64,000 nt of DNA from Pontiella sp. (GTDB lineage Bacteria; Verrucomicrobiota; Kiritimatiellia; Kiritimatiellales; Pontiellaceae): assembly GCA_050290185.1 (NCBI GenBank), contig JBNKHE010000005.1, forward strand, positions 192,001 to 256,000. Direction: 5' to 3'. Below the pieces are notes generated by a model that saw only the letters and a program-made list of their open reading frames with translations, had not been told where the DNA came from and did not search any database. This document shows positions 1 to 64,000 of the stretch, one piece after another (positions within the stretch are counted from its first letter, which is position 1; every line of letters begins with the position of its first letter). Made by a program: the position numbers and the translations under genes.

Positions 1-600
1 AAAGTGCTCCATCAGGCGACGGATATGACGGTTTCGCCCCTCGCCAAGAACGATCGTGTATTCGACACCCTTGCGGGTGGAGTGCCCGTCATCGATATCA
101 AGCACACGCAACGTTTCGCCCTTATTGGGGATTCCGCGTTTCATCTTTTGCAACTGATAATGCCCAAGCGGGGTATCGACCCAGACCTTGTAGATTTTTT
201 CCACGTGGTATTTTGGATGCATTAGAGCATGGGCAAGTTCGCCGTCGTTGGTGACGATGATCAATCCCTCACTCATGAAGTCGAGGCGGCCCACGGTATA
301 GACACGTTCAGGAAGATCATCCAGCAGGTCGAGCACGGTGGTCCGTCCGTTGGGGTCATCGGATGTGCAAATGACCTGCGGGGGTTTGTTCATCAGAATA
401 GTAACCGATGCTTCCTTCGCGACCCGCTTCCCGTTACAAAGGACCTTTTGAGAGGGAACCACCTTGGTACCCAATTCGGTCACAACCATTCCATCCACTG
501 AAACCCGGCCGGCCGTGATCAGTTTTTCGCAAAACCGCCGGGAGCCCAGACCGCAATCGGCCAGGTATTTCTGCAAACGAACTGGTTCGTGACAGGTCAT
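1..600 (-). CDS. rRNA pseudouridine synthase, RsuA/RluB family (3' end runs off the window)
   Basis: Manual translation from ATG 600: MTCHEPVRLQKYLADCGLGSRRFCEKLITAGRVSVDG (S4 domain) ...NKPPQVICTSDDPNGR...VGRLDFMSEGLIIVTNDG (catalytic GRLD). Not in the ORF track because there is no stop in the window. Confidence 0.9.
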   Translation of the reverse strand, partial: MTCHEPVRLQKYLADCGLGSRRFCEKLITAGRVSVDGMVVTELGTKVVPSQKVLCNGKRVAKEASVTILMNKPPQVICTSDDPNGRTTVLDLLDDLPERVYTVGRLDFMSEGLIIVTNDGELAHALMHPKYHVEKIYKVWVDTPLGHYQLQKMKRGIPNKGETLRVLDIDDGHSTRKGVEYTIVLGEGRNRHIRRLMEHF

Positions 601-671
601 TACATTCCGTCAAAGAAAAAGCACCCCAGAGACACGCCCGGAGTGCTTTTAATATAAATCCTGTTCGGCGA

Positions 672-827
672 TTAATCTTCGGACTTGGTCTTTGGAAGGT
701 TGAACGCGCGATCGCCGTCTTTCCATTTGCCGTCCTTCTTGAGGACTTCAATTCGTTCAAACCGCTTCAAAACGTTTCGTTTCGTGCGGATCTTGGCCGC
801 GCCCTTCAGGCTGCTGTGCATGGACAT
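672..827 (-). CDS. small basic protein (PVC superphylum signature protein), 51 aa
   Basis: MSMHSSLK...RNVLKRFERIEVLKKDGKWKDGD...LPKTK matches the PVC small basic protein pattern; GGAG upstream of ATG 827. Confidence 0.85.
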   Translation of the reverse strand: MSMHSSLKGAAKIRTKRNVLKRFERIEVLKKDGKWKDGDRAFNLPKTKSED

Positions 828-1008
828 AGTGTTTCTCCGTCGTTGATTTCCCAAAAAATGATCGCGGAAATTAACCCCTTGGATAGGCGATGTCAAAGCC
901 TAACCTCGGCTTTTTTTGCCGATAATCGATCAAAATCCAGACGACTCATTCAGGCTAAAAAAAAGGCCTCCTTAAATGGAAGCCTTTTGAAAAATCAGGA
1001 ATTACTGA

Positions 1009-1191
1009 TTATTTCTTTTCCTGCAAGGTGAGTTTTTTTCCGGAACTTAACCATTCCGTCAAAATAACCTTGCAGTATTTACTGGTTGAAAGATGCATTG
1101 AGTTTGCACGCTTTTCCAGTTCATCAGCCATTTCTTTGGACATATTGATTCCGATAGTTTTTGTATTCTTGCCGATAGGATTTGTTGCCAT
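1009..1191 (-). CDS. small ribbon-helix-helix-like DNA-binding protein
   Basis: KTIGINMSKEMADELEKRANSMHLSTSKYCKVIL fits the RHH strand-helix-helix pattern; GAGG RBS; hairpin at about 957-990 downstream. Confidence 0.6.
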   Translation of the reverse strand: MATNPIGKNTKTIGINMSKEMADELEKRANSMHLSTSKYCKVILTEWLSSGKKLTLQEKK

Positions 1192-1359
1192 GTAATATAC
1201 CTCGTTATTTGTTAAAGATAAACATGGTATAAGCCATGCGCATTTTGAGGTCTAGTAAATATTACTAAAAAAAACCATTCGCGCATCTTTACTCGGAAGC
1301 TAGTCTTTGAAAGTATCCATATTATCGTAAATATATGTTATATTTAGCAGGGAGTAACG

Positions 1360-1611
1360 ATGTGGTGGCCATTTCAAAATAAACGCGCAGAAGCCAGCGA
1401 AGAATATCAATCTTTTTGGAAAGAAGACTTTTCCGACTGCGTTGCCATCAAATACCTGCCGGATTATTCCGTGTGTAAATGCAAAAACAACCGCCGATGC
1501 CGCTACGTGGCTATGTATGCAGGCCTGACTCTTTGCTGTAATCCGAAACACAGAATATTCGTGCCCGAAGGTTCGGCACCCTACGACCCTCATGAAGGGC
1601 CATTCTTTTAA
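1360..1611 (+). CDS. small Cys-rich hypothetical protein
   Basis: 83-aa ORF with AGGGAG RBS; C...CxC....C...CCxxxH pattern. Confidence 0.5.
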   Translation: MWWPFQNKRAEASEEYQSFWKEDFSDCVAIKYLPDYSVCKCKNNRRCRYVAMYAGLTLCCNPKHRIFVPEGSAPYDPHEGPFF

Positions 1612-1661
1612 TTGCCAGCCCACTCTTGCCTTCCACGCAGGACTGCGTCTATCTTCCGCGC

Positions 1662-2744
1662 ATGTCCACTCCTGAAAAACCAATCAAAAAAGGTCGCGTA
1701 GCTGTCGGCATGAGCGGGGGAACCGACAGTTCTGCCGCCGCCGCGCTCCTCGTTGATCAAGGGTATGAAGTGATCGGCCTCACCGCCCACATGTGGAAAG
1801 ACGGATCACGATGTTGCTCGCTGGAGGACGTCGAAAGAGCCCGCAGGGTCTGCACTTATCTGGATATACGGCACTACGTGGTCAACGCGCAGGAAATCTT
1901 CACCGACAAAATCGTAAATCCTTTCGTCGACGCCTACGCATCCGGCCGTACTCCCTCACCCTGCATCTACTGCAATTCGTTCGTGAAGTTCGGTTTTCTA
2001 ATGGATCGCGCGCTGCAGCTCAATTGCGACCATCTGGCGACGGGACACTACGCCCATGTTGAGAAACAGGAAGACGGAAACTACCACTTGTTCTGTGCCA
2101 AGGACCCCACCAAGGATCAATCCTATTTCCTGCACAGGTTAAATCAGCAGCAACTGGGCTTCCTGTTATTCCCGCTGGCCGACATGCCGAAGACGGTGGT
2201 GAAGGCCTATTCGAAAGAGCGCGGCCTGCCCATCGTTCCTCGCGGGGACAGTCAGGACTTGTGTTTCGTGGAAGAGGGGCGGTTGCCGGAGTTTGTTGAG
2301 CAACGCGACCCTTCAGTCATCAAACGCGGCGAGATCCACGACCAGAACGGTAATGTGGTCGGTCATCACGATGGGCTGCATCGTTTCACGGTCGGCCAGC
2401 GCGGCAAGCTGGGCATCGCCTTGGGTGAGCGCATGTATGTGAAACGGCTCGACAGGGAAAACAATGTCGTGGAAGTTGCCCCCCGCCCAGGTGTCATGAA
2501 GTCGGAATGCATGCTCAGCGACATCCACTGGATTTCCGGGAAGCCCCCGGAAAATGATCTGCAGTGCGAAGTACGCCCCCGATATCGAAGCAACGGTGCC
2601 ATAGCATCGGTAAAACTGTCGACGGATAATACGGGACGTGCGGTCTTCGACAAACCCCAGTTTGCACTTACACCCGGTCAGGCCGCTGTCTTCTATCGGG
2701 ATGGAGAGGTGCTGGGTGGCGGATGGATCGATCAGGTTCTGTAG
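1662..2744 (+). CDS. mnmA: tRNA-specific 2-thiouridylase MnmA
   Basis: MSGGTDSS PP-loop, GRTPSPCIYCN, ATGHYA, KDQSYFL, SQDLCF, TPGQAAVFY motifs. Confidence 0.96.
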   Translation: MSTPEKPIKKGRVAVGMSGGTDSSAAAALLVDQGYEVIGLTAHMWKDGSRCCSLEDVERARRVCTYLDIRHYVVNAQEIFTDKIVNPFVDAYASGRTPSPCIYCNSFVKFGFLMDRALQLNCDHLATGHYAHVEKQEDGNYHLFCAKDPTKDQSYFLHRLNQQQLGFLLFPLADMPKTVVKAYSKERGLPIVPRGDSQDLCFVEEGRLPEFVEQRDPSVIKRGEIHDQNGNVVGHHDGLHRFTVGQRGKLGIALGERMYVKRLDRENNVVEVAPRPGVMKSECMLSDIHWISGKPPENDLQCEVRPRYRSNGAIASVKLSTDNTGRAVFDKPQFALTPGQAAVFYRDGEVLGGGWIDQVL

Positions 2745-2852
2745 AGCCGCTCTAAATACAGATGCAAGATCTGTTAGAGTTTGGTGAGAGCTGATTATCT
2801 TGTCGAGTTCAACCCATGAACCTTGGTATAGCAAATCCACAGGAGGATTTAC

Positions 2853-3903
2853 GTGCAGGCAAAAAATGCCATTTTGGGCCTTGGAGAACGTTTCGGAATA
2901 GAAGCGCCGCATACAAAACACGTTACCCGGTTGGCGCTGGATCTCTTTGACGAATTTTCCCCTTTCGAGGGTTTTTAAAAGAAAGATCGTCGTCTTCTCT
3001 TTGCCGCCTCCCAGCTCCATGACATCGCATACGCCACCGCCCCGAAAAACCATGTCATCAAGGGAGCCCGCATTCTGAAGGATCATCCGATCAAGGGATT
3101 TCCGCCCGACGACTGGCTTGAGGTCATTGGAATTGTGATGCTCCATAAATACGACTGGCGCTCCAAGCTGGATCATGACCTTTTTCCAAAGGTCGGCGAA
3201 AAGGAATTGGTGCGCATCAAAAAACTGGCCGCCATTCTTCGCGTTGCCGACGGACTCGACCATGACCATATTCAGGACGCAAGGATCCAGTTTTTCCGGC
3301 GTGGCAGGAAGGTCGACAAGCTTGGAGTGGAATGGAGGTGGTATGCGGGAAACATTCCATGGGCCGAGGCCAAAGCAGACCTCTGGGAAGCGGTTTTCAA
3401 ACGCAGCTTTCGGATTGATGGAAAACTCAAGCAGAGTAAGAAGATGTTCAAGGAGGTTGTTCACAAAAAGGATTCCGTTGCATCGGCCGCCCTCCGACTT
3501 CTCTATTCCCAATTGGTGCATCATGCGCGACAACGTTCCGGACATGATGGAGGGGAGCGACCTTGAATGCCTCCATAGCTACCGGGTGGCCAGCCGGATT
3601 GCGCGCGAAATCCAGAAAGCGGCCGGCATCGAGGTGCGCTACACCTCGCTGGGCCGCGTCCAGCGCGGCGGCACGCAGACGGCCACGGACCGGCTGCTTT
3701 GCACTCGCATGGGCACCAAGGCCGACGAATTGCTGGCCGAGGGAGTCTACAACGTCATGGTGGGCGTCCGGAGCGATACGTGCGAGGCCGTCCCGCTTGC
3801 CGAAGTCGCCGGCCGTCCCAAGTTGGTTCCCGCGGGTCACCGCTGGCTCAAGACCGCGGCATTGGTTGATACCTGCCTCGGTGATGAACTAAACTTAGGA
3901 TAA
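2853..3903 (+). pseudogene. chimeric pseudogene: Ppx/GppA-type HD domain plus start of a CHAD domain, joined to the 3' end of a 6-phosphofructokinase gene
   Basis: AGGAGG RBS and GTG 2853; in-frame TAA at 2976-2978; LHDIAY and ILRVADGLDH HD motifs; frameshift near 3510; LHSYRVA (CHAD start), then LGRVQRGGTQTATDRLLCTRMG (PfkA C-terminal motif). Confidence 0.75.
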
Positions 3904-3934
3904 TCCGTCCAAAACGGCGGAACGGAGGTGCTCC

Positions 3935-4059
3935 ATGAGTTGCCGAAGGGAAAATCCAAGCATAAGCGCAAACCGGGTCTTTACGAATGCAAGAAATGCG
4001 GTGCGGTCGTAAAGAAGAAGGACAAGGTTTGCAGCGGCAAGAAAATCAAAGACGAATAA
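3935..4059 (+). pseudogene. small Lys/Cys-rich peptide gene, apparently frameshifted near its start
   Basis: GGAGG RBS precedes ATG 3935, but the KRKPGLYECKKCGAVVKKKDKVCSGKKI frame is offset from that ATG; a TTG start near 3940 is an alternative. Confidence 0.4.
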
Positions 4060-4113
4060 GGCCTTCGACGGAGTGTTGATTTTTTCGACGAAAACTACCG
4101 TGTCATGCCGACT

Positions 4114-4131
4114 TGTTACATTCATGTAACA
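4114..4131. promoter_or_regulatory. inverted repeat TGTTACA-N4-TGTAACA, candidate transcription-factor site upstream of nadA
   Basis: Perfect 7-bp inverted repeat in the intergenic region; regulator unknown. Confidence 0.35.
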
Positions 4132-4224
4132 TCGATCGGGCTCAATGCGGCCAATCCATTATCCTTTTTGTTTTGTTTTTCCGGGGGAGGTCGTTTTATA
4201 TACGCGCCTTTTTGAGGGAAAACC

Positions 4225-5130
4225 ATGACGACTATTGAAGAACGGATCCAACAACTGAAACGCGAACGTGGCGCGATTATCATTGCCCACAACTACCAGC
4301 CCGACGAGGTACAGGCCATCGCCGATTTTACCGGCGACTCGCTCGAACTAAGCCGGAAAGCCGCCGAGCTTGACGAGGATGTCATTGTCTTCTGCGGCGT
4401 CCATTTCATGGCCGAAACCGCGGCGATCCTAAGTCCCGAAAAAACCATCCTGCTACCCGACCGCTTTGCCGGATGCCCCATGGCGGACATGATTACCGCC
4501 GAGCAACTTAGAGCGAAGAAGGCCGAGCATCCGGGTGCCGTGGTGATCTGCTATGTAAACAGCTCCGCCGCTGTCAAGGCCGAGTGCGATTTATGCTGCA
4601 CATCCTCGAATGCCATGAAGATTGTCAGCTCGGTTCCGGCCGACAAGGAAATCATTTTTGTGCCCGACACCCATCTCGGTCACTACATACAGGAAGAGCT
4701 CGGTCGGGAGATGATCATCTGGGACGGATACTGTCCAACCCACTCGCGTATTCGCGATGTTGATATCCGCCGTGAGCTGGAGGATCACCCCGACGCCAAG
4801 GTCATGGCACATCCCGAATGCCCACTCCCGATCCGCGACTTGGCAGACTACCTGCTATCTACCGGCCAGATGTGCACGCATGCCAAGGAGTCAGATGAAA
4901 AGGAATTTATTGTCGCTACGGAAATGGGATTACTCTACCGCCTGCGAAACGAAAACCCGGATAAGAAGTTTTACTCCGTCAGCGATCGCGCGCTGTGCCC
5001 GAACATGAAAAAGATTGATTTGGAAAAGGTACTCTGGTCGCTCGAGGACACGCAGCATCGGATCACGGTACCGAAGGAGATTGCCGACAAGGCCCGCCTG
5101 TCGATCGAGCGCATGCTGGAACTGAGCTAG
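4225..5130 (+). CDS. nadA: quinolinate synthase
   Basis: AHNYQ, FCGVHFMAE, AGCPMA, YVNSSAAVKA, AHPEC, CPNMK motifs. Confidence 0.96.
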   Translation: MTTIEERIQQLKRERGAIIIAHNYQPDEVQAIADFTGDSLELSRKAAELDEDVIVFCGVHFMAETAAILSPEKTILLPDRFAGCPMADMITAEQLRAKKAEHPGAVVICYVNSSAAVKAECDLCCTSSNAMKIVSSVPADKEIIFVPDTHLGHYIQEELGREMIIWDGYCPTHSRIRDVDIRRELEDHPDAKVMAHPECPLPIRDLADYLLSTGQMCTHAKESDEKEFIVATEMGLLYRLRNENPDKKFYSVSDRALCPNMKKIDLEKVLWSLEDTQHRITVPKEIADKARLSIERMLELS

Positions 5131-5232
5131 TGAAACCGGGAATTTTAAACCTGAAACTTAAATGTGCGATTACCGCATACGGAATACACGCAATACGCGG
5201 TAAGCAATGCGAAATTTCGCAATAGGGGAACC

Positions 5233-6063
5233 ATGTGGGAATATACGGATAAGGTTACGGATCACTTCAAGAATCCGCGTAATGTCGGGGCGGTCGAAAA
5301 CCCGGACGGTGAGGGAACTGTCGGCTCGCTGGCGTGCGGAGATGCCCTGCGACTTACCTTCAAGCTCGATGAAAACAAGCGTATCTGCGAGGCCCGGTTC
5401 CAGACCTTTGGTTGTGCCAGCGCGATTGCCTCCTCCTCCGCGTTGACGGAAATGGTTCTCGGCAAGACCATCGAGGAAGCCGAGAAGATTACCAATAACG
5501 ATATCGTCGAATATCTCGGCGCGTTGCCGAAGCAGAAGATTCATTGCTCGGTCATGGGCCGCGAAGCACTCGAAGCGGCGATCTACAACTACCGCACCGG
5601 AAAGACGCTCGACAAGAAGCTGGACGGCGAAGTGATCTGCCACTGCTTTGGCGCTACCGACAAGGAAATCGAAAAGCTGGCCCGCGAGCAAAACCTGACC
5701 ACGGCCGAAGATATAACCAACGCCTGCAAGGCCGGCGGCGGATGCGGCCAGTGCATCCCGGAGATCGAAACGATCATCAATCGCGTCATCGACGAGGGAC
5801 AGGCCAAAACGGAAATAAAGCCGAAACTGACCCAGCTGCAGAAAATCAAGCTGATCGAGGAAACCATCGACCGCCAGGTCCGCCCGATCCTGCGGCGCGA
5901 CAATGGCGACCTCGAGTTGCACGACGTCGACGGCGACAAGGTCTTCGTTAAGTTTGTCGGCGCCTGCGTGAGTTGTCCCGTCTCGACCGTCACCCTCAAG
6001 GATGTTGTCGAAACCCAGCTCCGCGAAGCCATCTCCGACGACATCGTCGTGGAGGCCGTCTAG
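5233..6063 (+). CDS. nifU: Fe-S cluster scaffold protein NifU (IscU-like + BFD [2Fe-2S] + Nfu domains)
   Basis: MWEYTDKV...ACGD...FQTFGCASAIASSS...KIHCS; CHCF...GGCGQC; GACVSC. Confidence 0.93.
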   Translation: MWEYTDKVTDHFKNPRNVGAVENPDGEGTVGSLACGDALRLTFKLDENKRICEARFQTFGCASAIASSSALTEMVLGKTIEEAEKITNNDIVEYLGALPKQKIHCSVMGREALEAAIYNYRTGKTLDKKLDGEVICHCFGATDKEIEKLAREQNLTTAEDITNACKAGGGCGQCIPEIETIINRVIDEGQAKTEIKPKLTQLQKIKLIEETIDRQVRPILRRDNGDLELHDVDGDKVFVKFVGACVSCPVSTVTLKDVVETQLREAISDDIVVEAV

Positions 6064-6159
6064 ATTTAACAAAATGATTTAGGGCAGAAAAATTTCAACC
6101 GGCAGCATGGAATCATTTTCCACAATAATTTTGTCAGATAACAATTCCGGGGACAGGAA

Positions 6160-7326
6160 ATGAACAAGTCAGTGTATGTCGACAACAACGCCACGACTGC
6201 GGTAGCGCCCGAAGTCACGGAAGCCATGTTGCCTTTCTTTCACGAGCATTGGGGTAATCCTTCGAGTATGCACGCCTTCGGCGGAAACGTTAAGAAGCAC
6301 ATTGATACTGCCCGCGAAAAGGTGGCGGCACTCATCGGAGCGGAACATCCGAGCGAAATTATTTTCACGAGTTGCGGCTCCGAAAGCGACAACATGGCCA
6401 TCCGGGGAACGGTCGATGCCATGGGAGGCCATCCGCACATCATTACGACGCGCGTCGAGCATGCGGCGGTACTTGGACCGTGCCATCATCTCGAAGACCG
6501 CGGCTACCGTGTGACCACCCTCGATGTGGACGCCATGGGCAACCTCGATCTCGACCAGGTTCGCGATGCCTCTGCGAGCGGCAAGAAAACCGTCGCTTCC
6601 ATCATGTGGGCCAACAACGAAACCGGCGTAATTTTCCCGATTCCAGAACTTGCAGCACTTGTCAAGGAGGGCGGGGGTATCGTCCATACCGACGCCGTCC
6701 AGATTGCCGGCAAACTGCCTTTCGCGGTGAAGGATCTTCCCATCGACCTTTTATCCATATCCGGCCACAAGCTGCATGCGCCCAAGGGAATCGGAATGCT
6801 ATACGTCCGGCGTGGCACCAAAATCACGCCACACATCATGGGCGGACACCAGGAGCGTGGACGTCGTGCCGGAACGGAAAACGTGCCGTATATTGTCGGC
6901 CTCGGAAAAGCCTGTGAACTGGCCATGGAACGCATGGATCAGGACGCAGAACACGAACGCAAACTGCGCGACCGACTTGAACTGGGCATTCTCGAAACCT
7001 GCAAGGGCGCGCGCATAAACGGTGATGTCTCGCACCGCCTGCCCAACACCACTAACATCAGCTTTGAGTATGTAGAAGGAGAAGCCATCCTGCTCATGCT
7101 CGACGACGTCGGTATCTGCGCCTCCACCGGCTCGGCCTGCGCATCCGGCTCGCTGGAACCGTCGCATGTACTGCGCGCCATGGATGTACCGCGCTCGATG
7201 GTTCACGGATCCATCCGTTTCAGCCTCAGCCGATACAATACCGAGCAGGACGTCGACTATGTTCTGGAAAAGATGCCCGTCATCATCAACCGCCTCCGCG
7301 AACTTTCTCCGTTTGTGAAAGACTAG
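6160..7326 (+). CDS. nifS: cysteine desulfurase NifS/IscS
   Basis: DNNATT, GNPSS, ANNETG, HTDAVQ, SGHKLHAPKG, STGSACASGSLEPSHVL. Confidence 0.95.
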   Translation: MNKSVYVDNNATTAVAPEVTEAMLPFFHEHWGNPSSMHAFGGNVKKHIDTAREKVAALIGAEHPSEIIFTSCGSESDNMAIRGTVDAMGGHPHIITTRVEHAAVLGPCHHLEDRGYRVTTLDVDAMGNLDLDQVRDASASGKKTVASIMWANNETGVIFPIPELAALVKEGGGIVHTDAVQIAGKLPFAVKDLPIDLLSISGHKLHAPKGIGMLYVRRGTKITPHIMGGHQERGRRAGTENVPYIVGLGKACELAMERMDQDAEHERKLRDRLELGILETCKGARINGDVSHRLPNTTNISFEYVEGEAILLMLDDVGICASTGSACASGSLEPSHVLRAMDVPRSMVHGSIRFSLSRYNTEQDVDYVLEKMPVIINRLRELSPFVKD

Positions 7327-7495
7327 AGAACATCAAGAGGAATTTGAACAGAAGGACGCAAATAGCGCATAACGCTCAACATACGAGTCCAACAATTTGT
7401 GGCGACCGTTAAAATCTGTTCTGATATTAGCAAAATCTATGGATTCCAGTCATGGCGCCTGCTATGTTTCTTCGTCTTGAAACTGGAGAAACTAC

Positions 7496-8587
7496 ATGAT
7501 TCCGAAAGACTATATTTCCGACCTGAAAGTATATGAGCCGGGCAAGCCGATTGAAGAGGTCGCACGCGAACTGGGATTTGATGACATCGCCGAAATCGTA
7601 AAAGTCGCATCGAATGAAAACGAACTGGGGCCGTCGCCCATGGCGGTCGAAGCGATGCAGGAAGCCATTTCGGAGATGCACCGATATCCCGACGGCGGCG
7701 CGTTTTATCTAAAGCAAAAACTGGCCGGCAACCTGGATGTCTTGACCAACCAACTGCTTTTCGGCGCCGGCAGCAACGAACTGATTGTATTCCTCGGACA
7801 CGTCTTTCTGGAGGAGGGAACCAACTTGATCATGGGCGCCGAAGCCTTCGCCGTCTATTTTCTCGTGGCTGCCATGTACAACGCCGAAACCATTCGGGTT
7901 CCAATGCCCGCACATGTCCACGACCTCGACGGCATGCTCGCTGCTATCACGCCCGAAACGCGACTGGTGGTCATTTGCAACCCGAACAATCCCTCAGGAA
8001 CGATAGTTACGCCGGAAGCCATCGACACCTTCATTGAAAAGCTTCCCGACCACGTGGTGGCCGTTTTCGACGAAGCCTATTTCGAAGTCATGCCTGAAAA
8101 GATGAAACCCGATGTGCTCAAGCATATCCGGGCCGGCAAGCGGAATATTATCCTGCTGCGCACCTTCTCCAAGGCTTATGGACTGGCCGGCCTGCGCATA
8201 GGCTATGCGATAGGGCATCCCGAGCAGATCGGACTGCTCAATAAAGTGCGCCAGCCGTTCAACGTCAACGGCATGGCCCAGGCCGCCGCCATGGCAGCAT
8301 TAGACGATATTACCCATCTGGTAGAAACCAAGGAAATGGTGGAGCAGGGGATTCAATACTTCGAACGGGAACTGACCGCGCTCGGCCTGGAAACCGTACC
8401 CACCGCCGCCAATTTCATCATGGTCAAGACGGGCAACGGCCGCTCCGTATTCCAGGAACTTCAGAAGCGCAAGGTCATCGTGCGCCCGATGGACCCCTAC
8501 GGCCTGCCGGAACATATCCGTATCACGATCGGCACCCCTGAACAAAACCAGAAAGTTCTCTCGGCACTCCAGGAGGTATTGGCATGA
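7496..8587 (+). CDS. hisC: histidinol-phosphate aminotransferase
   Basis: YEPGKP, ASNEN, CNPNNPSG, DEAY, RTFSKAYGLAGLRIGY. Confidence 0.93.
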   Translation: MIPKDYISDLKVYEPGKPIEEVARELGFDDIAEIVKVASNENELGPSPMAVEAMQEAISEMHRYPDGGAFYLKQKLAGNLDVLTNQLLFGAGSNELIVFLGHVFLEEGTNLIMGAEAFAVYFLVAAMYNAETIRVPMPAHVHDLDGMLAAITPETRLVVICNPNNPSGTIVTPEAIDTFIEKLPDHVVAVFDEAYFEVMPEKMKPDVLKHIRAGKRNIILLRTFSKAYGLAGLRIGYAIGHPEQIGLLNKVRQPFNVNGMAQAAAMAALDDITHLVETKEMVEQGIQYFERELTALGLETVPTAANFIMVKTGNGRSVFQELQKRKVIVRPMDPYGLPEHIRITIGTPEQNQKVLSALQEVLA

Positions 8588-9213
8588 GCACGCCCTTCGA
8601 GGCAAACGATTTAATCCTTTTCACCGGCGATAGCATTACCGACTGCAACCGAAACAGGAAAGTCCCCGACTCCCTCGGCATGGGCTACGTCGCAATGATT
8701 TGCGGACGGCTGGGGCTCGATCATCCGGAATTGAATCTCAGGTTTCGCAACACCGGCATCAGCGCGGATCGCACCTGCGACCTGCTGAAACGCTGGGACC
8801 GGGACTGCATCGATCTGCAGCCAAACTGGGTTTCGATTCTGGCTGGCGTAAACAATGTCTACTACCGCTATGACCGGAACGATCCGACGCCGGCTGATGT
8901 CTTTGAGTCTGAATACCGCGAGTTGCTGCAACAGATCAAGGACAAGACATCCGCCCGGCTGATCCTCTGTGCACCGTTCCAGTTGCCGATCAACGATTTT
9001 GTAGCCGGCATGCGCGAGGACCTCGAACCAAAGATTGAAGTGATCAAGAAGCTGGCTGGAGAATTCGACGCCATTTGGGTCGATTTCGACGCGGCCTTTG
9101 TCTCCGCCGAGCAGCGCCATATTCCGTCCTACTGGGCCGAAGACGGAGTCCATCCTTCCATCGCCGGCCACGCCCTCATGGCCGAAACCTGGCTCGGCGT
9201 CGTCGGGAAATAA
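8584..9213 (+). CDS. SGNH/GDSL hydrolase family protein
   Basis: FTGDSITD, GISAD, GVNN, DGVHPS blocks. Confidence 0.9.
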   Translation: MSTPFEANDLILFTGDSITDCNRNRKVPDSLGMGYVAMICGRLGLDHPELNLRFRNTGISADRTCDLLKRWDRDCIDLQPNWVSILAGVNNVYYRYDRNDPTPADVFESEYRELLQQIKDKTSARLILCAPFQLPINDFVAGMREDLEPKIEVIKKLAGEFDAIWVDFDAAFVSAEQRHIPSYWAEDGVHPSIAGHALMAETWLGVVGK

Positions 9214-9410
9214 CGAACCTCAAAAGCGCAAAGATCGTTAAGAAAGGGGAATCCCGATTTGCGGATTTGAACCATTCGTTGCGCTTATTGCCTGCTCCGA
9301 AAATTATCTATTCGGGAAATTCTGGCGTCCAAAGTCTCCTATTCCACATCCCGACGATCCAATAATCCGGTCAAAATATGATTATGCTCTTCTTTTTTAA
9401 GCATCCCCGC

Positions 9411-9438
9411 TTGACTCAAAATGTGGAATAAGTACGAT
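9411..9438 (+). promoter_or_regulatory. sigma70-type promoter of tRNA-Val
   Basis: TTGACT-N16-TACGAT about 20 nt upstream of the tRNA. Confidence 0.6.
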
Positions 9439-9458
9439 GTCGGCTCCTTTGAACAAAT

Positions 9459-9535
9459 GGGCGTTTAGCTCAGTTGGCTAGAGCATCTCGTTTACACCGA
9501 GAGGGTCGGCGGTTCGAGCCCGTCAACGCCCACCA
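9459..9535 (+). tRNA. tRNA-Val(TAC)
   Basis: GGGCGTT/AACGCCC acceptor stem, anticodon arm TCTCG-TTTACAC-CGAGA, GGTTCGA T-loop, encoded CCA. Confidence 0.97.
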
Positions 9536-9542
9536 TTCTTTG

Positions 9543-9570
9543 AGGCTGGAACTTCGGTTTCAGCTTTTTT
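9543..9570 (+). terminator. intrinsic terminator after tRNA-Val
   Basis: AGGCTGGAAC-TTCG-GTTTCAGCTT hairpin followed by a T-run. Confidence 0.7.
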
Positions 9571-9631
9571 ATTTCCAGCATAATGGACATTCCAGTTTCG
9601 ACGAGTTAACCATCATCTCATAAAAAACATC

Positions 9632-10042
9632 TTGTTCATTTGCAGCCGTAACAAGTTGCGGAGCCCGACGGCGGAGAAGGTCTTCTATGAGCGGGAAGGG
9701 TGGGATGTGCGGTCGGCAGGACTGGCGAGCAAAGCCCCCAATGACCGTGTTTACTGGCTGGCCAACAGTCTCATGGCAGGCAGTGACTGGATCACCCTGG
9801 AACCGGGGGTTCCGCTGGATTTCGAAGCGATCGTTGGCGAAGGTCCGGGGGGCGAGTTTCACGCTGGACTGCTGGTTGAGGTAAAAGACGAGGAGTACCC
9901 GTTGAACGATCGGGGAACACCGATCTTCCCCATATTTGCGATGAAAAAACCCTCGTGGGAACTGGAGGACACCATATTGGAATATCTCTGGGATGGGGAT
10001 GCCAATGTAACGAAGGTCACGACTATTTTCAGAGACTATTGA
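9632..10042 (+). pseudogene. probable chimeric remnant: LMW phosphotyrosine-phosphatase-like N-terminus joined to an unrelated C-terminal fragment
   Basis: FICSRNKLRSPTAEKVF...VRSAGL (CX5R-type P-loop), after which the sequence no longer resembles that family; weak TTG start. Confidence 0.45.
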
Positions 10043-10053
10043 GGTATGGAAAA

Positions 10054-10787
10054 ATGAGCGAGTTACACTGGCTTAAAATAAAAAAATGCCTATGGAACGG
10101 AATCGCTTTTGTTGCGGCAGCCGTTGTGCTGACGGGCACTTGCGCCTACGGCGAGTCGCGGATATGGACCAGCGCTTCCGGTAAAACCATCGAAGGCGAA
10201 TATCTTTCAAAAGCCTTCGATACCGTATATATATAAAGGATGCCGAAGGCAATGAGATCAAGCTTCCGTTTGAGATGCTCTCCAGAGAGGATCAGTGCTA
10301 TGTCGAGCTCGCCAATCCACCCACCCTCAAAGTGGATTTTCTCGTGTCGGAGAAGCAGGTTTTCTACAAGCCATCACCGCTCTGGGCCGACAACAGCCCC
10401 ATTGCCATCCTAGATTACTGCTTTGGGGCGCGCGTCAAACAGGTAAGCACGACTGATTACCCCCATGAGCTTACCGTCGAAGGGTATGAGTTTTCCCAAC
10501 AGGTCTGGGAGATGGACAACTACCGACTCATCTTCAAGTTTAAGAGCAAGCCGTTCATCCTTACGAAAAAGAAAAACGAATTCGAGTATCAGCATCCTAC
10601 CACCGTGCGTCTCTACAAGATTACGATCGACCAGGTCACAGGCGCCGCGCTCCCCCGTGGCCAGAAGTTTGCGAACAGTCTGGTTATCGTGCGGGACGAA
10701 CGCGGGCAGGTTGTTGCCTACCGGTCTACCGCCAAATGGCTGTACACGTATCTGGAGCGACTTGAAAAGCTTCCGGTAGGAGCCTGA
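10054..10787 (+). pseudogene. exported protein with SHD1-like N-terminal domain, frameshifted at a (TA)5 run
   Basis: Signal-like leader, RIWTSASGKTIEGEY; removing one TA from 10226-10235 joins it in frame to ORF 10275-10787 (VYIKDAEGNEIKLPFEMLSREDQ). Confidence 0.65.
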
Positions 10788-10956
10788 TTGAATAATAAAT
10801 GCGTTCGGATTCATCCTGCCAGCCCGCCCCCCTACAGACTCGGTTATATGCCGTCGGAATATTGATTCATGCCGAGGAATCCCTCCTTCAGCAGCTCAAT
10901 TATTGAGCCGCGCCGGATTTCATAGACTTCCCAGTAATCCACATATTAAAACGCGA

Positions 10957-11784
10957 TTAATTTGCCCGTGTGATCTGAAACATGCAGATGCTACCGGCGA
11001 TGGCGGCGTTGAGGGATTCGCATTCTTTAGCGAGGGGGATGGTGATTTTCTTTGTGGCAAGCTGCATTAGTTCCCTGCAGATACCATGGGCTTCAGAGCC
11101 AATGACGAGGATGGTTTTTTTGCCGAAGATCGTTTCGTAGAGACCGTCACCATCGTGGCCTGTGGTGGCACAGATGTCGTAGCCATGTTCCCGCAGTTCG
11201 CTGATTTCCACATCACCAACATTCCATATGTTGATAAAGGCAAAGGTACCCATGGTGGAGCGGATTACTTTTGGATTAAACGGTTCCACGCAGTCGCCAT
11301 AGAGCAGGATGCCGTCGAAGCCGGCGCCGACAGCCGAGCGAATCAGTGTGCCGAGATTGCCGGGATCGCGCAGGTTGTCGAGCAGCAGATAGCGGCCAGT
11401 GTCGGGATAGAACTCGAAGGGGCAGGGCGTGTGGCGAACGACGCCAAGAATGCCCTGGGCGTTTTTGACATCAGAGATCTTTTCAAAGATATGGTCGGGC
11501 AGAACAACAAGATCCAATCCCTCAGATCCGCCGGACGAGGACTCCCGGCCTATATCGTCTGTAGACGGTGACACCGACCGAAGGCGCGAATCGTTGCTCC
11601 AATCAGGAGAGACAACCAGTGTTTCGAGCGTATATTGCCGGCTTTCATGACGAAGCAGGGTATCGATTCCTCGCCACCCTTCGATCAGAAAGGTGCCGCT
11701 TTCTTGACGCGCTTTCTTGGAGGTGGCCAGCGCACGCAGCTGTTTGACGAAGGGGTTGGTGGCCGAGGTGATTTCGCGAATCAT
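10957..11784 (-). CDS. TrmH/SpoU-family RNA methyltransferase
   Basis: ITSATNP, FLIEG, DPGNLGTLIRSA, IGSEAHG, ESLNAAIA. Confidence 0.92.
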   Translation of the reverse strand: MIREITSATNPFVKQLRALATSKKARQESGTFLIEGWRGIDTLLRHESRQYTLETLVVSPDWSNDSRLRSVSPSTDDIGRESSSGGSEGLDLVVLPDHIFEKISDVKNAQGILGVVRHTPCPFEFYPDTGRYLLLDNLRDPGNLGTLIRSAVGAGFDGILLYGDCVEPFNPKVIRSTMGTFAFINIWNVGDVEISELREHGYDICATTGHDGDGLYETIFGKKTILVIGSEAHGICRELMQLATKKITIPLAKECESLNAAIAGSICMFQITRAN

Positions 11785-11880
11785 GTATAACTCCATCGGA
11801 TTGGGTAAACTTGATGATGTCGAGGGCTTGGAAATTAGCCGAGGGACAATTAGCATGGCGAGAATTTAACGGAAGAAACC

Positions 11881-12816
11881 ATGATCGATGATGTCCTGTT
11901 GACCCGCCTGCCCGAATCCGCCGTTGTGGTGCCGAATGCTTTCCTGCGCAACTATACCACGTTCAATCTGGGAGGTGCCTGTCCCGCGTTGATTCAATGT
12001 CCAACCGCTGCGGTCTTGTCGGAAACCGCCGCTGTGCTGCTGCATGAAGCAATCGAATTCATTGTGATCGGTCAAGGCTCCAACCTGTTGGTATCAGACG
12101 AGGGCATTCGCAGGGTGGTGCTACGCTATTGTGCCGAAGAGCATCCACAAATTGCCTTTGATGGATGTCGTGTATCTGTATCCGGGAATACCCTGCTTGA
12201 CGATTTGGCGCGCCTTACGATCGATCAAGGGGTGGGGGATGTTTCCTTCTGCAGCGGCATACCGGGAACCGTGGGGGGAGCGATTGCCGGGAATGCCGGC
12301 GCTTTCGGACGGCAGATTGGCGATGTGGTCAAATCGGTTAGGTTGATGGAGCTGGATGGATCGATCAGAGAGGTCAATTCCGACGAACTGATCTTCGAGT
12401 ATCGCTCATCTATGCTGAAGCAAACCGGTGCTGTAGTCCTCGATGCCGAGCTGAAACTGAAACCCTGTGATCGCGAAACCATGCTGAAGGAGCGCGAACG
12501 GATTCTGGAGCTTCGCAACGTAAAGCATCCGGACTGGAAAACGACACCGTGTGCGGGAAGTGTGTTTCGTAATATCGAACCGACCTCTGCGGCGGAGCGG
12601 CGGCAGGCGGCCGGCTGGTTTTTGGAGCAGGCGGGCGCCAAGGGTTTCCATGTCGGAGGAGCTCGTCTTTTCGAGAAACACGCGAATATCATTATTGCCG
12701 GTCCGGAGGCGACCGCTTCCGATGTTTTAAAGCTCTCGGAAAAGATGATTGCAGCAGTCAGGGATAAATTTGGTTTTGAACTGGTTCGGGAGATCAAGCT
12801 GCTGGGAAATTTTTAA
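11881..12816 (+). CDS. murB: UDP-N-acetylenolpyruvoylglucosamine reductase
   Basis: TTFNLGG, GQGSNLLVSD, GIPGTVGGAIAGNAGA, CAGSVFRN, KHANII. Confidence 0.92.
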   Translation: MIDDVLLTRLPESAVVVPNAFLRNYTTFNLGGACPALIQCPTAAVLSETAAVLLHEAIEFIVIGQGSNLLVSDEGIRRVVLRYCAEEHPQIAFDGCRVSVSGNTLLDDLARLTIDQGVGDVSFCSGIPGTVGGAIAGNAGAFGRQIGDVVKSVRLMELDGSIREVNSDELIFEYRSSMLKQTGAVVLDAELKLKPCDRETMLKERERILELRNVKHPDWKTTPCAGSVFRNIEPTSAAERRQAAGWFLEQAGAKGFHVGGARLFEKHANIIIAGPEATASDVLKLSEKMIAAVRDKFGFELVREIKLLGNF

Positions 12817-12947
12817 ACCGTAGAAGACTCGGAACCGAAACGCCGGAATTTTTAAACGAAAACCGCAACGCTCGCAAAGCAGGTCTTTTTTCCGTCCGTT
12901 GCGATCTTGGTATCAATCCATGAGACAGCCTTGTATGGAGGTGAATA

Positions 12948-13901
12948 ATGGAAAAAATACGCATAGGGGTTAGCTCCTGTCTGTTGGGCGAGAAGGTACG
13001 CTACGACGGTCAACACAAGCACGACAGCTATATTACGGGCATTCTGTCGCAGTGGTTCGAGTTTGTGCCGGTCTGCCCTGAATTCGAACTGGGGCTGGGA
13101 GTGCCGCGCGAACCGATGCGTCTGGAGGGCGATTTCGAAAAGCCCAGACTGATGACAAGCAAAACCCGTCGAGACCTCACCGACGCAATGCAGACCTGGT
13201 GCGACAAGCGGGTTCAGGCGCTGGAACTGGAAAACCTGTGCGGTTTTATCTTCAAGAGCAAATCGCCGAGCAGCGGCATGGAGCGGGTGAAGGTCTATCC
13301 GTCCGACGGTGGAATGGCAGCTAATAAAGGCCGGGGTCTTTTTGCCGCCGCTTTCATGGATCATTTTCCCAACCTGCCGGTGGAAGAGGAGGGGCGGTTG
13401 CATGATCCGGCGCTCCGGGAAAACTTTATCGAATGTATTTTTACCCTGAAGCGTTGGCGGGAAATGCTGACCAACGAGTCCACGCGGCGTGGATTGGTGA
13501 AGTTTCACGAGCAGCACAAATACATCCTCATGGCCCACAGCAATCCCTCGTATCGCGAACTGGGCCGGATTGTTTCCGATATGAAGGGGCACCGGCTTGG
13601 ACAGGTTCAGGAGGACTATCACGCGCGGCTGATGCAGGCCCTGAAACTGCGGGCCACCGTAAAAAAGCATGTGAATGTACTGCAGCACATGGCCGGTTAC
13701 TTCAAGAAACAGCTGGATGCGGATGAGAAGCAGGAACTGCAGGATGTCATCGGGAATTATGCGCGCTGCCATGTTCCGCTTATCGTGCCTGTGACCATCA
13801 TCAACCACTACGTACGCAAGTATAAGGAACCGTATTTGAAGAACCAACATTACCTAAAACCGCATCCCATTGAACTTCAGTTGCGCAACCATGTCTATTG
13901 A
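12948..13901 (+). CDS. DUF523/DUF1722 (YbgA-like) protein
   Basis: IGVSSCLLGEKVRYDG, VCPE, KSKSPSSG, EEEGRL, NVLQHMAGYFK. Confidence 0.9.
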   Translation: MEKIRIGVSSCLLGEKVRYDGQHKHDSYITGILSQWFEFVPVCPEFELGLGVPREPMRLEGDFEKPRLMTSKTRRDLTDAMQTWCDKRVQALELENLCGFIFKSKSPSSGMERVKVYPSDGGMAANKGRGLFAAAFMDHFPNLPVEEEGRLHDPALRENFIECIFTLKRWREMLTNESTRRGLVKFHEQHKYILMAHSNPSYRELGRIVSDMKGHRLGQVQEDYHARLMQALKLRATVKKHVNVLQHMAGYFKKQLDADEKQELQDVIGNYARCHVPLIVPVTIINHYVRKYKEPYLKNQHYLKPHPIELQLRNHVY

Positions 13902-13967
13902 ACCACGACAACGGAGTGCTGGGCTTGATGGTTGATTTGCCCGGATACCTCAATTAGACTTTTGGTG

Positions 13968-15074
13968 ATGGCACACGAAGCAAACATCCAAGGATCCGGC
14001 GATGCCCTTCCAGAGCGACGGAGGAGGGCCAGGGAAGTGCGGCCATTGACGACGGACGAACGGGCGTCGTTTGTCATTCTGGCGCTATACATGACCGCAT
14101 TCTGTATCGCAACCTTCGTCTACTGGGACTCGATGGTGCTGATGATTCTTGGGGCTACGGTCGCCTCGGCGGGGCTCTTTCTTTTTTTTGCAGCCTTTTT
14201 CAACACGGAGGCCCCGGAGCAAAGCAATTCAATACACCCATTGCGTTCGTACCTGATCAGTTTTTTCCTGGTGCTGCTTACCCTTTTTCTACTTCGGTTT
14301 ATCGGAGGACTGATCACCAACTTCATCCTATCGGTCGCGGTGACGTATATTGGATTGCTGGCGGCCCTGATTATCTTTCGCAAAGCCATGGTGCAGGTGA
14401 GTTCGGCCATGCTGGCCCTGGTATTTCTTTTTGTAACCTTTCATAATCTGAACGATATTCTCGCCAAACAAATGGGTTTCAGGGATGCAATCCAGCAATG
14501 CGGGCATGCCATTTTTCAAATCGGGCCCATTCAGGATGTCGCCAATATGCTGCTCGCCGGATCCTATGTGACATACCTGAACCGCATAGACTATCGGAAT
14601 GAACAGATCAACAACCTGGCCGCAAAGAAAGTGGCCTTGCAAAATGACGATGACCGGCGCAAAGCCACCGTCCTGCTCAAATTTGTGAGCAATGAAATTC
14701 ACTATGTGTCCGACCCGGACGATGGGTTTGAATATGCCAAGAATCCCATAGACACCCTGATTGCAGGCGCAGGGGATTGCGAGGATCAGGCCCTGCTTCT
14801 CTGTTCCTTGCTGGAGTCGGTCGGTGTCAAAACCTACATGGCGTTTACCGATGATCATGTCTTTATTCTGGTCCGGTTGTCCAAGCCCTATCCCGACCTC
14901 AAGGTTACCCCCTATGTATACATCGATGACTCGCCCTGCTATGCGCTCGACCCGGCCGATCCGCAGGCGGTCTTCGGAGTTTCCCTGGCATTGCCGCCCC
15001 AGATCAAGCGGATCTTTGACGTGCGTAAAAAAACACTGACGCATTTTTCCGCTATAACGGATGAACAAGAGTGA
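13968..15074 (+). CDS. membrane protein with C-terminal transglutaminase-like domain
   Basis: Several N-terminal hydrophobic segments; YVSDP...AGDCEDQALLLCSLL...DHVF...LDP (Cys-His-Asp). Confidence 0.8.
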   Translation: MAHEANIQGSGDALPERRRRAREVRPLTTDERASFVILALYMTAFCIATFVYWDSMVLMILGATVASAGLFLFFAAFFNTEAPEQSNSIHPLRSYLISFFLVLLTLFLLRFIGGLITNFILSVAVTYIGLLAALIIFRKAMVQVSSAMLALVFLFVTFHNLNDILAKQMGFRDAIQQCGHAIFQIGPIQDVANMLLAGSYVTYLNRIDYRNEQINNLAAKKVALQNDDDRRKATVLLKFVSNEIHYVSDPDDGFEYAKNPIDTLIAGAGDCEDQALLLCSLLESVGVKTYMAFTDDHVFILVRLSKPYPDLKVTPYVYIDDSPCYALDPADPQAVFGVSLALPPQIKRIFDVRKKTLTHFSAITDEQE

Positions 15075-15146
15075 CTTGGCGCTCCCGAGCGCTTTGCTTG
15101 TGCTTCAGGAGCTGTTACATTACCTGCATTGATATAGGAGAAAGCC

Positions 15147-15398
15147 ATGCCGATACGTGAATATGCCGCCACCGATGTTAAGAACTGCTGCGATCATTGC
15201 AGAAACGGTTTCGAGCATGTGGAGTCGATTGATGCAGCGGCCCTTAAAACCTGCCCGCGTTGCGGTGGAAAGGTGGAACGGCAGATGTCCGCGCCAAGCA
15301 TCGGGCGCTCGGAAAGCGGATTACATGACCGGGCCAAAAGTGCCGGCTTTACCACCTACAAGAAATTGAGCAAGGGTGAGTACGAAAAAAAGTATTAG
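15147..15398 (+). CDS. FmdB-family zinc-ribbon protein
   Basis: MPIREY...CDHC...FE...CPRCGG.VERQMSAP. Confidence 0.85.
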   Translation: MPIREYAATDVKNCCDHCRNGFEHVESIDAAALKTCPRCGGKVERQMSAPSIGRSESGLHDRAKSAGFTTYKKLSKGEYEKKY

Positions 15399-15406
15399 CG
15401 GATTGA

Positions 15407-17563
15407 ATGGACAAGCTGGACGGTCAGATTGAGCGGGTCGTTTTCCGGAATGAGGAAAACGGCTTTTGCGTATTGCGCGTGAAGGTGCGGGGCCACAAGG
15501 ATCTGGTCACCGTTACCGGCACAACCCCCACCATCAGCGCCGGCGAATGGCTGGCCGCCGACGGCGAGTGGCTGATGGACCCGCGCCACGGACGCCAGTT
15601 CAAGGCGGATAAGATGCGCATGTCGCAACCCGACACCATGGACGGCATCGAAAAATATCTGGCCTCCGGCATGGTCAAAGGTATCGGCAAGGAATATGCA
15701 AAGCGTCTGGTCAAAACCTTCGGACGCGAGGTATTCGACGTTATCGAAAACTCTTCCGGAAAGCTCCTGAAAGTCGAAGGTATCGGTCGGCAGCGGAAGG
15801 ATAATATAAAAAAGGCATGGGACGAACAGAAAAACGTCAGAACCATCATGTCGTTCCTCTTCAGCCACGGAATCAGCACCACGCGCGCGTTCCGCATCCA
15901 CAAGATCTATGGCGATAAGGCCATTGAATTGGTTCAACGCGATCCCTATTGCTTGGCGCGCGACATCCGCGGTATCGGGTTCGTGATTGCCGATCAGATT
16001 GCCATGAAGCTCGGTATCGCAAAAGACTCGGATCTGCGGGCCCGGGCTGGACTGGAATACATGCTGGGCGAACTGACGGCCAGCGGGCATTGTGCGTACG
16101 TTCGCAATGACTTGCTATCACGCACAGCCGAGTTGCTGGACATCGATCTGGCGATCATCGAGCGCGCGTTGAACCATTCCATTGAAAACGATCGGTTGAT
16201 TCTGCGGACGGATTTTCAGGGCAGGGATCTGGTCTACCTGCCCAAACTTTATTTTTCGGAAATCGAACTGGCTAAGAAACTGAAGATCCTTTCCGAGGAA
16301 CGCCATCCATGTCCAGCCATCGATTTCCAGAAAGCGCTGGAGTGGGTACAGAACAAGTCAGGAATTGCCCTGGCCACCGCACAGCGGGAAGCGCTTAAAA
16401 CAGCCATCGAATCCAAGGTGATGGTCATCACCGGCGGGCCGGGTGTGGGCAAAACCACGCTGGTCAATTCGGTACTGATGGTACTGAAAGCCAAGAAGAT
16501 GCGGGTTGCCCTGTGTGCGCCGACAGGCCGGGCAGCCAAACGGATGGCGGAAACCACCGGCATGGAGGCAAAAACCATACATCGCCTGCTTCAATACAAT
16601 CCCGGCACCGGCGGTTTTGTCCATAAAAGCGATAATCCGTTGGAATGCGATGTGCTGATCGTGGATGAATCCAGCATGATCGATATCGTGTTGGCCTCGC
16701 AGTTGATCGACGCGGTTCCATTGCATGCCGCCGTCGTGATTGTGGGCGATGCGGACCAGTTGCCATCCGTTGGTCCCGGCCGCGTACTGCAGGATATCAT
16801 TCGTTCGAAAACAATTCCTGTCGGCCATTTGAGTGAGGTTTTTCGTCAGGCGTCCTCCAGCCGCATCATTACCAATGCACACCGGATCAATCAGGGGCAG
16901 ATGCCTGAATTCCCGGACGACGGGGAAACCAGCGATTGCTATTTCGTTGAAGCCGAAGATCCGGAAAAAGCCCTCCAGCTCATCGGGAAAATGATCAAGC
17001 AGTCAATTCCCGAAAAGTTCCGGTTTGACCCGAAAACCGACATCCAGATCCTGACGCCCATGCAAAAAGGGGAACTTGGCGCCCGCAATCTGAACCAGAC
17101 ACTCCAGCAACTGCTTAATCCAAACGGTAGCGAGGTTGAACGGTTCGGCGTGGTATACAGGGAGGGCGACAAGGTCATGCAGACCGAAAACGACTATGAC
17201 AAGGATGTTTACAACGGAGATATCGGGCGCATTGCCCGCGTTGACACGGAGGCGTGCGAACTGGCGGTGGATTATGATGGGCGCATCGTGATCTACGATT
17301 TCCGGGAGCTGGATGAACTAGTGCTCTCCTACGCCATTACCATTCACAAGAGCCAGGGCAGCGAATATCCCTGTATCGTCATCCCTCTGCATACCCAGCA
17401 CTTTGTACTGCTGCAGCGAAGCCTCATCTATACGGCGATTACCCGCGCCAGACAACTGGTGATTGTGGTCGGCACCAAGAAGGCACTCAATCTGGCCGTT
17501 ACCCGGTCCGAATCGCGCGAGCGTGTCACCACGTTGGCCGAACGCCTCAGGGAATATTCATGA
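15407..17563 (+). CDS. recD2: ATP-dependent RecD2-like DNA helicase
   Basis: N-terminal OB/HhH region, TGGPGVGKTT, APTGRAAKR, VDESSM, GDADQLPSVGPG, YAITIHKSQGSEY. Confidence 0.93.
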   Translation: MDKLDGQIERVVFRNEENGFCVLRVKVRGHKDLVTVTGTTPTISAGEWLAADGEWLMDPRHGRQFKADKMRMSQPDTMDGIEKYLASGMVKGIGKEYAKRLVKTFGREVFDVIENSSGKLLKVEGIGRQRKDNIKKAWDEQKNVRTIMSFLFSHGISTTRAFRIHKIYGDKAIELVQRDPYCLARDIRGIGFVIADQIAMKLGIAKDSDLRARAGLEYMLGELTASGHCAYVRNDLLSRTAELLDIDLAIIERALNHSIENDRLILRTDFQGRDLVYLPKLYFSEIELAKKLKILSEERHPCPAIDFQKALEWVQNKSGIALATAQREALKTAIESKVMVITGGPGVGKTTLVNSVLMVLKAKKMRVALCAPTGRAAKRMAETTGMEAKTIHRLLQYNPGTGGFVHKSDNPLECDVLIVDESSMIDIVLASQLIDAVPLHAAVVIVGDADQLPSVGPGRVLQDIIRSKTIPVGHLSEVFRQASSSRIITNAHRINQGQMPEFPDDGETSDCYFVEAEDPEKALQLIGKMIKQSIPEKFRFDPKTDIQILTPMQKGELGARNLNQTLQQLLNPNGSEVERFGVVYREGDKVMQTENDYDKDVYNGDIGRIARVDTEACELAVDYDGRIVIYDFRELDELVLSYAITIHKSQGSEYPCIVIPLHTQHFVLLQRSLIYTAITRARQLVIVVGTKKALNLAVTRSESRERVTTLAERLREYS

Positions 17564-17564
17564 C

Positions 17565-17598
17565 AAAAAAAAGCGCCCTCTATAAGAAGGCGCTTTTT
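17565..17598. terminator. bidirectional intrinsic terminator between convergent recD2 and glgP
   Basis: A-run, GCGCC...GGCGC stem, T-run. Confidence 0.7.
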
Positions 17599-17619
17599 AC
17601 AGGAATCCTATTCCTTCTT

Positions 17620-20088
17620 CTATTCTTCAGGCATGTCAACGGAACAAGGCTCCAGATGCCAAATATCATCGCAGTAGTCCTGAATCGACCGGTCTGACGA
17701 GAACCACCCCATACGAGCAACATTGAGAATGGCCTTTTCTGCCCACTTTGAGGACGTGGAATACAGTTTGTCTACTTCGTCATTGCACTTCACATAGTCG
17801 GCAAAGTCGGCGAGATAGAAGTAGAAGTCGCCATGTTCCGTGAGATCATTGTAGATATCCTTGAATAGATCGGGCATCGAGGGATCGAAGATGTTGTCGC
17901 GGATGGCTTCCAGCACCTTGGTCAGATCCTTGGATTTATCCATGTAGGAGCGCGGGTTGTATCCCTTGCGGCGGAGCTCCTCCAGATCCTCGGTGCGGTT
18001 TCCGAAGATGAAGATGTTATCCTCGCCTACATGCTGTGCAATTTCGACATTTGCGCCGTCCCAGGTACCCACGGTCAGCGCACCGTTGAGGGAAAGCTTC
18101 ATGTTGCCGGTCCCCGAAGCTTCGAGTCCTGCGGTGGAAATCTGCTCGGAAATATCCGCCGCCGGAATGATTTTTTCGGCGAGAGAGACATTGTAGTCCG
18201 GAAGGAAGATTACCTTCAGGCGTCCGGCCACATCAACGTCATGATTGATCACGTCCGCCATCGAGTTAATCAGCTTAATCACCGACTTGGCGATGAGATA
18301 GGCCGGCGCGGCCTTCGCCGCAAAGATGAAGGTACGCGGCTGGATCTTGACCTTCGGGTTTTCCTTTATCTTGTTGTAGAGATAGATGATATGCATCGCT
18401 TTCAACAACTGGCGCTTGTACATATGCAAGCGCTTGATCTGAACATCGAAAATCGAATCAGGACTGACGTTATGCCCGGTAAGGTCAAGGATCGTTTTGC
18501 ATAGTTCGGCCTTATTGGCGCGTTTGATCTCCATAAAGCGCTTCTGGATGCCACGGCTCTTGGCCGATTCCTCAAAGGCCTTCAGCAGCGAGAGATCCTT
18601 TTTCCACTCAACTCCAATCTGCCCGGAGATCAGATCCGTCAGTGCCGGATTAGCCTTGAGCAACCATCGCCGGTGCGTAATGCCGTTGGTGATATTGCAG
18701 AACTTGCCTGGATAGAGTTTGTCGAACTCGGGCATGGTCTTAGTGCGAAGCAATTCGGAATGCAATGCGGATACGCCGTTGACCTTGCTGCTGCCAACCA
18801 CACATAGATTGGCCATGCGAACCTGTTGGTGCGGACCTTCTTCGATCAGAGAAACATTGCGCATCAATTCGCCGGCACCGGGGCTGGAAATTTCCACTTT
18901 TTCCAGGAAGCGGTGGTTGATCTCGTAGATGATCTGCATGTGGCGCGGAAGCACGCGCTGCAACAGGTCGACCGTCCATTTTTCCAGCGCCTCAGCCAGC
19001 AGGGTGTGGTTCGTATAGCAGAAGGTGTTGGACGTAATTTCCCAGGCCTTGTCCCACGGAATCCGTTCTTCGTCGTGGAGCACACGCATCAGTTCTGGAA
19101 TCGCGAGGGTGGGATGGGTGTCGTTGAGCTGAATCACATTTTTTTCAGCAAACCGGGTGAAATCGTTATGGTTCTTCTTGTAGCGGCGGATAATGTCCCG
19201 TACGGAGCAGGATGCGAGGAAGTATTCCTGAATCAGCCGCAACTCCTTGCCGGCATAGGTAAAGTCCGAGGGATAAAGTACCTTGGATACGTTTTCCGCC
19301 CAGTTCTTTTCTTCAACCGCACGGACATAATCGCCTTGGTTGAAAACATCCAGCCGGAAGCCTTCGGCCGCCTGTGATTTCCAAAGTCGGAGCATATTTA
19401 CCGAATTTACGCCATAGCCAATGATCGGCACATCGTAGGGAACAGCTTCGAAGACCTGGAAATCCTCCCAGATATCGGCATCTCCTTTTCCGGGCGCAAA
19501 GTTTTTCTTTACCCGGCCGTATACGCAAACCGGCAATGTGTATTCCGGTCGGATCAATTCCCATGGATAACCGAGCGCAAGCCATTCATCGGGACGTTCA
19601 CACTGCCAGCCGTTATCGAATTCCTGACGAAAAATCCCGTGTTCATAACGGATGCCATAGCCATAGGCCGGCAGCTGCATGGTTGCGAGGGAATCCAGAT
19701 AGCAGGCCGCAAGACGACCGAGGCCGCCATTGCCGAGACCGGCTTCAACATCGAGATCGAGAACCTCTTCGACCGTGGTATCCAGGGCCTTGAGTGCTTC
19801 GGGAACAATCTTTTCTATGCCAAGGGCGTACATGTTGTTCTCGAGCATCTTGCCGATGAGATACTCCATGGACAGATAATTTACACGCCGCACATCCTGT
19901 TCCAGATACTGCTTCTGGGTGGCAATAAATCCGTCGACGGCCATGTCGCGTACAGCATGCGAAAAGCAGCTCATCTTATCGAATGTGGTCGCGGCTCCGA
20001 GATCCTTGCCCCGGCTGTACTTGAGATGAAACAGAGCCCGCTTGCTCAACCGCTCCGCCGTGATGCTATCTTTAAAATGTTTTGACAT
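17620..20088 (-). CDS. glgP: glycogen/starch phosphorylase
   Basis: LGNGGLGRLAAC, QLNDTHP, YTNHT, QIKRLHMYKRQ, EASGTGNMK. Confidence 0.96.
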   Translation of the reverse strand: MSKHFKDSITAERLSKRALFHLKYSRGKDLGAATTFDKMSCFSHAVRDMAVDGFIATQKQYLEQDVRRVNYLSMEYLIGKMLENNMYALGIEKIVPEALKALDTTVEEVLDLDVEAGLGNGGLGRLAACYLDSLATMQLPAYGYGIRYEHGIFRQEFDNGWQCERPDEWLALGYPWELIRPEYTLPVCVYGRVKKNFAPGKGDADIWEDFQVFEAVPYDVPIIGYGVNSVNMLRLWKSQAAEGFRLDVFNQGDYVRAVEEKNWAENVSKVLYPSDFTYAGKELRLIQEYFLASCSVRDIIRRYKKNHNDFTRFAEKNVIQLNDTHPTLAIPELMRVLHDEERIPWDKAWEITSNTFCYTNHTLLAEALEKWTVDLLQRVLPRHMQIIYEINHRFLEKVEISSPGAGELMRNVSLIEEGPHQQVRMANLCVVGSSKVNGVSALHSELLRTKTMPEFDKLYPGKFCNITNGITHRRWLLKANPALTDLISGQIGVEWKKDLSLLKAFEESAKSRGIQKRFMEIKRANKAELCKTILDLTGHNVSPDSIFDVQIKRLHMYKRQLLKAMHIIYLYNKIKENPKVKIQPRTFIFAAKAAPAYLIAKSVIKLINSMADVINHDVDVAGRLKVIFLPDYNVSLAEKIIPAADISEQISTAGLEASGTGNMKLSLNGALTVGTWDGANVEIAQHVGEDNIFIFGNRTEDLEELRRKGYNPRSYMDKSKDLTKVLEAIRDNIFDPSMPDLFKDIYNDLTEHGDFYFYLADFADYVKCNDEVDKLYSTSSKWAEKAILNVARMGWFSSDRSIQDYCDDIWHLEPCSVDMPEE

Positions 20089-20169
20089 ATATTAACCCCA
20101 TTTAAAGTACTGCTTCTCAACTGACCTTTAATTAGCTTAGAGGGTGGGGGGATGCAAGTTCCGTTGGGA

Positions 20170-20667
20170 TTAATTGTAGTTACGCTGTTCAATCGCGAGC
20201 AACAGACGCTTCCAGGCAATCCCGCAGGAGAATCCTCCCGGATTGCCATCGGAACAGATAACGCGATGGCAGGGTATAAAGAGAGGGACAGGATTACGTC
20301 CGCATGCATTTGCGACAGCACGGCATGCAGAGTTGTTTCCCAGCATTTCAGCCAGCTCTTTATAGGAACGTGTTTCTCCATGGGGGATTGTAAGCATTGC
20401 ATTCCAGACGTTCTGCTGAAAGATGGTCCCCCGTAATTTCCCAACAAGAGGACGTTCGGGATTTCCTCCCTCCAACAGTTCCTTAACGTAGCGCGAGAAC
20501 GGGTCGGTTACGGATTCCAAAACACCAAAGGAGTCTCGCGGGACATCGGTTAAATGCGGCAGGCTGCATTCCACCACGCCATCACGATCGTTCACTATCC
20601 GGATGGAACCCCAGCTGGAGAGGACGGTGCACACCTGGCTTTCATCCCTTATGGCGCAGGTGTTCAT
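20170..20667 (-). CDS. ogt: methylated-DNA-protein-cysteine methyltransferase
   Basis: FQQNVW, IPHGETRSY, NPVPLFIPCHRV active site. Confidence 0.9.
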   Translation of the reverse strand: MNTCAIRDESQVCTVLSSWGSIRIVNDRDGVVECSLPHLTDVPRDSFGVLESVTDPFSRYVKELLEGGNPERPLVGKLRGTIFQQNVWNAMLTIPHGETRSYKELAEMLGNNSACRAVANACGRNPVPLFIPCHRVICSDGNPGGFSCGIAWKRLLLAIEQRNYN

Positions 20668-20672
20668 CGTGA

Positions 20673-21407
20673 CTAATCTCCCAGCGAAGGAATCACCAGC
20701 GTCTGTCCAACGCGCAGTGAATTCGGATTGGAAAGCGAATCCCTGTTTGCATCGAATATGATATCTGAATGGGAAGAGTCACCGTAAAATTTTGTGGCGA
20801 TTTTCGTAAGGTTGTCGCCGGCTACGACCGTATAGATCGAATGGCTACGTGCCGGCTTGGCCGCAGGTTTCACCGTTGTCGGGGCCGGCTCCGGCTTGGG
20901 TTCCGTTTTAACAACCGCTGCCGCCTGGGGGGCTTGCCTGGAAGACGGGCCACTGGAGGCCAACTGCTTCCTGAGGGACTCGTTTTCCTGCTGCAGTCGT
21001 TTCAGTTCGACGGCCACCTTTTGAATCTCCGGTGATTGCTGGATTGCCTGAATTGCGAGCGCTCGCGATACCTTGTCGCGTTGCTCACGAATGAATGTCG
21101 CTTTTTCGGACTCGGGGCGAAGTTCAAGATAACGATCATAATGATAGATGGCGTAGATATAGTTCGGCTTGTACTGCTGATAGATCAGGGCGAGATTCAG
21201 GTGGGGTTTCGCCATGAGCGGATCGTTGTCCAGCGCCTCTTTGAAAGCCTGTTCCGCTTCATCCCATTGACTTTGCTCCATGTAGGCTACACCGGTTTTT
21301 ACCAGTGGATCTCGTTCCTCCTTCTCGTCGGCAGACAGTCCGTTGTCATTGCAACCCGTCATGGCGAGAACGGCGATACAGAGCGGGATAGAGTATAGTT
21401 TACGCAT
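20673..21407 (-). CDS. lipoprotein with TPR and LysM domains
   Basis: Lipobox LAMTGC; TPR-like helices; C-terminal YTVVAGDNLTKIA...LRVGQTLVIP. Confidence 0.85.
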   Translation of the reverse strand: MRKLYSIPLCIAVLAMTGCNDNGLSADEKEERDPLVKTGVAYMEQSQWDEAEQAFKEALDNDPLMAKPHLNLALIYQQYKPNYIYAIYHYDRYLELRPESEKATFIREQRDKVSRALAIQAIQQSPEIQKVAVELKRLQQENESLRKQLASSGPSSRQAPQAAAVVKTEPKPEPAPTTVKPAAKPARSHSIYTVVAGDNLTKIATKFYGDSSHSDIIFDANRDSLSNPNSLRVGQTLVIPSLGD

Positions 21408-21438
21408 AATTCCAATCCTTTTTTATTAACCAAATCCT

Positions 21439-22665
21439 TTATGGATGATTCGCATCAACCGAGGAAATATATCCCGTCGCCCTCACGAATCCCGAACTAA
21501 ATTTCTCGATTATTGAGCCGTCCGTTTCCCGTAGCAGGAACATGGCCTCGACACCCGGCCTGTTCTCAACCCACACCAGCCCTTCCTCCGGTCCCATTAC
21601 ATACAGGGCGGTCGCCATGCCATCGGCATCGGTGCAGTTATCTGCGAAAACCGAGACGCTCGCGGTATGGGAGAGCACGGTTCGTCCAGTTCGCGGATCT
21701 AGAATATGGGTATAGATGACTCCGTCCTTTTCCAGGTAGTTTCGATAGTCGCCCGATGTTGCAACGGCTCCGGAAGAAAAATTGAGAATCCCCTGCAGCG
21801 CGTCGTCCAAGGGGTTGGTGTCCGGATACTGGATGCCGATTTTCCAAGGGACTCCGGCAGGATTCAATCCCTTAACCACAACCTCACCGCCGATTTCAAC
21901 GAACCAGTTTTCGAATCCCGCTTTTTCCAGGATATGGGCAACGGCATCGACTCCATACCCCTTTGCAATGGCCCCCAGCGCCAATGATACTTCCGGTTCG
22001 CTCTTGCGCAGACCGGTCGGCGATGGCACCGAGACTTTCTCCCAGCCGGTCATCGCTTTGGCTTCGGCGATGGCTACATCGGATGGAACCGCACTGGTGA
22101 CACCTTCGCTTCCGAATCCCCACAGATTAAGCAAGGGTTGCAGTGTGGGGTCGAACGCTCCGTCCGTAGTTTCACTGAAATCCAAAGCCCGGGAGACCAC
22201 CTTTGCAAAACCTTCCGACACCGTGATGGGATTCGTTGAGATCGAATGGTTGAACATGGAGATTTCGCTATCCATATCCCAGGTGGACATCTGACGATTG
22301 ACCTCCTGTAATTCAAGGATGATGTCGTTGATTAGCTTTTCGGCACCGGCGGGTTGCAGATGGTCGGCTATCCGGATGCTGTATGTGGTCCCCATGGTCC
22401 GCCCCCAAATGGACGGTTGCAGCAATGAAACCTCCGGATTCCATTTATCCAACGGCAACTGGATGGCGACTGCGCCGATTCCGCTGGTGTGCGGCATTTT
22501 CTTCAAGTCGGCACGTTGCATTCCGCAAGTCATCGCAACCTGCCCGGGATCAATTTCAATCGAAACAGCCACAGGAAGCCGGTTCCAACGATAGTACCCC
22601 CCTGAAAAAAGCGCGATGACAAGCCCAAGGCCAATGAGATTGCGTTTCCAGGAATAGTTTATCAT
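21439..22665 (-). CDS. apbE: FAD:protein FMN transferase ApbE
   Basis: TMGTTY, GAFDPT, LGAIAKGYGVD, ATSGDYRNY, HILDPRTG, ADGMATAL. Confidence 0.92.
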   Translation of the reverse strand: MINYSWKRNLIGLGLVIALFSGGYYRWNRLPVAVSIEIDPGQVAMTCGMQRADLKKMPHTSGIGAVAIQLPLDKWNPEVSLLQPSIWGRTMGTTYSIRIADHLQPAGAEKLINDIILELQEVNRQMSTWDMDSEISMFNHSISTNPITVSEGFAKVVSRALDFSETTDGAFDPTLQPLLNLWGFGSEGVTSAVPSDVAIAEAKAMTGWEKVSVPSPTGLRKSEPEVSLALGAIAKGYGVDAVAHILEKAGFENWFVEIGGEVVVKGLNPAGVPWKIGIQYPDTNPLDDALQGILNFSSGAVATSGDYRNYLEKDGVIYTHILDPRTGRTVLSHTASVSVFADNCTDADGMATALYVMGPEEGLVWVENRPGVEAMFLLRETDGSIIEKFSSGFVRATGYISSVDANHP

Positions 22666-23045
22666 CAGGCCTTGGCCACCAGTTCGATTTCCACCAGCGA
22701 AGCTTTGGGCAAGGCGGCCACCTGCACGGTTGACCGGGCAGGTGCGTTTTCTTCGCCAATGTATTCCGCATAAACGGTGTTGAGTTCAGGAAAGTCATTC
22801 ATATCTGCCAAGAATACCGTGGTCTTGATGACATCATCCAGCGTGCACCCGGCGGCCTCGAGAACGGCCTTTAGGTTTTCAAACACCTGGATGGTTTGTT
22901 CGCGGATTCCACCGTCCACGAGAACGCCGGTTGCCGGGTCAATGGGAATCTGTCCCGATGTATAGATGAGATGTCCACACTTGACGGCCTGATTGTACGG
23001 CCCGATCGGAGCGGGAGCCTGGTCGGTATTTATGATGTGCTTCAT
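22665..23045 (-). CDS. ridA: RidA/YjgF enamine deaminase
   Basis: APAPIGPYNQA, SGQIPIDP, PARSTVQVAALP...VEIE. Confidence 0.93.
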   Translation of the reverse strand: MKHIINTDQAPAPIGPYNQAVKCGHLIYTSGQIPIDPATGVLVDGGIREQTIQVFENLKAVLEAAGCTLDDVIKTTVFLADMNDFPELNTVYAEYIGEENAPARSTVQVAALPKASLVEIELVAKA

Positions 23046-23060
23046 AATGCTATCCTTTCT

Positions 23061-24140
23061 TTAAGACGGTTTTTCAAGTTCCTCGATGATTTTCAAGTCG
23101 GCTTTGGAGTAGGGGTAGTCCCTTAGGTTCGAAATCCTGAGCCACTTGTAGTCCTGGCAGTGAATAGGGCGGGGACGGCCGGAGCGTATCCGCGCGTGGT
23201 ACGCATGCATATCCATGGTAAAATGGCTATAGGCGTGTTTTACCGTGACCAGAAAATCGCCGACTTCGATGTTTACGCCCAGCTCCTCCTTCAACTCTCG
23301 CGCAATACACTGCTGAATGGTTTCACCGGTTTCTTGCTTGCCACCCGGGAATTCCCACAGGCCTCCAAGCATATCCTCGTTCCTCCGCTGGGCAATCAGA
23401 ACTTCGCCTTTGCGGTTGGAGACAATCGCCGCACCCACAACCATGTGAGGCACCTTCTTTTTGGTCGCTTTTATCGGATAGTCAGTGGGGCGTTCGGACT
23501 TTTGAGCCAGACAGACGGATGAAACCGGGCAGATACCGCACTGGGGGTTCCTGGGGAGGCAGATGGTTGCTCCAAGCTCCATCATGGCTTCGTTATAGTT
23601 TCCCGCGTCACCGGCGACCAGCAGCTGATCGGTCATTTGCTGCAGTTCCTTTCGTGCGGCGCTTCCCGCCGTATCCTTGGTGTAGGCATACAGCCGAGAA
23701 AGCACCCGAATCACGTTTCCATCGAGCACGGCAAGATCCAGATTGAAGGCCAGCGATCCAATGGCGGCAGCGGTATAGCTGCCGATCCCCGGCAGTTGCT
23801 GGATTTCCTCGGCCGTCCGGGGAAAGCGCCCCTTATGTTCGTCTGCAATAATCCGAGCCGCCTTGTGCAGATTTCTCGCCCTCGAATAATAGCCGAGACC
23901 TTCCCACATTTTCAGCACGTCTTCCTGAGATGCGGCAGCCAGGGATTTCAGCGACGGAAACCGTTTCATGAAACGGTGGAAATAGGGCGTGGCCTGGTCC
24001 ACACGGGTCTGCTGCAGCATCAACTCCGAAATCCAGACGCGATAAGGAGTCCGGTTGCTTCGCCATGGCATACTGCGCCGGTTGGCGGAAAACCATGGAA
24101 GCAGTTTGGTTTTGATGGCCTGTTTGGTGTCCATTGTCAT
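23061..24140 (-). CDS. mutY: A/G-specific adenine glycosylase MutY with C-terminal Nudix domain
   Basis: ISELMLQQT, WEGLGYYSRARNL, LPGIGSYTA, 4Fe-4S cysteines, Nudix box GGKQETGE...RELKEELG. Confidence 0.94.
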   Translation of the reverse strand: MTMDTKQAIKTKLLPWFSANRRSMPWRSNRTPYRVWISELMLQQTRVDQATPYFHRFMKRFPSLKSLAAASQEDVLKMWEGLGYYSRARNLHKAARIIADEHKGRFPRTAEEIQQLPGIGSYTAAAIGSLAFNLDLAVLDGNVIRVLSRLYAYTKDTAGSAARKELQQMTDQLLVAGDAGNYNEAMMELGATICLPRNPQCGICPVSSVCLAQKSERPTDYPIKATKKKVPHMVVGAAIVSNRKGEVLIAQRRNEDMLGGLWEFPGGKQETGETIQQCIARELKEELGVNIEVGDFLVTVKHAYSHFTMDMHAYHARIRSGRPRPIHCQDYKWLRISNLRDYPYSKADLKIIEELEKPS

Positions 24141-24152
24141 TTGCGCAGAACC

Positions 24153-25412
24153 TCATCGGGGTATCATATGAATGATCTGGATCCGGCGATGGGTTGCCGA
24201 ATGGATGCGGAGCGTGTATCCAGGGACCTCCAGACTTTCGCCAACCTTGGGAATGCGCCCCAGTTCTGCAAAAACATATCCACCGAGCGAGTCATATTCC
24301 TCGCTTTCCGGAAGATTCGTGGACAGTATTTCATTCATTTCGTAAATAGGCATGCGCGCCTTGATCATAACGCTGCCATCGGGTCGACGGTGGAACTCCT
24401 TTTCTTCGAGGTCGTATTCATCCTCGATCTCACCCACCAATTCCTCAATCACATCCTCCATGGTCACAAGCCCCTCGGTGCCGCCGTATTCGTCGACGAC
24501 CAACACCATCTGGGAACGCGACGTCTTCATCAGTTGAAGAAGGTCGTTCAACGGCATCGTCTCCGGCACGAAATCAATGCGTTTGACCAGCTGACTGATT
24601 GAGGTTTCGGATTCAATGGCCGTGACCGACAGCCGAAGCAGATCCTTCACGTGCACCATCCCGACAACATCATCGATGTTTTCATGATAGACGGGAAAAC
24701 GGGAGTGCCTTGATTCCTTGACCTGCTCAATGCATTCGCCAACCGTCAAGGTGTCCTTTATTCCGCTGATATCGATACGCGGCGTCATGATCTCGCGGGC
24801 AATGGTGTCGCCAAACTCGAAAACACTGCGAATAATTTCCCGTTCCTCTTCCTCGAGATTCTGTTCATCCGTATCCTCCAGAAGACTGATGACTTCATCT
24901 TCCGTCGAGGGACGGTCCTCCTCATCGGACGCGGACATCGCATGGGACAACAACCGATCCTCGATTCGCTGCAACGGCCAGACAAAGATGTACAAAGCCA
25001 GCGTGACCGGCTCAACAATCGGAAGCGCAGACAATGAAATCCGATCCGCATAACTTTCGGATAAGATGTGGGGAATGATCCGCGCGATTAGCATATAGGC
25101 CAGTGAGTAGACAAACAGCGCCGCAAATAGCACCGGCGCCGCACAATCCCTGATTGATAGATAAAACAACACAAACGTCGCGATGGCGCACAGCGTCAGC
25201 AGCAGCCGGGTAGTTTTACAAAGCAGGTTCCATCGGTCCTTCCAACGCTCCAGGAGCTTTAATCTTCGGCCGGCACGCTCAATTAAGCGGGGGAGGCCAA
25301 CATCACCGGTATATCTTAAGGAGTCGAAAACGGAGGCAAGCAGACCTGCAAAAAAAAGAGCAATAAGGCTGTAGGCGAATAAATTCGTATGTATGTACAT
25401 CAACGCTTTCAA
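24153..25412 (-). CDS. HlyC/CorC (CNNM) family protein with CBS domains
   Basis: N-terminal hydrophobic segments, AREIMTPR, HSRFPVY, VVDEYGGTEGLVTMEDVIEELVGEIEDEYD. The true start may be ATG 25400. Confidence 0.9.
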   Translation of the reverse strand: MKALMYIHTNLFAYSLIALFFAGLLASVFDSLRYTGDVGLPRLIERAGRRLKLLERWKDRWNLLCKTTRLLLTLCAIATFVLFYLSIRDCAAPVLFAALFVYSLAYMLIARIIPHILSESYADRISLSALPIVEPVTLALYIFVWPLQRIEDRLLSHAMSASDEEDRPSTEDEVISLLEDTDEQNLEEEEREIIRSVFEFGDTIAREIMTPRIDISGIKDTLTVGECIEQVKESRHSRFPVYHENIDDVVGMVHVKDLLRLSVTAIESETSISQLVKRIDFVPETMPLNDLLQLMKTSRSQMVLVVDEYGGTEGLVTMEDVIEELVGEIEDEYDLEEKEFHRRPDGSVMIKARMPIYEMNEILSTNLPESEEYDSLGGYVFAELGRIPKVGESLEVPGYTLRIHSATHRRIQIIHMIPR

Positions 25413-25668
25413 TTATGGATTCAGTAATTTCTTTTCTGCCTGTACTAAAGCGCATGCTTCGTTTTCTTTCCAGTCAAACCCTCTGCCAAAGTGAAGTACG
25501 TTAAACCTGAATGAGTACCGAATCCGCGACGCTTCAGAAGAATGCATCCAAATAGTAATCAATCAATTCCTCATGAATTTGTCCGTCCAGTCCCGAATCT
25601 CCTCATAGTAGTCCGAATAGCCCGCAAACCAGCAAAACCACCATATTTAGAGCAAATCACAAACCATA

Positions 25669-25696
25669 TATAGACATAAGATTTATTATGCGACGT
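25669..25696 (-). other. dif-like XerC/XerD recombination site (attL; probable chromosomal dif)
   Basis: Minus strand reads ACGTCGCATAA-TAAATC-TTATGTCTATA, the same 11-6-11 architecture and inner CGCATAA/TTATGT as E. coli dif (GGTGCGCATAA-TGTATA-TTATGTTAAAT). Confidence 0.85.
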
Positions 25697-25826
25697 TCTA
25701 ATTGTAAGTAACTCTGTTAATAGTTTTTGCATAAGTACCGAGGCCAAAAACTGGCCTGAAAAAAAGTGAAAATATTTTCATGCGATCCCCTCTAAAAATC
25801 GAATTTCGGATTTTGCGCAGTACGAA

Positions 25827-25988
25827 TTACGATTTTTCTTTGTTCTCGATGGCCTTCGTGATCAACAAGGCAAGCTTTCCTTGTTCGATGGCAGAAAGCT
25901 TTTCTAGTCCGTTGATCGTCGTGCGCAACATGGCATCTCTTATTAGCTTTGCGCGCTTTCGTTTCGTTGCTGGAAGAAATGGATTCAT
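25827..25988 (-). CDS. prophage small basic hypothetical protein (53 aa)
   Basis: MNPFLPATKRKRAKLIRDAMLRTT...; TAATG coupling to the upstream gene; below the ORF-track cutoff. Confidence 0.55.
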   Translation of the reverse strand: MNPFLPATKRKRAKLIRDAMLRTTINGLEKLSAIEQGKLALLITKAIENKEKS

Positions 25989-26224
25989 TATTCTTTAGAA
26001 GAAATTTCAGAGGCCCGATACCAAACCATCGTACCAGGAATGAGAAGCATCCGACCTTGACGCTTTCCTGTCTTGTGGTCGATCAAGCCTTCCGTCCACA
26101 TTCCGGAAGCCGGCACACGGTAGACGGCATCAGGATTGAATGTTGTTGTCAGCTTCGTACTGGCGCAGCTCGTCATTAAGAGAGTCACGCAAGCTATCGT
26201 TATCATCGGCGGGGCTTTCTTCAT
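25988..26224 (-). CDS. prophage lipoprotein, o-spanin (Rz1)-like
   Basis: Lipobox LLMTSC after a basic/hydrophobic leader; 5' part overlaps the upstream membrane-protein gene in another frame. Confidence 0.6.
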   Translation of the reverse strand: MKKAPPMITIACVTLLMTSCASTKLTTTFNPDAVYRVPASGMWTEGLIDHKTGKRQGRMLLIPGTMVWYRASEISSKE

Positions 26225-26330
26225 ATTTCATAGCCTCTGATTTTTGATCATGCCTGGACAATAGAACCTTGAGCACGGAAACCGCGATTGCGGCCAGAAT
26301 CGTGCCCAAGGTTGCGGCGAGAGATTCCAC
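26130..26330 (-). CDS. prophage membrane protein, i-spanin (Rz)-like
   Basis: Single N-terminal TM (LAATLGTILAAIAVSVLKVLL) followed by a charged helical tail; overlaps the lipoprotein gene. Confidence 0.55.
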   Translation of the reverse strand: MESLAATLGTILAAIAVSVLKVLLSRHDQKSEAMKYEESPADDNDSLRDSLNDELRQYEADNNIQS

Positions 26331-26333
26331 CGG

Positions 26334-26618
26334 CTATTTACCGGCCTTGCTGCTCAAGTTAATGGCCAGCGTGTTGATGATCCGTTTTACGAATGCCCAG
26401 GCGGGCGGATCGGTTGGCTTGACCTCGAAGAAATTGGCAATGATTGAGCTGGCGGCCACCAGCAACGGCAGCACAACGGTCAACGCCATATCCCACCCTG
26501 CCGACCCCGTCGTTCCATCAACCGGCGCAACATCCGTCTGGGCCATTCCGATTGCGGGAAACATCAATACGACGAGCATCGCCAGCATTATAATCATTTC
26601 AGACATGTTCATTTTCAT
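26334..26618 (-). CDS. prophage holin-like membrane protein (94 aa)
   Basis: AAGGAG RBS, Met-Lys-Met start, two hydrophobic segments, basic C-terminus (LAINLSSKAGK); directly upstream of the spanin-like pair. Confidence 0.55.
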   Translation of the reverse strand: MKMNMSEMIIMLAMLVVLMFPAIGMAQTDVAPVDGTTGSAGWDMALTVVLPLLVAASSIIANFFEVKPTDPPAWAFVKRIINTLAINLSSKAGK

Positions 26619-26634
26619 TTTGATCTCCTTTGGG

Positions 26635-26811
26635 TTAATGAAATGCGTGGATTGCGCGATCCTCGATATGGCGATCCAGTCGAGCATGGGCTTTGCTGAT
26701 AGAGTTGTCCTGGTGATCGAGTCGGTTGAGCAAAAGCTTTATGGCAATCCCCGAAATGATCGTTTGAGCACCAAGCAACATTGCAATCACAACCCCTAGC
26801 GTTCCGTCCAT
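26635..26811 (-). CDS. prophage small membrane protein (58 aa)
   Basis: MDGTLGVVIAMLLGAQTIISGIAIKLLLNRLDHQD...RLDRHIEDRAIHAFH; TAATG coupling; not in the ORF track. Confidence 0.65.
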   Translation of the reverse strand: MDGTLGVVIAMLLGAQTIISGIAIKLLLNRLDHQDNSISKAHARLDRHIEDRAIHAFH

Positions 26812-27152
26812 TACGTCCCTACCTTCTTAAAAACTTGCGTGATCGGTTTCCGGTATGCAATGAGCGTCGTTAGGCCAAGGGCCACCAGCGTTGATATTGC
26901 TGCCTTGGCGATAGTTTTCCCGGTGGCCGTGGCAGCGGTGGCGATTTGATCTCTGTATCCCCCAACCGTTTCGGCCACGGCCCCAGGAAGTTGAGCAATC
27001 AGTGAATCGTTTTGAAGTCCCCCATGGAATGCCACAAGTTCAGCGGTGCGCTGTTTTGGCCTGGAATCGTTCCATGTTGTCGCATTCCACCCGCGGGAAA
27101 TCAGGAAGTGCTTATAGGCTGGATTCGAATCGAGGGCATCCCATAGCGTCAT
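26811..27152 (-). CDS. prophage putative virion membrane protein with C-terminal TM
   Basis: C-terminal AAISTLVALGLTTLIAYRK; ATGA overlap with the upstream gene. Confidence 0.7.
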   Translation of the reverse strand: MTLWDALDSNPAYKHFLISRGWNATTWNDSRPKQRTAELVAFHGGLQNDSLIAQLPGAVAETVGGYRDQIATAATATGKTIAKAAISTLVALGLTTLIAYRKPITQVFKKVGT

Positions 27153-27835
27153 GGCGTTGCTCCATACAGTTCGGATCTACGACGCCACTCGGGCGAAACC
27201 GTAAAGATCACAACGTTTCCGGCTGCATCGCGGTATGGTTCGTGCGTCTTGTCGTAAAGAACCATATGCCAAGTAATGTTACGGGAATACTCGTTGACCT
27301 TGGCAGCGGCCAGCGTTGAGCGTGTCAACCAGGTTTCCGCCGAAAGCGGATTTGCATTTGGCGTCTCCAGTGCGAGACTATTGGCCGACATCAGCGCGTT
27401 GCTATTTCCGGTTGCTGCTGTTCGGTAATACACTTGCGCTTGTGTATCGACCTGAACACCAGTCTCGAAATTCTGGACATATTCAGTTCCCACATTAAAA
27501 ACGAATGTGTAGTACCCGTCGCCGTCGTAGGAAACGGGGCTCGGGCTTGCAAGTTCCGATAGCCCTCCCGACCATCCATAGGAAATTACGGACGCCTGCA
27601 ATGTTCCGTTGTACGAGTATGGAGTCGTAGAAATCGACGTAACCGTTTCGCCCGGATTGCCCGTCACAGTGGTGCTCCAAATTCCTAGCAGGACATTATC
27701 AACATGAACATTTAACACCGTGTTACTTGGTACGGTGCTGCCAAAATTGACAACGAGTTTATACCGCAATAAAACGGCGTTAGACTCCGATGCAGCAAGC
27801 AACCCAATGAGAGATAATAGAAATATTTTTTTCAT
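27149..27835 (-). CDS. prophage signal-peptide-bearing beta-rich protein (228 aa)
   Basis: AGGAG RBS; MKKIFLLSLIGLLAASESNA leader; Ser/Thr/Val-rich mature part. Confidence 0.7.
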   Translation of the reverse strand: MKKIFLLSLIGLLAASESNAVLLRYKLVVNFGSTVPSNTVLNVHVDNVLLGIWSTTVTGNPGETVTSISTTPYSYNGTLQASVISYGWSGGLSELASPSPVSYDGDGYYTFVFNVGTEYVQNFETGVQVDTQAQVYYRTAATGNSNALMSANSLALETPNANPLSAETWLTRSTLAAAKVNEYSRNITWHMVLYDKTHEPYRDAAGNVVIFTVSPEWRRRSELYGATP

Positions 27836-27846
27836 GCTTAAGACTC

Positions 27847-28395
27847 CTATTGTAGAACCGTCGACGACCAATTTTTTCCCTGCAAGCTTGGGTAGTTGTC
27901 CCATTCCGCGGTTGATATTGAACTTGCATAAAATACCGGCGTCCCTGGAGCCGACTGGTCGATCGCGAACAATTCAAAATCACAATACGGGAATGTATTT
28001 GTGTTGATTCCCGAGGTGACGTTCGTTGTCACCAGATCCATAGCGGCAAAGGTTGGCGACACATTGGTCGTAATGGTTGCGACTGGCGCGAACGTCGGTG
28101 TCATGTTGGTAACGCTCACAAGTCCATTGCTAACGGTCGTGAATGACACAACATTTGTCACCCAGCCAGATAGAGCCTGAACGGTGTTCGTTGAAACATT
28201 GGTCACGCTCCCCGAATACGCCTGAACGGTGTTCGTTGAAATATTGGTCGCGGCAGCGGTGAATTCCGGTTGCAACTGCACAGGAATCACAAACCTCGCA
28301 TACGGTTTATAGATTGGATTGTTTATTGAGCTTTGGCCGAATGCTGCCGAAGCGCACACGGCAAAAATCATTAGTGCTGCAAAAAGTGTCCGCAT
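27847..28395 (-). CDS. prophage signal-peptide-bearing protein with Thr-Asn repeats
   Basis: MRTLFAALMIFAVCASAAFG leader; repeated TN(I/V)STNTVQA and TNxxPTFA units. Confidence 0.7.
   Translation of the reverse strand: MRTLFAALMIFAVCASAAFGQSSINNPIYKPYARFVIPVQLQPEFTAAATNISTNTVQAYSGSVTNVSTNTVQALSGWVTNVVSFTTVSNGLVSVTNMTPTFAPVATITTNVSPTFAAMDLVTTNVTSGINTNTFPYCDFELFAIDQSAPGTPVFYASSISTAEWDNYPSLQGKNWSSTVLQ
28175..28249. repeat. intragenic tandem duplication, 45-bp period
   Basis: GCCTGAACGGTGTTCGTTGAAA at 28175-28196 and 28220-28241. Confidence 0.8.
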
Positions 28396-28397
28396 AA

Positions 28398-29099
28398 TTA
28401 CCCCTTCATGATTTCATTGATCGAAAGTGTGCTGTCGGCATCTTGCGCCACGAAATAGATTACACCGTGACAACTGAGGGACACCGAACCGCTCGGGAAG
28501 ATCGGGGTTCCCCTGCCCGCAGCCGGATTGACAGAGGAATCGCCCCACCATATTGTATAGTCGCCCGTGTTCACAACCAGGCGTTCTTTGACCAGAGCAT
28601 TCGCGGCCAGGACTGAGGGGTTTGCCGGATCTGTTCCAACGGCAAGCGGAGCGGGTGTGCTGACTGAAGACCCCGACAAATCGACTTGCAGAAATCCTTC
28701 AATGACCGCCCGCGTGTCAGTGATCGGCCCCAGGGAAAGGACATATTCAATCGTCATAGATTCATCACTGGTATTATGAAACCGAACCTTGTTGAAGGTC
28801 GCCGGTTCGTAGGTCTTCTTATCGGGAGACAAACGGACAACCGGATAGCCGGTTCCGGCCTTGATGAAATTTGAAATTCCATTGTCCATGGAAATTAGCA
28901 CGTCAGTCGAAGCGGTGTTCGAAAAAATAGCGACGTATGATCCAAGGAATGGAACTTCCTTCTCTGACTGGGCTGAAACTGTAACTTTCCCGAATTTCTG
29001 ATTATTGGAAATCGGCATATCCGAGTAAGGAACCTTTTGACTCTGTGCGGCCATCACGGCGGCAACAATGGCCTGGATGTCTTCCGGGGTCAGATTCAT
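28398..29099 (-). CDS. prophage putative vertex/penton-like structural protein
   Basis: 233-aa beta-strand-rich protein in the structural block; function inferred from position only. Confidence 0.5.
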   Translation of the reverse strand: MNLTPEDIQAIVAAVMAAQSQKVPYSDMPISNNQKFGKVTVSAQSEKEVPFLGSYVAIFSNTASTDVLISMDNGISNFIKAGTGYPVVRLSPDKKTYEPATFNKVRFHNTSDESMTIEYVLSLGPITDTRAVIEGFLQVDLSGSSVSTPAPLAVGTDPANPSVLAANALVKERLVVNTGDYTIWWGDSSVNPAAGRGTPIFPSGSVSLSCHGVIYFVAQDADSTLSINEIMKG

Positions 29100-29707
29100 C
29101 TTTTCTTACGTCCTTTCACGACCATTCCAACCAGGATCAATCCCCCTAGCCCAAGGCCTAGATTTGCTTTGGTGAAAATTGTTTTTTGTTTGGCCCCTGG
29201 TGTCGTTGGCTTGGAAATTCCGCCCCCTGACACAGTAGACCCACTTAGGAATGCCGGAGCTGCCGACAACTGCCCCGGTGAAAAATTATCAAGCACCTTG
29301 TTCGTGTTTTCGTAGGTGAGCTGCAAAGCCTGGTCGATGATCTCTTGTGTACGTTCATCGAGCGCATGGTTCACGTAGCTCGACCCCTCGCCCACAGTGA
29401 CACCGTAATTGACGCTCGAACCGTCGCCGATGATTTGCCCCTGGTTATTATCCATTGAGGTTTGGTTCACGGTGTATTCAGACCCGACGCCTTGCTGAAT
29501 GCCATTGTTGACCGCAGACCTGTCGCCATATATGACGCCTTGGTTTCCATCGATCTGACTTGCATTATCGCCGAGAACGGTCGCCCCGATTCCGACATCA
29601 GTACGGACGTTAGATGCCCCCTCCCCCAGCACAACGGCGTTATCAGACGCCATCATATTATTGTTCGTCGTTTGCTGCCGGTTAGATTGTTTGGATCCGC
29701 CGCCCAT
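29096..29707 (-). CDS. prophage virion membrane protein (PM2 P10-like position and architecture)
   Basis: MGGGSKQSNRQQTTNNN start, Gly/Asn/Ser-rich repeats, C-terminal TM LGLGLGGLILVGMVV followed by KGRKKR. Confidence 0.65.
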   Translation of the reverse strand: MGGGSKQSNRQQTTNNNMMASDNAVVLGEGASNVRTDVGIGATVLGDNASQIDGNQGVIYGDRSAVNNGIQQGVGSEYTVNQTSMDNNQGQIIGDGSSVNYGVTVGEGSSYVNHALDERTQEIIDQALQLTYENTNKVLDNFSPGQLSAAPAFLSGSTVSGGGISKPTTPGAKQKTIFTKANLGLGLGGLILVGMVVKGRKKR

Positions 29708-30159
29708 TAGACAATCCTCTTGTAATAGGTTTCGACCTTAACGAACCCATGTTGCTCCAACCGGCGATCCATGCCTTGGCGCATACTTCTAACGCTCCAT
29801 GATTCGATTCGGCTTTTTTCGGCGAGTCCGTGTAGCAATGGATAAAGGGTGCAGATGAACGGAATTTCCTGTTGAACTACCGACACCGCGTGCAAAACGA
29901 GGAAATTGCAGGGTTTCCCATATTCACATTCAACCTGGCCGGTAACGATCCCGATCAGCTCGCCTTCCCGCTCAACTCGATAAAGCAGAATTCCCCCGCT
30001 TCGAATCTGATTTTCGATCCAGTCCAGACGATCAACCAACCCGACCCGGGCGGTCGTATTGTTTCTCTCCGATCTGGCAATCAGATTGCGAACGCCCGGA
30101 AACATATCCGAACGTTCGCACCGAACCACCGCTAGATCTATGACTTGTGAATCAGCCAT
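29707..30159 (-). CDS. prophage GNAT-fold-like protein
   Basis: LYRVEREGELIGIV...FLVLHAVS...SVRSMRQGMDRRLEQHGF...ETYY resembles GNAT strand order and the C-terminal 'L...GF' motif. Confidence 0.5.
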   Translation of the reverse strand: MADSQVIDLAVVRCERSDMFPGVRNLIARSERNNTTARVGLVDRLDWIENQIRSGGILLYRVEREGELIGIVTGQVECEYGKPCNFLVLHAVSVVQQEIPFICTLYPLLHGLAEKSRIESWSVRSMRQGMDRRLEQHGFVKVETYYKRIV

Positions 30160-30332
30160 GCCGAAATTCCGCCAATTGCAGCCATTCCGAGCAGCCCGAA
30201 CGCGATGGATTTACCAACCCCTCCACCGATCAAGGTCTGGCGGGCACCAGCAATAGCACCGAAGTCATTGCTCGTTGGCCCGTTAGACCCGCCCGTAAAG
30301 GAGGGATTGACAGTTACACCGCCGCCGCCCAC
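30138..30332 (-). CDS. prophage small Gly-rich virion membrane protein (PM2 P8-like), 64 aa
   Basis: GTG start overlapping the upstream TAG; MGGGGVTVNPSFTGGSNG...; C-terminal TM plus basic end. Confidence 0.65.
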   Translation of the reverse strand: MGGGGVTVNPSFTGGSNGPTSNDFGAIAGARQTLIGGGVGKSIAFGLLGMAAIGGISAWLIHKS

Positions 30333-30616
30333 TACTTGCCATCCTTTGATTTCATCCAAAGGCCCATCCCCAGCAGAAGCGAAGTCCCGCCGCCAAACCA
30401 AACCCACTTAGAAATCTTTTTGGGTTTGGCCGGTTCGGCAGGTGCGTTCATTGGAGCGGCAGCAACGGGGGCGGTCGGACTTCCGACCTGTTGACCGTCC
30501 CCATTGAATCCGGTGGCATCGTAGATCCTGCTTGCGGCAGCGTCCGCCCCCGCCGTGACCAGTCGCTGACCAACGTTCGAGTTTAGACCGCTGTTTAATA
30601 GATCCCGAAGAGCCAT
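30332..30616 (-). CDS. prophage virion membrane protein (PM2 P3-like position), 94 aa
   Basis: Directly downstream of the capsid gene; Ala/Pro linker, then C-terminal TM WVWFGGGTSLLLGMGLWM plus KSK. Confidence 0.7.
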   Translation of the reverse strand: MALRDLLNSGLNSNVGQRLVTAGADAAASRIYDATGFNGDGQQVGSPTAPVAAAPMNAPAEPAKPKKISKWVWFGGGTSLLLGMGLWMKSKDGK

Positions 30617-30618
30617 GG

Positions 30619-31506
30619 CTACGCCGCCTTTCGATCCTTGAAGATCTGTTCGTACCACAGGCGACCGTTCGAGGTTACGCCAGCACCGTCATCCGCGAAA
30701 TTCGGAGTGACCAGGAGCGACCCCAGGCCGGTTTCGAAGAAATACGCCGGAACGTCTTCCTTGTTGAAATCGACCGTCGCAAATCCAGCCTGCGGCGAAC
30801 GATAGCGGTACTCCAGCCATCTGTTGATGATGACCTGGGGAACATCCCGATAGGGATACTGCTTGGAGTTGATTGCGACTGTCCAATCGGCAACCGACAA
30901 GTGCGCGGGCTCCTCGAAGTGAAGGGCATTCAGGCACAGGTTCGGATTGTCGAACGGAATCGTCGAGATTTCAACCTGTCCGCCACCGGCAGGAACCGTC
31001 ACCGACTGACTGCCGATACGAACGTGGTCGCCCAGTTCCTGTTTCAGGTTGAAGTCCACGTCTGCCCAGATGTCGATCCGGGTGCATCCGGTCGTATCGG
31101 CAGAATATTGGAACTCCGCCGTCATGGCCTTAAGATCCGCGGTTCCGATCGTCAACTGGTTGCGACGGCCTTCGTCCTTGCCAACACCGGCAGCAGGATC
31201 AAAGTTGATCTGCGACGCACTTGCGGCCACGCCGATCGTTTCATAATGAAACGCATCGCGATAATTCAGGAACGAGGGAGTCACCTTATTGAGCAGCGCG
31301 AATCCGTCGCCGTTCTGGTGGTCGACACTCAGTGTCAAATTGGCGAGTGCATCAGCAAGCGCCGTGCCCGCACATAACGTGCCGCCATTCCACCCCTGGA
31401 AAATGAACTTCCCGAAAGTGCCCTGGTGCTTGATGTCGATTTCAATCGGTTCATTGCCGCCATCTGAGACATTCACCGATCCGATTTTGAGAGGATTCCG
31501 AATCAT
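30619..31506 (-). CDS. double-jelly-roll major capsid protein, PM2 P2-like (295 aa)
   Basis: Segments RRNQLTIGTADLKAMTAEF, GQVEISTIP...LNALHF and QAGFATVDF occur in the same order as similar segments of PM2 P2 as I recall it (RMFALGTVGL, GTTEIADLP...IAAIHI, TYTIDF). Size and gene context fit. Start ATG 31506 is coupled by TAATG. Confidence 0.82.
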   Translation of the reverse strand: MIRNPLKIGSVNVSDGGNEPIEIDIKHQGTFGKFIFQGWNGGTLCAGTALADALANLTLSVDHQNGDGFALLNKVTPSFLNYRDAFHYETIGVAASASQINFDPAAGVGKDEGRRNQLTIGTADLKAMTAEFQYSADTTGCTRIDIWADVDFNLKQELGDHVRIGSQSVTVPAGGGQVEISTIPFDNPNLCLNALHFEEPAHLSVADWTVAINSKQYPYRDVPQVIINRWLEYRYRSPQAGFATVDFNKEDVPAYFFETGLGSLLVTPNFADDGAGVTSNGRLWYEQIFKDRKAA

Positions 31507-31667
31507 TACGCGGCCGCCTTTCCTGTTGCGCCTGCGACGGTCGACTTGACCCTCGCTTCGGCTTTCATCATCGCACCGTGCAGACGGTTCGCGATCATTG
31601 ACCCGACCACAACCAGGGCAACTAAGCCCAAAGGGTTGGCCGGTAGCATTTTTTTCTTCGCACTCAT
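31506..31667 (-). CDS. prophage small membrane protein upstream of the capsid gene (PM2 P7-like position), 53 aa
   Basis: AAGGAG RBS; MSAKKKMLPANPLGLVALVVVGSMIANRL...; not in the ORF track. Confidence 0.75.
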   Translation of the reverse strand: MSAKKKMLPANPLGLVALVVVGSMIANRLHGAMMKAEARVKSTVAGATGKAAA

Positions 31668-31760
31668 GTTGGCTTTTCTCCTTGGTTGTGATTTCCAACT
31701 TTCAGAAATAATTGTTTCACGGAAAAAAGCCGTTGGTCAGTTCGAGCGGAATTTCGCGGG

Positions 31761-31799
31761 AAAAAAGAAAGGGAACCCCTGAAATAAAGGGATTCCCTT
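31761..31799 (-). terminator. intrinsic terminator between the replication/packaging genes and the capsid operon
   Basis: Minus strand: AAGGGAATCCCT-loop-AGGGGTTCCCTT followed by TCTTTTTT. Confidence 0.7.
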
Positions 31800-31828
31800 G
31801 CGAAATTTTACTAATTTTGTGCGGTCAG

Positions 31829-31990
31829 TTAATGCATTTTCGAGCGCATTTCAATCCAGTCATTGAAAAGATACCTTTCCGCTGTCCGCTCAAACGCAGT
31901 TGATTCGTTCCACATTACTTCTGTCCAACCTCTACGGATAAGGAACCGCTTATATGGCAAATCAAGCTTCAGGCACTCCCAAAAACTCAT
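31829..31990 (-). CDS. prophage 53-aa protein, paralogue of the N-terminus of the 26811-27152 product
   Basis: GAGGTGGAG RBS; MSFWECLKLDLPYKRFLIRRGWTEVMWNESTAFERTAE...; 19/42 ungapped identities (manual count). Confidence 0.75.
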   Translation of the reverse strand: MSFWECLKLDLPYKRFLIRRGWTEVMWNESTAFERTAERYLFNDWIEMRSKMH

Positions 31991-32018
31991 TATTCTCCAC
32001 CTCTGCTAAGTTGTTGTT

Positions 32019-32207
32019 CTACCTTTTCGATCCAGATACTTTGTGCCAAACATAAGAACCAATTCCAGCATTCGGGTATTTGTTTCTGAACACTTTATAG
32101 TCAATGGTTGTGCATCCTCCAATCACCCCAAATACAATCAGAATGAACCCGAAAATTACCCAGTAGTCTTTGAATTTTCTCATAGCTTTATTCATGTGCA
32201 TCTCCAT
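32019..32207 (-). CDS. prophage small membrane protein or lipoprotein
   Basis: Hydrophobic stretch WVIFGFILIVFGVIGG followed by Cys. Confidence 0.6.
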   Translation of the reverse strand: MEMHMNKAMRKFKDYWVIFGFILIVFGVIGGCTTIDYKVFRNKYPNAGIGSYVWHKVSGSKR

Positions 32208-32435
32208 TTATTTCCCGCCCCTCACCAACTTCCACCAGTGCCGCCGTGCCGTGCGTTCTGAGCAGCCGACGGTCTTGGCCACCTGCGCCGGTGTAACATC
32301 GGCCAACCCGCGCGGATCAGCGACAATCAGTAAATTCCAAAGTGCGACAACTTGAGGAAAAAAGCCACGCTTTGGTTTTTTACTGGACCCCGACCCAACT
32401 ACTTGTCCCCGGTTCCCCGTACCATGCTGTTCCAT
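32208..32435 (-). CDS. prophage helix-turn-helix protein (start uncertain)
   Basis: TPAQVAKTVGCSERTARRHW HTH signature. Confidence 0.65.
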   Translation of the reverse strand: MEQHGTGNRGQVVGSGSSKKPKRGFFPQVVALWNLLIVADPRGLADVTPAQVAKTVGCSERTARRHWWKLVRGGK

Positions 32436-32979
32436 AAAAAAAACTCCCCAAACCACGTTTTCCGATATATCTACCCAGCGGAAGTTCACTGCATTCACCG
32501 AATTTCGTCCCCAGGCATTTTTTTACCCAATCGATTGCGGATGGTTCGTCCAAGGTGAACACGTATCGATTTCGGCAATTCGCCCGGACCGTTGGAGCCA
32601 TATGTGTTGGAAACTGGCTCTGCACCCATAACTCGATTCCGTATGACCGCCCCGAGTTCGGAATCATTTCCAGGCCGTTCACGCCTTTCCATTTCCAGTT
32701 CCAGGCTTCATCCACAATGGCCATTGTGTCCACAAATCCACGCTTCGGAGCACGGCACTTATTGATGACGGCCATAAAACGATCCTGCCGCATCGTTTTG
32801 TACAACCTGGGATGATTTGGCAGATCCTCGTATTCATCCAGCTTGCTTCCCAACCAAACAACCTTCATCCCGTTGTTTAAGAAGAACCGCATCCGCGCAT
32901 TAGTTAGAACCCCCTTCCCTGCCCCGGTGGCTCCCAACACCATATTGTGTTCAAGGAATTTAATCATCGGCTGTTTCAT
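32380..32979 (-). CDS. FtsK/HerA-superfamily genome-packaging ATPase (P9/A32-like), 199 aa
   Basis: Walker A VLGATGAGKG, Walker B MAIVDEA, arginine finger GRSYGI, sensor SQFP, VRANC; no TM segment. Confidence 0.88.
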   Translation of the reverse strand: MKQPMIKFLEHNMVLGATGAGKGVLTNARMRFFLNNGMKVVWLGSKLDEYEDLPNHPRLYKTMRQDRFMAVINKCRAPKRGFVDTMAIVDEAWNWKWKGVNGLEMIPNSGRSYGIELWVQSQFPTHMAPTVRANCRNRYVFTLDEPSAIDWVKKCLGTKFGECSELPLGRYIGKRGLGSFFYGTAWYGEPGTSSWVGVQ

Positions 32980-33193
32980 CGTCGCACCCCGGAATTTCCT
33001 CTTCGTCGCCATGCACGATATGCGAAATGAACTCTCGATTGATTTTTTCATTTCGCGCCTCACGAAGTTCCTCAAAAAGCCTGATTAGAGAAATTCCAAG
33101 CAGCAATCCACCAAACGTCACTAACACCCCACGAATATATGCAGCGTCAGCTATCAATATCTCTCGCTCTGTTAGCTTAAGATTTTCCATCAA
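32960..33193 (-). CDS. prophage small membrane protein
   Basis: Central TM GVLVTFGGLLLGISLIRLF; overlaps both neighbours. Confidence 0.65.
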   Translation of the reverse strand: MMENLKLTEREILIADAAYIRGVLVTFGGLLLGISLIRLFEELREARNEKINREFISHIVHGDEEEIPGCDDETADD

Positions 33194-34065
33194 GATGCCT
33201 CCTGTTCATGCTCAGAGTCCACAGCAACCGGGACGGGAGATCCTTCGCCAAGAATAACCTTCAGAACCGGGAATTTCTCACCGAGAGCCCCAAGCACATT
33301 CTGGCGGATCATCACGGCAGCGGCATCCATCCTGGACTTGCATTGGGGTTCGTTTTTCGCCATGGCCGAAATAGAAGCAAAGACCGCAACCGGAAAAGCA
33401 AGGTTCGGGTGAAGGTCGAACTTATGTCCAGTCTCCCCCTCCCACTCCTCGCAGGCGTCAACCAGATCACCGTATTCTTCGCTTTTTTTCTGCCGATGAA
33501 TTTCCGGCCCGACAACAAGTCCCGCTCCTAGAATTATTCCATTCGCAGTTTTTTCCGCGCTCTTGCGTTTCTTCCGTTCCTGTCTGGAAGTTTCCACTAC
33601 ACGCTCTTCTTCAACGGCCTTTTCTTCCTGCAATTCATCGTCATTCGGCGGAAATACACGTTTTTCCTGAATTTCCTCCTGTGCAATTTCCGGCTCGGAA
33701 ATTTCCTCCTCAACCTCTTCTTTGTGGCTGAAAAAGTTTTTTACCGAGTCGGTAATTTTCTGCTTGGCCGACTTTTTAAATTCCTTTTTCAGCAGCAGCT
33801 GATTCTTGCTGCCAAGAACCGGTTGTCCGTTCGGGTGCGTCTTGTGCCGAACGGCATCGAAGATTTCACCTTTAATTTCATCGCCCGGTTGATAGTCCGT
33901 TTTTGGGCTGTCCAAATCTGGTGAAATGGCGTCGCCAGATTCAACGGGCGAAAAGTCCAGACCACCTTCGTTTACGATATCAAGAGTAGCCTGCATTTCC
34001 TCATCAAGCATACGAACCTCCTCATATTCAGCAGGGGCCGGAAGCAACATTTGAGTCCGTTCCAT
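33190..34065 (-). CDS. prophage acidic protein with C-terminal hydrophobic segments (possible assembly factor)
   Basis: 291-aa ORF upstream of the ATPase; function inferred from position only. Confidence 0.65.
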   Translation of the reverse strand: MERTQMLLPAPAEYEEVRMLDEEMQATLDIVNEGGLDFSPVESGDAISPDLDSPKTDYQPGDEIKGEIFDAVRHKTHPNGQPVLGSKNQLLLKKEFKKSAKQKITDSVKNFFSHKEEVEEEISEPEIAQEEIQEKRVFPPNDDELQEEKAVEEERVVETSRQERKKRKSAEKTANGIILGAGLVVGPEIHRQKKSEEYGDLVDACEEWEGETGHKFDLHPNLAFPVAVFASISAMAKNEPQCKSRMDAAAVMIRQNVLGALGEKFPVLKVILGEGSPVPVAVDSEHEQEAS

Positions 34066-34067
34066 CT

Positions 34068-34262
34068 CTAGGACTCCACCACTTTGACAGTAACGTCATC
34101 ATTTGCATAAATTGATATCTTATACCCAGCCGGTTGATTCCTGTTCAGCGGTTGCTTTTTCAGGACTTTCGCACCACTCGCTTTTTTCGCCGCCTCGAAA
34201 GCGTTCTTCGCGTCAACGAATTGATGACCACCACCGTTTACATGTACTTTGAACCGTCTCAT
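34068..34262 (-). CDS. prophage hypothetical protein
   Basis: 64 aa, AAGGAG RBS, tightly packed in the operon. Confidence 0.6.
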   Translation of the reverse strand: MRRFKVHVNGGGHQFVDAKNAFEAAKKASGAKVLKKQPLNRNQPAGYKISIYANDDVTVKVVES

Positions 34263-34265
34263 TCT

Positions 34266-34457
34266 CTATGCTCCTTTGTTGTCTTCTATTGCTGAACTCA
34301 CTTTCAATTTCACGAACGCCGTTGCGTCCGCGATTGCCTTTTTCGCCTCCTTGGGCGAGTCCTTTGTTCCCATCGGAATCCACTGTTCGAAAAGTTCCAG
34401 TGAACTTTTGATAATTTTCGCTTCATCCTCGGAAATTTGTAGTGAGATGATTTTCAT
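34266..34457 (-). CDS. prophage hypothetical protein
   Basis: 63 aa, tightly packed after ssb. Confidence 0.6.
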   Translation of the reverse strand: MKIISLQISEDEAKIIKSSLELFEQWIPMGTKDSPKEAKKAIADATAFVKLKVSSAIEDNKGA

Positions 34458-34459
34458 GG

Positions 34460-34867
34460 TTAGAACGGAATATCATCTTCGTACTCAACCGCGCCACCTG
34501 GAGCCCGGGATTCATCAGGAATTGGCGCGCCCTTTTTTCCCGATCCAAGGAACTGCACGCGATCCGCCCGGACGCGCAGCTTTTGCCGCTTCTCGCCGCC
34601 ATCGGTTTCCCATTGGTCGAGCTGCAACCGGCCTTCGACAAACACGGGCGATCCCTTGGTCAGATATTCCGCCGAGGTTTCCGCCTGGCGGCCCCAAACA
34701 ATCACATCCACGAAACAGACCTGCTCCACCTTCTCGCCTGCCTTGTTCTTGAATGTCTCATTCATCGCCAATCCGATTTCAGCCACCGCCGTTCCCGTCG
34801 CCGTATGCCTCAAATCCACATCGCGTGTCAGATTTCCCATCACTAGCACTCTGTTATAGCTCGCCAT
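34460..34867 (-). CDS. ssb: single-stranded DNA-binding protein (prophage copy)
   Basis: NRVLVMGNLTRD, WGRQAE...YLTKGSPVFVEGRL, C-terminal DDIPF. Confidence 0.95.
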   Translation of the reverse strand: MASYNRVLVMGNLTRDVDLRHTATGTAVAEIGLAMNETFKNKAGEKVEQVCFVDVIVWGRQAETSAEYLTKGSPVFVEGRLQLDQWETDGGEKRQKLRVRADRVQFLGSGKKGAPIPDESRAPGGAVEYEDDIPF

Positions 34868-36527
34868 CGTCGTATCCTTTCTTTATGTCGTTCCACTCTT
34901 GCCACACGGCATGAGCTTCCTCGTGTTTCCCTTCATCATGGAGCCGTCTATATTTTTTCCGGAACTCGCGTTCTTGGGCCTCCATATATTTCTGCTCCAT
35001 TGATTTCTTCCGTTCCCGTTCTGCAAACCGCTCCGCCTTGTCCTTCATAATTTGCTCAAACACTTCATCGACGGTTCGTGGGTCGCCCCATTTTAAATCG
35101 AATTTCCACCCATCTTTTCCAAGTGCTACAACACGCAGCATCCCGAGAACCCACGATTCAAATTGGTCATAATTCCGAAACGAATATTTCGATTCATTCG
35201 TCACCGGACGTTTTGGAATCACGAATCCCTTATTCCATGCAGCGGCTTCAAGAACTCCAAATGCCTGCTTTATCAAGGCTTCCACGTCTGCATTATCCGG
35301 CTCAACTATGACAAGAGGCTCAGGAGCCCCGAAATTCCGGCTAAATGTATCCTGTACGATTTTCCATTTTACCGATGTCCTGTCTTTTTCCGGATGTTTG
35401 ACATTGCGGCGCTTCGTTAAAAAACGGAACCAACGCATAATTTTCATACGCTTGCTTTTCTGGCAAAACATCGGGTCATCACGAGCGCCAGTTAGATACC
35501 CCAAAACAGCGCCTCCCTTGGCCTTCCAGTCGGCATACGAATCAATCCCCCACTCTCGCAGTTTGTCGCGTGAGATTTGATATTCGACACGCACCGCGCT
35601 TTCTGGCCGTTCACCGCCCCACCGCTTTTTAATCATGTGTTCAAAGCGGATAGGCTCACCTCTCAGAGCCTTGGCTTCCATTTCCCCAAGTTTGTCGTAT
35701 ATACGCAGTCGAAGAGGATTATTCCCCCAATAGAGCGTCATTGAGTTCGATTTCTGGAAGTCCAGCGAGTTAGCCCTACATCGCCACTTACGGCCTACGA
35801 ATGCTGAAACGAAATAATCCATCGACCACCCCGGAAAATCCGCGCACGCATCCACGCGGGAAATCATTTCCTTATCGATTTGAACATCCAGCGATTCCAA
35901 CCACTTGATCGCGTCATTGTACGCTTCATCCGCCCCACCTCGATAAACCAGACAAATTTCCCCCGGTATATGGATTTGGACGTTCGGCCATGTCCCGGCA
36001 TAGGTTTCGTTCTCCGCGATTAACACAGTTCCAAAATCAAGCGTCATGCGGTATTTGCAGTATTTGCCGGACTTCCCTGCCCCCTTCCCGATGCTGCCGC
36101 CACCCGGCTGCATTACCGCGCCACCAAGATCAGCGCAATCAATAGGCTTCCGCTGCTCCAAAGCGGCCATTGCGGGGGTGTCAAAAAGCGGGTGAATTTT
36201 GGTCCACTCCAAAAATTTCACTTGAAAATTCAATGTTAGCCAATCAGAGCCGCACCAATACGGATTCTGCGGGGTGTTTCCTTGAGGCTTACGAGGGGGC
36301 ATGTTATCTGTCATGCCCCCGGACGCTGACGCGGACACAGCGGGCGCGGAAATACCAATTTTGGCATCAAATTTCCGAGATGCTTCTAACGCCTTCATAG
36401 CGCCATCAAAATCGCTCACAGTGCCTTCATCGAACAACTTGGCAACCATGACCGCCTCTTCGGACGACACCTCAACTCCGTTAATTTCAGGCACGGTAAA
36501 GGCCTCCTGCTGTGAGAACATCGTCAT
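34854..36527 (-). CDS. rolling-circle replication initiator, Rep_trans (pT181/RstA-like) family
   Basis: DWLTLNF, ISRVDACADF, TLYWG...RLRIYDK, RVEYQ motifs in the expected order. Confidence 0.8.
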   Translation of the reverse strand: MTMFSQQEAFTVPEINGVEVSSEEAVMVAKLFDEGTVSDFDGAMKALEASRKFDAKIGISAPAVSASASGGMTDNMPPRKPQGNTPQNPYWCGSDWLTLNFQVKFLEWTKIHPLFDTPAMAALEQRKPIDCADLGGAVMQPGGGSIGKGAGKSGKYCKYRMTLDFGTVLIAENETYAGTWPNVQIHIPGEICLVYRGGADEAYNDAIKWLESLDVQIDKEMISRVDACADFPGWSMDYFVSAFVGRKWRCRANSLDFQKSNSMTLYWGNNPLRLRIYDKLGEMEAKALRGEPIRFEHMIKKRWGGERPESAVRVEYQISRDKLREWGIDSYADWKAKGGAVLGYLTGARDDPMFCQKSKRMKIMRWFRFLTKRRNVKHPEKDRTSVKWKIVQDTFSRNFGAPEPLVIVEPDNADVEALIKQAFGVLEAAAWNKGFVIPKRPVTNESKYSFRNYDQFESWVLGMLRVVALGKDGWKFDLKWGDPRTVDEVFEQIMKDKAERFAERERKKSMEQKYMEAQEREFRKKYRRLHDEGKHEEAHAVWQEWNDIKKGYDDGEL

Positions 36528-37269
36528 TATCTAGCGGATCCAATAGACGACTATGCTCGATGATAGACGAAAGTAACTCTGGTCCACCGATTTTGTCTAT
36601 GAGTCCGGATAAAATCGCATTGCGTTCCACGGGATCCAGCACAGCCAATTTTGACTGTAGGCGATCGATCTTGCGGCGGATGCGTTGCCGCTCCGTGAAA
36701 TTGCGGCCGACATAGCTATAATCGTGCAGAACTTCCGGCACCCGATAGTTGAACCAGATAATTTCCCGCCGGATGGTGCGGCCCCTGGTTATTGCATCGT
36801 ACTCAAAATGATTCCAATCCCATAGCGCATCGCGGTACAAGCTGCTGTCATAGCCTGAGATGGCCACCATAGCCGATGCCGACGTTATGAGATCCAGCAA
36901 CCGAATATGATCATCCCGGCTCATTTCGGCGGAATACATACTCTTCTTAACCCGCGTTTCTGGGAGATATGGCGGATCGCAATAAACGAAAACATCCTCT
37001 CGATCCAAAACGCTTGGAAGATAATCGAAAGCATCCCTGTGAAGCACCGTCGCGTCTTTACTGCGATCAAGATCATCGTAGACCATGGACATAAGCGACT
37101 CTGCTGCAGCCAAGTCCTTTTCGACTAGCACGGATCCGTGAGACGGTAATTTGTTACGCCACACAGCCGCCGAACCAGCGAACGCTTCCACGTAAAGGCA
37201 ATGCGGCGGAATCAGATTGATTATGTGCTGATACGCACCGCCTGCGTTTTTTCCGCCTGGATACCTCAT
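36487..37269 (-). CDS. DNA adenine methyltransferase (Dam/D12 class)
   Basis: MRYPGGK, YVEAFAGSAAV, VYCDPPY, ISGY, EIIWFNY. Confidence 0.92.
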   Translation of the reverse strand: MRYPGGKNAGGAYQHIINLIPPHCLYVEAFAGSAAVWRNKLPSHGSVLVEKDLAAAESLMSMVYDDLDRSKDATVLHRDAFDYLPSVLDREDVFVYCDPPYLPETRVKKSMYSAEMSRDDHIRLLDLITSASAMVAISGYDSSLYRDALWDWNHFEYDAITRGRTIRREIIWFNYRVPEVLHDYSYVGRNFTERQRIRRKIDRLQSKLAVLDPVERNAILSGLIDKIGGPELLSSIIEHSRLLDPLDNDDVLTAGGLYRA

Positions 37270-37994
37270 CTATTCACCTCGGAAATTGCTGCGTGATAAA
37301 GTAGCCATTTTGCTAGTAATGGCGGCGTTGCTTCGCGTTGGGCTGCTGATAGGTGGTGAATCTGCTTTAATGGTGAAAAGTGCAGCACAGGACGAATTGG
37401 AACGATTTTGGCATAGTCCAATCCCGAGAAAAAAAACCATGTAGGCTTCATCATGGCGTGACCGAAAATCCGTTGAGGAAATTCAAGCGTGAATCCTTTT
37501 TCGTTCGCGTATCCGCCGAATGGCAGCCCTTGATCGGCGAATAGATCCGACGCTGCCGGATGTTCCAGCACTCCACCATTTTCAAGAACCATTCGAACGC
37601 AATGCCGCCCGAGATTGATTTCGCGCCGCTTTGCATCGGGTGCCATGTCGGGCATTCCCTTGAGACTTCCCCATAGGCGACATGGTGGATGTGCCACAAC
37701 CGGCATTCCGCCCGTGAATCTAAATGCATCGCGCCGGATATCCCAAATATCGGCTTCGACTATCTGGCTAAAGTCCTGGTCCTGCTGGCTGTTGCGATCG
37801 AGGAACTGGCTAGAACGCCCGGGCAACTGGCTTTGCTCCTGGTCCTCCTGGCTGCGACTGCCAGATGGCTGGCTTGAATGCCGGCCTAACTGGCTGCTTC
37901 CCTCGATCTGCTGGCCACAACATCCGGAGGACTGGCTATAGACACCTTTTTTTTGGGCACACAGCACTGCAACGCGTCGGAAGTGATAGCTCAT
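37266..37994 (-). CDS. putative DNA cytosine (C5) methyltransferase-like protein with an inserted heptad-repeat segment
   Basis: VVAHPPC (motif IV-like), VLEHP (motif VI-like), FGHAMMKPTW; ATGA coupling at both ends. Confidence 0.7.
   Translation of the reverse strand: MSYHFRRVAVLCAQKKGVYSQSSGCCGQQIEGSSQLGRHSSQPSGSRSQEDQEQSQLPGRSSQFLDRNSQQDQDFSQIVEADIWDIRRDAFRFTGGMPVVAHPPCRLWGSLKGMPDMAPDAKRREINLGRHCVRMVLENGGVLEHPAASDLFADQGLPFGGYANEKGFTLEFPQRIFGHAMMKPTWFFFSGLDYAKIVPIRPVLHFSPLKQIHHLSAAQREATPPLLAKWLLYHAAISEVNR
37764..37937. repeat. array of 9 CTGGCT hexamers at an exact 21-bp period with 8 divergent 15-bp spacers
   Basis: Hexamer starts at 37764, 37785, 37806, 37827, 37848, 37869, 37890, 37911 (CTGGCC) and 37932. 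Confidence 0.92.
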
Positions 37995-38254
37995 ACGAAC
38001 ACCCCCGGCGATGGATTGGCGATGCTGCACGCCGGAAGGTGTCGGGGCCATTGGCCGCCGCAATTCGAACAAAAATAATCTTCCGGTGCGGACGGGTTCC
38101 GGCTTCGCCGGGGGTTTCCGCTTTGGGAGGCAAAGCAGTTGGAATCAGGAATGGCCGGGGTGGACTGCTTCACCTCCGGCAAGGCGCTCGGGACGCTCCC
38201 CAGCGTTGCCCTATCCTCCTTACCGATTAATTTGTCCACCCCGGCCAATGACAT
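37991..38254 (-). CDS. prophage hypothetical protein with CxxC motif
   Basis: 87 aa, TAATG/ATGA coupled; FCSNCGG...H...C. Confidence 0.5.
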   Translation of the reverse strand: MSLAGVDKLIGKEDRATLGSVPSALPEVKQSTPAIPDSNCFASQSGNPRRSRNPSAPEDYFCSNCGGQWPRHLPACSIANPSPGVFV

Positions 38255-38463
38255 TAGAAAAGCTCTTTCTGGACTGGTTTTGGTTTGTCTGACGGTATTT
38301 CCGACAAGCGGAATCGAGGCACTCTGGCGTATGGCGATCCCTCTTTTTTCGGGTCGATGATTTTGCACCAGCCTTTTCCGGCCCATGCCAAAAACGTCAC
38401 CTTGCGAGGGGTGCCGTTGGTCGGCGTGTAGTGGTAATCATGATGAGCTTTAAGCTTGGGCAT
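38254..38463 (-). CDS. prophage hypothetical protein (69 aa)
   Basis: GGAGG RBS; MPKLKAHHDYHY...QKELF; the C-terminus resembles a beta-clamp-binding motif. Confidence 0.6.
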   Translation of the reverse strand: MPKLKAHHDYHYTPTNGTPRKVTFLAWAGKGWCKIIDPKKEGSPYARVPRFRLSEIPSDKPKPVQKELF

Positions 38464-38599
38464 ATCCTGGCCTCCGTTCGTTTTCCTTGGGCACGTGCAG
38501 ACCGGCCGCACGGCGCAAAAACACTATTCGCCTGGCAGACTCTAAACCGCTATCGCGGAGGTATCGGTATTCGAGGCTTCTGAGTGTTCGGATGTCCAT
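38450..38599 (-). CDS. prophage small basic hypothetical protein (49 aa)
   Basis: GGAG RBS; MDIRTLRSLEYRYLRDSG... Confidence 0.4.
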   Translation of the reverse strand: MDIRTLRSLEYRYLRDSGLESARRIVFLRRAAGLHVPKENERRPGYAQA

Positions 38600-38721
38600 A
38601 GTCCCAGCTCCAGTTGATGTTTCTCTTTCCAAAATCCGCACCCCGGGACCGACATGCAGGCGCGGGCCGATGATTCAAGAACGCATGACCCTGATTTGTG
38701 GCAGTTATTGCACGAGTTCAC
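38542..38721 (-). CDS. prophage small Cys-rich protein (59 aa)
   Basis: GGAG RBS, GTGA coupling; MNSCNNCHKSGSC...AC...PGCGFW; not in the ORF track. Confidence 0.5.
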   Translation of the reverse strand: MNSCNNCHKSGSCVLESSARACMSVPGCGFWKEKHQLELGLWTSEHSEASNTDTSAIAV

Positions 38722-39185
38722 CGTAGCTCCGTTCGTTTGTTGTAAAGGTTGGTGGCCCAGGCCATGAGCACGAGAGCGGCAGGATCGCCCGCGACGTGGG
38801 CACAGAATTGGGCGTAGGATTGATCGATAACACGTTGCGGCAATGAACGCTTAAGCATGGCCGCCTCGAAATATTCGACATACTTTTCCATGCGGTTCTT
38901 GGCGTCCTGGAGCTGCATGAATTGCTCGGCTTCCCTATCGGACTCCAGGCGCAACGCTTCGCGGGCAATCTCCGCCTCGTAAATTTCATCGGTCTTGCTC
39001 GATCTCATTACGAGTGACACTGCGGCAATGCAGTTTTCTTTGATGTGGTGGCCGGTCATGGGCGGCAGCGTGGCTAATTCCTTGTTTAACAGATCCACCA
39101 AACCGAGATGTAAGGACCGGGGAAGCGCGGGAAGCCGCATTGATCCGGTCAGCCGTTCAATCTGTTTATCGGTGTTCGTGCTCAC
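38718..39185 (-). CDS. prophage hypothetical helical protein
   Basis: 155 aa, GTGA-coupled at both ends. Confidence 0.65.
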   Translation of the reverse strand: MSTNTDKQIERLTGSMRLPALPRSLHLGLVDLLNKELATLPPMTGHHIKENCIAAVSLVMRSSKTDEIYEAEIAREALRLESDREAEQFMQLQDAKNRMEKYVEYFEAAMLKRSLPQRVIDQSYAQFCAHVAGDPAALVLMAWATNLYNKRTELR

Positions 39186-39319
39186 AGCGTCACCCTCGCC
39201 GCTGCCTCGACCTGCTTTGTTTTTTCAACGGCACACCCTTTTATTGTTGCGCATCCGAATAGGATGAAAACAACCGCGACTACTGCGCTTAAAATATTCA
39301 CAAACCTCTGCTCCGTCAT
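39182..39319 (-). CDS. prophage small membrane protein (45 aa)
   Basis: MTEQRFVNILSAVVAVVFILFGCATIKGC...; TAATG/GTGA coupled. Confidence 0.55.
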   Translation of the reverse strand: MTEQRFVNILSAVVAVVFILFGCATIKGCAVEKTKQVEAAARVTL

Positions 39320-39393
39320 TAGATCGCCCCCAAATAAACAACCACGTTTAGAATTATTATTACGGCCAATGCGGTCATGAATGAGAGTTTCAC
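39319..39393 (-). CDS. prophage hydrophobic micropeptide (24 aa)
   Basis: MKLSFMTALAVIIILNVVVYLGAI; start overlaps the upstream stop and stop overlaps the downstream start. Confidence 0.45.
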   Translation of the reverse strand: MKLSFMTALAVIIILNVVVYLGAI

Positions 39394-39515
39394 AGCGTCA
39401 CCCCCGCGGCCTTGAGTTCTGATTTCATTTCGTCGATATGCTCTTGAGCCGAGCGAATGATTTCTTCCTCTTTGTCGATGCAGAATTTAATCTGGTCGAT
39501 TTCTTTCGCGCTCAT
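39390..39515 (-). CDS. prophage small coiled-coil-like protein (41 aa)
   Basis: MSAKEIDQIKFCIDKEEEIIRSAQEHIDEMKSELKAAGVTL; ATGA coupling. Confidence 0.55.
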   Translation of the reverse strand: MSAKEIDQIKFCIDKEEEIIRSAQEHIDEMKSELKAAGVTL

Positions 39516-39673
39516 TGCCAGCCCTCATCATTCATTCCCTGCTCGACCCGGCCGCGAACGTCCTCAAGTGCGATGATCTCTTCCGATTTCGTCGGATACT
39601 CACGGAAGAAAAGCAGTTGAAATAATGCAGATGCCTCTGTCTTGGATAACTCAATCGGAATTCTCGTTTCCAT
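39512..39673 (-). CDS. prophage small hypothetical protein (53 aa)
   Basis: AAGGAG RBS module; METRIPIELSKTEASALFQLLFFREYP... Confidence 0.6.
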   Translation of the reverse strand: METRIPIELSKTEASALFQLLFFREYPTKSEEIIALEDVRGRVEQGMNDEGWQ

Positions 39674-39685
39674 CGGTTCGGCTCC

Positions 39686-40126
39686 TTAATCCTGTGCGTA
39701 GTATTCGAGAAATACGGCGAGTTGCAGACAGAGTGCTGCGGTGTGCCGCGCTTGCTCCAGGAGTTGACCAGGCGTGTATTTTTCCGGCTCGAATTCGCTA
39801 TGAAGAAACGACTGCGACATCTTGCCGGTCTGCTCGTTGATGGCCAGGATCAGCGTTTCCGCGTTCTGCAATCCCCACTTGCACACGTTCTGGTGAGATT
39901 GGGCGCGGTGCTCCGCCTGTTCCCGATCGATAACGGCCTTTGTTTCGGCGGATAGTGCTATCAGTGCATTTGCGTCGCTCATCGGTTCGGCTCCTTTTGG
40001 TGTTGGCATTGTCGCGTCATCGAAATCATGCCCTTCGATCATTTCAATCATCATCGGGGCTACTTGCTGGAGGCACCCGTACATTTGTTTCAGCAGGTCT
40101 TGGATCGTCGGTGTATCGGTCTTCAT
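39686..40126 (-). CDS. prophage MazG-like (all-alpha NTP-PPase-like) paralogue 2, with internal start at 39982
   Basis: KWGLQ...INEQTGKMSQSFLHSEFEPEKY...QARHTAALC; internal RBS module directly before MSDANAL. Confidence 0.55.
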   Translation of the reverse strand: MKTDTPTIQDLLKQMYGCLQQVAPMMIEMIEGHDFDDATMPTPKGAEPMSDANALIALSAETKAVIDREQAEHRAQSHQNVCKWGLQNAETLILAINEQTGKMSQSFLHSEFEPEKYTPGQLLEQARHTAALCLQLAVFLEYYAQD

Positions 40127-40138
40127 CGGTTCGGCTCC

Positions 40139-40444
40139 TTACTTGTCCTGGTTCTCCAGGGCGATTGCTACCTGCATACAGAGTGCGGCCGTTTGTCTGG
40201 CTTGATGTAGGATTTGGCCCTTCTTGTATTTCTCCGGCTCAAATTCTGAATGTAAAAAGGCCTGTGAAATCTTTCCGGATTGCTCAGAGATACCGAGGCA
40301 AAGTGTTTCAACTTCCTGTTCTCCCCACCTGGCAAGATTTGAGGAAACCTGATTTCCGATACGGAACATTTCGGAATCAATAATTTCGATTGCCTTGCGG
40401 AATTTCGTTTCGTTAATCGGCATATCTGGCGGTGCTCCGGTCAT
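40139..40444 (-). CDS. prophage MazG-like (all-alpha NTP-PPase-like) paralogue 1
   Basis: RWGEQ...ISEQSGKISQAFLHSEFEPEKY...QARQTAALC; clearly paralogous to the adjacent gene. Confidence 0.55.
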   Translation of the reverse strand: MTGAPPDMPINETKFRKAIEIIDSEMFRIGNQVSSNLARWGEQEVETLCLGISEQSGKISQAFLHSEFEPEKYKKGQILHQARQTAALCMQVAIALENQDK

Positions 40445-40455
40445 TGGTTCGGCTC

Positions 40456-40584
40456 CTATTCTGATTCTTCTTCGTCTGCCCCGTAGGTGGGCGGAGTGGT
40501 TGCGGCTTCGATGGCTTGTTGTAGCTGCATGAAAAATTCGATCATGCTTTGGTTGTCGATTTCGTAGGTGACGGTAATTTTCAT
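40456..40584 (-). CDS. prophage small acidic protein (42 aa), first gene of the early operon
   Basis: GGAG RBS module; MKITVTYEIDNQSMIEFFMQLQQAIE... Confidence 0.55.
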   Translation of the reverse strand: MKITVTYEIDNQSMIEFFMQLQQAIEAATTPPTYGADEEESE

Positions 40585-40610
40585 CGGTCCGGCTCCATTT
40601 GGTTGCGTTA

Positions 40611-40644
40611 CGGTTACGTGACCAAGCAAAACAAAAAGCCGCAA
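40611..40644 (-). promoter_or_regulatory. putative early promoter with operator CGGTTACGTGAC
   Basis: Minus-strand TTGCGG (-35-like), 17 nt, then the palindrome over the -10 position. Confidence 0.5.
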
Positions 40645-40662
40645 TAGTATTTTTTACTACTA

Positions 40663-40869
40663 TTACGACTGAATGTGCTTAGGTTCTTTTTCTTCGCGAA
40701 TCAAAACGGCAGCCGCCCAGGATGAGAACGATGGGAAACCACATTGCTTTGCACGTGCTTCCAATTTCTCGTAATCACCCTTCGTGACCAGAACCTGAGC
40801 GTATTTCTTATCATCAGAAATGCTCATGCCCCGTTTTTTGACATTAGCGGTACGTTTTGTCGATCTCAT
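40663..40869 (-). CDS. prophage ribbon-helix-helix-type regulator (putative repressor)
   Basis: YAQVLVTKGDYEKLEARAKQCGFPSFSSWAAAVL fits an RHH pattern; GAGGT/AAGGA RBS; flanked by repeated palindromes. Confidence 0.6.
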   Translation of the reverse strand: MRSTKRTANVKKRGMSISDDKKYAQVLVTKGDYEKLEARAKQCGFPSFSSWAAAVLIREEKEPKHIQS

Positions 40870-40893
40870 AATCCTTACCTCTCGGTTAAGTGT

Positions 40894-40927
40894 CGGTTAC
40901 GTAACGCTAAAAACCTAAACACGTCAA
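40894..40927 (-). promoter_or_regulatory. putative regulator promoter with operator CGGTTACGTAAC
   Basis: Minus-strand TTGACG, 17 nt, then the palindrome over the -10 position; same geometry as at 40611-40644. Confidence 0.55.
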
Positions 40928-40947
40928 CACTTCGTTCTATGACGGTC

Positions 40948-40975
40948 ACGTGACTCTCGGTATATTATGCGACGT
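40948..40975 (-). other. attR: intact XerC-type arm with degenerate XerD-side arm
   Basis: Minus strand reads ACGTCGCATAA-TATACC-GAGAGTCACGT; the first arm is identical to that of the left site. Confidence 0.8.
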
Positions 40976-41378
40976 AATGGTTGTTGACGAAATTGTTAAT
41001 AAATGTGGATAACTCATTTTGAAATCACGCTCGAAACCACATGGATCGCGGATATGCCACCCCTGTTATGTCCGACAGAAAAAGTTAACTTAAACGACGT
41101 AAATGAGAGCTCTTGATCGCGCCCCGCACAAACTAGAGAGTCACGAAAAGAAAATCATTTATAGGACAAAATCAAATCCATTTAGCACCGCCGGATTTTT
41201 TCGACAAATCCGATTCGTATAAAAACAAGCCATACGTAATCGATCATCAGGACGCAAGGACTCGCCGGACAGATTCACCCATCTGGAGGGCTTTCCCTGA
41301 AGGCTTGCGTTTTTTTGATTCTCAGGGAGTTATTTTTACTCCCAAGAAAATCCTTAAGACAAAACGGTCACAAACCGA

Positions 41379-43106
41379 TCAGATTCGCTCTCTGGTCTCG
41401 ATACCCAGCAACGACAACCCTTGTTTAAGAATTTTAGCTGTGACCGAACAAAGGCGGATCCGACTTTCGCGAACTCCTTCCTCTGCCTTGAGAAATGGTA
41501 CGTTCTGATAGAAGCTACTGTAAAGCTGTGCCAGATCATAAAGATAGTCCGCTAGAATGTTGGGACGATAGTTTTCTGCAGCTCCATTAACCGCAGCAGA
41601 AAACCTGGACAGCTTAATTGCAAGCCTGCGCTCTATGTCGTGTTCAATATTGACTGAACATTCACCAAGATCGGTCCCCGGAAATTTTGCATGGTATTTG
41701 TCATACACCGAAGATATTCGAGCGTATGCATACTGTAGATACGGAGCGGAATTACCTTCCATATTCAGCGCTTTCTCCCAGGTAAATGTTACCAGGCTCT
41801 GCGGGTTCTGGCTGAGGTCTGTATATTTTATAGCGCCGATACCAATGGCCTTGGCAAGGTCCTTCTGCTGCTCTTCAGACATTTCCGGGCTGCTGGATTT
41901 TACCATTTCCAGAGCCCTGGCTTCGGCTTCATCAAGCAATGCAGCCAACTTGATTACATTCCCTTCGCGGGTGGAAAAGGTTGCTTCCGGTAAGCGCATC
42001 AACCCAAACCAGACATGCACCAGATTGGCATCCATCCCGAGCTTTTTTGAGATGGTGAAAAACTGTTTAAAGTGAAGCTGCTGGCGCTCATCGGTGACAT
42101 AGACGATACGTTCGGGACTAAATTCCTCGATACGCGACTCGACCGTTGCCAGATCGGTAGTGGCATAATTGTAGCCTCCATCGCTCTTTCGCACGATGCA
42201 GACGGGCATTCCATCCTCTTCGAGATCGACGATTAAAGCGCCCTCGCTTTCTTCAGCCAGCCCCCTCTCCTCAAGCGCCTCGATCATTTTCGGGAGACGA
42301 TCATTATAGAAGCTTTCGCCGCGATAGAGATCGAACTTAACGTCGAGCCGATCATAGATCGTATCAAACTCTTCTATGGAAAGCTGGATGAATTTTTCCC
42401 AGAGCGCCCGGTTTTCCGCATCGCCCTGCTGCAGTTTAACGAGCTCGGCCTTGGCCTTATCCCGCCATGAATCATCTTCCTTCGACTTGTTATAGCTCTG
42501 CACATAGATGCGTTCCAGCTCCTCAACCGGAGCGGCTTTCAAGGCATCCTCATCCACAAAACTACGGAAGCCGACCAGCATCAACCCAAACTGGGTACCC
42601 CAGTCACCGAGATGGTTGTCGGCAATCACATTGTATCCACGGAAACGGAAAAGCCGATCAATGGCATTCCCGATTACCGTCGAACGAATGTGTCCAATAT
42701 GCATCGGCTTGGCGACATTCGGGCTGGAATAGTCGACAATAACCGTCTTCCCCTCCCCGACCTGTTCCACGCCGAAGTGAGGATCGGATTCAAGGGACTG
42801 AATATATTCAGACAGGGCTGCATTACTGATGAAAAAATTGATAAAGCCCGGCCCGGCAATTTCGATCTTCTCGATAAAATCCGGCAACTCGGCTGCATCG
42901 ACGAATTCCTGCGCGATCTGCCGGGGGGCTTTCTTTAACGTGCGGGCCAGCTCCATGGCGGCATTGCACTGGTAGTCCCCAAACTTTTCGTTATTAGTTG
43001 GTGAAACGCCCAGATGGACCTCTGTATCCGTCAAATCGAAAACCGATACCATGGCACCGGTGGTCCAGGCTGAAAGACGTTCTTCAAATGTGGCAAACTC
43101 ACGCAT
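41379..43106 (-). CDS. argS: arginine--tRNA ligase
   Basis: FGDYQCN, AGPGFINF, SSPNVAKPMHIGH, HLGDWGTQFG, GNSAPYLQYAYARI. Confidence 0.97.
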   Translation of the reverse strand: MREFATFEERLSAWTTGAMVSVFDLTDTEVHLGVSPTNNEKFGDYQCNAAMELARTLKKAPRQIAQEFVDAAELPDFIEKIEIAGPGFINFFISNAALSEYIQSLESDPHFGVEQVGEGKTVIVDYSSPNVAKPMHIGHIRSTVIGNAIDRLFRFRGYNVIADNHLGDWGTQFGLMLVGFRSFVDEDALKAAPVEELERIYVQSYNKSKEDDSWRDKAKAELVKLQQGDAENRALWEKFIQLSIEEFDTIYDRLDVKFDLYRGESFYNDRLPKMIEALEERGLAEESEGALIVDLEEDGMPVCIVRKSDGGYNYATTDLATVESRIEEFSPERIVYVTDERQQLHFKQFFTISKKLGMDANLVHVWFGLMRLPEATFSTREGNVIKLAALLDEAEARALEMVKSSSPEMSEEQQKDLAKAIGIGAIKYTDLSQNPQSLVTFTWEKALNMEGNSAPYLQYAYARISSVYDKYHAKFPGTDLGECSVNIEHDIERRLAIKLSRFSAAVNGAAENYRPNILADYLYDLAQLYSSFYQNVPFLKAEEGVRESRIRLCSVTAKILKQGLSLLGIETRERI

Positions 43107-43242
43107 AGCTTATCTCTCCGTTCGGCATGCCCACGGCGGGCCGTAAAAAGGGCGAAGGTTATTTTCACCCCCTAAAAAAATCAACCCCCGAATTCCATGG
43201 CATGGAAACCGGGGGCGACTGACTGAAGGTGGTGATCAGGAA

Positions 43243-45753
43243 TCAATCGTCCGTTGCCTTTTCTTTAACGACCACGGGTACGCCTTTAAAGATCAGTCCA
43301 TCCTTTGCTTTATTGGTATCGACCTTCACCACCGAGTTATTGTGAATATTGCCGCGCAGGATATCCTCCGCCAGCGGATCTTCCAGGAAACGTTCCACGG
43401 TGCGTCGCAACTGACGAGCCCCATACGCCTTGTCGTATCCCTTTTCCAGCAACAGCTCGCGTGCGGACTTCAAAACCTTGAGTTCGATATTGCGCCCCAA
43501 TACACGGTTCTGGATGTTGGCGAGCTCGAGATCGATGATGGTTTCGAGATCCTTCCTAGAGAGCTCGCGGAACACAATCATGTCGTCCAGCCGGTTCAGC
43601 AGCTCAGGCTTAAAGGTTTTCTTCGCCGTCTGCATCATCATGTCTTTCAGCTTCTGGTAGTCGACCTCCTCGTTGGATGGGGAGAATCCGAGAGCACCGG
43701 CTTTCTTAACTTCCTGTGCGCCAAGGTTGGAAGTCATGATGACCACTGTGTTCCGGAAATCCACACTGCGACCAAGGCTATCGGTCAACCGTCCTTCTTC
43801 CATGATTTGCAACAACATGTGCATCACATCCGGATGGGCCTTTTCCACCTCGTCGAACAGAACCACTGAATAAGGGCGTCGTCGTACGCGTTCGGTCAAC
43901 TGCCCGCCTTCTTCATGGCCGACATATCCCGGAGGGGATCCGACCAGACGGGACGCATTAAACTTTTCCATGTATTCCGACATGTCGATCTGGATGAACG
44001 ACTCGGGATCGTCGAACATGAATTCGGCCAGCGTTTTTGCCAGCAGGGTTTTTCCAACGCCGGTAGGACCAAGAAAAATAAAGGAGCCAATGGGGCGTTT
44101 CGGATCCTTGAGATCGGCCCGTGAACGACGTAAAGCGCGTGCGATGGCAGCAACAGCCTCAGCTTGTCCGACCACCTGCTGACCAACCACTTCTTCGATC
44201 CTAAGGAGGCGCGCCATTTCCTTTTCGCCCATCTTCATAACCGGGATACCCGTCCACTTGGAAACCACGACCATGATGTCTTCATCCGTGACCACCGTGC
44301 GATTTTCATCCCGTTCCTTGCGCCATGCGTCCAGCAGGTTGTCCAGCTTTTCCTTGGCCTGACGCTCCTGATCGCGGAAGTTGGCCGCATCTTCAAACTT
44401 TTGCTGGTGAATCGCGTCGTTTTTCTTTTTTTCGAACTCGTGGATATCCTCTTCCAGCTTTTTGAGCTCAGGCGGCCGACTCATACTGCCGATACGAGCG
44501 CGGGCTCCGGCTTCGTCAATAAGGTCAATGGCCTTGTCGGGAAGAAAACGATCAGGCAGATAGCGCGCCGAGCACTCGACGGAAGCCTTCAGCGCTGCAT
44601 CGGTAAACTGTGCATGATGATGCTCCTCGTATTTCGCACGAAGGCCGCGCATGATTTCGACCGCATCCTCGACCGATGGCTCTTTCACGTTGACAGTCTG
44701 GAAGCGACGCTCCAGCGCAGCATCTTTCTCAATGTATTTTCGGTATTCCTTAAGGGTAGTTGCCCCGATACACTGCAACTCCCCGCGCGACAGCGCAGGT
44801 TTGATGATGTTGGCGGCATCCATGGTACCTTCGGCCGAGCCGGCGCCAACGATCGTGTGGAGCTCGTCCAGGAACAGAATGATGTTCTTTTCCTTCCGGA
44901 TTTCGTCCATGACCGCCTTAATGCGTTCCTCGAACTGACCGCGGTATTTCGTACCGGCTACCATCAATGCCAGGTCGAGCGTAATGACCTTTTTGTCGAT
45001 CAGCAGATCCGGCACGTTTCCTTCGACGACCGCTTGTGCGAGCCCCTCCACAATCGCGGTTTTTCCCACACCTGCCTCACCAAGCAGCACAGGATTGTTC
45101 TTGGTCCGGCGGCAGAGGATCTGAATCACGCGTTCGATCTCATCTTTTCGACCAATCACCGGATCCAGCACGCCATCTTTGGCCAGCTTATTCAGGTCGC
45201 GTCCAAACGTGTTGAGAGCCGGCGTTTTGGAGGTCCCTTTTCCGCGTTGCTGCGGCCCAAGCGAGGGCGCATCGCGATCATCCTCGCCGTCAAAGTCTCC
45301 TTCGGCGGAAGGATCATAATCCGGATCGAGCGTTTTCATGATCTCGTATCGGGTTTCGTCGAGATCGACCCCGAGGTTTTCCAGCACGCGGGCGGCGATC
45401 CCCTCCCCTTCCCTCAGCAAGCCAAGAAGAATATGTTCGGTGCCGACATAGCTGTGGCCAAGCCCCCGCGCCTCGCTGGCGGATAGTGCGAGCACCTTTT
45501 TGGCTCGCGGCGTGAAAGGAATGTTTCCAATGGTCTTGGTCTCAGGACCCGTGCCCACCGCCTTTTCCACCTCCAAACGAACGGTGGCGAGATCGATACC
45601 CAGGGCCTGGAGCGCATTGACCGCCACGCCATGCCCCAGCGCAATCAATCCCAGCAGGATATGCTCCGTACCAACATAGCCGTGATTGAACCGATCCGCT
45701 TCCTTTCGGGCCAGCTGAAGAACCTGCTGAGCTCTTGGTGTAAAATTATCCAT
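43243..45753 (-). CDS. clpC: ATP-dependent Clp protease ATP-binding subunit ClpC
   Basis: Clp-N repeats, two AAA+ modules ([16 protein letters not shown]), UVR coiled coil; downstream of mcsA-mcsB. Confidence 0.96.
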
Positions 45754-45765
45754 AAAAAAATTCCC

Positions 45766-46830
45766 TTATTCATTACTGTCGTCATGGGTAGCATTTTCCA
45801 TGAACTCGCGCAACATTTCGGCGCGAACAACATCACGCGCGTCCGCATCCAGATCCTTGCTTTCCAATTTCTGAAGATGGGCCGGCTGGATTGAGATGAG
45901 CAGGGTGTCGAGCTGGCGCGGGGAAAATTGATCCAGGATGCCAAGATCAACCCCGAGGCGCAGGGTTGAGAGCAGGTTCAAGGCCTCCCCGCTGGTGATC
46001 AACCGGGCATTGGACAGGATTCCGAATGCGCGCGAAACATGGTCTTCAACCAGCAGTGACTTCTCACTCATCAGCCGTATACGGGCGTTGCTTTCGTGCT
46101 CAATGAGCTCCATCACGATTTGCTCGAGATGTGCGATGATTTCGGATTCCTTGCGGCCGAGGGTAAACTGGTTCGAGATCTGGAACATGTTTCCGGCGGC
46201 TTCGGTGCCTTCGCCCCACATGCCCCGAACCGCCAGACCGATTTTTGAAATCCCGTTGATGACCGGATCCATTTCGTCCATCAGTACCAGCCCCGGAAGA
46301 TGCAGCATGACAGACGCACGCAAGCCGGTTCCAACATTGGACGGGCAGGAGGTAAGATAGCCCAGTTTCGAAGAAAAGGCGTAAGACAGCTTGGCTTCCA
46401 GCATGTCATCAATTTCGTCGGCCATATGCCATGCCTGTTGCAGGTTAAGGCCTGACTGAAGCGACTGGATACGGATATGATCCTCTTCGTTCACCATGAC
46501 CGAAAGGCATTCATCCGGCGTCACGAAAACGCCGCAGCTGTCGTCCTGCCTAGCCAGTTCCTGACTGATGAGATGACGCTCAAACAGGATCTCCTTGTCC
46601 AGCATTGGAATATCGGACATCCCCCACGACATAAACGAAATATCCAGGGATTGAAAGATCGAGGAAATCTCTTTCCAGACCTCACGGTTCTCTTCCTCAC
46701 TCGCCCAGCCGGGGAAGCAATGATCCTCCAAATTACGGGCCAGCCGTATTCTGCTGCTAACCACCGGACCTTCGGAAACCCCGGCTTCCAGCCAGCTGCC
46801 GTGGCGTCTGACCATATCGTCAAGCGTCAT
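45766..46830 (-). CDS. mcsB: protein arginine kinase McsB
   Basis: SSRIRLARN, MVNEEDHIR, YLTSCPSNVGTGLRASVMLHLP, QISNQ. Confidence 0.95.
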   Translation of the reverse strand: MTLDDMVRRHGSWLEAGVSEGPVVSSRIRLARNLEDHCFPGWASEEENREVWKEISSIFQSLDISFMSWGMSDIPMLDKEILFERHLISQELARQDDSCGVFVTPDECLSVMVNEEDHIRIQSLQSGLNLQQAWHMADEIDDMLEAKLSYAFSSKLGYLTSCPSNVGTGLRASVMLHLPGLVLMDEMDPVINGISKIGLAVRGMWGEGTEAAGNMFQISNQFTLGRKESEIIAHLEQIVMELIEHESNARIRLMSEKSLLVEDHVSRAFGILSNARLITSGEALNLLSTLRLGVDLGILDQFSPRQLDTLLISIQPAHLQKLESKDLDADARDVVRAEMLREFMENATHDDSNE

Positions 46831-47353
46831 GGGATTCTCCATCATTCGAAAGCTTGCTTTCATCCTTCAGTGCGCGGATTTTATCGCGAAGATTGGCGGC
46901 AACCTCGTACTCTTCTTTGGCGATAGCGGTTTCAATATCTTTTTGCAAGGAAGCGATCTGCGCCGTTATCCGCGCTTCGACGCCCTGGCGGGCAGGAATC
47001 TTCCCGACATGCTGCCTGCTATGGTGCATCGCCTGCATCAGGGCACTCAATTCGCCCATGAATGCATTATAGCACTCCGGACATCCAAGACGCGCATTGC
47101 TCTTGAATTCAGCCCGGGTCATCTGGCATCGGCTACAGCTCAAGTCGAGCTCGGACATCATGGATTGCCCTTTTTTCATATTGGCCTGCGATCCTAGTCC
47201 GAGCAATACGTCGGTAATCGATATGGGCGAATTGAGATCGATACCATTCTCAAGCGCACAAGCCTGACAAAGGTTAAGTTTCTTAACCGCACCTTCGATG
47301 ACCTGTGTCAGATGGATCGTCGCCTCCGCTTCATGACAACATTCACATTTCAT
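46820..47353 (-). CDS. mcsA: McsA activator (CxxC motifs and UVR domain)
   Basis: CECC, CQAC, CSRC, LGCPECY, EEYEVAANLRDKI. Confidence 0.92.
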   Translation of the reverse strand: MKCECCHEAEATIHLTQVIEGAVKKLNLCQACALENGIDLNSPISITDVLLGLGSQANMKKGQSMMSELDLSCSRCQMTRAEFKSNARLGCPECYNAFMGELSALMQAMHHSRQHVGKIPARQGVEARITAQIASLQKDIETAIAKEEYEVAANLRDKIRALKDESKLSNDGESHDA

Positions 47354-47448
47354 GGGAGCACCCGTTTTCCTTTTCAGACCACTGAAAAGATAATTGGTTC
47401 GGATATTGTCACGCAATCTTTTTAGCGCGGTGAGTGGTGGTGCAACGC

Positions 47449-48318
47449 TTATTGAATAGGCGTTCCTTCGGAATTGGCGCAAGCGACATAAAGCTTCGAA
47501 AGCGCGTCCGTAGTTTTTCCGGGCTTCCCATCGCCGATAATCCGTTTGTCTATGTCGACCACCGATATGATTTCAGCGGCGGTTCCGGTAAGAAACACTT
47601 CGTCCGCCACATATAGATCATAGCGGGCCATCGGTTCTTCACGCACTTCATACCCCGCCTCGCGCGCAAGCTGGATCACCTTGTTGCGGGTAAGTCCCTC
47701 CAGGGCCCCGCAGGTACTCGGCGGCGTTTTGATGATGCCGTTTTTTATGGCAAAGACATTGTCGCCCGATGCTTCCGCAACCTCGCCCTTGTGATTTAGC
47801 ATGAGACACTCCATGCAACCGGCATTGATGGCTTCGATCTTGGCCAGAACGTTGTTCAGATAGTTCAGACTCTTAATACGCGGATTGATGGCTTCAGGAT
47901 GATTGCGGATGGTGCCCACGGTGACAATCTTCAGACCGTTGTCGTAGAGCTCCTGCGGATAGAGTTGGATTTTGGCTGCAATTACAATGACCTCTGCCTT
48001 CTCACACAGATAAGGATTGAGCCCCAGCGTGCCCGTGCCTCTCGTCACGACCAGGCGAATGTAGCCATCCTTGATTTCATTGGCCTTGCATGTGTCCACG
48101 ACAGCCTTTGACATCTCGGCCTTGCTCATCGGAATATCAAGAGCTATCGCCTGGGCCGAGTCGTACAGGCGGTCAATGTGTTCATCCAACAGAAAAACAC
48201 GCCCGTTGTACGCACGAATACCTTCAAAAACACCGTCTCCGTAGAGTAAGCCATGGTCAAAAACCGAAACCACGGCGTCTTTTTCATCTACCAGCTTTCC
48301 ACTTATAAAAATCTTCAT
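47449..48318 (-). CDS. ilvE: branched-chain amino acid aminotransferase
   Basis: DHGLLYGDGVFEG, KSLNYLNN, LEGLTR, EVFLTGTAAE. Confidence 0.95.
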   Translation of the reverse strand: MKIFISGKLVDEKDAVVSVFDHGLLYGDGVFEGIRAYNGRVFLLDEHIDRLYDSAQAIALDIPMSKAEMSKAVVDTCKANEIKDGYIRLVVTRGTGTLGLNPYLCEKAEVIVIAAKIQLYPQELYDNGLKIVTVGTIRNHPEAINPRIKSLNYLNNVLAKIEAINAGCMECLMLNHKGEVAEASGDNVFAIKNGIIKTPPSTCGALEGLTRNKVIQLAREAGYEVREEPMARYDLYVADEVFLTGTAAEIISVVDIDKRIIGDGKPGKTTDALSKLYVACANSEGTPIQ

Positions 48319-49005
48319 TTAAAACGATCCTTGATTCACTAAACTTCCATCTTTCAGGTAAAGATCGCGCGAGCAACGCGCAGCGACTTCCCCGCTATGG
48401 GTAACGAGCACGAGAGTATGCCGTCTCGCTCCGACCAGTTGAAACAAATAATGCAAAACTTTATCGCCCGTTTTCGAGTCCAGATTTCCCGTGGGCTCGT
48501 CGGCAAAAATGATGTCCGGATCATTCATGAGTGCACGGGCAATAGCCACCCGCTGCTGCTCACCGCCCGACAATTCCTGGGGCCGGTGGCCGATGCGATC
48601 GCCCAGCCCAACCTCCCCGAGAAGCTCCTTTGCGCGCGCCCGGGCCGTATTCTTGCCGACCCGCTTTGCCATGGCCGGCAAAGCGACATTTTCCACGATA
48701 TCGAGCTCGGGAAGCAGATGGAACGACTGAAAAACAAACCCGACGTTTTCCGCGCGGAAACGGGCCCGGCGAATCGGCGACATGCGGTAAACATCCTGTC
48801 CTTTGAAATGAACCTTCCCCGCCTTCGGGTTGTCCAGCCCTCCAAGCACATGCAATAGCGTGCTCTTCCCCGATCCGCTTTCGCCCATGATGGAAACCGT
48901 CTCGCCTTCGAAGATTTCCAGCGAGACCCCTTTCAGCACATCCAGGGTCGTTTTTCCAATCGTATAGGAGCGAGAGATGTCTTTGGTTTTAAGAATGGTT
49001 TCCAT
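48319..49005 (-). CDS. ABC transporter ATP-binding protein, LolD-like
   Basis: [43 protein letters not shown]. Confidence 0.9.
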
Positions 49006-49006
49006 A

Positions 49007-50368
49007 TCAACCAATGCACTCCTTAACCACCGCGACCAGGCGTTCGGCAATGGAACGGGTCTGCTCTTCCGTGGGGCCCTCTACCATCACGCGGCACATG
49101 GGCTGGGTGCCTGAATAACGAATTAAAACACGCCCCTGATCGCCCAGTTCCAGCTCCGCTTGCTTGATTGCATCCTGTAGTGCGTCGATGTCTTCGAGCG
49201 GAGGTTTTTCGGCAACATCCATATTGATCAGCACCTGGGGATAAACCTGCATTACCTGAGCAAGCGAGGAAAGTCGTTCGCCGCTCTTGCGCATGATCGC
49301 CAGCAACTGCAGTGCGGAAACAATCCCATCTCCAGTTGTGTGGAAATTATGGAAAATAAGATGTCCGGAATCCTCGCCACCCAGCACGGCTCCCCGCTTG
49401 CGCATAAGTTCCAGCACATATCGGTCGCCCACATCCGCGAAGTCGCTTTCGATTCCCATTTCCTGCATGGCGACATGGAAACCGATGTTGCTCATAACGG
49501 TACCAACGACCAGGTTGTTCTTGAGCAATCCAGCCTGCTTATAGTCCTTCGCACATATGGCTATGATCTGATCGCCGGTAAGCTCGACACCGTTTTCATC
49601 GACAGCAATTAACCGGTCGCCATCTCCATCGAAAGCCAATCCGACATCCGCGTTCAGCTCCTTGAGCATGGCCTGCAGATCCTGGGTGTGCTGCGAACCG
49701 CAATTATCGTTGATGTTCATGCCGTTGGGGTCGGCGTGAATCGTGGTGACCTCGGCGCCGAGTTCGGAAAATATGAGCGGTGCGCATTTGTAGGTAGCTC
49801 CATTAGAGCAGTCCAGCACGACCTTCATTCCATCAAGGGTCATATTTTCGGGAAACGTATTTTTACAGAATTCAATGTACCGGCCCATGGCGTCGTCAAT
49901 ACGCTTCGCCTTGCCGACCTCCTGCGCAACGGCGCGGATATTATTGATGCGCCCGCTGAGCACCAGATCTTCTATTTCCGCCTCCATGGCATCGGGCAAT
50001 TTGTAGCCGGTGCGTCCGAAAATCTTTATTCCGTTGTCGAAGTACGGGTTGTGCGAAGCCGAGATCACCAATCCGGCATCAGCGCGCATACTGTGCGTAA
50101 TGAAAGCCACTGCCGGCGTAGGGATCGGGCCGAGTAAAAGCACGTCAACACCCATGGAGGTAATCCCTGCGGTCAGCGCATTCTCAAGCATGTATCCGCT
50201 CAGACGGGTATCCTTGCCGATGATGATCCGTGGCCGCGTACCTTTTTCCTTGTGATATTCCTTGCAGGTATATGCCGTGGCTCGCCCGATCTGCAGGGCC
50301 ATCTCCGCGGTCATATTGCCTTCGTTCGCCATGCCGCGAACGCCGTCGGTTCCAAAAAGCCTTCCCAT
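49007..50368 (-). CDS. glmM: phosphoglucosamine mutase
   Basis: LFGTDGVRG, GKDTRLSG, ISASHNP, FDGDGDR, GGEDSGH, RYSGT. Confidence 0.96.
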   Translation of the reverse strand: MGRLFGTDGVRGMANEGNMTAEMALQIGRATAYTCKEYHKEKGTRPRIIIGKDTRLSGYMLENALTAGITSMGVDVLLLGPIPTPAVAFITHSMRADAGLVISASHNPYFDNGIKIFGRTGYKLPDAMEAEIEDLVLSGRINNIRAVAQEVGKAKRIDDAMGRYIEFCKNTFPENMTLDGMKVVLDCSNGATYKCAPLIFSELGAEVTTIHADPNGMNINDNCGSQHTQDLQAMLKELNADVGLAFDGDGDRLIAVDENGVELTGDQIIAICAKDYKQAGLLKNNLVVGTVMSNIGFHVAMQEMGIESDFADVGDRYVLELMRKRGAVLGGEDSGHLIFHNFHTTGDGIVSALQLLAIMRKSGERLSSLAQVMQVYPQVLINMDVAEKPPLEDIDALQDAIKQAELELGDQGRVLIRYSGTQPMCRVMVEGPTEEQTRSIAERLVAVVKECIG

Positions 50369-50370
50369 CA

Positions 50371-51534
50371 TTATCTCCAAAGTTGTTCTGCATGCTTCAC
50401 AATCGACCATAGCCATGCCCGACCGGCTGCACGCGTCGGGGCATCCAGGGACTTGATCGTATCAATATAGCTTCCGCTGTGTTCCTGCTGGACCGATTTA
50501 ATAAAATTAATTTCGGGCGCATGTGCATTGCAGCAAAGCTCACGCTCCATTTCCGGCCAGATCGACATGAATTGTTTTTGCGCCTCAAGTTCTTCAAGAG
50601 AGGCGGCACCTTTCTCTTCCAGTCGCTGGATCGAGAATCCCATCTTGCCGGCCACGGCTCCCAATCTCTTTATGCGTTCCGCCTGCACCGTGTTCAGATT
50701 ATTAATGGCACCATCCAATACCGCCTGATCGAACTCATCCCGAACAAAGAGGCTTCGGATATGGCTGTACCACTCGCGCAGTGCCTCGACGTTGCCGATA
50801 TAGACAAGATTGTTCTTCACGATGCGGTTTATATTTCGGTAGACGCCGGTTTCATAATCGACCGTCACAGCATTGGGTGTTGCGGGAACATGCAACTGGT
50901 TTTCTTCAAGCACATCCTTTCTGCAGGTCCCGCCTGCCGCCACAATGGTGCCGAAGGCAATGCGGGACGGCCCCACCAAGCCCCCCTGCCCGCCCAGAAA
51001 GATCGGTTTGTTGTCCACAAAAACGCCGTTGGGCACGTCCCCGAGCAACGAAGCCGTCGCCTTGTCCTGATGCGGGGTAAAGTTGAAGTGGACATAGGAC
51101 GAGCCGATTTCGCTGTGATCCTTCCGGCTCGTGCCTCCAGCCATCAGCGCATCACAAAAATTAATCAGGCTTCCTGCGGTAACGAATGGCAGGAAGATCG
51201 TTTGTTTCAACCCGACAGAGTGAGCCCCGCTGGCCTCCTCTTCCAAAATGGTCCCGGCCCGTACATGCGCACCACTTCCCATATTGGAGCCATCAAGAAA
51301 TACCGCTTTGGAAAAGTAGCCGCCTTTGAGTTGAACATGGCGTCCCAGCTGGCAGTTTTCGATAGTGGCGGGAGCTTCCGATCCGATTATGCATCCGGCT
51401 CCGATGGAGATTTCCGAGCCGAGAATCCTGCAACCGGGATAGATCACGACATCGGATGCAATCCTTGCGCAATCAACGTCTTCACCAACGGTTACGCCGG
51501 CCGCCAACCATTCCTCTTTCGAGCGATATGTCAT
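50371..51534 (-). CDS. GlmU-related left-handed beta-helix (acetyltransferase-like) protein
   Basis: Hexapeptide-like repeats, GSGAHVRAGT; coupled to glmM; no recognisable N-terminal uridyltransferase domain. Confidence 0.7.
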   Translation of the reverse strand: MTYRSKEEWLAAGVTVGEDVDCARIASDVVIYPGCRILGSEISIGAGCIIGSEAPATIENCQLGRHVQLKGGYFSKAVFLDGSNMGSGAHVRAGTILEEEASGAHSVGLKQTIFLPFVTAGSLINFCDALMAGGTSRKDHSEIGSSYVHFNFTPHQDKATASLLGDVPNGVFVDNKPIFLGGQGGLVGPSRIAFGTIVAAGGTCRKDVLEENQLHVPATPNAVTVDYETGVYRNINRIVKNNLVYIGNVEALREWYSHIRSLFVRDEFDQAVLDGAINNLNTVQAERIKRLGAVAGKMGFSIQRLEEKGAASLEELEAQKQFMSIWPEMERELCCNAHAPEINFIKSVQQEHSGSYIDTIKSLDAPTRAAGRAWLWSIVKHAEQLWR

Positions 51535-51632
51535 TTGTTGAGCCCCACTAAATTTCCAACACTTGCAAACAGAGGTGGGAATCTAGCAAATTACTGGGGA
51601 ATGTCGCCCTGTTTTTGCATGCATTGCGGAAC

Positions 51633-52031
51633 TCATTCCTCTTCGCGGCATGCCGAATAGAGCCAGCTCAAGAGCGATTCGAAGCGTGGATCCTTGTGGA
51701 GACTGTTCAGATCCGGATCGCTCTTCATCCAATCATAATCGCCGTAGCCCAGCTCGACCGCATTGGTCAGTGCTTCGAAGGCTTCGTCGGGATGACTGGT
51801 CAAGGCATATGAACAACCGAGGTTATACCAGACCAGATCATCATTGGGCAGCTGATGGCTCAGTTGAATATCTATGGCAAGTCCTTCTTCATACTTGCCG
51901 GCTTTGGTGTAGAGCTCAGCAAGCGCCTGAAGCACCTCCACATCACCGGGAAGACGTTCCGCCACTTTTTGAAGAAACTGGAGCTCGACCGCATCATGCC
52001 CCTTGCGATCGTTGGTTCTATTTTTGCTCAT
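51633..52031 (-). CDS. TPR-repeat protein
   Basis: ALAELYTKAG, WYNLGCSYAL...AVELGY...DPDLNSL. Confidence 0.85.
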   Translation of the reverse strand: MSKNRTNDRKGHDAVELQFLQKVAERLPGDVEVLQALAELYTKAGKYEEGLAIDIQLSHQLPNDDLVWYNLGCSYALTSHPDEAFEALTNAVELGYGDYDWMKSDPDLNSLHKDPRFESLLSWLYSACREEE

Positions 52032-52042
52032 GATACCTCTTG

Positions 52043-53332
52043 TTAGCTCATCGGCCGGTGCGTGGGCCCGGTATAAACCTGGCGCGGGCGGCCAATGCGG
52101 CCATGCGGATCATCGCGCATTTCAAGCCACTGGGCAATCCAGCCCGGCATCCGGCCGATGGCGAACATCACGGTAAACATATTGGTTGGGATACCCATGG
52201 CACGATAGGTAAGTCCCGTGTAGAAATCGATGTTGGGATAGAGGTTCCGGCTTACGAAATAGTCATCCGCAATCACCGCCTCTTCGAGCTCCTGGGCCAG
52301 ATCGACCAACGGATCCGACTTGCCCATTTTGGCCAGCACATCCTTACACATCTGCTTAGCTACTTTTGCACGGGGATCGTATGACTTGTACACGCGATGC
52401 CCGACACCCATGACCCGGAACGGATCGTTTTTGTCCTTGGCACGCTCGATGACGCGTTTTACATCGCCTTTGTCTTCGATGATAATGCGTTCGAGCATTT
52501 CGATGACATGCTGGTTAGCTCCACCATGCAGCGGCCCCCACAGCGCGCAGATACCTGCCGAAATGGAGGCATAGAGGTTGGCCCCGGCACTTCCAACCAT
52601 CTTCACAACGGAGGCCGAGCAGTTCTGTTCATGGTCCGCGTGCAGGATCAGCAGTTTGTTCAGCGCCTTGGACATAACAGGATCGACCTGGAAATCGTTT
52701 ACCGGCGTCCAAAACATCATGTTAAGGAAGTTTTCGCAATACTTCATCGTGTGCTTGGGATAGACAATCGGATGGCCGATCGACTTCTTGTAGGAAAAGG
52801 CCGCCGCCGTACGGAGCTTGGAAAGCAGACGGGTTACCTTGAAGTCGATATTCTCCTGATTGCTTGCATCCTCCAGCTCGGGATAGAAGGTTGAAAGAGA
52901 TACCGCCATCGCCGAAAGCGTGGCCATAGGGTGGGCATGATCCGGATAGGCATCGAAAAAGTGCCGCATGTCCTCGTGCATCAGGGAATGATGGTTGAGT
53001 GACCGAGAAAACTCATCATGCTGGTCCTTGTTTGGCAGGGTGCCGTGGATCAAAAGATAGGCCACATCGATGAACTCGCAGTTTTCGGCCAGATCGTTGA
53101 TATCATATCCCCGATAGCGAAGAATACCTTGCTCACCGTCAATGAAGGTAATGTCACTTTGACAGCAACCGGTATTCACAAATCCCGGGTCATAGGTGAT
53201 CATTCCGGTATCTTTTCTCAATGCGCGAATATCAATGGCCTTCTCGTGTTCCGTTCCCTCAATAAGGGGAAGATCGATCGACGTGTCTCCATAGGTTAGT
53301 TTTGCGGTACCCAAATCCTTGATTTCTGACAT
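52043..53332 (-). CDS. gltA: citrate synthase (type II)
   Basis: DPGFVNT, LRYRGY, LHADHEQN, GPLHGGAN, MGVGHRVYK, YPNIDFY. Confidence 0.97.
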   Translation of the reverse strand: MSEIKDLGTAKLTYGDTSIDLPLIEGTEHEKAIDIRALRKDTGMITYDPGFVNTGCCQSDITFIDGEQGILRYRGYDINDLAENCEFIDVAYLLIHGTLPNKDQHDEFSRSLNHHSLMHEDMRHFFDAYPDHAHPMATLSAMAVSLSTFYPELEDASNQENIDFKVTRLLSKLRTAAAFSYKKSIGHPIVYPKHTMKYCENFLNMMFWTPVNDFQVDPVMSKALNKLLILHADHEQNCSASVVKMVGSAGANLYASISAGICALWGPLHGGANQHVIEMLERIIIEDKGDVKRVIERAKDKNDPFRVMGVGHRVYKSYDPRAKVAKQMCKDVLAKMGKSDPLVDLAQELEEAVIADDYFVSRNLYPNIDFYTGLTYRAMGIPTNMFTVMFAIGRMPGWIAQWLEMRDDPHGRIGRPRQVYTGPTHRPMS

Positions 53333-53544
53333 ATTGAATCTCCTTGCAAAGCTGGTTGCTTACTCTAAGTGCGCTAAAAAATACGGGTTGACGGTCATCA
53401 TTCAAGACTAAAAGCTGCGGGGGCAGCCACTATTGTTCGGGGATGGACGAAGAAAGCTCCCGTTTTTTTAAACATTTAGTATTGCGCGGCCTACTCCATT
53501 TATGTTTTATCCACGGGTCTTTCAACAAAAGGAACCTGTAATTT

Positions 53545-53850
53545 ATGGCTAAGAAAAGCAAAATCGTTAAGAACCAGAAGCGCATCGCATGTGCCGCCAA
53601 ATACTATGAGCGCCGCGTGGAGCTGAAGAAAATCATCAACAATCCCGAATCCGCTCCGGAAGACCGCATCGCAGCCATCCGCAAGCTGCGCAGCCTCCCG
53701 CTTGATGCCAACCCCAACCGCATCATGAACCGCTGTTCGCTAACCGGTCGTCCGCACGCTGTATACCGCAAGTTTGGACTATCCCGCATCACCCTGCGAG
53801 AAATGGCTTCCACCGGCCAGATCCCGGGTATGACCAAGGCCAGCTGGTAA
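53545..53850 (+). CDS. rpsN: 30S ribosomal protein S14 (long, zinc-independent form)
   Basis: MAKKS...NRCSLTGRP...KFGLSRI.LRE...IPGMTKASW. Confidence 0.96.
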
Positions 53851-53879
53851 GCATCCCCTTCTTTGCTGGAAGATATTCG

Positions 53880-53904
53880 CCCCGTCACTCGACGGGGTTT
53901 TTTT
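53880..53904 (+). terminator. intrinsic terminator after rpsN
   Basis: CCCCGTC-ACTC-GACGGGG followed by a T-run. Confidence 0.75.
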
Positions 53905-54115
53905 GTGCCTGCCTGCGGCGGAGGAGCTCAACCACTTGAGTAGAGACGTGGCCCCAGGGTCGTCGCCGCTACCATACCCCAGTAGGTTTCGGCATCTCTC
54001 AGAAGCGTCGCGTATATTGCCGGGGAGTCGCGAAGGTAAGCACCCCCAAGTGCACCTACAAAAAAAAACCGCCCCAGAGCTGGGACGGCTTTTGCGTTCC
54101 TTTGTAGCGGAAAAA

Positions 54116-54346
54116 CTAGGCCTTGTTTACCTTGCCGGAGCGGATTGCCTTCGCAGAAACCCAAACCCGTTTAACGGTTCCGTTTTCATCGCGAACGCGA
54201 ACACGCTGCAGGTTCGGCTTAAACGTACGCTTGGTTGCGCTGGTCACGTGAAGACCGATGCCGCCTTTTTTCTTCGACAAACCCTTGCGGACAATACGGC
54301 GTCCGGTGATGGTTTTCTTTCCAGTTACTGCACATTCTCTAGCCAT
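54116..54346 (-). CDS. rpmB: 50S ribosomal protein L28
   Basis: MARECAVTGK...TKRTFKPNLQ...VSAKAIRS. Confidence 0.95.
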   Translation of the reverse strand: MARECAVTGKKTITGRRIVRKGLSKKKGGIGLHVTSATKRTFKPNLQRVRVRDENGTVKRVWVSAKAIRSGKVNKA

Positions 54347-54459
54347 CGTAAATACCTCGGTAATGTTTCAATCAAAATTGTTCGGCTCAACAAGAGCTTG
54401 GGAATCTAAGCATTCCCGCCTGCTTTGCAAGTACATTTACGTATTTTTTCGTCTATTTA

Positions 54460-55581
54460 CTACACCAGCTCCGAGAAGACTGCATTGCAGACAAACAGCG
54501 CATCGGAGGTCAGGGCAAGCCGCGTCCCTCTCCGGTGCAGCAAGCCTTCTTCAATCATCGACTCGATGGCGGAACCGCACAGATCCCCCACATCCTGTCC
54601 GGTCACCTGCCTAAAGGACTCGACATCGACTCCATCAAGCATCCGCAGCCACATAACGAGGGTTTCGCGCGCCTTGTCCTCAGCCGAAAGCACTTCCACC
54701 TCTTCAAAGGGACGTGCCCCGCTTTTCATTCGTTCGCACCAGGCTGGCAGATCGGGTAAGTTGCCAAAACGTCGTCCCTGCCAGTGAGAATGCGCCGAAG
54801 GCCCGCAGCCAAAATACTCGCCCCCCTGCCAATAGAGTACATTGTGCCGACATTCCCGCCCGGGTTTTGAAAAGTTGGAAATTTCGTAATGGTCATAGCC
54901 CGCATTTTCCAACAAGGCCTTGACGGCATAATAGTTGTCCGCCTCTTCGTCGTCACCCGGCGGAACGAGCCGTCCGGCATCGCGATCGCGGGTCATTGGA
55001 GTTCCCGGCTCATAAATGAGGTTGTAGTAGGAAACGTGCTCAGGGCCCAGCTCAATGACTTTGCGGGCATCGCCCAGCACATCATCCGGCGTCATGCCCG
55101 GAATGCTTTGGATCAGGTCGATATTCACGTTATCAAAACCGGCCTCGCGCAGCATGTGGTAGCCTTCCACCGCCTGCTCCGCCGAATGGATGCGGCCGAG
55201 AAGCTTCAGTGCCTTTGGATTGAACGACTGCACGCCGATCGAGATACGGTTGATCCCCCCCGCCTTCATGGCGGCCAGTTTTTCATCGGTCAAGGTGCCG
55301 GGATTGGCTTCGCTTGTGAACTCGACCACATTGGACAGATCTATCTGCCGATGAATGGCGGCCAGCATGGCGGCATAGTGATCCGCCGGCAGGGCTGTTG
55401 GCGTTCCTCCGCCGATGAACAGGGTGTCCGGCGCAAAGTCCTTCGGCAACCGGCCCAACTCAATTTCCAGACATTCCAGAAAGAGCGACAGGTTATCCCA
55501 CTCGTTCGGTGTCATTTTATAGAAGTCACAATAGCGGCATCGCGACATGCAAAGCGGGATATGGATATAGAGACCGGTCAT
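54460..55581 (-). CDS. hemW: radical SAM heme chaperone HemW
   Basis: LYIHIPLCMSRCRYCDF, GGGTPT, EANP, RISIGVQSF, HYEISNF. Confidence 0.9.
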   Translation of the reverse strand: MTGLYIHIPLCMSRCRYCDFYKMTPNEWDNLSLFLECLEIELGRLPKDFAPDTLFIGGGTPTALPADHYAAMLAAIHRQIDLSNVVEFTSEANPGTLTDEKLAAMKAGGINRISIGVQSFNPKALKLLGRIHSAEQAVEGYHMLREAGFDNVNIDLIQSIPGMTPDDVLGDARKVIELGPEHVSYYNLIYEPGTPMTRDRDAGRLVPPGDDEEADNYYAVKALLENAGYDHYEISNFSKPGRECRHNVLYWQGGEYFGCGPSAHSHWQGRRFGNLPDLPAWCERMKSGARPFEEVEVLSAEDKARETLVMWLRMLDGVDVESFRQVTGQDVGDLCGSAIESMIEEGLLHRRGTRLALTSDALFVCNAVFSELV

Positions 55582-55768
55582 TACTACAGCTTTAGGGGTT
55601 GGGTTTTATGAGATTAAGAAGCGACAACGATGCGGGAATTGGACGGCCCTGCCAACCGCAAACTACATATAAGACCAATTTGGTAAATATTCACACAATC
55701 CGTTCGACACCGGATAACCGTCCTGATAAGGATACGCGCTCTTGTTGATCGTATTTCAGGGTTTTGCT

Positions 55769-57196
55769 ATGAATATTGAAAAGAAAAAGCATGTTGTCGT
55801 AATCGGAAACGGGATGGCCAGTTTCCGATTCTGCGAAAAGCTTTTGGAATACGATGCGTTTCATGAATTCACGGTAACGGTAGTTGGCGATGAATTGCTT
55901 CCGGCCTACGACCGGGTTTCGCTGTCTTCGCTTTTCACGGGAAAACCGGAAAAGGATCTCATTTTTGCCGAAGCCCGCTGGTACGACTATCAAAAGATCA
56001 AACTGTTGCAAGGCACGCGCGTCGCCGGCATCAATCGGGCGGAAAAATACATCACAACCCAGTCCGGGCGCAGAATAGAATACGACAAACTGGTGATGGC
56101 CACCGGAGCCCACCCGCATATCCCTAAAATACCGGGCACGGAACTAAGCGGCATACAGGTCTACCGGACCATCGACGATGTCGATGCAATCCGGCGGGAT
56201 GCCGAAGAGGCTTCCCGAGCAGTCGTGGTCGGCGGAGGGCTTCTCGGCCTGGAAGCTGCGGCCGCGTGCAAAAGCATGGGACTGGAAACCACGGTTATCG
56301 AGCGCGCTACGCACCTGATGGCCTGCCAGCTTGATTCCGCTGGAGGACGACTGTTGCAGAACAAAGTGGAAGCGCTCGATATTACCGTTCGCACCGCCGA
56401 AAACATCATTGCCCTAGAAGGTCGGAAGAAGGTCGAGCAAGTGCGTCTTGAAAAAGGAGAACTGCTTCCGGCCGATCTGGTGATTCTGACTACCGGCATC
56501 CAGCCGAACGATGAGCTTGGGCGGGATGCCAAACTCAATATCGGAAAAAAAGGTGGTATCGCAGTCAACAAAACCATGCGCACCTCGGATGACGATATCT
56601 ATGCCATTGGCGAATGCGCGTCTTTCAATGACACGACCTTTGGTCTGGTTGCCCCCTGCTACGCCATGGCCGAAGCCGCGGCAGCCCACCTCGGAGGAAT
56701 CAATAAAACATTCCAATCCAGTGCCCCGACCTCGCAACTCAAACTACTCGACCTGCAGGTTGCCAGCATCGGCCAGCCGTCGCTTGAATCAACCGACACC
56801 CGTTGCATCATCGACCGCGACGACGACCGTGGCGTGTATAAGAAATTGATCACCGACCCCGAAGGAAAACAGTTGCTTGGATCCATCCTGATGGGTGAAA
56901 CATCCGAATTCAGCCGCTTGCAGAAAATAATCGAGGACGGGACCGAACTCCCCGAGCACCCCGAAAGCCTGCTGGCTCCCATCGGCTCCCCCTTTGAACC
57001 CGAGCTCGATCTGGAAGACGACGATGTCGTCTGCTTCTGCAACTACGTCACCAAAGGCGATATCTGCAAAGCCATCGACCGCGACAACCTGAAAACCACG
57101 GGCGATGTTATGGGTACCACCTATGCCGCCAGTTTGTGCGGTAGCTGCCTGGATACGCTCAACACGGTTACCAAGCAGCATATCTCCCGGAAATAA
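55769..57196 (+). CDS. NirB/NasB-like FAD/NAD(P)H oxidoreductase with C-terminal BFD-like [2Fe-2S] domain
   Basis: VVIGNGMAS, YDRVSLS, ATG, GGGLLGLEAA, IYAIGEC, CFCNYV...CGSC; no siroheme domain. Confidence 0.85.
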   Translation: MNIEKKKHVVVIGNGMASFRFCEKLLEYDAFHEFTVTVVGDELLPAYDRVSLSSLFTGKPEKDLIFAEARWYDYQKIKLLQGTRVAGINRAEKYITTQSGRRIEYDKLVMATGAHPHIPKIPGTELSGIQVYRTIDDVDAIRRDAEEASRAVVVGGGLLGLEAAAACKSMGLETTVIERATHLMACQLDSAGGRLLQNKVEALDITVRTAENIIALEGRKKVEQVRLEKGELLPADLVILTTGIQPNDELGRDAKLNIGKKGGIAVNKTMRTSDDDIYAIGECASFNDTTFGLVAPCYAMAEAAAAHLGGINKTFQSSAPTSQLKLLDLQVASIGQPSLESTDTRCIIDRDDDRGVYKKLITDPEGKQLLGSILMGETSEFSRLQKIIEDGTELPEHPESLLAPIGSPFEPELDLEDDDVVCFCNYVTKGDICKAIDRDNLKTTGDVMGTTYAASLCGSCLDTLNTVTKQHISRK

Positions 57197-57358
57197 GGCG
57201 CTATTCTTTAAAAAATAGAACTTGCGCTACCCCATCCGCCTACGTATATTCCGCCGCTTAATTGACCGGATGTTCCGGTCAGAAGCGAAGGCCACCTGAC
57301 CTCGTGGTGTGTCAAAGCGGATTGTTTATAAATAGAGTAAACTATAAGGAGAGGTATC

Positions 57359-58501
57359 ATGGCGGAGTCATTCACCAAGACTATCGGTATTCAGGATCTG
57401 CTTGACGCAGGTCTGCATTTCGGTCACCAGACCAAACGTTGGAACCCCAAAATGAAGCGCTACATTCATGGCGCGAAAAACGGGATCTACATCATCGACC
57501 TGAACAAAACCCTTTCGCAGCTTGAGCTGGCAAAAACCTTCCTCAACGACGTAGTAATGCGCGGCGAAAAGATTCTTTTCGTAGGCACCAAGAAACAGGC
57601 TCGCGAAATCTTCCAGAACACGGCCTCAGACACCAACCAGCCCTATGTCATCCATCGCTGGCTCGGCGGCATGCTGACCAACAACCAGACCATCCGTTCT
57701 TCCGTGGCCCGCATGCGCGAGCTCCAGAAAATGGAAAAAGACGGCACCATGGAAAAGATGCCCAAGAAGGAGGTTTCCGTGCTTCGCCGCGAGCTGGCCA
57801 AGCTGGACCGGAACCTGGGCGGTATTGCCAACCTGGAAAAGAAGCCTGGCGCCCTGTTTGTCGTCGACCTTAAGCGTGAGCATCTGGCCCTGGCCGAAGC
57901 GAAGCGTCTCAACATTCCTGTGGTTGCCCTCGTGGACACCAATGCAGATCCGGATCTCGTGGACTATCCGATCCCCGGCAACGACGACTCGCTCCGCTCG
58001 ATCGGACTGATCTGCGAAGTGCTTGGTGAAGTCGTCAAGGCGGCTGACATCGAATACAGCGCCAAGGCCAAGGCCGAACGCGAAGCCCGCGAGGCCGCAG
58101 ATGCCATAGAGCGCGAAAAGGCCAAGGCTGCCCGCGAAGAGCGCAAGAAGAAGGAAGCCGAAGAGAAGAAGAAGCGCGAAGAAGTGCTGAAGAAGATCAA
58201 GGAACAGAAGAAGAAAGCCGACGACAAGAAGAAGGCAGAAGCCAAGGCGGCCAAGGAAGAGGAAGCCAAGGCCGAAAAGGCTGTCCCCGCAGCTGAAGAA
58301 GCGCCGGTTGTAGAAGAAGCTCCGGTAGCCGCAGAAGCCGCACCTGTCGCAGAAGCCGCACCTGTCGCAGAAGAAGCCCCTGTGACTGAAGAAACCCCGG
58401 AAGCTGCAGCGGAAGAAACCGAAGCGGCCGCCGAAGAGGTTAAGAACGTCGCTGAAGAAGCCCCGGCGAAAGAAGATTCTGAAACCAAAAAAGAAGCCTA
58501 A
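57359..58501 (+). CDS. rpsB: 30S ribosomal protein S2 with long Lys/Glu/Ala/Pro-rich C-terminal tail
   Basis: [43 protein letters not shown]. Confidence 0.97.
58331..58366. repeat. 18-bp tandem repeat in the rpsB tail
   Basis: GCAGAAGCCGCACCTGTC twice, within further degenerate (A/V)EEAPV units. Confidence 0.8.
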
Positions 58502-58523
58502 TATTTAGAGAGGACACATTACG

Positions 58524-59363
58524 ATGGCTATTACCACCAGCATGATCAAGGAACTCCGCGATGCCACCAGCATGGGCATCAACGACTGCAAGAAAGCACT
58601 CGAGCAAGCCAATGGCGACTTTGACGCAGCAGTAAAGATTCTTCGCGAAAAGGGTGCTGCCGTTGCCAGCAAGCGCGCCAGCAAGGAAGCCAATGAAGGC
58701 ATTATTGCGTCCAATGTATCTGACGACGCACAGACCGGTGCACTGATCGAAGTCAACTGCGAAACCGACTTTGTGACCCGCAACGAAGCCTTCCAGGCGT
58801 TTGCAGAAGAGCTCCGCCAGGAAGCCCTGAACTACGAAACCGACCAGATGGCCGCAGGCATCAACGATAAGGTGGAAGCCCAGATGGCATCCATCGGCGA
58901 AAAGATCCAGTTCCGCCGCAATGTTAAATGGACCGTCGAAGGAACCGGCGCAATCACGTCCTACATCCACATGGGTGGCAAGGTTGGCGTACTGGTTGAA
59001 CTCGGATGCGAAAGGGCCGAAACGATCAATAGCCCGATATTCCAGGAACTCTCCAAGGACCTGACCCTGCACGTTGCTGCGGCGGCTCCTGAATACCTCA
59101 ACCGCGACGAAGTTCCCGCCGAACTCGTTGAAGAGGAAATGGACATTGCCCGCAAGCAGCTTGAAGGCAAGCCGGAAAACATCATGGAGAACATCCTGAA
59201 GGGCAAGATCAACAAGTTCTACTCCCAGATCTGCTTTATTGAGCAGGGCTTCGTGAAGGAAGAAAAGGTTTCCATCACCGACCTGGTCGCTGAAAAGAGC
59301 AAGGAACTGGGCGATACGCTGACGGTGAAGCGTTATATCCGCTATCAGCTCGGCGGTGCATAA
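58524..59363 (+). CDS. tsf: translation elongation factor Ts
   Basis: IKELRDAT...DCKKAL, EVNCETDFV, YIHMGGKVGV. Confidence 0.97.
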   Translation: MAITTSMIKELRDATSMGINDCKKALEQANGDFDAAVKILREKGAAVASKRASKEANEGIIASNVSDDAQTGALIEVNCETDFVTRNEAFQAFAEELRQEALNYETDQMAAGINDKVEAQMASIGEKIQFRRNVKWTVEGTGAITSYIHMGGKVGVLVELGCERAETINSPIFQELSKDLTLHVAAAAPEYLNRDEVPAELVEEEMDIARKQLEGKPENIMENILKGKINKFYSQICFIEQGFVKEEKVSITDLVAEKSKELGDTLTVKRYIRYQLGGA

Positions 59364-59383
59364 GCCGGCCATGCCTAGCAAAG

Positions 59384-59414
59384 AAAAAGCCCGTCAATTT
59401 TGACGGGCTTTTTT
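59384..59414. terminator. bidirectional intrinsic terminator
   Basis: AAAAAGCCCGTCAA-TT-TTGACGGGCTTTTT. Confidence 0.85.
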
Positions 59415-59467
59415 ATTAGGCACGGCGTGCTCGCTGTGGATGAAATCGCCTCTCGTCTCAATCATCA

Positions 59468-60901
59468 CTATTCACGCGTCACATTTTTCTTAACAGTGCG
59501 CCAGTCAAGACCGGTTCGCCGTGCCACTTCGCCATAATTGCCGTACAGATCGTAAAGATCGCGGCAATATTTTTCAACCAGCTCCTTGGCGGTCAGACAG
59601 CCGACCCCGATGGCCTCGCTCAAGGCAATCTCTTCACTCGGCGCTACGCCCGTGTCACCGGTATAGGTGCCGGTCAGCACGATACGCCGAATGGCCTGTT
59701 CCAACTCTCGGACATTTCCTGGCCATGCATAGTTCTTTCCCAGCGACTGCTTCAGAATCTCGACCACCGGCAGGCGTAGCTCCGGACCACAAATGCGCTG
59801 ATGCAGATGTCCTACCAGCATCTCCAGCTCGCGCGGTGTTTCGCGGATGCGCTGACGAAGGGGCGGAACGGTGATTTGGTCCGAGCAGAGGCGGTAGTAA
59901 AAATCGTCGCGGAATTTACCTTCCCGCCGCAATGTGTCAACCGACTGGTTGGTGGCGGCAATCACGCGTCCGGCAAACCGCACCTTATCGTGGCTTCCCA
60001 CCGGCGAAAAGGTGCGCTCCTGCAGCACCTGCAGCAGCTTGATCTGCACAGGAATGCTGACATCGCCGATTTCATCTAGGAATATGGCACCGTAGGGACT
60101 GCAACGCGAAAAGATGCCGTCATGCTTTTCAATCGCTCCGGTAAATGCTCCCTTGCGGTGACCGAACAGTTCGGACTCGATCAGCGATTCGGGATACTGC
60201 GACAGGTTGATGCTCACGAACGCGCGGGTAAAGCTTTCCTCGAACTTCTGGGTATTCGGATTGAACGGAATAAAACCGGAGCGACCGATCGCGTTGGCCG
60301 CCGCCCCCTTACCAGTTCCCGTTTCCCCGAGCAGCAGCGTTGAAAAATCCTCCATCCGGTTCCACAGGCAGCGCTCATACCAGGAAATATCATGGGTAAA
60401 TATATTGTCCCATAGCTGCGCCCGCATCCGTTTCATGCACGGGCTGTCGCCCACCAGTTCCTTGGAGATAAAAAAGTAAGCGCGCCGGATCTGGTAAAAC
60501 ATGGCCACATAGCGACACGCCTCACTGCGGCTGAACCCAAACCCCACCAGGCGCTCGAGGCATTGATAGGCAAAAGGTGCCCGGCAAGAGGCATCACCGG
60601 AGGCAATCTGCTCTTCGATCAGTTGGTCAAACTGATCCATGTACTGATGAAAGACATGGAACAGGATGCTGATCCCGACCGCCCGAACCTCTTCACTGCC
60701 ATCTCGATCAATCACCACGGTATTGTTCTGTACCAATTCCCGGATATGGTGATCGAGAGTTTGCAGTAACGGGGAGAGCATCGCATGCCACTCGGCATCC
60801 TCCTCGGCACCAACAATCCGTCGATCCACCTCGACCCGCTGGTCGGAGAACGGATTGCTGAACGCCGCCTCCGCAATCATAATGAAAAAATTAGTGTCCA
60901 T
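59468..60901 (-). CDS. sigma54-dependent transcriptional activator
   Basis: GETGTGK, ESELFGHRKGAFTGA, FLDEIG, WPGNVRELE, C-terminal HTH. Confidence 0.92.
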   Translation of the reverse strand: MDTNFFIMIAEAAFSNPFSDQRVEVDRRIVGAEEDAEWHAMLSPLLQTLDHHIRELVQNNTVVIDRDGSEEVRAVGISILFHVFHQYMDQFDQLIEEQIASGDASCRAPFAYQCLERLVGFGFSRSEACRYVAMFYQIRRAYFFISKELVGDSPCMKRMRAQLWDNIFTHDISWYERCLWNRMEDFSTLLLGETGTGKGAAANAIGRSGFIPFNPNTQKFEESFTRAFVSINLSQYPESLIESELFGHRKGAFTGAIEKHDGIFSRCSPYGAIFLDEIGDVSIPVQIKLLQVLQERTFSPVGSHDKVRFAGRVIAATNQSVDTLRREGKFRDDFYYRLCSDQITVPPLRQRIRETPRELEMLVGHLHQRICGPELRLPVVEILKQSLGKNYAWPGNVRELEQAIRRIVLTGTYTGDTGVAPSEEIALSEAIGVGCLTAKELVEKYCRDLYDLYGNYGEVARRTGLDWRTVKKNVTRE

Positions 60902-61016
60902 TCACAATTTGCATACACCAAATTCATTATTTGTCCATTTAAAAAATACGCCCACCCAACTCTAAATGATCATATCATGTTTATGTTCTTAGCTTTACAT
61001 CTACGACCGTCTTAGC

Positions 61017-61032
61017 TGGCACACCCTGTGCA
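61017..61032 (+). promoter_or_regulatory. sigma54 (-24/-12) promoter
   Basis: TGGCAC-ACCCT-GTGCA with GG-N10-GC spacing, divergent from the sigma54 activator gene. Confidence 0.75.
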
Positions 61033-61073
61033 TTTAAGTAATTCGTAACAACGAAACTTTAAGGAGCGGAACC

Positions 61074-64000
61074 ATGAAACATACCTTTAAATGGCTGAAT
61101 GTGACCCAGTTCACTGGTGCCTTTAACGACAACGCCTTCAAAATGACCACCATTATCGGACTGGTCGCGCTGTTGGGAGAGGGTCACAAGGAAAGCATCA
61201 TTGCTATCTGTTCAGTACTGTTTGTTTTGCCGTTTCTCCTGTTCTCCAATGTGGCCGGAACGCTGGCCGACCGTTTCAGCAAACGCGACATCATCATCGC
61301 CAGCAAATGGATGGAGGTTGCACTGATGCTGATCTCGATTCCCTGCCTGCTAGCCGGCACCGCACTTCCCCTTTATGCCTTGCTCTTCCTGCTCTGCGCA
61401 CAGAGCGCCCTGTTCGGTCCCTCTAAGCGTGGCATCGTGCCGGAGCTGGTGGACGAGTCGGAACTGTCGCGTGCCAACGGATTCCTGACGGCCGCGACTT
61501 ATTCCGCCATTATTCTGGGAACAGCCCTGCCGGCGCTAATGATTGGTTATCTCGGACTCAGCGCGCTGTGGGTGATCGGGTTTTGCGCGTTGCTCGCCAC
61601 GGTTGGCACCCTCGCCTCCTATCGCATTGCCAAGGTTCCCGCATCTGGCTCTGCAAAGAAATCCTCGCCGTGGATCATTCCCGATGTCGCCCGTGCCGTT
61701 CGCAACCTGAACTCCGATCGCTGGGCCCGTCTGGCGGTGCTCGGACTCGTGATGTTTGGCGCTCTATCAGCCCTCTTCCAGCAGACGCTGATCATCTTTG
61801 GCCAGGAAGCACTGAACCTTCCGGTAGACAAGAGCCCTATTCTTTTTCCGCTGGCCGCTGTTGGCATCGGTATTGGTGCCCTGCTGACGGGCCGCTTTTC
61901 GCGTCACACCATCGAAGTCGGCCTGATCCCCGTCGGCGCACTTGGCATCACGCTTTCCGCTGTCGCCCTCGCCGTGGTGACTCATCCGGTTGTGATTGCC
62001 ATCTGGATCGTGATGCTCGGCATCAGCTGCGGCATCTATCTTGTTCCGCTCAATGCCTTCCTGCAGCATCGTATTCCAGCCACGCGCCGTGGCGAAGTCT
62101 TCGGCGCATCAGGCTTCCTGAGCTTTAGTGCCATGATTGCCTCCTCCGGTCTGTTTGCCCTGATCACCAAGGTGCTTCATTTCGATGCGCGCCATTGCGT
62201 GATAATCATTGCCCTGCTCGCCGCCATCCCGGCCGCCATCGCCTGCCACAAGTTGTCCAGCTCGCTGGTTCGATTCGGCCTCAGCCGCCTGGTCAATCGA
62301 CTCTACCGGATTCGTTTCAGCGGCATGGAAAACCTGCCCCGCGAAGGTGGCGCCATGATTATCTGCAACCACACCGCTTATGCAGACGCCCTGCTGCTTC
62401 AGGCCGCCACGTCGCGCCCGGTCCGATTCCTCATGTCGCGTGATGTCTTCAAGACCTGGAAATGGGCCAAACCGATATTCAGCCTAACCGACTGCATTCC
62501 GATCCATACTTCCGACGGACCACGTGCACTCGCCCGGTCGCTCCAGGAAGCCCGCAAGGCCATGGAAGACGGCGCGATCATCGCCATCTTTCCTGAAGGA
62601 AAGCTGACCCGCAACGGCAACCTGATGCAGTTCAACAAAGGATTTGAAAAGATTGCCCGCAACAGCAACTGCCCGATCATCCCGGCCTACATCGGCAACA
62701 TCTGGGGCAGCATCTTCAGTTTCTATCGCGGCAAACCCGGTCTCAAGCGCCCCCTGAAGTTCCGCTATCCGGTCTCCGTCCGGTTTGGCCAGCCGCTGCC
62801 CTGCGATACGCCGGCCGACACAGCCCGCCACGTGATTGCCGAACTGGGCGCCGAATATTCCACCGAAAAAAGCCTGCTTCCGAAACGGACCCTTTCCCAT
62901 CGCTTCATTCACCAGGCCCGCCGCAATTGGTTTCGCTCAATCGCTTCCGACACGCTCGGTAACAAGGCGACTTACGGCAAACTGCTCATCGGCAGTGTGG
63001 CCCTCGCAAACCGCATTAAGCCCAAGACGGCCAACCAGAAAAATATCGGCATCTTCATGCCCACGTCGCTGGGCGGCGTGATCTCCAACCTGGCCGTAAC
63101 CCTATCGGGCAAGACGTCCGTTAACCTGAACTGGACCGCTTCGGCCGAAGCGATGCAGTCAGCAATTCACCAGTCACGCATCAAATACGTCATGACATCG
63201 CGCCGTTTTGTGCAGAAGGCGAAGCAGCCTGACCTGCCCGTGCGCTGGCTCTACATAGAAGACGAACTGAAGAATCTCGGCCGCATCGAACGCTTCCGCG
63301 CCGTTCGCGCAGCGCTTTTTGCGTCACCAAAACATCTGGCCGGCGGCCGCGATGTGCAGCCGGGCGACACCGCAACGATTATCTTCTCTTCCGGTACCAC
63401 TGGCGATCCCAAAGGCGTCATGCTGAGCCATGCCAATATTCTGGCCAACGTTGAATCCACCCAGACAGTCCAGCCTTTCAACCACGACGATTCCATATGC
63501 GCCATCCTGCCGCTCTTCCACGCCTTCGGATATCTAGGTCTGCTATGGTGGCCGCTGTTGAAGAACATTCGCGTCGCCTACCATCCCAATCCGTTACAGA
63601 CCGACCGCGTCATCCGCCTGATCCGCGAAGAAAAGCTCACGGCATTGCTCGCCACACCGACATTCCTGCAGGGTTACATGCGTAAGGCGAAGAAGGAGGA
63701 CTTTTCCAGCCTCAAGCATATCATCACCGGCGGCGAAAGACTGCGGCCCGAGTTGGCCGACCGCTTTAATGACAAGTTCGATGTCCGTCCGATGGAAGGC
63801 TATGGCTGCACCGAGCTGGCTCCTGTAGCGTTGCTCAGCGTTCGGAACAGCTATCGCTCCGGCAGCGCCGGTCAACCCCTGCCCGGTGTCGCCGTACGCA
63901 TCGTCAACCCTCAGACCAACGAAAGCCTGCCCGACGGCGAAGAGGGTCTCATGCTGATCAAGGGACCAAACGTCATGCAAGGCTACCTGGCCCAGCCGGA
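61074..64000 (+). CDS. aas: Aas-like fusion: MFS (LplT-like) + acyltransferase + acyl-ACP synthetase (3' end runs off the window)
   Basis: Manual translation: TQFTGAFNDN, CNHTAYAD, FPEG, FSSGTTGDPKG, EGYGCTE; AAGGAG RBS. Frame continuity was not checked base by base. Confidence 0.85.
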   Translation, partial: MKHTFKWLNVTQFTGAFNDNAFKMTTIIGLVALLGEGHKESIIAICSVLFVLPFLLFSNVAGTLADRFSKRDIIIASKWMEVALMLISIPCLLAGTALPLYALLFLLCAQSALFGPSKRGIVPELVDESELSRANGFLTAATYSAIILGTALPALMIGYLGLSALWVIGFCALLATVGTLASYRIAKVPASGSAKKSSPWIIPDVARAVRNLNSDRWARLAVLGLVMFGALSALFQQTLIIFGQEALNLPVDKSPILFPLAAVGIGIGALLTGRFSRHTIEVGLIPVGALGITLSAVALAVVTHPVVIAIWIVMLGISCGIYLVPLNAFLQHRIPATRRGEVFGASGFLSFSAMIASSGLFALITKVLHFDARHCVIIIALLAAIPAAIACHKLSSSLVRFGLSRLVNRLYRIRFSGMENLPREGGAMIICNHTAYADALLLQAATSRPVRFLMSRDVFKTWKWAKPIFSLTDCIPIHTSDGPRALARSLQEARKAMEDGAIIAIFPEGKLTRNGNLMQFNKGFEKIARNSNCPIIPAYIGNIWGSIFSFYRGKPGLKRPLKFRYPVSVRFGQPLPCDTPADTARHVIAELGAEYSTEKSLLPKRTLSHRFIHQARRNWFRSIASDTLGNKATYGKLLIGSVALANRIKPKTANQKNIGIFMPTSLGGVISNLAVTLSGKTSVNLNWTASAEAMQSAIHQSRIKYVMTSRRFVQKAKQPDLPVRWLYIEDELKNLGRIERFRAVRAALFASPKHLAGGRDVQPGDTATIIFSSGTTGDPKGVMLSHANILANVESTQTVQPFNHDDSICAILPLFHAFGYLGLLWWPLLKNIRVAYHPNPLQTDRVIRLIREEKLTALLATPTFLQGYMRKAKKEDFSSLKHIITGGERLRPELADRFNDKFDVRPMEGYGCTELAPVALLSVRNSYRSGSAGQPLPGVAVRIVNPQTNESLPDGEEGLMLIKGPNVMQGYLAQP

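Follow-up and report, generated by a model that had tools for sequence, protein, structure and literature searches.

What kind of element separates argS (41379-43106) from a CNNM/CBS/CorC gene (24153-25400) in the 64,000-nt stretch of Pontiella DNA analysed here (the window), and how did it come to lie there? The initial annotation had described a co-oriented, translationally coupled block of 15.3 kb, and this was borne out: 38 ORFs, all on the minus strand and co-oriented, make 95% of the 15,279 bp (25684-40975) coding, and 30 of the 37 gene junctions overlap or are at most 15 nt apart. We conclude that the block is very probably a temperate, tailless, PM2-like phage of the order Vinavirales, integrated at dif, where the host separates its chromosomes, and that its lineage is an apparently undescribed branch of that known order. 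The support from the search tools comprises a double-jelly-roll (DJR) capsid, a P1-like penton, a HerA-type ATPase, a GNAT protein, a single-strand binding protein (SSB) and the gene order of PM2 and Jorvik (Table 1). The closest relatives lie within Pontiellaceae/Kiritimatiellales, as the proposed Kiritimatiellota placement had it. The host is a little-studied aquatic bacterium.

Table 1. Features of the element and its junctions, in window coordinates.
Feature	Position	Strand	Basis or description
Host dif, regenerated at prophage end	25669..25696	-	11-bp XerC-type arm, 6-bp spacer, 11-bp XerD-type arm
Overlapping inner-membrane protein and lipoprotein, two-component spanin candidate	25988..26330	-	95-nt overlap
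Three membrane proteins (putative P6-like, holin-like candidates)	26334..27152	-	TM scan
Signal-peptide-like protein, C-terminal module of the same conserved family as the next row	27149..27835	-	hhalign prob 60, E 9e-5, 44 columns
Signal-peptide-like protein, N-terminal half of conserved family	27847..28395	-	hhalign prob 98 to single-chain family
Penton (P1-like), two beta-sandwich domains	28398..29099	-	Predicted fold
P10/gpJ-like protein, hydrophobic C-terminus	29096..29707	-	By position
GNAT-family acetyltransferase-like protein	29707..30159	-	Between MCP and P1-like penton
P3-like and P8-like C-terminally anchored membrane proteins	30138..30616	-	By position
Major capsid protein (MCP), 295 aa	30619..31506	-	Predicted PM2-like double jelly roll
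P7-like small membrane protein	31506..31667	-	TM segment and position
FtsK/HerA-type (P9-like) packaging ATPase	32380..32979	-	Profile match to HerA and STIV B204
Conserved protein upstream of ATPase; putative positional equivalent of PM2 gp h / PRD1 P10 assembly factor	33190..34065	-	
SSB	34460..34867	-	PF00436 E 2e-32
Rolling-circle initiator, Rep_trans-like, 557 aa	34854..36527	-	Language-model features and motifs
Dam-like N6-adenine DNA methyltransferase	36487..37269	-	PF02086 E 1e-8; phrog_56 E 8e-38
Methyltransferase-like protein	37266..37994	-	phrog_12600 (function not named), E 1e-32
Candidate structured RNA (or ssDNA hairpin)	38153..38247	-	Upstream of MTase-Rep genes
Small early ORF array	38254..40584	-	Repeated start motif and a duplicated gene pair
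Probable ribbon-helix-helix repressor, 68 aa	40663..40869	-	Weak NikA-like Pfam match
argS-side junction	40948..40975	-	Intact XerC-type arm, degenerate XerD-type arm

Capsid module and gene content

The fold of the 295-aa protein had been named beforehand as the point on which the identification could fail. Its AF2 model (pLDDT 93.8) is a PM2-like double jelly roll that matched PM2 P2 with Z 27.6 and rmsd 2.6 over 259 (Foldseek E 5e-19, TM 0.75). A profile search matched the NO16 MCP (9t9v, E 7e-21), and P2_C was matched by 26 of the 28 members of the MCP alignment. A single-sequence search of PDB sequences returned nothing, as did tblastn against 50,697 phage records, for which the MCP is too divergent. 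Cellular double-jelly-roll enzymes reach Z 11-13 against the capsid model, and a genomic island carrying such an enzyme (DUF2961 type), with no virus involved, was therefore weighed; it is extremely improbable and was rejected, given the Z of PM2 P2, the NO16 profile match, the penton fold, and an ATPase, GNAT and gene order that are all viral. For the penton model PM2 P1 came first among 48,161 chains; the top PDB matches were PM2 P1 (Z 10.4 and 9.9, moderate values) and PR772 chain O (Z 8.8), the top BFVD match was autolykivirus 1.249.B (E 4e-11), and hhalign gave prob 88.

The proposed P9/A32-type ATPase was corroborated by profile matches to HerA and STIV B204 (E 1e-7 to 4e-6) and by its sole phage match, Jorvik P9 (E 0.003). 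Its best PHROG, phrog_2666 (E 2e-12), carries the label terminase large subunit, which we rejected in view of the HerA/STIV B204 and Jorvik P9 matches. Apart from that one label, the noted lack of terminase, portal and tail genes stands, with no match to portal or tail genes among the element proteins. The GNAT protein aligned with that of autolykivirus 1.249.A (hhalign prob 76, E 2e-5), and its profile search of the PDB gave E 0.21. The gp h, P7, P3, P8 and P10 candidates match the PM2 order by position, size and TM segments alone; the slot of a gp h-type gene upstream of the ATPase was taken from PMC9502842. The protein in that slot has homologues in four relatives (G016, G260, G364, G430).

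The overall order described earlier (regulator, early genes, MTases, Rep, SSB, ATPase, TM protein, 295-aa beta-rich protein, membrane proteins, lysis-like genes) was found as stated. The ATPase does precede the small TM gene, but three small ORFs and a terminator-like hairpin (31799-31769, ahead of the P7-like gene) lie between them. Of the two MTases, the Dam-like gene was confirmed; the other matches only an unnamed PHROG, has a homologue in G016, and is presumably a C5-MTase, judging from its PC motif. The repressor match is below cut-off (E 0.004); its homologues are the first gene of the elements in G016 and G402, and a terminator-like hairpin (40670-40637) follows the gene. Within the early array a 17-nt ribosome-binding/start motif recurs five times in all, and one pair of genes is duplicated (58% over 77 aa). 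A promoter scan gave sites no more numerous than in shuffles.

Rep had no direct Pfam match. Part of it scores 0.94 (ESM Atlas) to clusters of which 22-79% of the members carry PF02486, and the RxD-x-C-AD and RIYDK motifs, which we take to be catalytic, are invariant in all three homologues. The hairpin upstream of the MTase-Rep genes had z -4.06, with two-sided changes at 9 of 17 pairs across 8 sequences, and its motif is present in 4 of the 89 genomes of the order and in 9 IMG/VR stretches. Rfam gave no match on this hairpin or anywhere in the element, and RsmY was rejected for one viral copy (19.5 bits against a cut-off of 57).

The dif site and the route of integration

The dif pattern was found in 71 of the 89 genomes of the order, mostly in single copy; on contig C5 the cumulative GC skew maximum and a KOPS polarity switch coincide with it, and in two prophage-free congeners (G097, G301) it is flanked by argS and the CNNM gene. 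The arms are named XerC and XerD by analogy with Vibrio/E. coli. A 13-bp direct repeat stands at the element coordinates, with exact copies in the 3.58-Mb genome only at these two ends. At the argS side the spacer differs from that of the dif side in 2 of 6 bases, and the degenerate XerD-type arm retains the G at its fifth position. The element contains no tyrosine recombinase or integrase; elsewhere the host genome encodes XerD (match above cut-off), and a partial frame of a second gene was found to be XerC/D-like. Pfam recognised no Xer activator. A tRNA attachment site was rejected, the only tRNA being at 9459.

Because no integrase is present, the site is dif and the 13-bp repeat occurs only at the two ends, insertion most likely uses the host XerC/XerD, by analogy with the Vibrio dif-type prophages. 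The features of dif-type DJR prophages and IMEX (no integrase of their own, dif-like junctions, a rebuilt dif) are present. The attP of the free form would be a half dif site, and the host recombinases would insert the circle and rebuild a complete dif at one end. We moderately favour an XerC-first, replication-resolved route, which fits junction spacers whose agreement, read from the XerC-type arm, ends at a mismatch after only two bases. A TLC-like, XerD-first route is somewhat less probable and fits the full spacer identity in four relatives and the fifth-position G.

Activity and release

The free form would be a 15.3-kb circular dsDNA, replicated by rolling circle with the Rep_trans-like initiator and SSB and silenced as a prophage by the ribbon-helix-helix repressor. 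Virions would have an inner membrane; holin(s) and a two-component spanin would release them, together with a wall-degrading activity for which no gene was recognised. An empty site (25696 joined to 40976) was seen in runs X3 and X4, two of four runs from one study. No attP circle was found among the 14 of 17 loose-end rows listed, which does not show absence, because contigs drop rare variants. In none of the four runs did the depth of the element exceed that of the flanks. The earlier suggestion of an active phage was overstated: the empty site was seen and the circle was not.

We lean slightly towards this copy still making virions. The competing reading, to which we give somewhat less credence, is a locked or defective prophage, in which mismatched spacers bar excision, the lysin has been lost and the empty site stems from cells that were never infected; it bears on activity alone and is compatible with a phage integrated at dif. 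It is favoured by two spacer mismatches here versus none in G364, G430, G260 and G402, by the lack of a circle and an element depth lower than that of the flanks, and by decayed copies in L001/G117 (without ATPase or Rep) and G016 (copy 1); PMC9502842 proposes the same possibility for Verrucomicrobia prophages without a lysin. The dense, coupled coding argues the other way, as do core gene lengths that all equal those in relatives and a gene split identically in L002. A recognisable lysin is likewise missing from every complete relative, so its absence characterises the family and does not reflect local decay.

The lysis-like cassette proved to be present in position, but with no recognisable endolysin: none was found in the 38 element proteins or in 127 proteins of relatives (Pfam, PHROG, NCBIfam), although a divergent enzyme may be present. 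The spanin candidate has a weak Rz-like PHROG match (E 0.024), its lipoprotein has a homologue in 6 relatives, and homologues of the three membrane genes adjoin dif in relatives. The signal-peptide-like family downstream of the penton is encoded by a single gene in the copies of six relatives; here it occupies two genes, the second with its own RBS; L002 shares the two-gene form. The family received no Pfam, PHROG, PDB or Atlas assignment, a null that shows neither novelty nor function.

Might this family serve exit without a classical endolysin, as a new wall-degrading enzyme or an envelope protein of non-lytic release, and not as a vertex spike? We regard this as unlikely. The host makes peptidoglycan (it encodes MurE and a transglycosylase), signal-peptide-like N-termini are kept in 10 of 10 aligned sequences, the gene after P1 in Jorvik and PM2 is a lysin or P5, and the lack of a family assignment also suits the idea. 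However, the gene after the penton in NO16 and 1.249.A is a spike, L001 has a beta-helix protein in this slot, conserved ends enclosing variable inserts would fit a receptor-binding protein (NO16 spikes are N-terminally anchored), the signal peptides were called from hydropathy and visual inspection, and the spanin-like genes speak for lysis. Less probable still is a broader proposal, of a Kiritimatiellales-specific Vinavirales family that breaches or bypasses peptidoglycan by a conserved exported protein of an undescribed family and whose rolling-circle replication is controlled by an undescribed structured RNA shared with Firmicutes-type tailed phages. If true, tailless phages that infect PVC bacteria would have in this exported family their "unknown lysin" or their non-lytic way out, a point so far left open.

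Relatives and known systems

MCP relatives were found in 8 of the 89 Kiritimatiellales genomes, all at dif: six have dif on the same contig, and in two the phage end genes stand directly before dif on another contig. Five relatives measure 11.7-13.1 kb, and tandem arrays occur. The Kiritimatiellales MCPs form one separate clade (support 100/100, stem 1.32). Placement with Vinavirales, as anticipated, held; the element MCP stands apart from PM2/GXT1010 and so is not grouped with Corticoviridae. Three MCPs from other families of the same phylum fall outside the clade; clade A / HGV-2 was compared by description. The tree left out fragments P0021-P0024, and P0003, P0006 and P0018 (stood for by genome rows); Jorvik, G471 and P0020 have long branches. 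IMG/VR, scanned with MCP, penton and Rep alignments, yielded no confirmed relative, and the group may therefore be under-catalogued; JGI metagenomes scanned with the MCP likewise gave none. Pattern scans of this kind have low sensitivity, since JGI-sourced distant members exist.

Neither dif-type DJR prophages nor Vinavirales prophages of Verrucomicrobia are new to the literature. The claim that the phylum has no characterised DJR virus holds for cultured viruses, but predicted Vinavirales prophages of Verrucomicrobia have been published, none cultured (PMC9502842). A literature search found no Vinavirales prophage for Kiritimatiellales. With the present element, dif-integrating PM2-like prophages are found in a PVC order as well as in Gammaproteobacteria, at ~9% of the sampled genomes of that order and with exact borders, and dif/XerCD gives a probable mechanism where PMC9502842 left the integration of most such prophages unclear. 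The initial annotation had noted neither dif/XerCD integration, nor the lack of a recognisable lysin, nor the family of relatives across the order. The missing lysin becomes a trait of complete-looking PVC prophages, with the signal-peptide family as a candidate.

Like the element, clade A / HGV-2 has a PVC host, no detectable cell-wall hydrolase and a divergent gene set; among the supplement rows covered its hosts are Opitutae, with 0 mentions of Kiritimatiellae (PMC9502842). HGV-2 carries an IS630 transposase. The Vibrio dif-type DJR prophages resemble the element and its relatives in lacking an integrase, in rebuilding dif at one junction and in forming tandem arrays, and a half-armed dif-like attP has been described for them; they measure 12.9 +/- 1.0 kb, near the five relatives, and differ in host order, in a leftward P15/P16 operon (all genes are co-oriented here) and in an exact core of 17 bp versus 13 bp (PMC12715192). 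TLC-phi shares the degenerate XerD arm and fifth-position G, and CTX/VGJ-phi the spacer identity limited to the XerC side (PMC9226527). Autolykiviridae are linear and lytic with protein-primed PolB, whereas the element lacks PolB and is integrated. At 15.3 kb it exceeds the 8.8-10.6 kb of PM2, NO16, Jorvik and Autolykiviridae, from which it also differs in its two MTase-like genes, its Rep_trans-like initiator, the signal-peptide-like proteins that follow the penton and the lack of a recognisable lysin; an endolysin is counted in the Vinavirales core set of PMC9502842. With these four it shares the DJR MCP, P9-type ATPase, P1-like penton and GNAT, and its genes follow their order, gp h - ATPase - P7 - MCP - P3 - P8 - GNAT - P10 - P1, in which its gp h, P7, P3, P8 and P10 are candidates by position.

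Borders and insertion at the host dif site

The 38 ORFs of the element, all co-oriented on the minus strand, cover 95% of its 15,279 bp, and 30 of the 37 gene junctions overlap or fall within 15 nt. The flanking genes, argS and a CNNM/CBS/CorC gene, are near neighbours in two prophage-free congeners (G097 and G301). The initial annotation's account of coupled, co-oriented ORFs between two housekeeping genes was borne out, and its coordinates coincide with both copies of a 13-bp direct repeat, which are the only exact matches in the 3.58-Mb genome.

The element was present in four sequencing runs of one study, of which X1 may be its source. In X3 and X4, a contig exits the window at 25696 and its next 17 letters are those of 40976-40992, i.e. 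an empty dif site. This join confirms the element borders and shows that these two runs contain both lysogens and chromosomes free of the prophage. The empty site is compatible with excision or with never-infected cells. Mean contig depths (element/flanks) were ~6.5/8.8, 6.8/7.9, 4.9/7.3 and 3.7/7.5, which are not equivalent to the share of cells. No circle junction was found among 14 of 17 loose-end rows, and neither the depth nor the loose ends listed for the four runs showed signs of induction.

The left repeat copy extends into a full dif-like site, and the right copy shares this site's XerC-type arm, next to a degenerate XerD-type arm (arms named by analogy, with a Vibrio consensus). Of the order's 89 genomes, 71 have the dif-like pattern, usually as a single copy, and on contig C5 it coincides with the cumulative GC-skew peak and the flip in KOPS polarity. 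None of the genome's ten tyrosine-recombinase matches lies inside the element; the host XerD exceeded its cut-off, and the genome has a second XerC/D-like gene. No Xer activator was recognised in the proteins of the element or its relatives. Junction spacers are identical at both ends in four relatives, whereas those of the element differ at 2 of 6 bases, a mismatch that would fit an XerC-first exchange resolved by replication. In TLC-phi, the fifth-position G of the degenerate XerD-type arm is reported as crucial for integration (excerpts of PMC9226527). The element keeps this G; it is absent at the argS-side junction of L001, the locus of a decayed copy in G117, and shared ancestry of the relatives weakens any count of it. 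The host dif spacer is unlike that of every other genome listed, possibly through drift or escape from dif-targeting elements.

Capsid, virion and lysis genes

The sequence of the 295-aa protein gave no match in the PDB or in 50,697 phage records, and its P2_C match was sub-threshold. Its AlphaFold2 model, built from 28 homologues (pLDDT 93.8), had PM2 P2 as first match (Foldseek E 5e-19, TM 0.75; Z 27.6, rmsd 2.6 over 259 residues), compared with Z values of 20.5 for STIV and 12.6 for cellular DUF2961. The family profile matched the NO16 capsid 9t9v (E 7e-21). The predicted fold thus supports the PM2-like major capsid protein (MCP) proposed initially. The model of the 233-aa protein consists of two beta-sandwiches, and this protein was assigned as the penton because its top PDB matches were to PM2 P1 (Z 10.4 and 9.9) and its top viral match was an autolykivirus protein (E 4e-11; hhalign probability 88). 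The ATPase profile matched HerA and STIV B204, with Jorvik P9 as the only phage match, in agreement with the ATPase annotated earlier; the PHROG "terminase" label was rejected on the same matches. A further ORF aligned to an autolykivirus GNAT (probability 76).

The order ATPase, P7, MCP, P3, P8, GNAT, P10, P1 is that of Jorvik and PM2, as the initial annotation had held of the PM2-like order, and agrees with the Vinavirales core in the available text of PMC9502842. We infer P7, P3, P8, P10 and gp h from position only. In relatives, the ATPase-P7 gap is a cargo hotspot with PIN-domain toxin-antitoxin-like pairs, DUF4160 and aspartyl-protease-like genes.

The proposed lysis-like cassette stood in part: the element carries putative holin-like genes and two overlapping genes that resemble a spanin pair, and no lysin was recognised in its proteins or in 127 ORFs (60 aa or longer) from relatives. 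Genes for MurE and a transglycosylase are present in the host. In Verrucomicrobia prophages, too, no lysin was detected, and the authors were undecided between an unknown lysin and decay (PMC9502842, in part). Next to the penton, on its 3' side, lies a conserved family whose members have signal-peptide-like N-termini and variable inserts; it is one chain in six copies and two genes in the element and one relative (L002). It had 13 database matches and no assignment from Pfam-, PHROG-, PDB- and Atlas-type searches. In Jorvik its slot, next after P1, holds the lysin; in NO16 the spike follows the penton (bioRxiv 2025.11.28.690173, excerpts), and at L001 a beta-helix protein fills the slot. Position fits either reading; a spike or entry protein seems likelier than a lysin. 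Relatives encode more signal-peptide-like proteins, located 3' of the penton or at the end of the genome; one of them has BspA-type leucine-rich repeats, and they may be lysogenic-conversion surface proteins.

Features of the element and related loci (window positions unless a locus is named)
Feature	Location
13-bp direct repeat	25684-25696; 40963-40975
Host dif spacer	25680-25685
113-aa membrane protein	26811-27152
GNAT-like ORF	29707-30159
MCP (295 aa)	30619-31506
53-aa ORF	31829-31990
P9-type ATPase	32380-32979
Nested hairpin	38153-38247 (-); L011:3308-3359; L014:1842-1893; L046-L054; L091
17-nt motif copies and duplicated early gene pair	39670-40597 (-)
ATPase-P7 cargo	L014:5660-6234; L011:7331-7923; L001:9092-9678; L066:11181-11770; L064:10015-10416
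Further signal-peptide-like proteins	L014:10293-11167; L011:12190-13085; L066:15706-16733; L064:3593-5105
Tandem array	G016:C9 ~79900-100370 (L010, L011)
Putative filamentous-phage remnant	L001:7046-9100

Replication genes, hairpin and early region

The 557-aa protein had no Pfam match. Its residues 80-420 scored 0.94 to Atlas clusters in which 22-79% of members carry Rep_trans, and its RxDxCAD and RIYDK motifs, which we take to be the catalytic motifs of Rep_trans initiators, are invariant in three homologues. Together with the SSB, this Rep_trans-like protein suggests that the element would replicate by rolling circle. The Rep is common to G260 and G016; three other relatives (G364, G430 and G402) have other putative initiators instead, which fits the replication-gene swapping reported in PMC9502842 (partial text).

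The hairpin upstream of the MTase-Rep genes (z -4.06) is also present in G016, G260 and nine IMG/VR stretches. In an alignment of 8 sequences, 3 from prophage copies and 5 from the nine viral stretches, both sides had changed in 9 of 17 pairs, 8 of these in the outer stem, and slid controls fell far below this covariation. Rfam gave no match. Four of the order's 89 genomes have the hairpin: in three it belongs to the Rep_trans-type prophages, and in the fourth to another locus of mobile appearance. In Kiritimatiellales, replication genes of the rolling-circle type follow it; in tailed-phage contigs it lies mostly 3' of an HNH gene and has a promoter-like box and a terminator of its own. It is a candidate regulatory RNA or single-strand origin.

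A 17-nt ribosome-binding/start motif occurs five times before early ORFs, which include one duplicated gene pair (58% over 77 aa); judged from these repeats, the early region is apparently enlarged by local duplication. The 53-aa ORF that precedes the terminator of the late operon and the N-terminus of the 113-aa membrane protein are paralogous (40%, E 2e-11).

Relatives and comparison with known systems

Of 89 genomes in the order, 8 encode the MCP, and a narrower profile found it in 6 of 401 genomes of the class, all six in Kiritimatiellales. Six MCPs share a contig with dif and lie ~5-6 kb upstream of that site; in G117 and G392, phage end genes stand directly ahead of dif on the dif contig. 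The named relatives belong to Pontiellaceae or Kiritimatiellales. Complete relatives measure 11.7-13.1 kb, and the element is the largest because of its duplicated early ORFs and MTases. In an MCP tree of 43 rows, the nine MCPs from genomes grouped with 16 metagenomic proteins in a single clade (100/100, stem 1.32) that excluded seven isolates and three MCPs of other families of the phylum, in keeping with the divergence first suggested. Family rank is provisional for this clade, in a tree built without the published clade A sequences of PMC9502842.

In G016, a complete prophage and a truncated one stand in tandem; this array is inserted on the other side of dif, and its degenerate arm is the XerC-type one. 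At L001, the stretch ahead of the DJR structural genes resembles, by eye, the end part of a filamentous-phage remnant, and Rep and ATPase are missing; the locus probably represents a mixed, decayed array at dif. Three more PM2-like prophages (L084, L085 and L086, in G477, G471 and G691) were seen in other families of the phylum; by eye, that of G471 adjoins a dif-like site and an integrase-like gene closes that of G691.

The initial statement that no characterised DJR virus is known for the phylum was overstated, since Vinavirales prophages of Verrucomicrobia are in print (PMC9502842, excerpts). One supplementary file of that paper had no mention of Kiritimatiellae in a term search, and the literature searched, mostly without subscription papers, contained no report of a Vinavirales or dif-type DJR prophage in Kiritimatiellales. 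The host-specific lineage is probably undescribed so far. The element itself is genuine and has clear borders, and both its order and its integration strategy are already known: dif-type DJR prophages have already been published, and the Vibrio ones share its architecture, including half-armed attP sites (excerpts of PMC12715192).

Follow-up and report, generated by a model that had tools for sequence, protein, structure and literature searches.

The window analysed here, a stretch of 64,000 nucleotides from a Pontiella genome, carries a prophage between the host genes corC and argS (Table 1), in which every credible gene lies on the minus strand. The first-pass annotation had read this element as a capsid-forming double jelly-roll (DJR) virus that uses the host's Xer recombinases at dif. 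The AlphaFold model of the major capsid protein (MCP) bears out the fold: its pLDDT is 89.3 and its best match in the PDB is P2 of phage PM2 (2vvf_A, E = 2.7e-17, TM-scores 0.73/0.79). The Pfam family P2_C was matched by the MCP sequence below cut-off (E = 8.6e-5), and the kinship to the PM2 and NO16 core genes is structural only. A profile of the MCP matched 176 representative clusters, 14 of them at E<=1e-30, and found 0 matches in IMG/VR; a scan of the genome-contig collection with the single protein gave no match, and nor did a tblastn search with the MCP and the packaging ATPase against 50,697 GenBank phage records. The ATPase, which is kept in the related elements, matched phrog_2666 (E = 6.5e-13) and, weakly, HerA (2.6e-6). 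The structural-module protein is 39-55% identical across 8 loci and falls into one Atlas cluster, 32% of whose members contain PRD1_P5_spike_N; as a lead only, this points to a possible vertex or spike protein.

The replication module comprises an initiator and a single-strand DNA-binding protein (SSB). The initiator is considered Rep_trans-like because of its fold and not because of a profile match: its model (pLDDT 83.3) matched RepSTK1 (4cij, E = 3.6e-11) and RepDE (4cwc, E = 4.6e-6), its sequence profile had no match among PDB sequences at E<=1, and Pfam Rep_trans was matched in 3 of 25 homologs, the window protein itself giving no match. PADLOC, run on 14 element proteins, returned the methylase only. 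The product of 37266..38072 had no Pfam, NCBIfam or PADLOC family, and no protein family was matched by the tandem paralogs, whose products are 58% identical over 77 aa. The small protein adjoining attR is probably, from its sequence, a ribbon-helix-helix (RHH) regulator, and homologs occupy the same end in the element of relative G031 (75%) and in the second element of G020 (53%).

Table 1. Features of the prophage and its host flanks (positions in the window).
Feature	Coordinates	Strand	Remarks
CNNM/CBS/CorC_HlyC transporter-associated gene (corC), host flank	24153..25412	-	
attL	25669..25696	.	genome's only complete dif
attL XerD-type arm	25669-25679		TATAGACATAA on plus strand; host-derived
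attL centre	25680-25685		GATTTA on plus strand
attL XerC-type arm	25686-25696		TTATGCGACGT on plus strand; phage-derived, same as host arm
Prophage unit	25697..40975	-	15,279 bp; synteny with related elements; empty junction 25696/40976
Structural-module protein	28398..29099	-	conserved in all related elements
MCP, double jelly-roll, PM2 P2-like	30619..31503	-	
Packaging ATPase, FtsK/HerA-like	32380..33075	-	Walker A motif
SSB	34460..34867	-	PF00436, E = 2.4e-32; phrog_44
Rolling-circle replication initiator, Rep_trans-like	34854..36527	-	557 aa
N6-adenine DNA methyltransferase, D12/Dam class	36487..37269	-	PF02086, E = 1.1e-8; phrog_56; PADLOC MTase_II
Conserved phage protein	37266..38072	-	phrog_12600, E = 1.6e-32
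Tandem paralogous gene pair	39686..40444	-	39686-40126 and 40139-40444
Small protein adjoining attR	40663..40869	-	68 aa; NikA-like match weak (E = 0.0044)
attR half-site	40948..40975	.	repeats XerC arm and two bases only
attR XerD-side arm	40948-40958		ACGTGACTCTC; degenerate
attR centre	40959-40964		GGTATA; phage-derived
attR XerC arm	40965-40975		TTATGCGACGT; host-derived
Arginyl-tRNA synthetase (argS), host flank	41379..43106	-	

Both ends of the prophage read as the first-pass annotation had given them, with a complete 28-bp dif-like site on the left and a site with the XerC arm only on the right, where the XerD arm that it had called unrecognisable matches the real arm at 3 of 11 positions. 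The two sites share an exact direct repeat of 13 bp (25684-25696 = 40963-40975). The XerC arm followed by TA has exactly two exact copies in the genome, attL and attR, with 3 additional matches elsewhere when one mismatch is allowed, and the pairing of attL with attR exceeds chance. The left site has the properties of the chromosomal dif. Even with up to 6 mismatches allowed, the 3.58-Mb assembly contains no second copy of its 28-mer, and a better dif elsewhere, which would have spoken against the earlier reading, was not found. The locus had also been expected at the skew inversion, and the cumulative GC skew of contig C5 (287 kb) has its maximum at 211,222 (plateau 205,734-216,418), ~6 kb from attL at 217,669 on that contig; dnaA lies at a skew minimum, on a separate contig. 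The 28-mer is kept in 23 of 30 relatives, from four coded genera of the order, and in these the sequence is 75-97% alike within an island of 26-74 bp at the 28-mer, while the flanks diverge.

Seven relatives (G001, G002, G004, G007, G011, G016 and G017) have an uninterrupted dif 250-700 bp from argS, and four of them have corC on the same contig too, which gives the uninterrupted corC-dif-argS interval that was proposed as a comparison with prophage-free relatives. Contigs of the same study from two of four runs (X3 and X4) join 25696 directly to 40976, the evidence being a 17-letter loose end (window 40976-40992) after 25696, and the centre at this empty junction is GATTTA, the same as in attL. 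The predicted insertion bounds and empty attB were therefore recovered, whereas of the second predicted junction, the attP circle, no joint was found in the contigs of the four runs. The X1 and X2 contigs had no empty junction (contigs cannot demonstrate absence), and no skip joint appeared when the contigs of all four runs were aligned to the window. Instead of excision, the source of the empty junction may be cells of this population that had never been lysogenised. Could the prophage be a fixed, immobile remnant, the empty junction reflecting strain heterogeneity only? We regard this as unlikely. The missing attP joint would fit, as would the depth of the element contigs, which is below that of the flanks in all four runs (contig depth being a poor measure). 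However, occupied and empty forms coexist at identical sequence (0 other letters over 24600-25696), the core genes are all intact (those for the MCP, ATPase, initiator and SSB are free of stops), and relative L080 exists as a permuted, host-free contig. The prophage that we envisage instead would be active at the present day and would give rise to virions.

The first-pass annotation had seen no recombinase gene, and none was found in the element. None of the 10 PF00589 matches of the genome lies inside it, and among 145 stop-to-stop frames (>=60 aa, E<=0.01) Pfam detected no recombinase, transposase or DUF3653; in five host genomes of related elements, 0 of 35 PF00589 matches fell inside an element. 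A six-frame search of the element region likewise detected no XafT/DUF3653. The largest of the hypothetical ORFs that might have concealed a recombinase (557 aa) is the rolling-circle initiator, and the genes at the element ends encode the RHH-like protein and small ORFs. It is extremely improbable that the element has its own recombinase beyond all libraries and that dif is merely a conserved target sequence. Room for such an enzyme, or for another unrecognised recombination factor, exists in the unassigned ORFs at 37266-38072, 33190-34065, 27149-27904 and 29096-29707 (180-290 aa), and a 2024 report found that tailless Vibrio prophages at dif regularly carry integrase genes (PMC11630473). However, neither the 145 frames nor five related elements gave a signal of a tyrosine or serine recombinase or a transposase, the crossover coincides with the boundary at which XerC cleaves, and dif is used by lineages that differ in their accessory genes and even by one whose attP has the mirror-image design. 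The host encodes both Xer enzymes: XerD scored 364 bits against an equivalog cut-off of 329.6 bits, and a paralog has XerC as its best match. This XerC-like protein scored 309 bits, which is under the 335-bit equivalog cut-off and counts against the use of host Xer proteins.

An MCP homolog was found in 8 of 89 genomes from the order, and the architecture is family-wide. Relatives G075, G083, G085, G031 and G006 have a full dif and a half-site 11.7-12.2 kb apart with the same gene order, and in G020 the mirror attP design is seen in a tandem pair of units (the left boundary of this array was not found, and unit 1 is incomplete and abuts host genes), both one-armed designs thus occurring within one virus lineage. 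The attP of our prophage is deduced from attL and attR; in relative L080, a host-free metagenome contig circularly permuted across the predicted attP, it is seen directly, although a tandem prophage pair, and not a free circle, could be the source of this contig. Two host-free contigs, of 14.9 and 15.8 kb, encode MCP homologs (P0002 and P0005). All six ‘right-armed’ attP sites have a degenerate XerD-side arm. The centre of attP differs from that of dif at 2 of 6 positions in G000 and 3 of 6 in G006 (attL centre GATATA, as is typical of the host, attR centre GGTTCA), each centre standing beside the XerD-side arm to which it belongs; the f3-host relatives (G075, G083, G085 and L080) and G031 have an attP centre identical to that of the host, GATATA. 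The attL and attR of G031 differ in the outermost base of the XerC arm.

Overall, these results indicate that the element is very probably a temperate, tailless, PM2-like DJR virus of Pontiellaceae which sits at dif as an integrative mobile element exploiting Xer (IMEX), has no recombinase of its own and integrates XerC-first. Integration via host XerC and XerD, as proposed in the first-pass annotation, is well supported; that these enzymes catalyse it is what we infer. The attP of the circular genome would offer a perfect copy of the host XerC arm and a centre alike at 4 of 6 positions, the XerC-side homology being 2 bp (TA), with no recognisable XerD arm, and so belong to the ‘right-armed’ design. 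Host XerC and XerD would pair this site with dif, and a crossover at the boundary of XerC arm and centre would leave each centre with its own XerD-side arm, so that attL would be rebuilt as a complete dif, preserving dimer resolution, while attR would be a dead half-site. A crossover inside the centre (host GATATA with phage GGTTTA) was ruled out, as the empty junction carries GATTTA. The proposed XerC-first exchange resembles that of VGJ and CTX, ssDNA filamentous phages of Vibrio cholerae in which homology in the centre is XerC-side only and the crossover occurs at the XerC boundary; either replication or a second exchange would then resolve the Holliday junction. VGJ and CTX keep an XerD-binding arm, and the attP of CTX is folded ssDNA; our attP shares the XerC-side homology (TA) with theirs but lacks the XerD arm. 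Rolling-circle replication of the free genome would be driven by the Rep_trans-like initiator with the SSB, and the CTX initiator RstA is also of the Rep_trans type.

A rather unlikely alternative to XerC-first integration is a pathway of the TLC type, in which an element-encoded factor with no homology to XafT would activate XerD, with XerD exchanging first and XerC second in a complete and reversible reaction. TLC, a satellite phage of V. cholerae, needs XafT and has an attP with a good XerC arm, the centre of dif1 and a degenerate XerD arm, the last being the hallmark of this type. The six right-armed attP sites share this arm, and where the attP centre is the host GATATA both exchanges would be permitted. 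However, the centre of our attP is alike at 4 of 6 positions, and the distinct centres of G000 and G006, each retained with its own XerD-side arm, are the outcome expected from a crossover at the XerC boundary. XafT bears on both pathways: that the published Vibrio dif-type DJR phages encode a homolog (PMC12715192, where XafT is named) speaks for the TLC type, and that no DUF3653 was detected in our element speaks against it; an attP without an XerD arm and yet without a detectable XafT/DUF3653 homolog is also a point against XerC-first integration as regards activation of the synapse. The lack of one Xer arm together with that of a XafT homolog raises the idea, which we consider distinctly doubtful, that the lineage relies on a new kind of helper. 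Candidates could be an unrelated phage activator of Xer, or a host protein binding to TGTNNAT(AA) repeats, which are DnaA-box-like and, in Pontiellaceae, conserved just beyond the XerC arm of dif; copies of them seem to lie beside the attP of the three f1-host phages. An identity of these repeats as DnaA boxes was unsupported: the genome has 58 TTATNCACA only, which neither cluster nor lie in pairs within 60 bp, and a single one is found near dnaA.

The novelty implied by the first-pass annotation does not stand. Integrase-free, dif-targeting DJR prophages have been published (PMC12715192, PMC9966536, PMC10589892 and PMC9719478), in 2022-2025, for Vibrio/PM2, Jorvik and ΦCjT23, some with a one-armed attP. 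The Vibrio/PM2 dif-type prophages (PMC12715192) and NO16 ‘Asemoviridae’ (PMC9966536) resemble our element in the lack of an integrase, the position at dif, an attP that may copy one arm and the centre only (17 bp), one junction that regenerates dif, the occurrence of tandem arrays, a DJR capsid, an FtsK/HerA-type ATPase and a genome of ~10-16 kb. Their hosts are Gammaproteobacteria, whereas ours belongs to Kiritimatiellota. They further differ in their divergent p15/p16 operon, where all our genes lie on one strand, and in their replication module, which here is Rep_trans plus SSB. The dif-type DJR prophages have a terminal lysogeny module flanking attP, a P16 repressor and a P15/XafT (DUF3653) homolog (PMC12715192), the latter undetected in our element. 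Rhodobacter phage Jorvik, a DJR phage with a membrane, also lacks an integrase and has dif-like attP and attB, and the use of XerCD has been proposed for it and for Jorvik-like prophages; the attB of Jorvik is located in the cbbII operon and changes from host to host, whereas ours is the true dif at the terminus (PMC10589892). The use of XerC/D by CTX is cited in PMC1950889 and PMC12715192.

The element thus shows a known lifestyle in a bacterial phylum new to it; a XafT homolog could not be recognised, and this lack poses a concrete question for Xer biochemistry. The in-silico support is unusually full, as it includes an empty site from the same samples, a permuted attP contig and both one-armed attP designs. 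Such prophages escape searches built on sequenced phages, as the 0 matches in GenBank phages and in IMG/VR illustrate. With this finding, Xer-hijacking by tailless DJR viruses reaches into the PVC group (Kiritimatiellota), and dif is shown to serve small, integrase-free capsid viruses as a general landing pad far outside Proteobacteria.

The prophage is bounded by the two sites listed in the table below, which we read directly from the window sequence and found to be as the first-pass annotation had described them: they share an exact repeat of 13 bp and define a unit length of 15,279 bp (25697-40975). In the whole assembly (3.58 Mb, 163 contigs) the left 28-mer occurs only once, even with up to six mismatches allowed, and the XerC arm together with its adjoining TA occurs exactly twice, in the left and right sites. 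The arms were named by the E. coli convention for XerC and XerD. Their assignment also draws on the Vibrio dif consensus, as quoted in excerpts of PMC12715192; by our count each arm of the left site agrees with it in 9 of its 11 bases. The left site is the chromosomal dif on three independent grounds, namely position, conservation and enzymes. On the 287-kb contig that carries the window (C5:192001-256000), cumulative GC skew rises to 211,222 (plateau 205,734-216,418) and then falls, which puts the locus at the skew inversion (site at 217,669 versus maximum at 211,222); the result was the same with the element removed, and since the sole dnaA of the genome, on contig C6, lies at a skew minimum, the skew has its normal polarity. 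When 701 bp with the left site at their end were used as query, 23 of 30 relatives matched over the 28-mer (26-74 bp long, 75-97% identical), including other families of the order in which the flanks are not alignable. At the loci that were fetched, dif consists of TATAGACATAA or ATTAGACATAA, a centre GATATA or TATATA, and TTATGCGACGT. The host encodes XerD (TIGR02225, 364 bits versus a cut-off of 329.6 bits) and a second Xer-type recombinase for which XerC is the best model (309 bits, under the 335-bit cut-off).

Sites and assigned genes of the DJR prophage (window coordinates)
Feature	Position	Strand	Remarks
Left site (attL)	25669-25696	plus, as read	TATAGACATAA / GATTTA / TTATGCGACGT
MCP	30619-31503	minus	Pfam P2_C match, sub-threshold
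Walker-A ATPase	32380-33075	minus	phrog_2666; HerA match weak
SSB	34460-34867	minus	
557-aa ORF	34854-36527	minus	rolling-circle initiator by model
D12-class adenine methylase	36487-37269	minus	
Right site (attR)	40948-40975	plus, as read	ACGTGACTCTC / GGTATA / TTATGCGACGT

Seven relatives (G001, G002, G004, G007, G011, G016 and G017) carry a dif without insert 250-700 bp from argS on the same contig, and in four of them (G002, G011, G016 and G017) a corC/hlyC-type gene flanks dif on its opposite side, just as it does in the window, the argS-hlyC interval being uninterrupted. The element itself was found in four runs of one study (X1-X4), whose contigs we aligned to window 24600-41900. In X3 and X4, one contig each follows the window as far as 25696 and then runs on into AATGGTTGTTGACGAAA, identical to the 17 bases at 40976-40992; added to the 13 repeat bases, these would give an overlap of 30 bases, where a k=31 unitig would end. 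The joint from 25696 to 40976 indicates that the empty attB predicted by the first-pass annotation, which carries the centre GATTTA, coexists with the occupied form in the same samples. No attP joint of the element was seen in contigs of X1-X4, nor an empty-attB contig end in X1 or X2, although contigs cannot show absence. Contig depth, a poor guide to copy number, was lower over the element than over its flanks in all four runs. Single contigs of X1 and X2 share only ~30 bases with the element (38186-38216) and diverge on both sides, and probably represent another organism or element with a common short word.

Every credible gene of the element lies on the minus strand, and the claim that no recombinase gene is visible was borne out. 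PF00589 had no match inside the element; none of its 145 stop-to-stop frames of at least 60 aa matched a recombinase, a transposase or DUF3653 at E<=0.01; and the 557-aa ORF, which itself had no family match, is by its model a replication protein and not a site-specific recombinase. Rep_trans matched 3 of 25 aligned homologs of this ORF, and the model (pLDDT 83.3) resembles RepSTK1 (4cij, E 3.6e-11) and RepDE, both rolling-circle initiators. A homolog of the DUF3653 Xer activator XafT was not detected in the element, and in six frames of the genome the only DUF3653 match was one of E 0.4 on another contig. Four element ORFs of 180-290 aa had no family match. The MCP model, built from 14 homologs (pLDDT 89.3), has as its best match the PM2 major capsid protein P2 (2vvf_A, E 2.7e-17, TM 0.73/0.79), followed by DJR capsid proteins from PBCV-1, SGIV, STIV, PRD1 and ΦCjT23. 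Near the attR end, two adjacent paralogous genes (39686-40444; 58% identity over 77 aa) matched none of the Pfam, PHROGs or PADLOC families.

Among 89 genomes of the order the MCP was found in 8, the window's own counted, and the source names of its homologs point to Pontiellaceae and Kiritimatiellales MAGs. The same layout recurs in five related elements: a complete dif, the element, then a far half-site (XerC arm preceded by a centre and an unrelated 11-mer) and host DNA. The distance from full dif to half-site is 11,975 bp for G075, 11,741 bp for G085, 12,170 bp for G083 and 11,886 bp for G031; in G006 the element is spread over two contigs, and its half-site adjoins argS, as in the window. 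The common gene order is Rep, SSB, 291-aa protein, ATPase, MCP and 233-aa protein, and all 35 PF00589 matches in G020, G031, G075, G083 and G085 fall outside the elements. G020 (C9:79900-100370; loci L060 and L061) holds two tandem related DJR elements at dif, 84-94% identical over their shared parts, of which the first is truncated against host genes (lplA); these units are of mirror design, the phage supplying the XerD arm and centre, and the inter-unit junction is degenerate on its XerC side. An 11,286-bp metagenome contig without host DNA (L080) shows a circularly permuted order when compared with the G085 and G075 prophages, and where the prophage right end meets the left end its sequence is exactly that of the deduced attP; we read it as a free or concatemeric genome, a tandem prophage being less likely. 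In G003 (72% complete), where the MCP query had no match, a half-site (L049, C179) joins an unrelated 11-mer through the centre ATAGGA to the XerC arm, after which comes typical host flank, and a dif match lies on a separate contig (C212); a different Xer-exploiting element may occupy dif there.

The centres indicate where the exchange occurs. In G006 they are GATATA (host-typical) at attL and GGTTCA at attR; in the window's genome (G000) GATTTA occurs at attL and in the empty junction, and GGTATA at attR; and in G031 the XerC arms of attL and attR differ in their outermost base. From these differences it follows that each centre remains with its own XerD-side arm and that exchange takes place between the centre and the outer end of the XerC arm. 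This boundary is the XerC cleavage point in Xer chemistry. Because host and phage centres are mismatched, at 2 of 6 positions in G000 and 3 of 6 in G006, a XerC-first exchange is favoured; a XerD-first, activator-dependent route like that of TLC is possible, above all for relatives whose centre equals the host centre. In the favoured XerC-first route, XerC would make the first exchange, which replication or a tolerant second exchange would then complete, as for VGJ and CTX. The earlier interpretation, a DJR virus residing at dif through host XerC/XerD, is supported, the catalysis being what we infer.

Immediately beyond the XerC arm of dif, the host DNA of Pontiellaceae genomes has same-strand repeats of TGTTGAT, 5 bases and TGTGGATAAC, often twice (first 40 bases after the arm; window 40976-41015 and loci L012, L014, L016, L017, L019, L021, L022, L025, L026, L040, L043, L046, L049 and L072), and the same 40-base comparison found none in genomes of another family (f3). 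The repeats contain TGTGNATAA, which is the DnaA-box consensus read on the opposite strand; DnaA-box-like words are rare and unclustered in the window's own genome, with only one near dnaA. Phage DNA just inside attL (25697-25725) agrees at 13 of 25 positions (shuffle p ~0.02) with the host flank beyond attR (TTGT...TGTTAATA), and beside the full dif the elements of G006 (L029/L065) and G031 (L073) have a similar motif at an equal offset. This likeness suggests that the phage may copy a dif-adjacent accessory site.

A literature check for dif-integrating DJR prophages found precedents (PMC12715192, PMC9966536, PMC10589892 and PMC9719478). As excerpted, the first (Commun Biol 2025) describes Vibrio 'dif-type' DJR prophages as IMEXs with an attP of 28 bp or a left-armed or right-armed one of 17 bp, tandem arrays and a module of a P16 repressor and a P15 XafT homolog, and gives PM2 itself a left-armed attP. 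Passages of the others propose XerCD for NO16 (PMC9966536, 2023), Jorvik (PMC10589892) and ΦCjT23 (PMC9719478); those of PMC11630473 leave it open for some Vibrio tailless prophages, and those of PMC1950889 (2007) cite CTX merely as precedent. The MCP and ATPase had no sequence-level match in 50,697 GenBank phage records or IMG/VR; the MCP profile found 176 representative clusters in metagenome proteins, 14 at E<=1e-30. Unlike the prophages described in the excerpts of PMC12715192, the element has a host of a different phylum (the supplements there may list non-Vibrio hosts) and no detected XafT homolog, and it differs from known systems in having its genes on one strand and a replication module of Rep_trans and SSB. 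Integrase-free DJR prophages at dif are already in print, and the element, of modest novelty, is a very clean further example.
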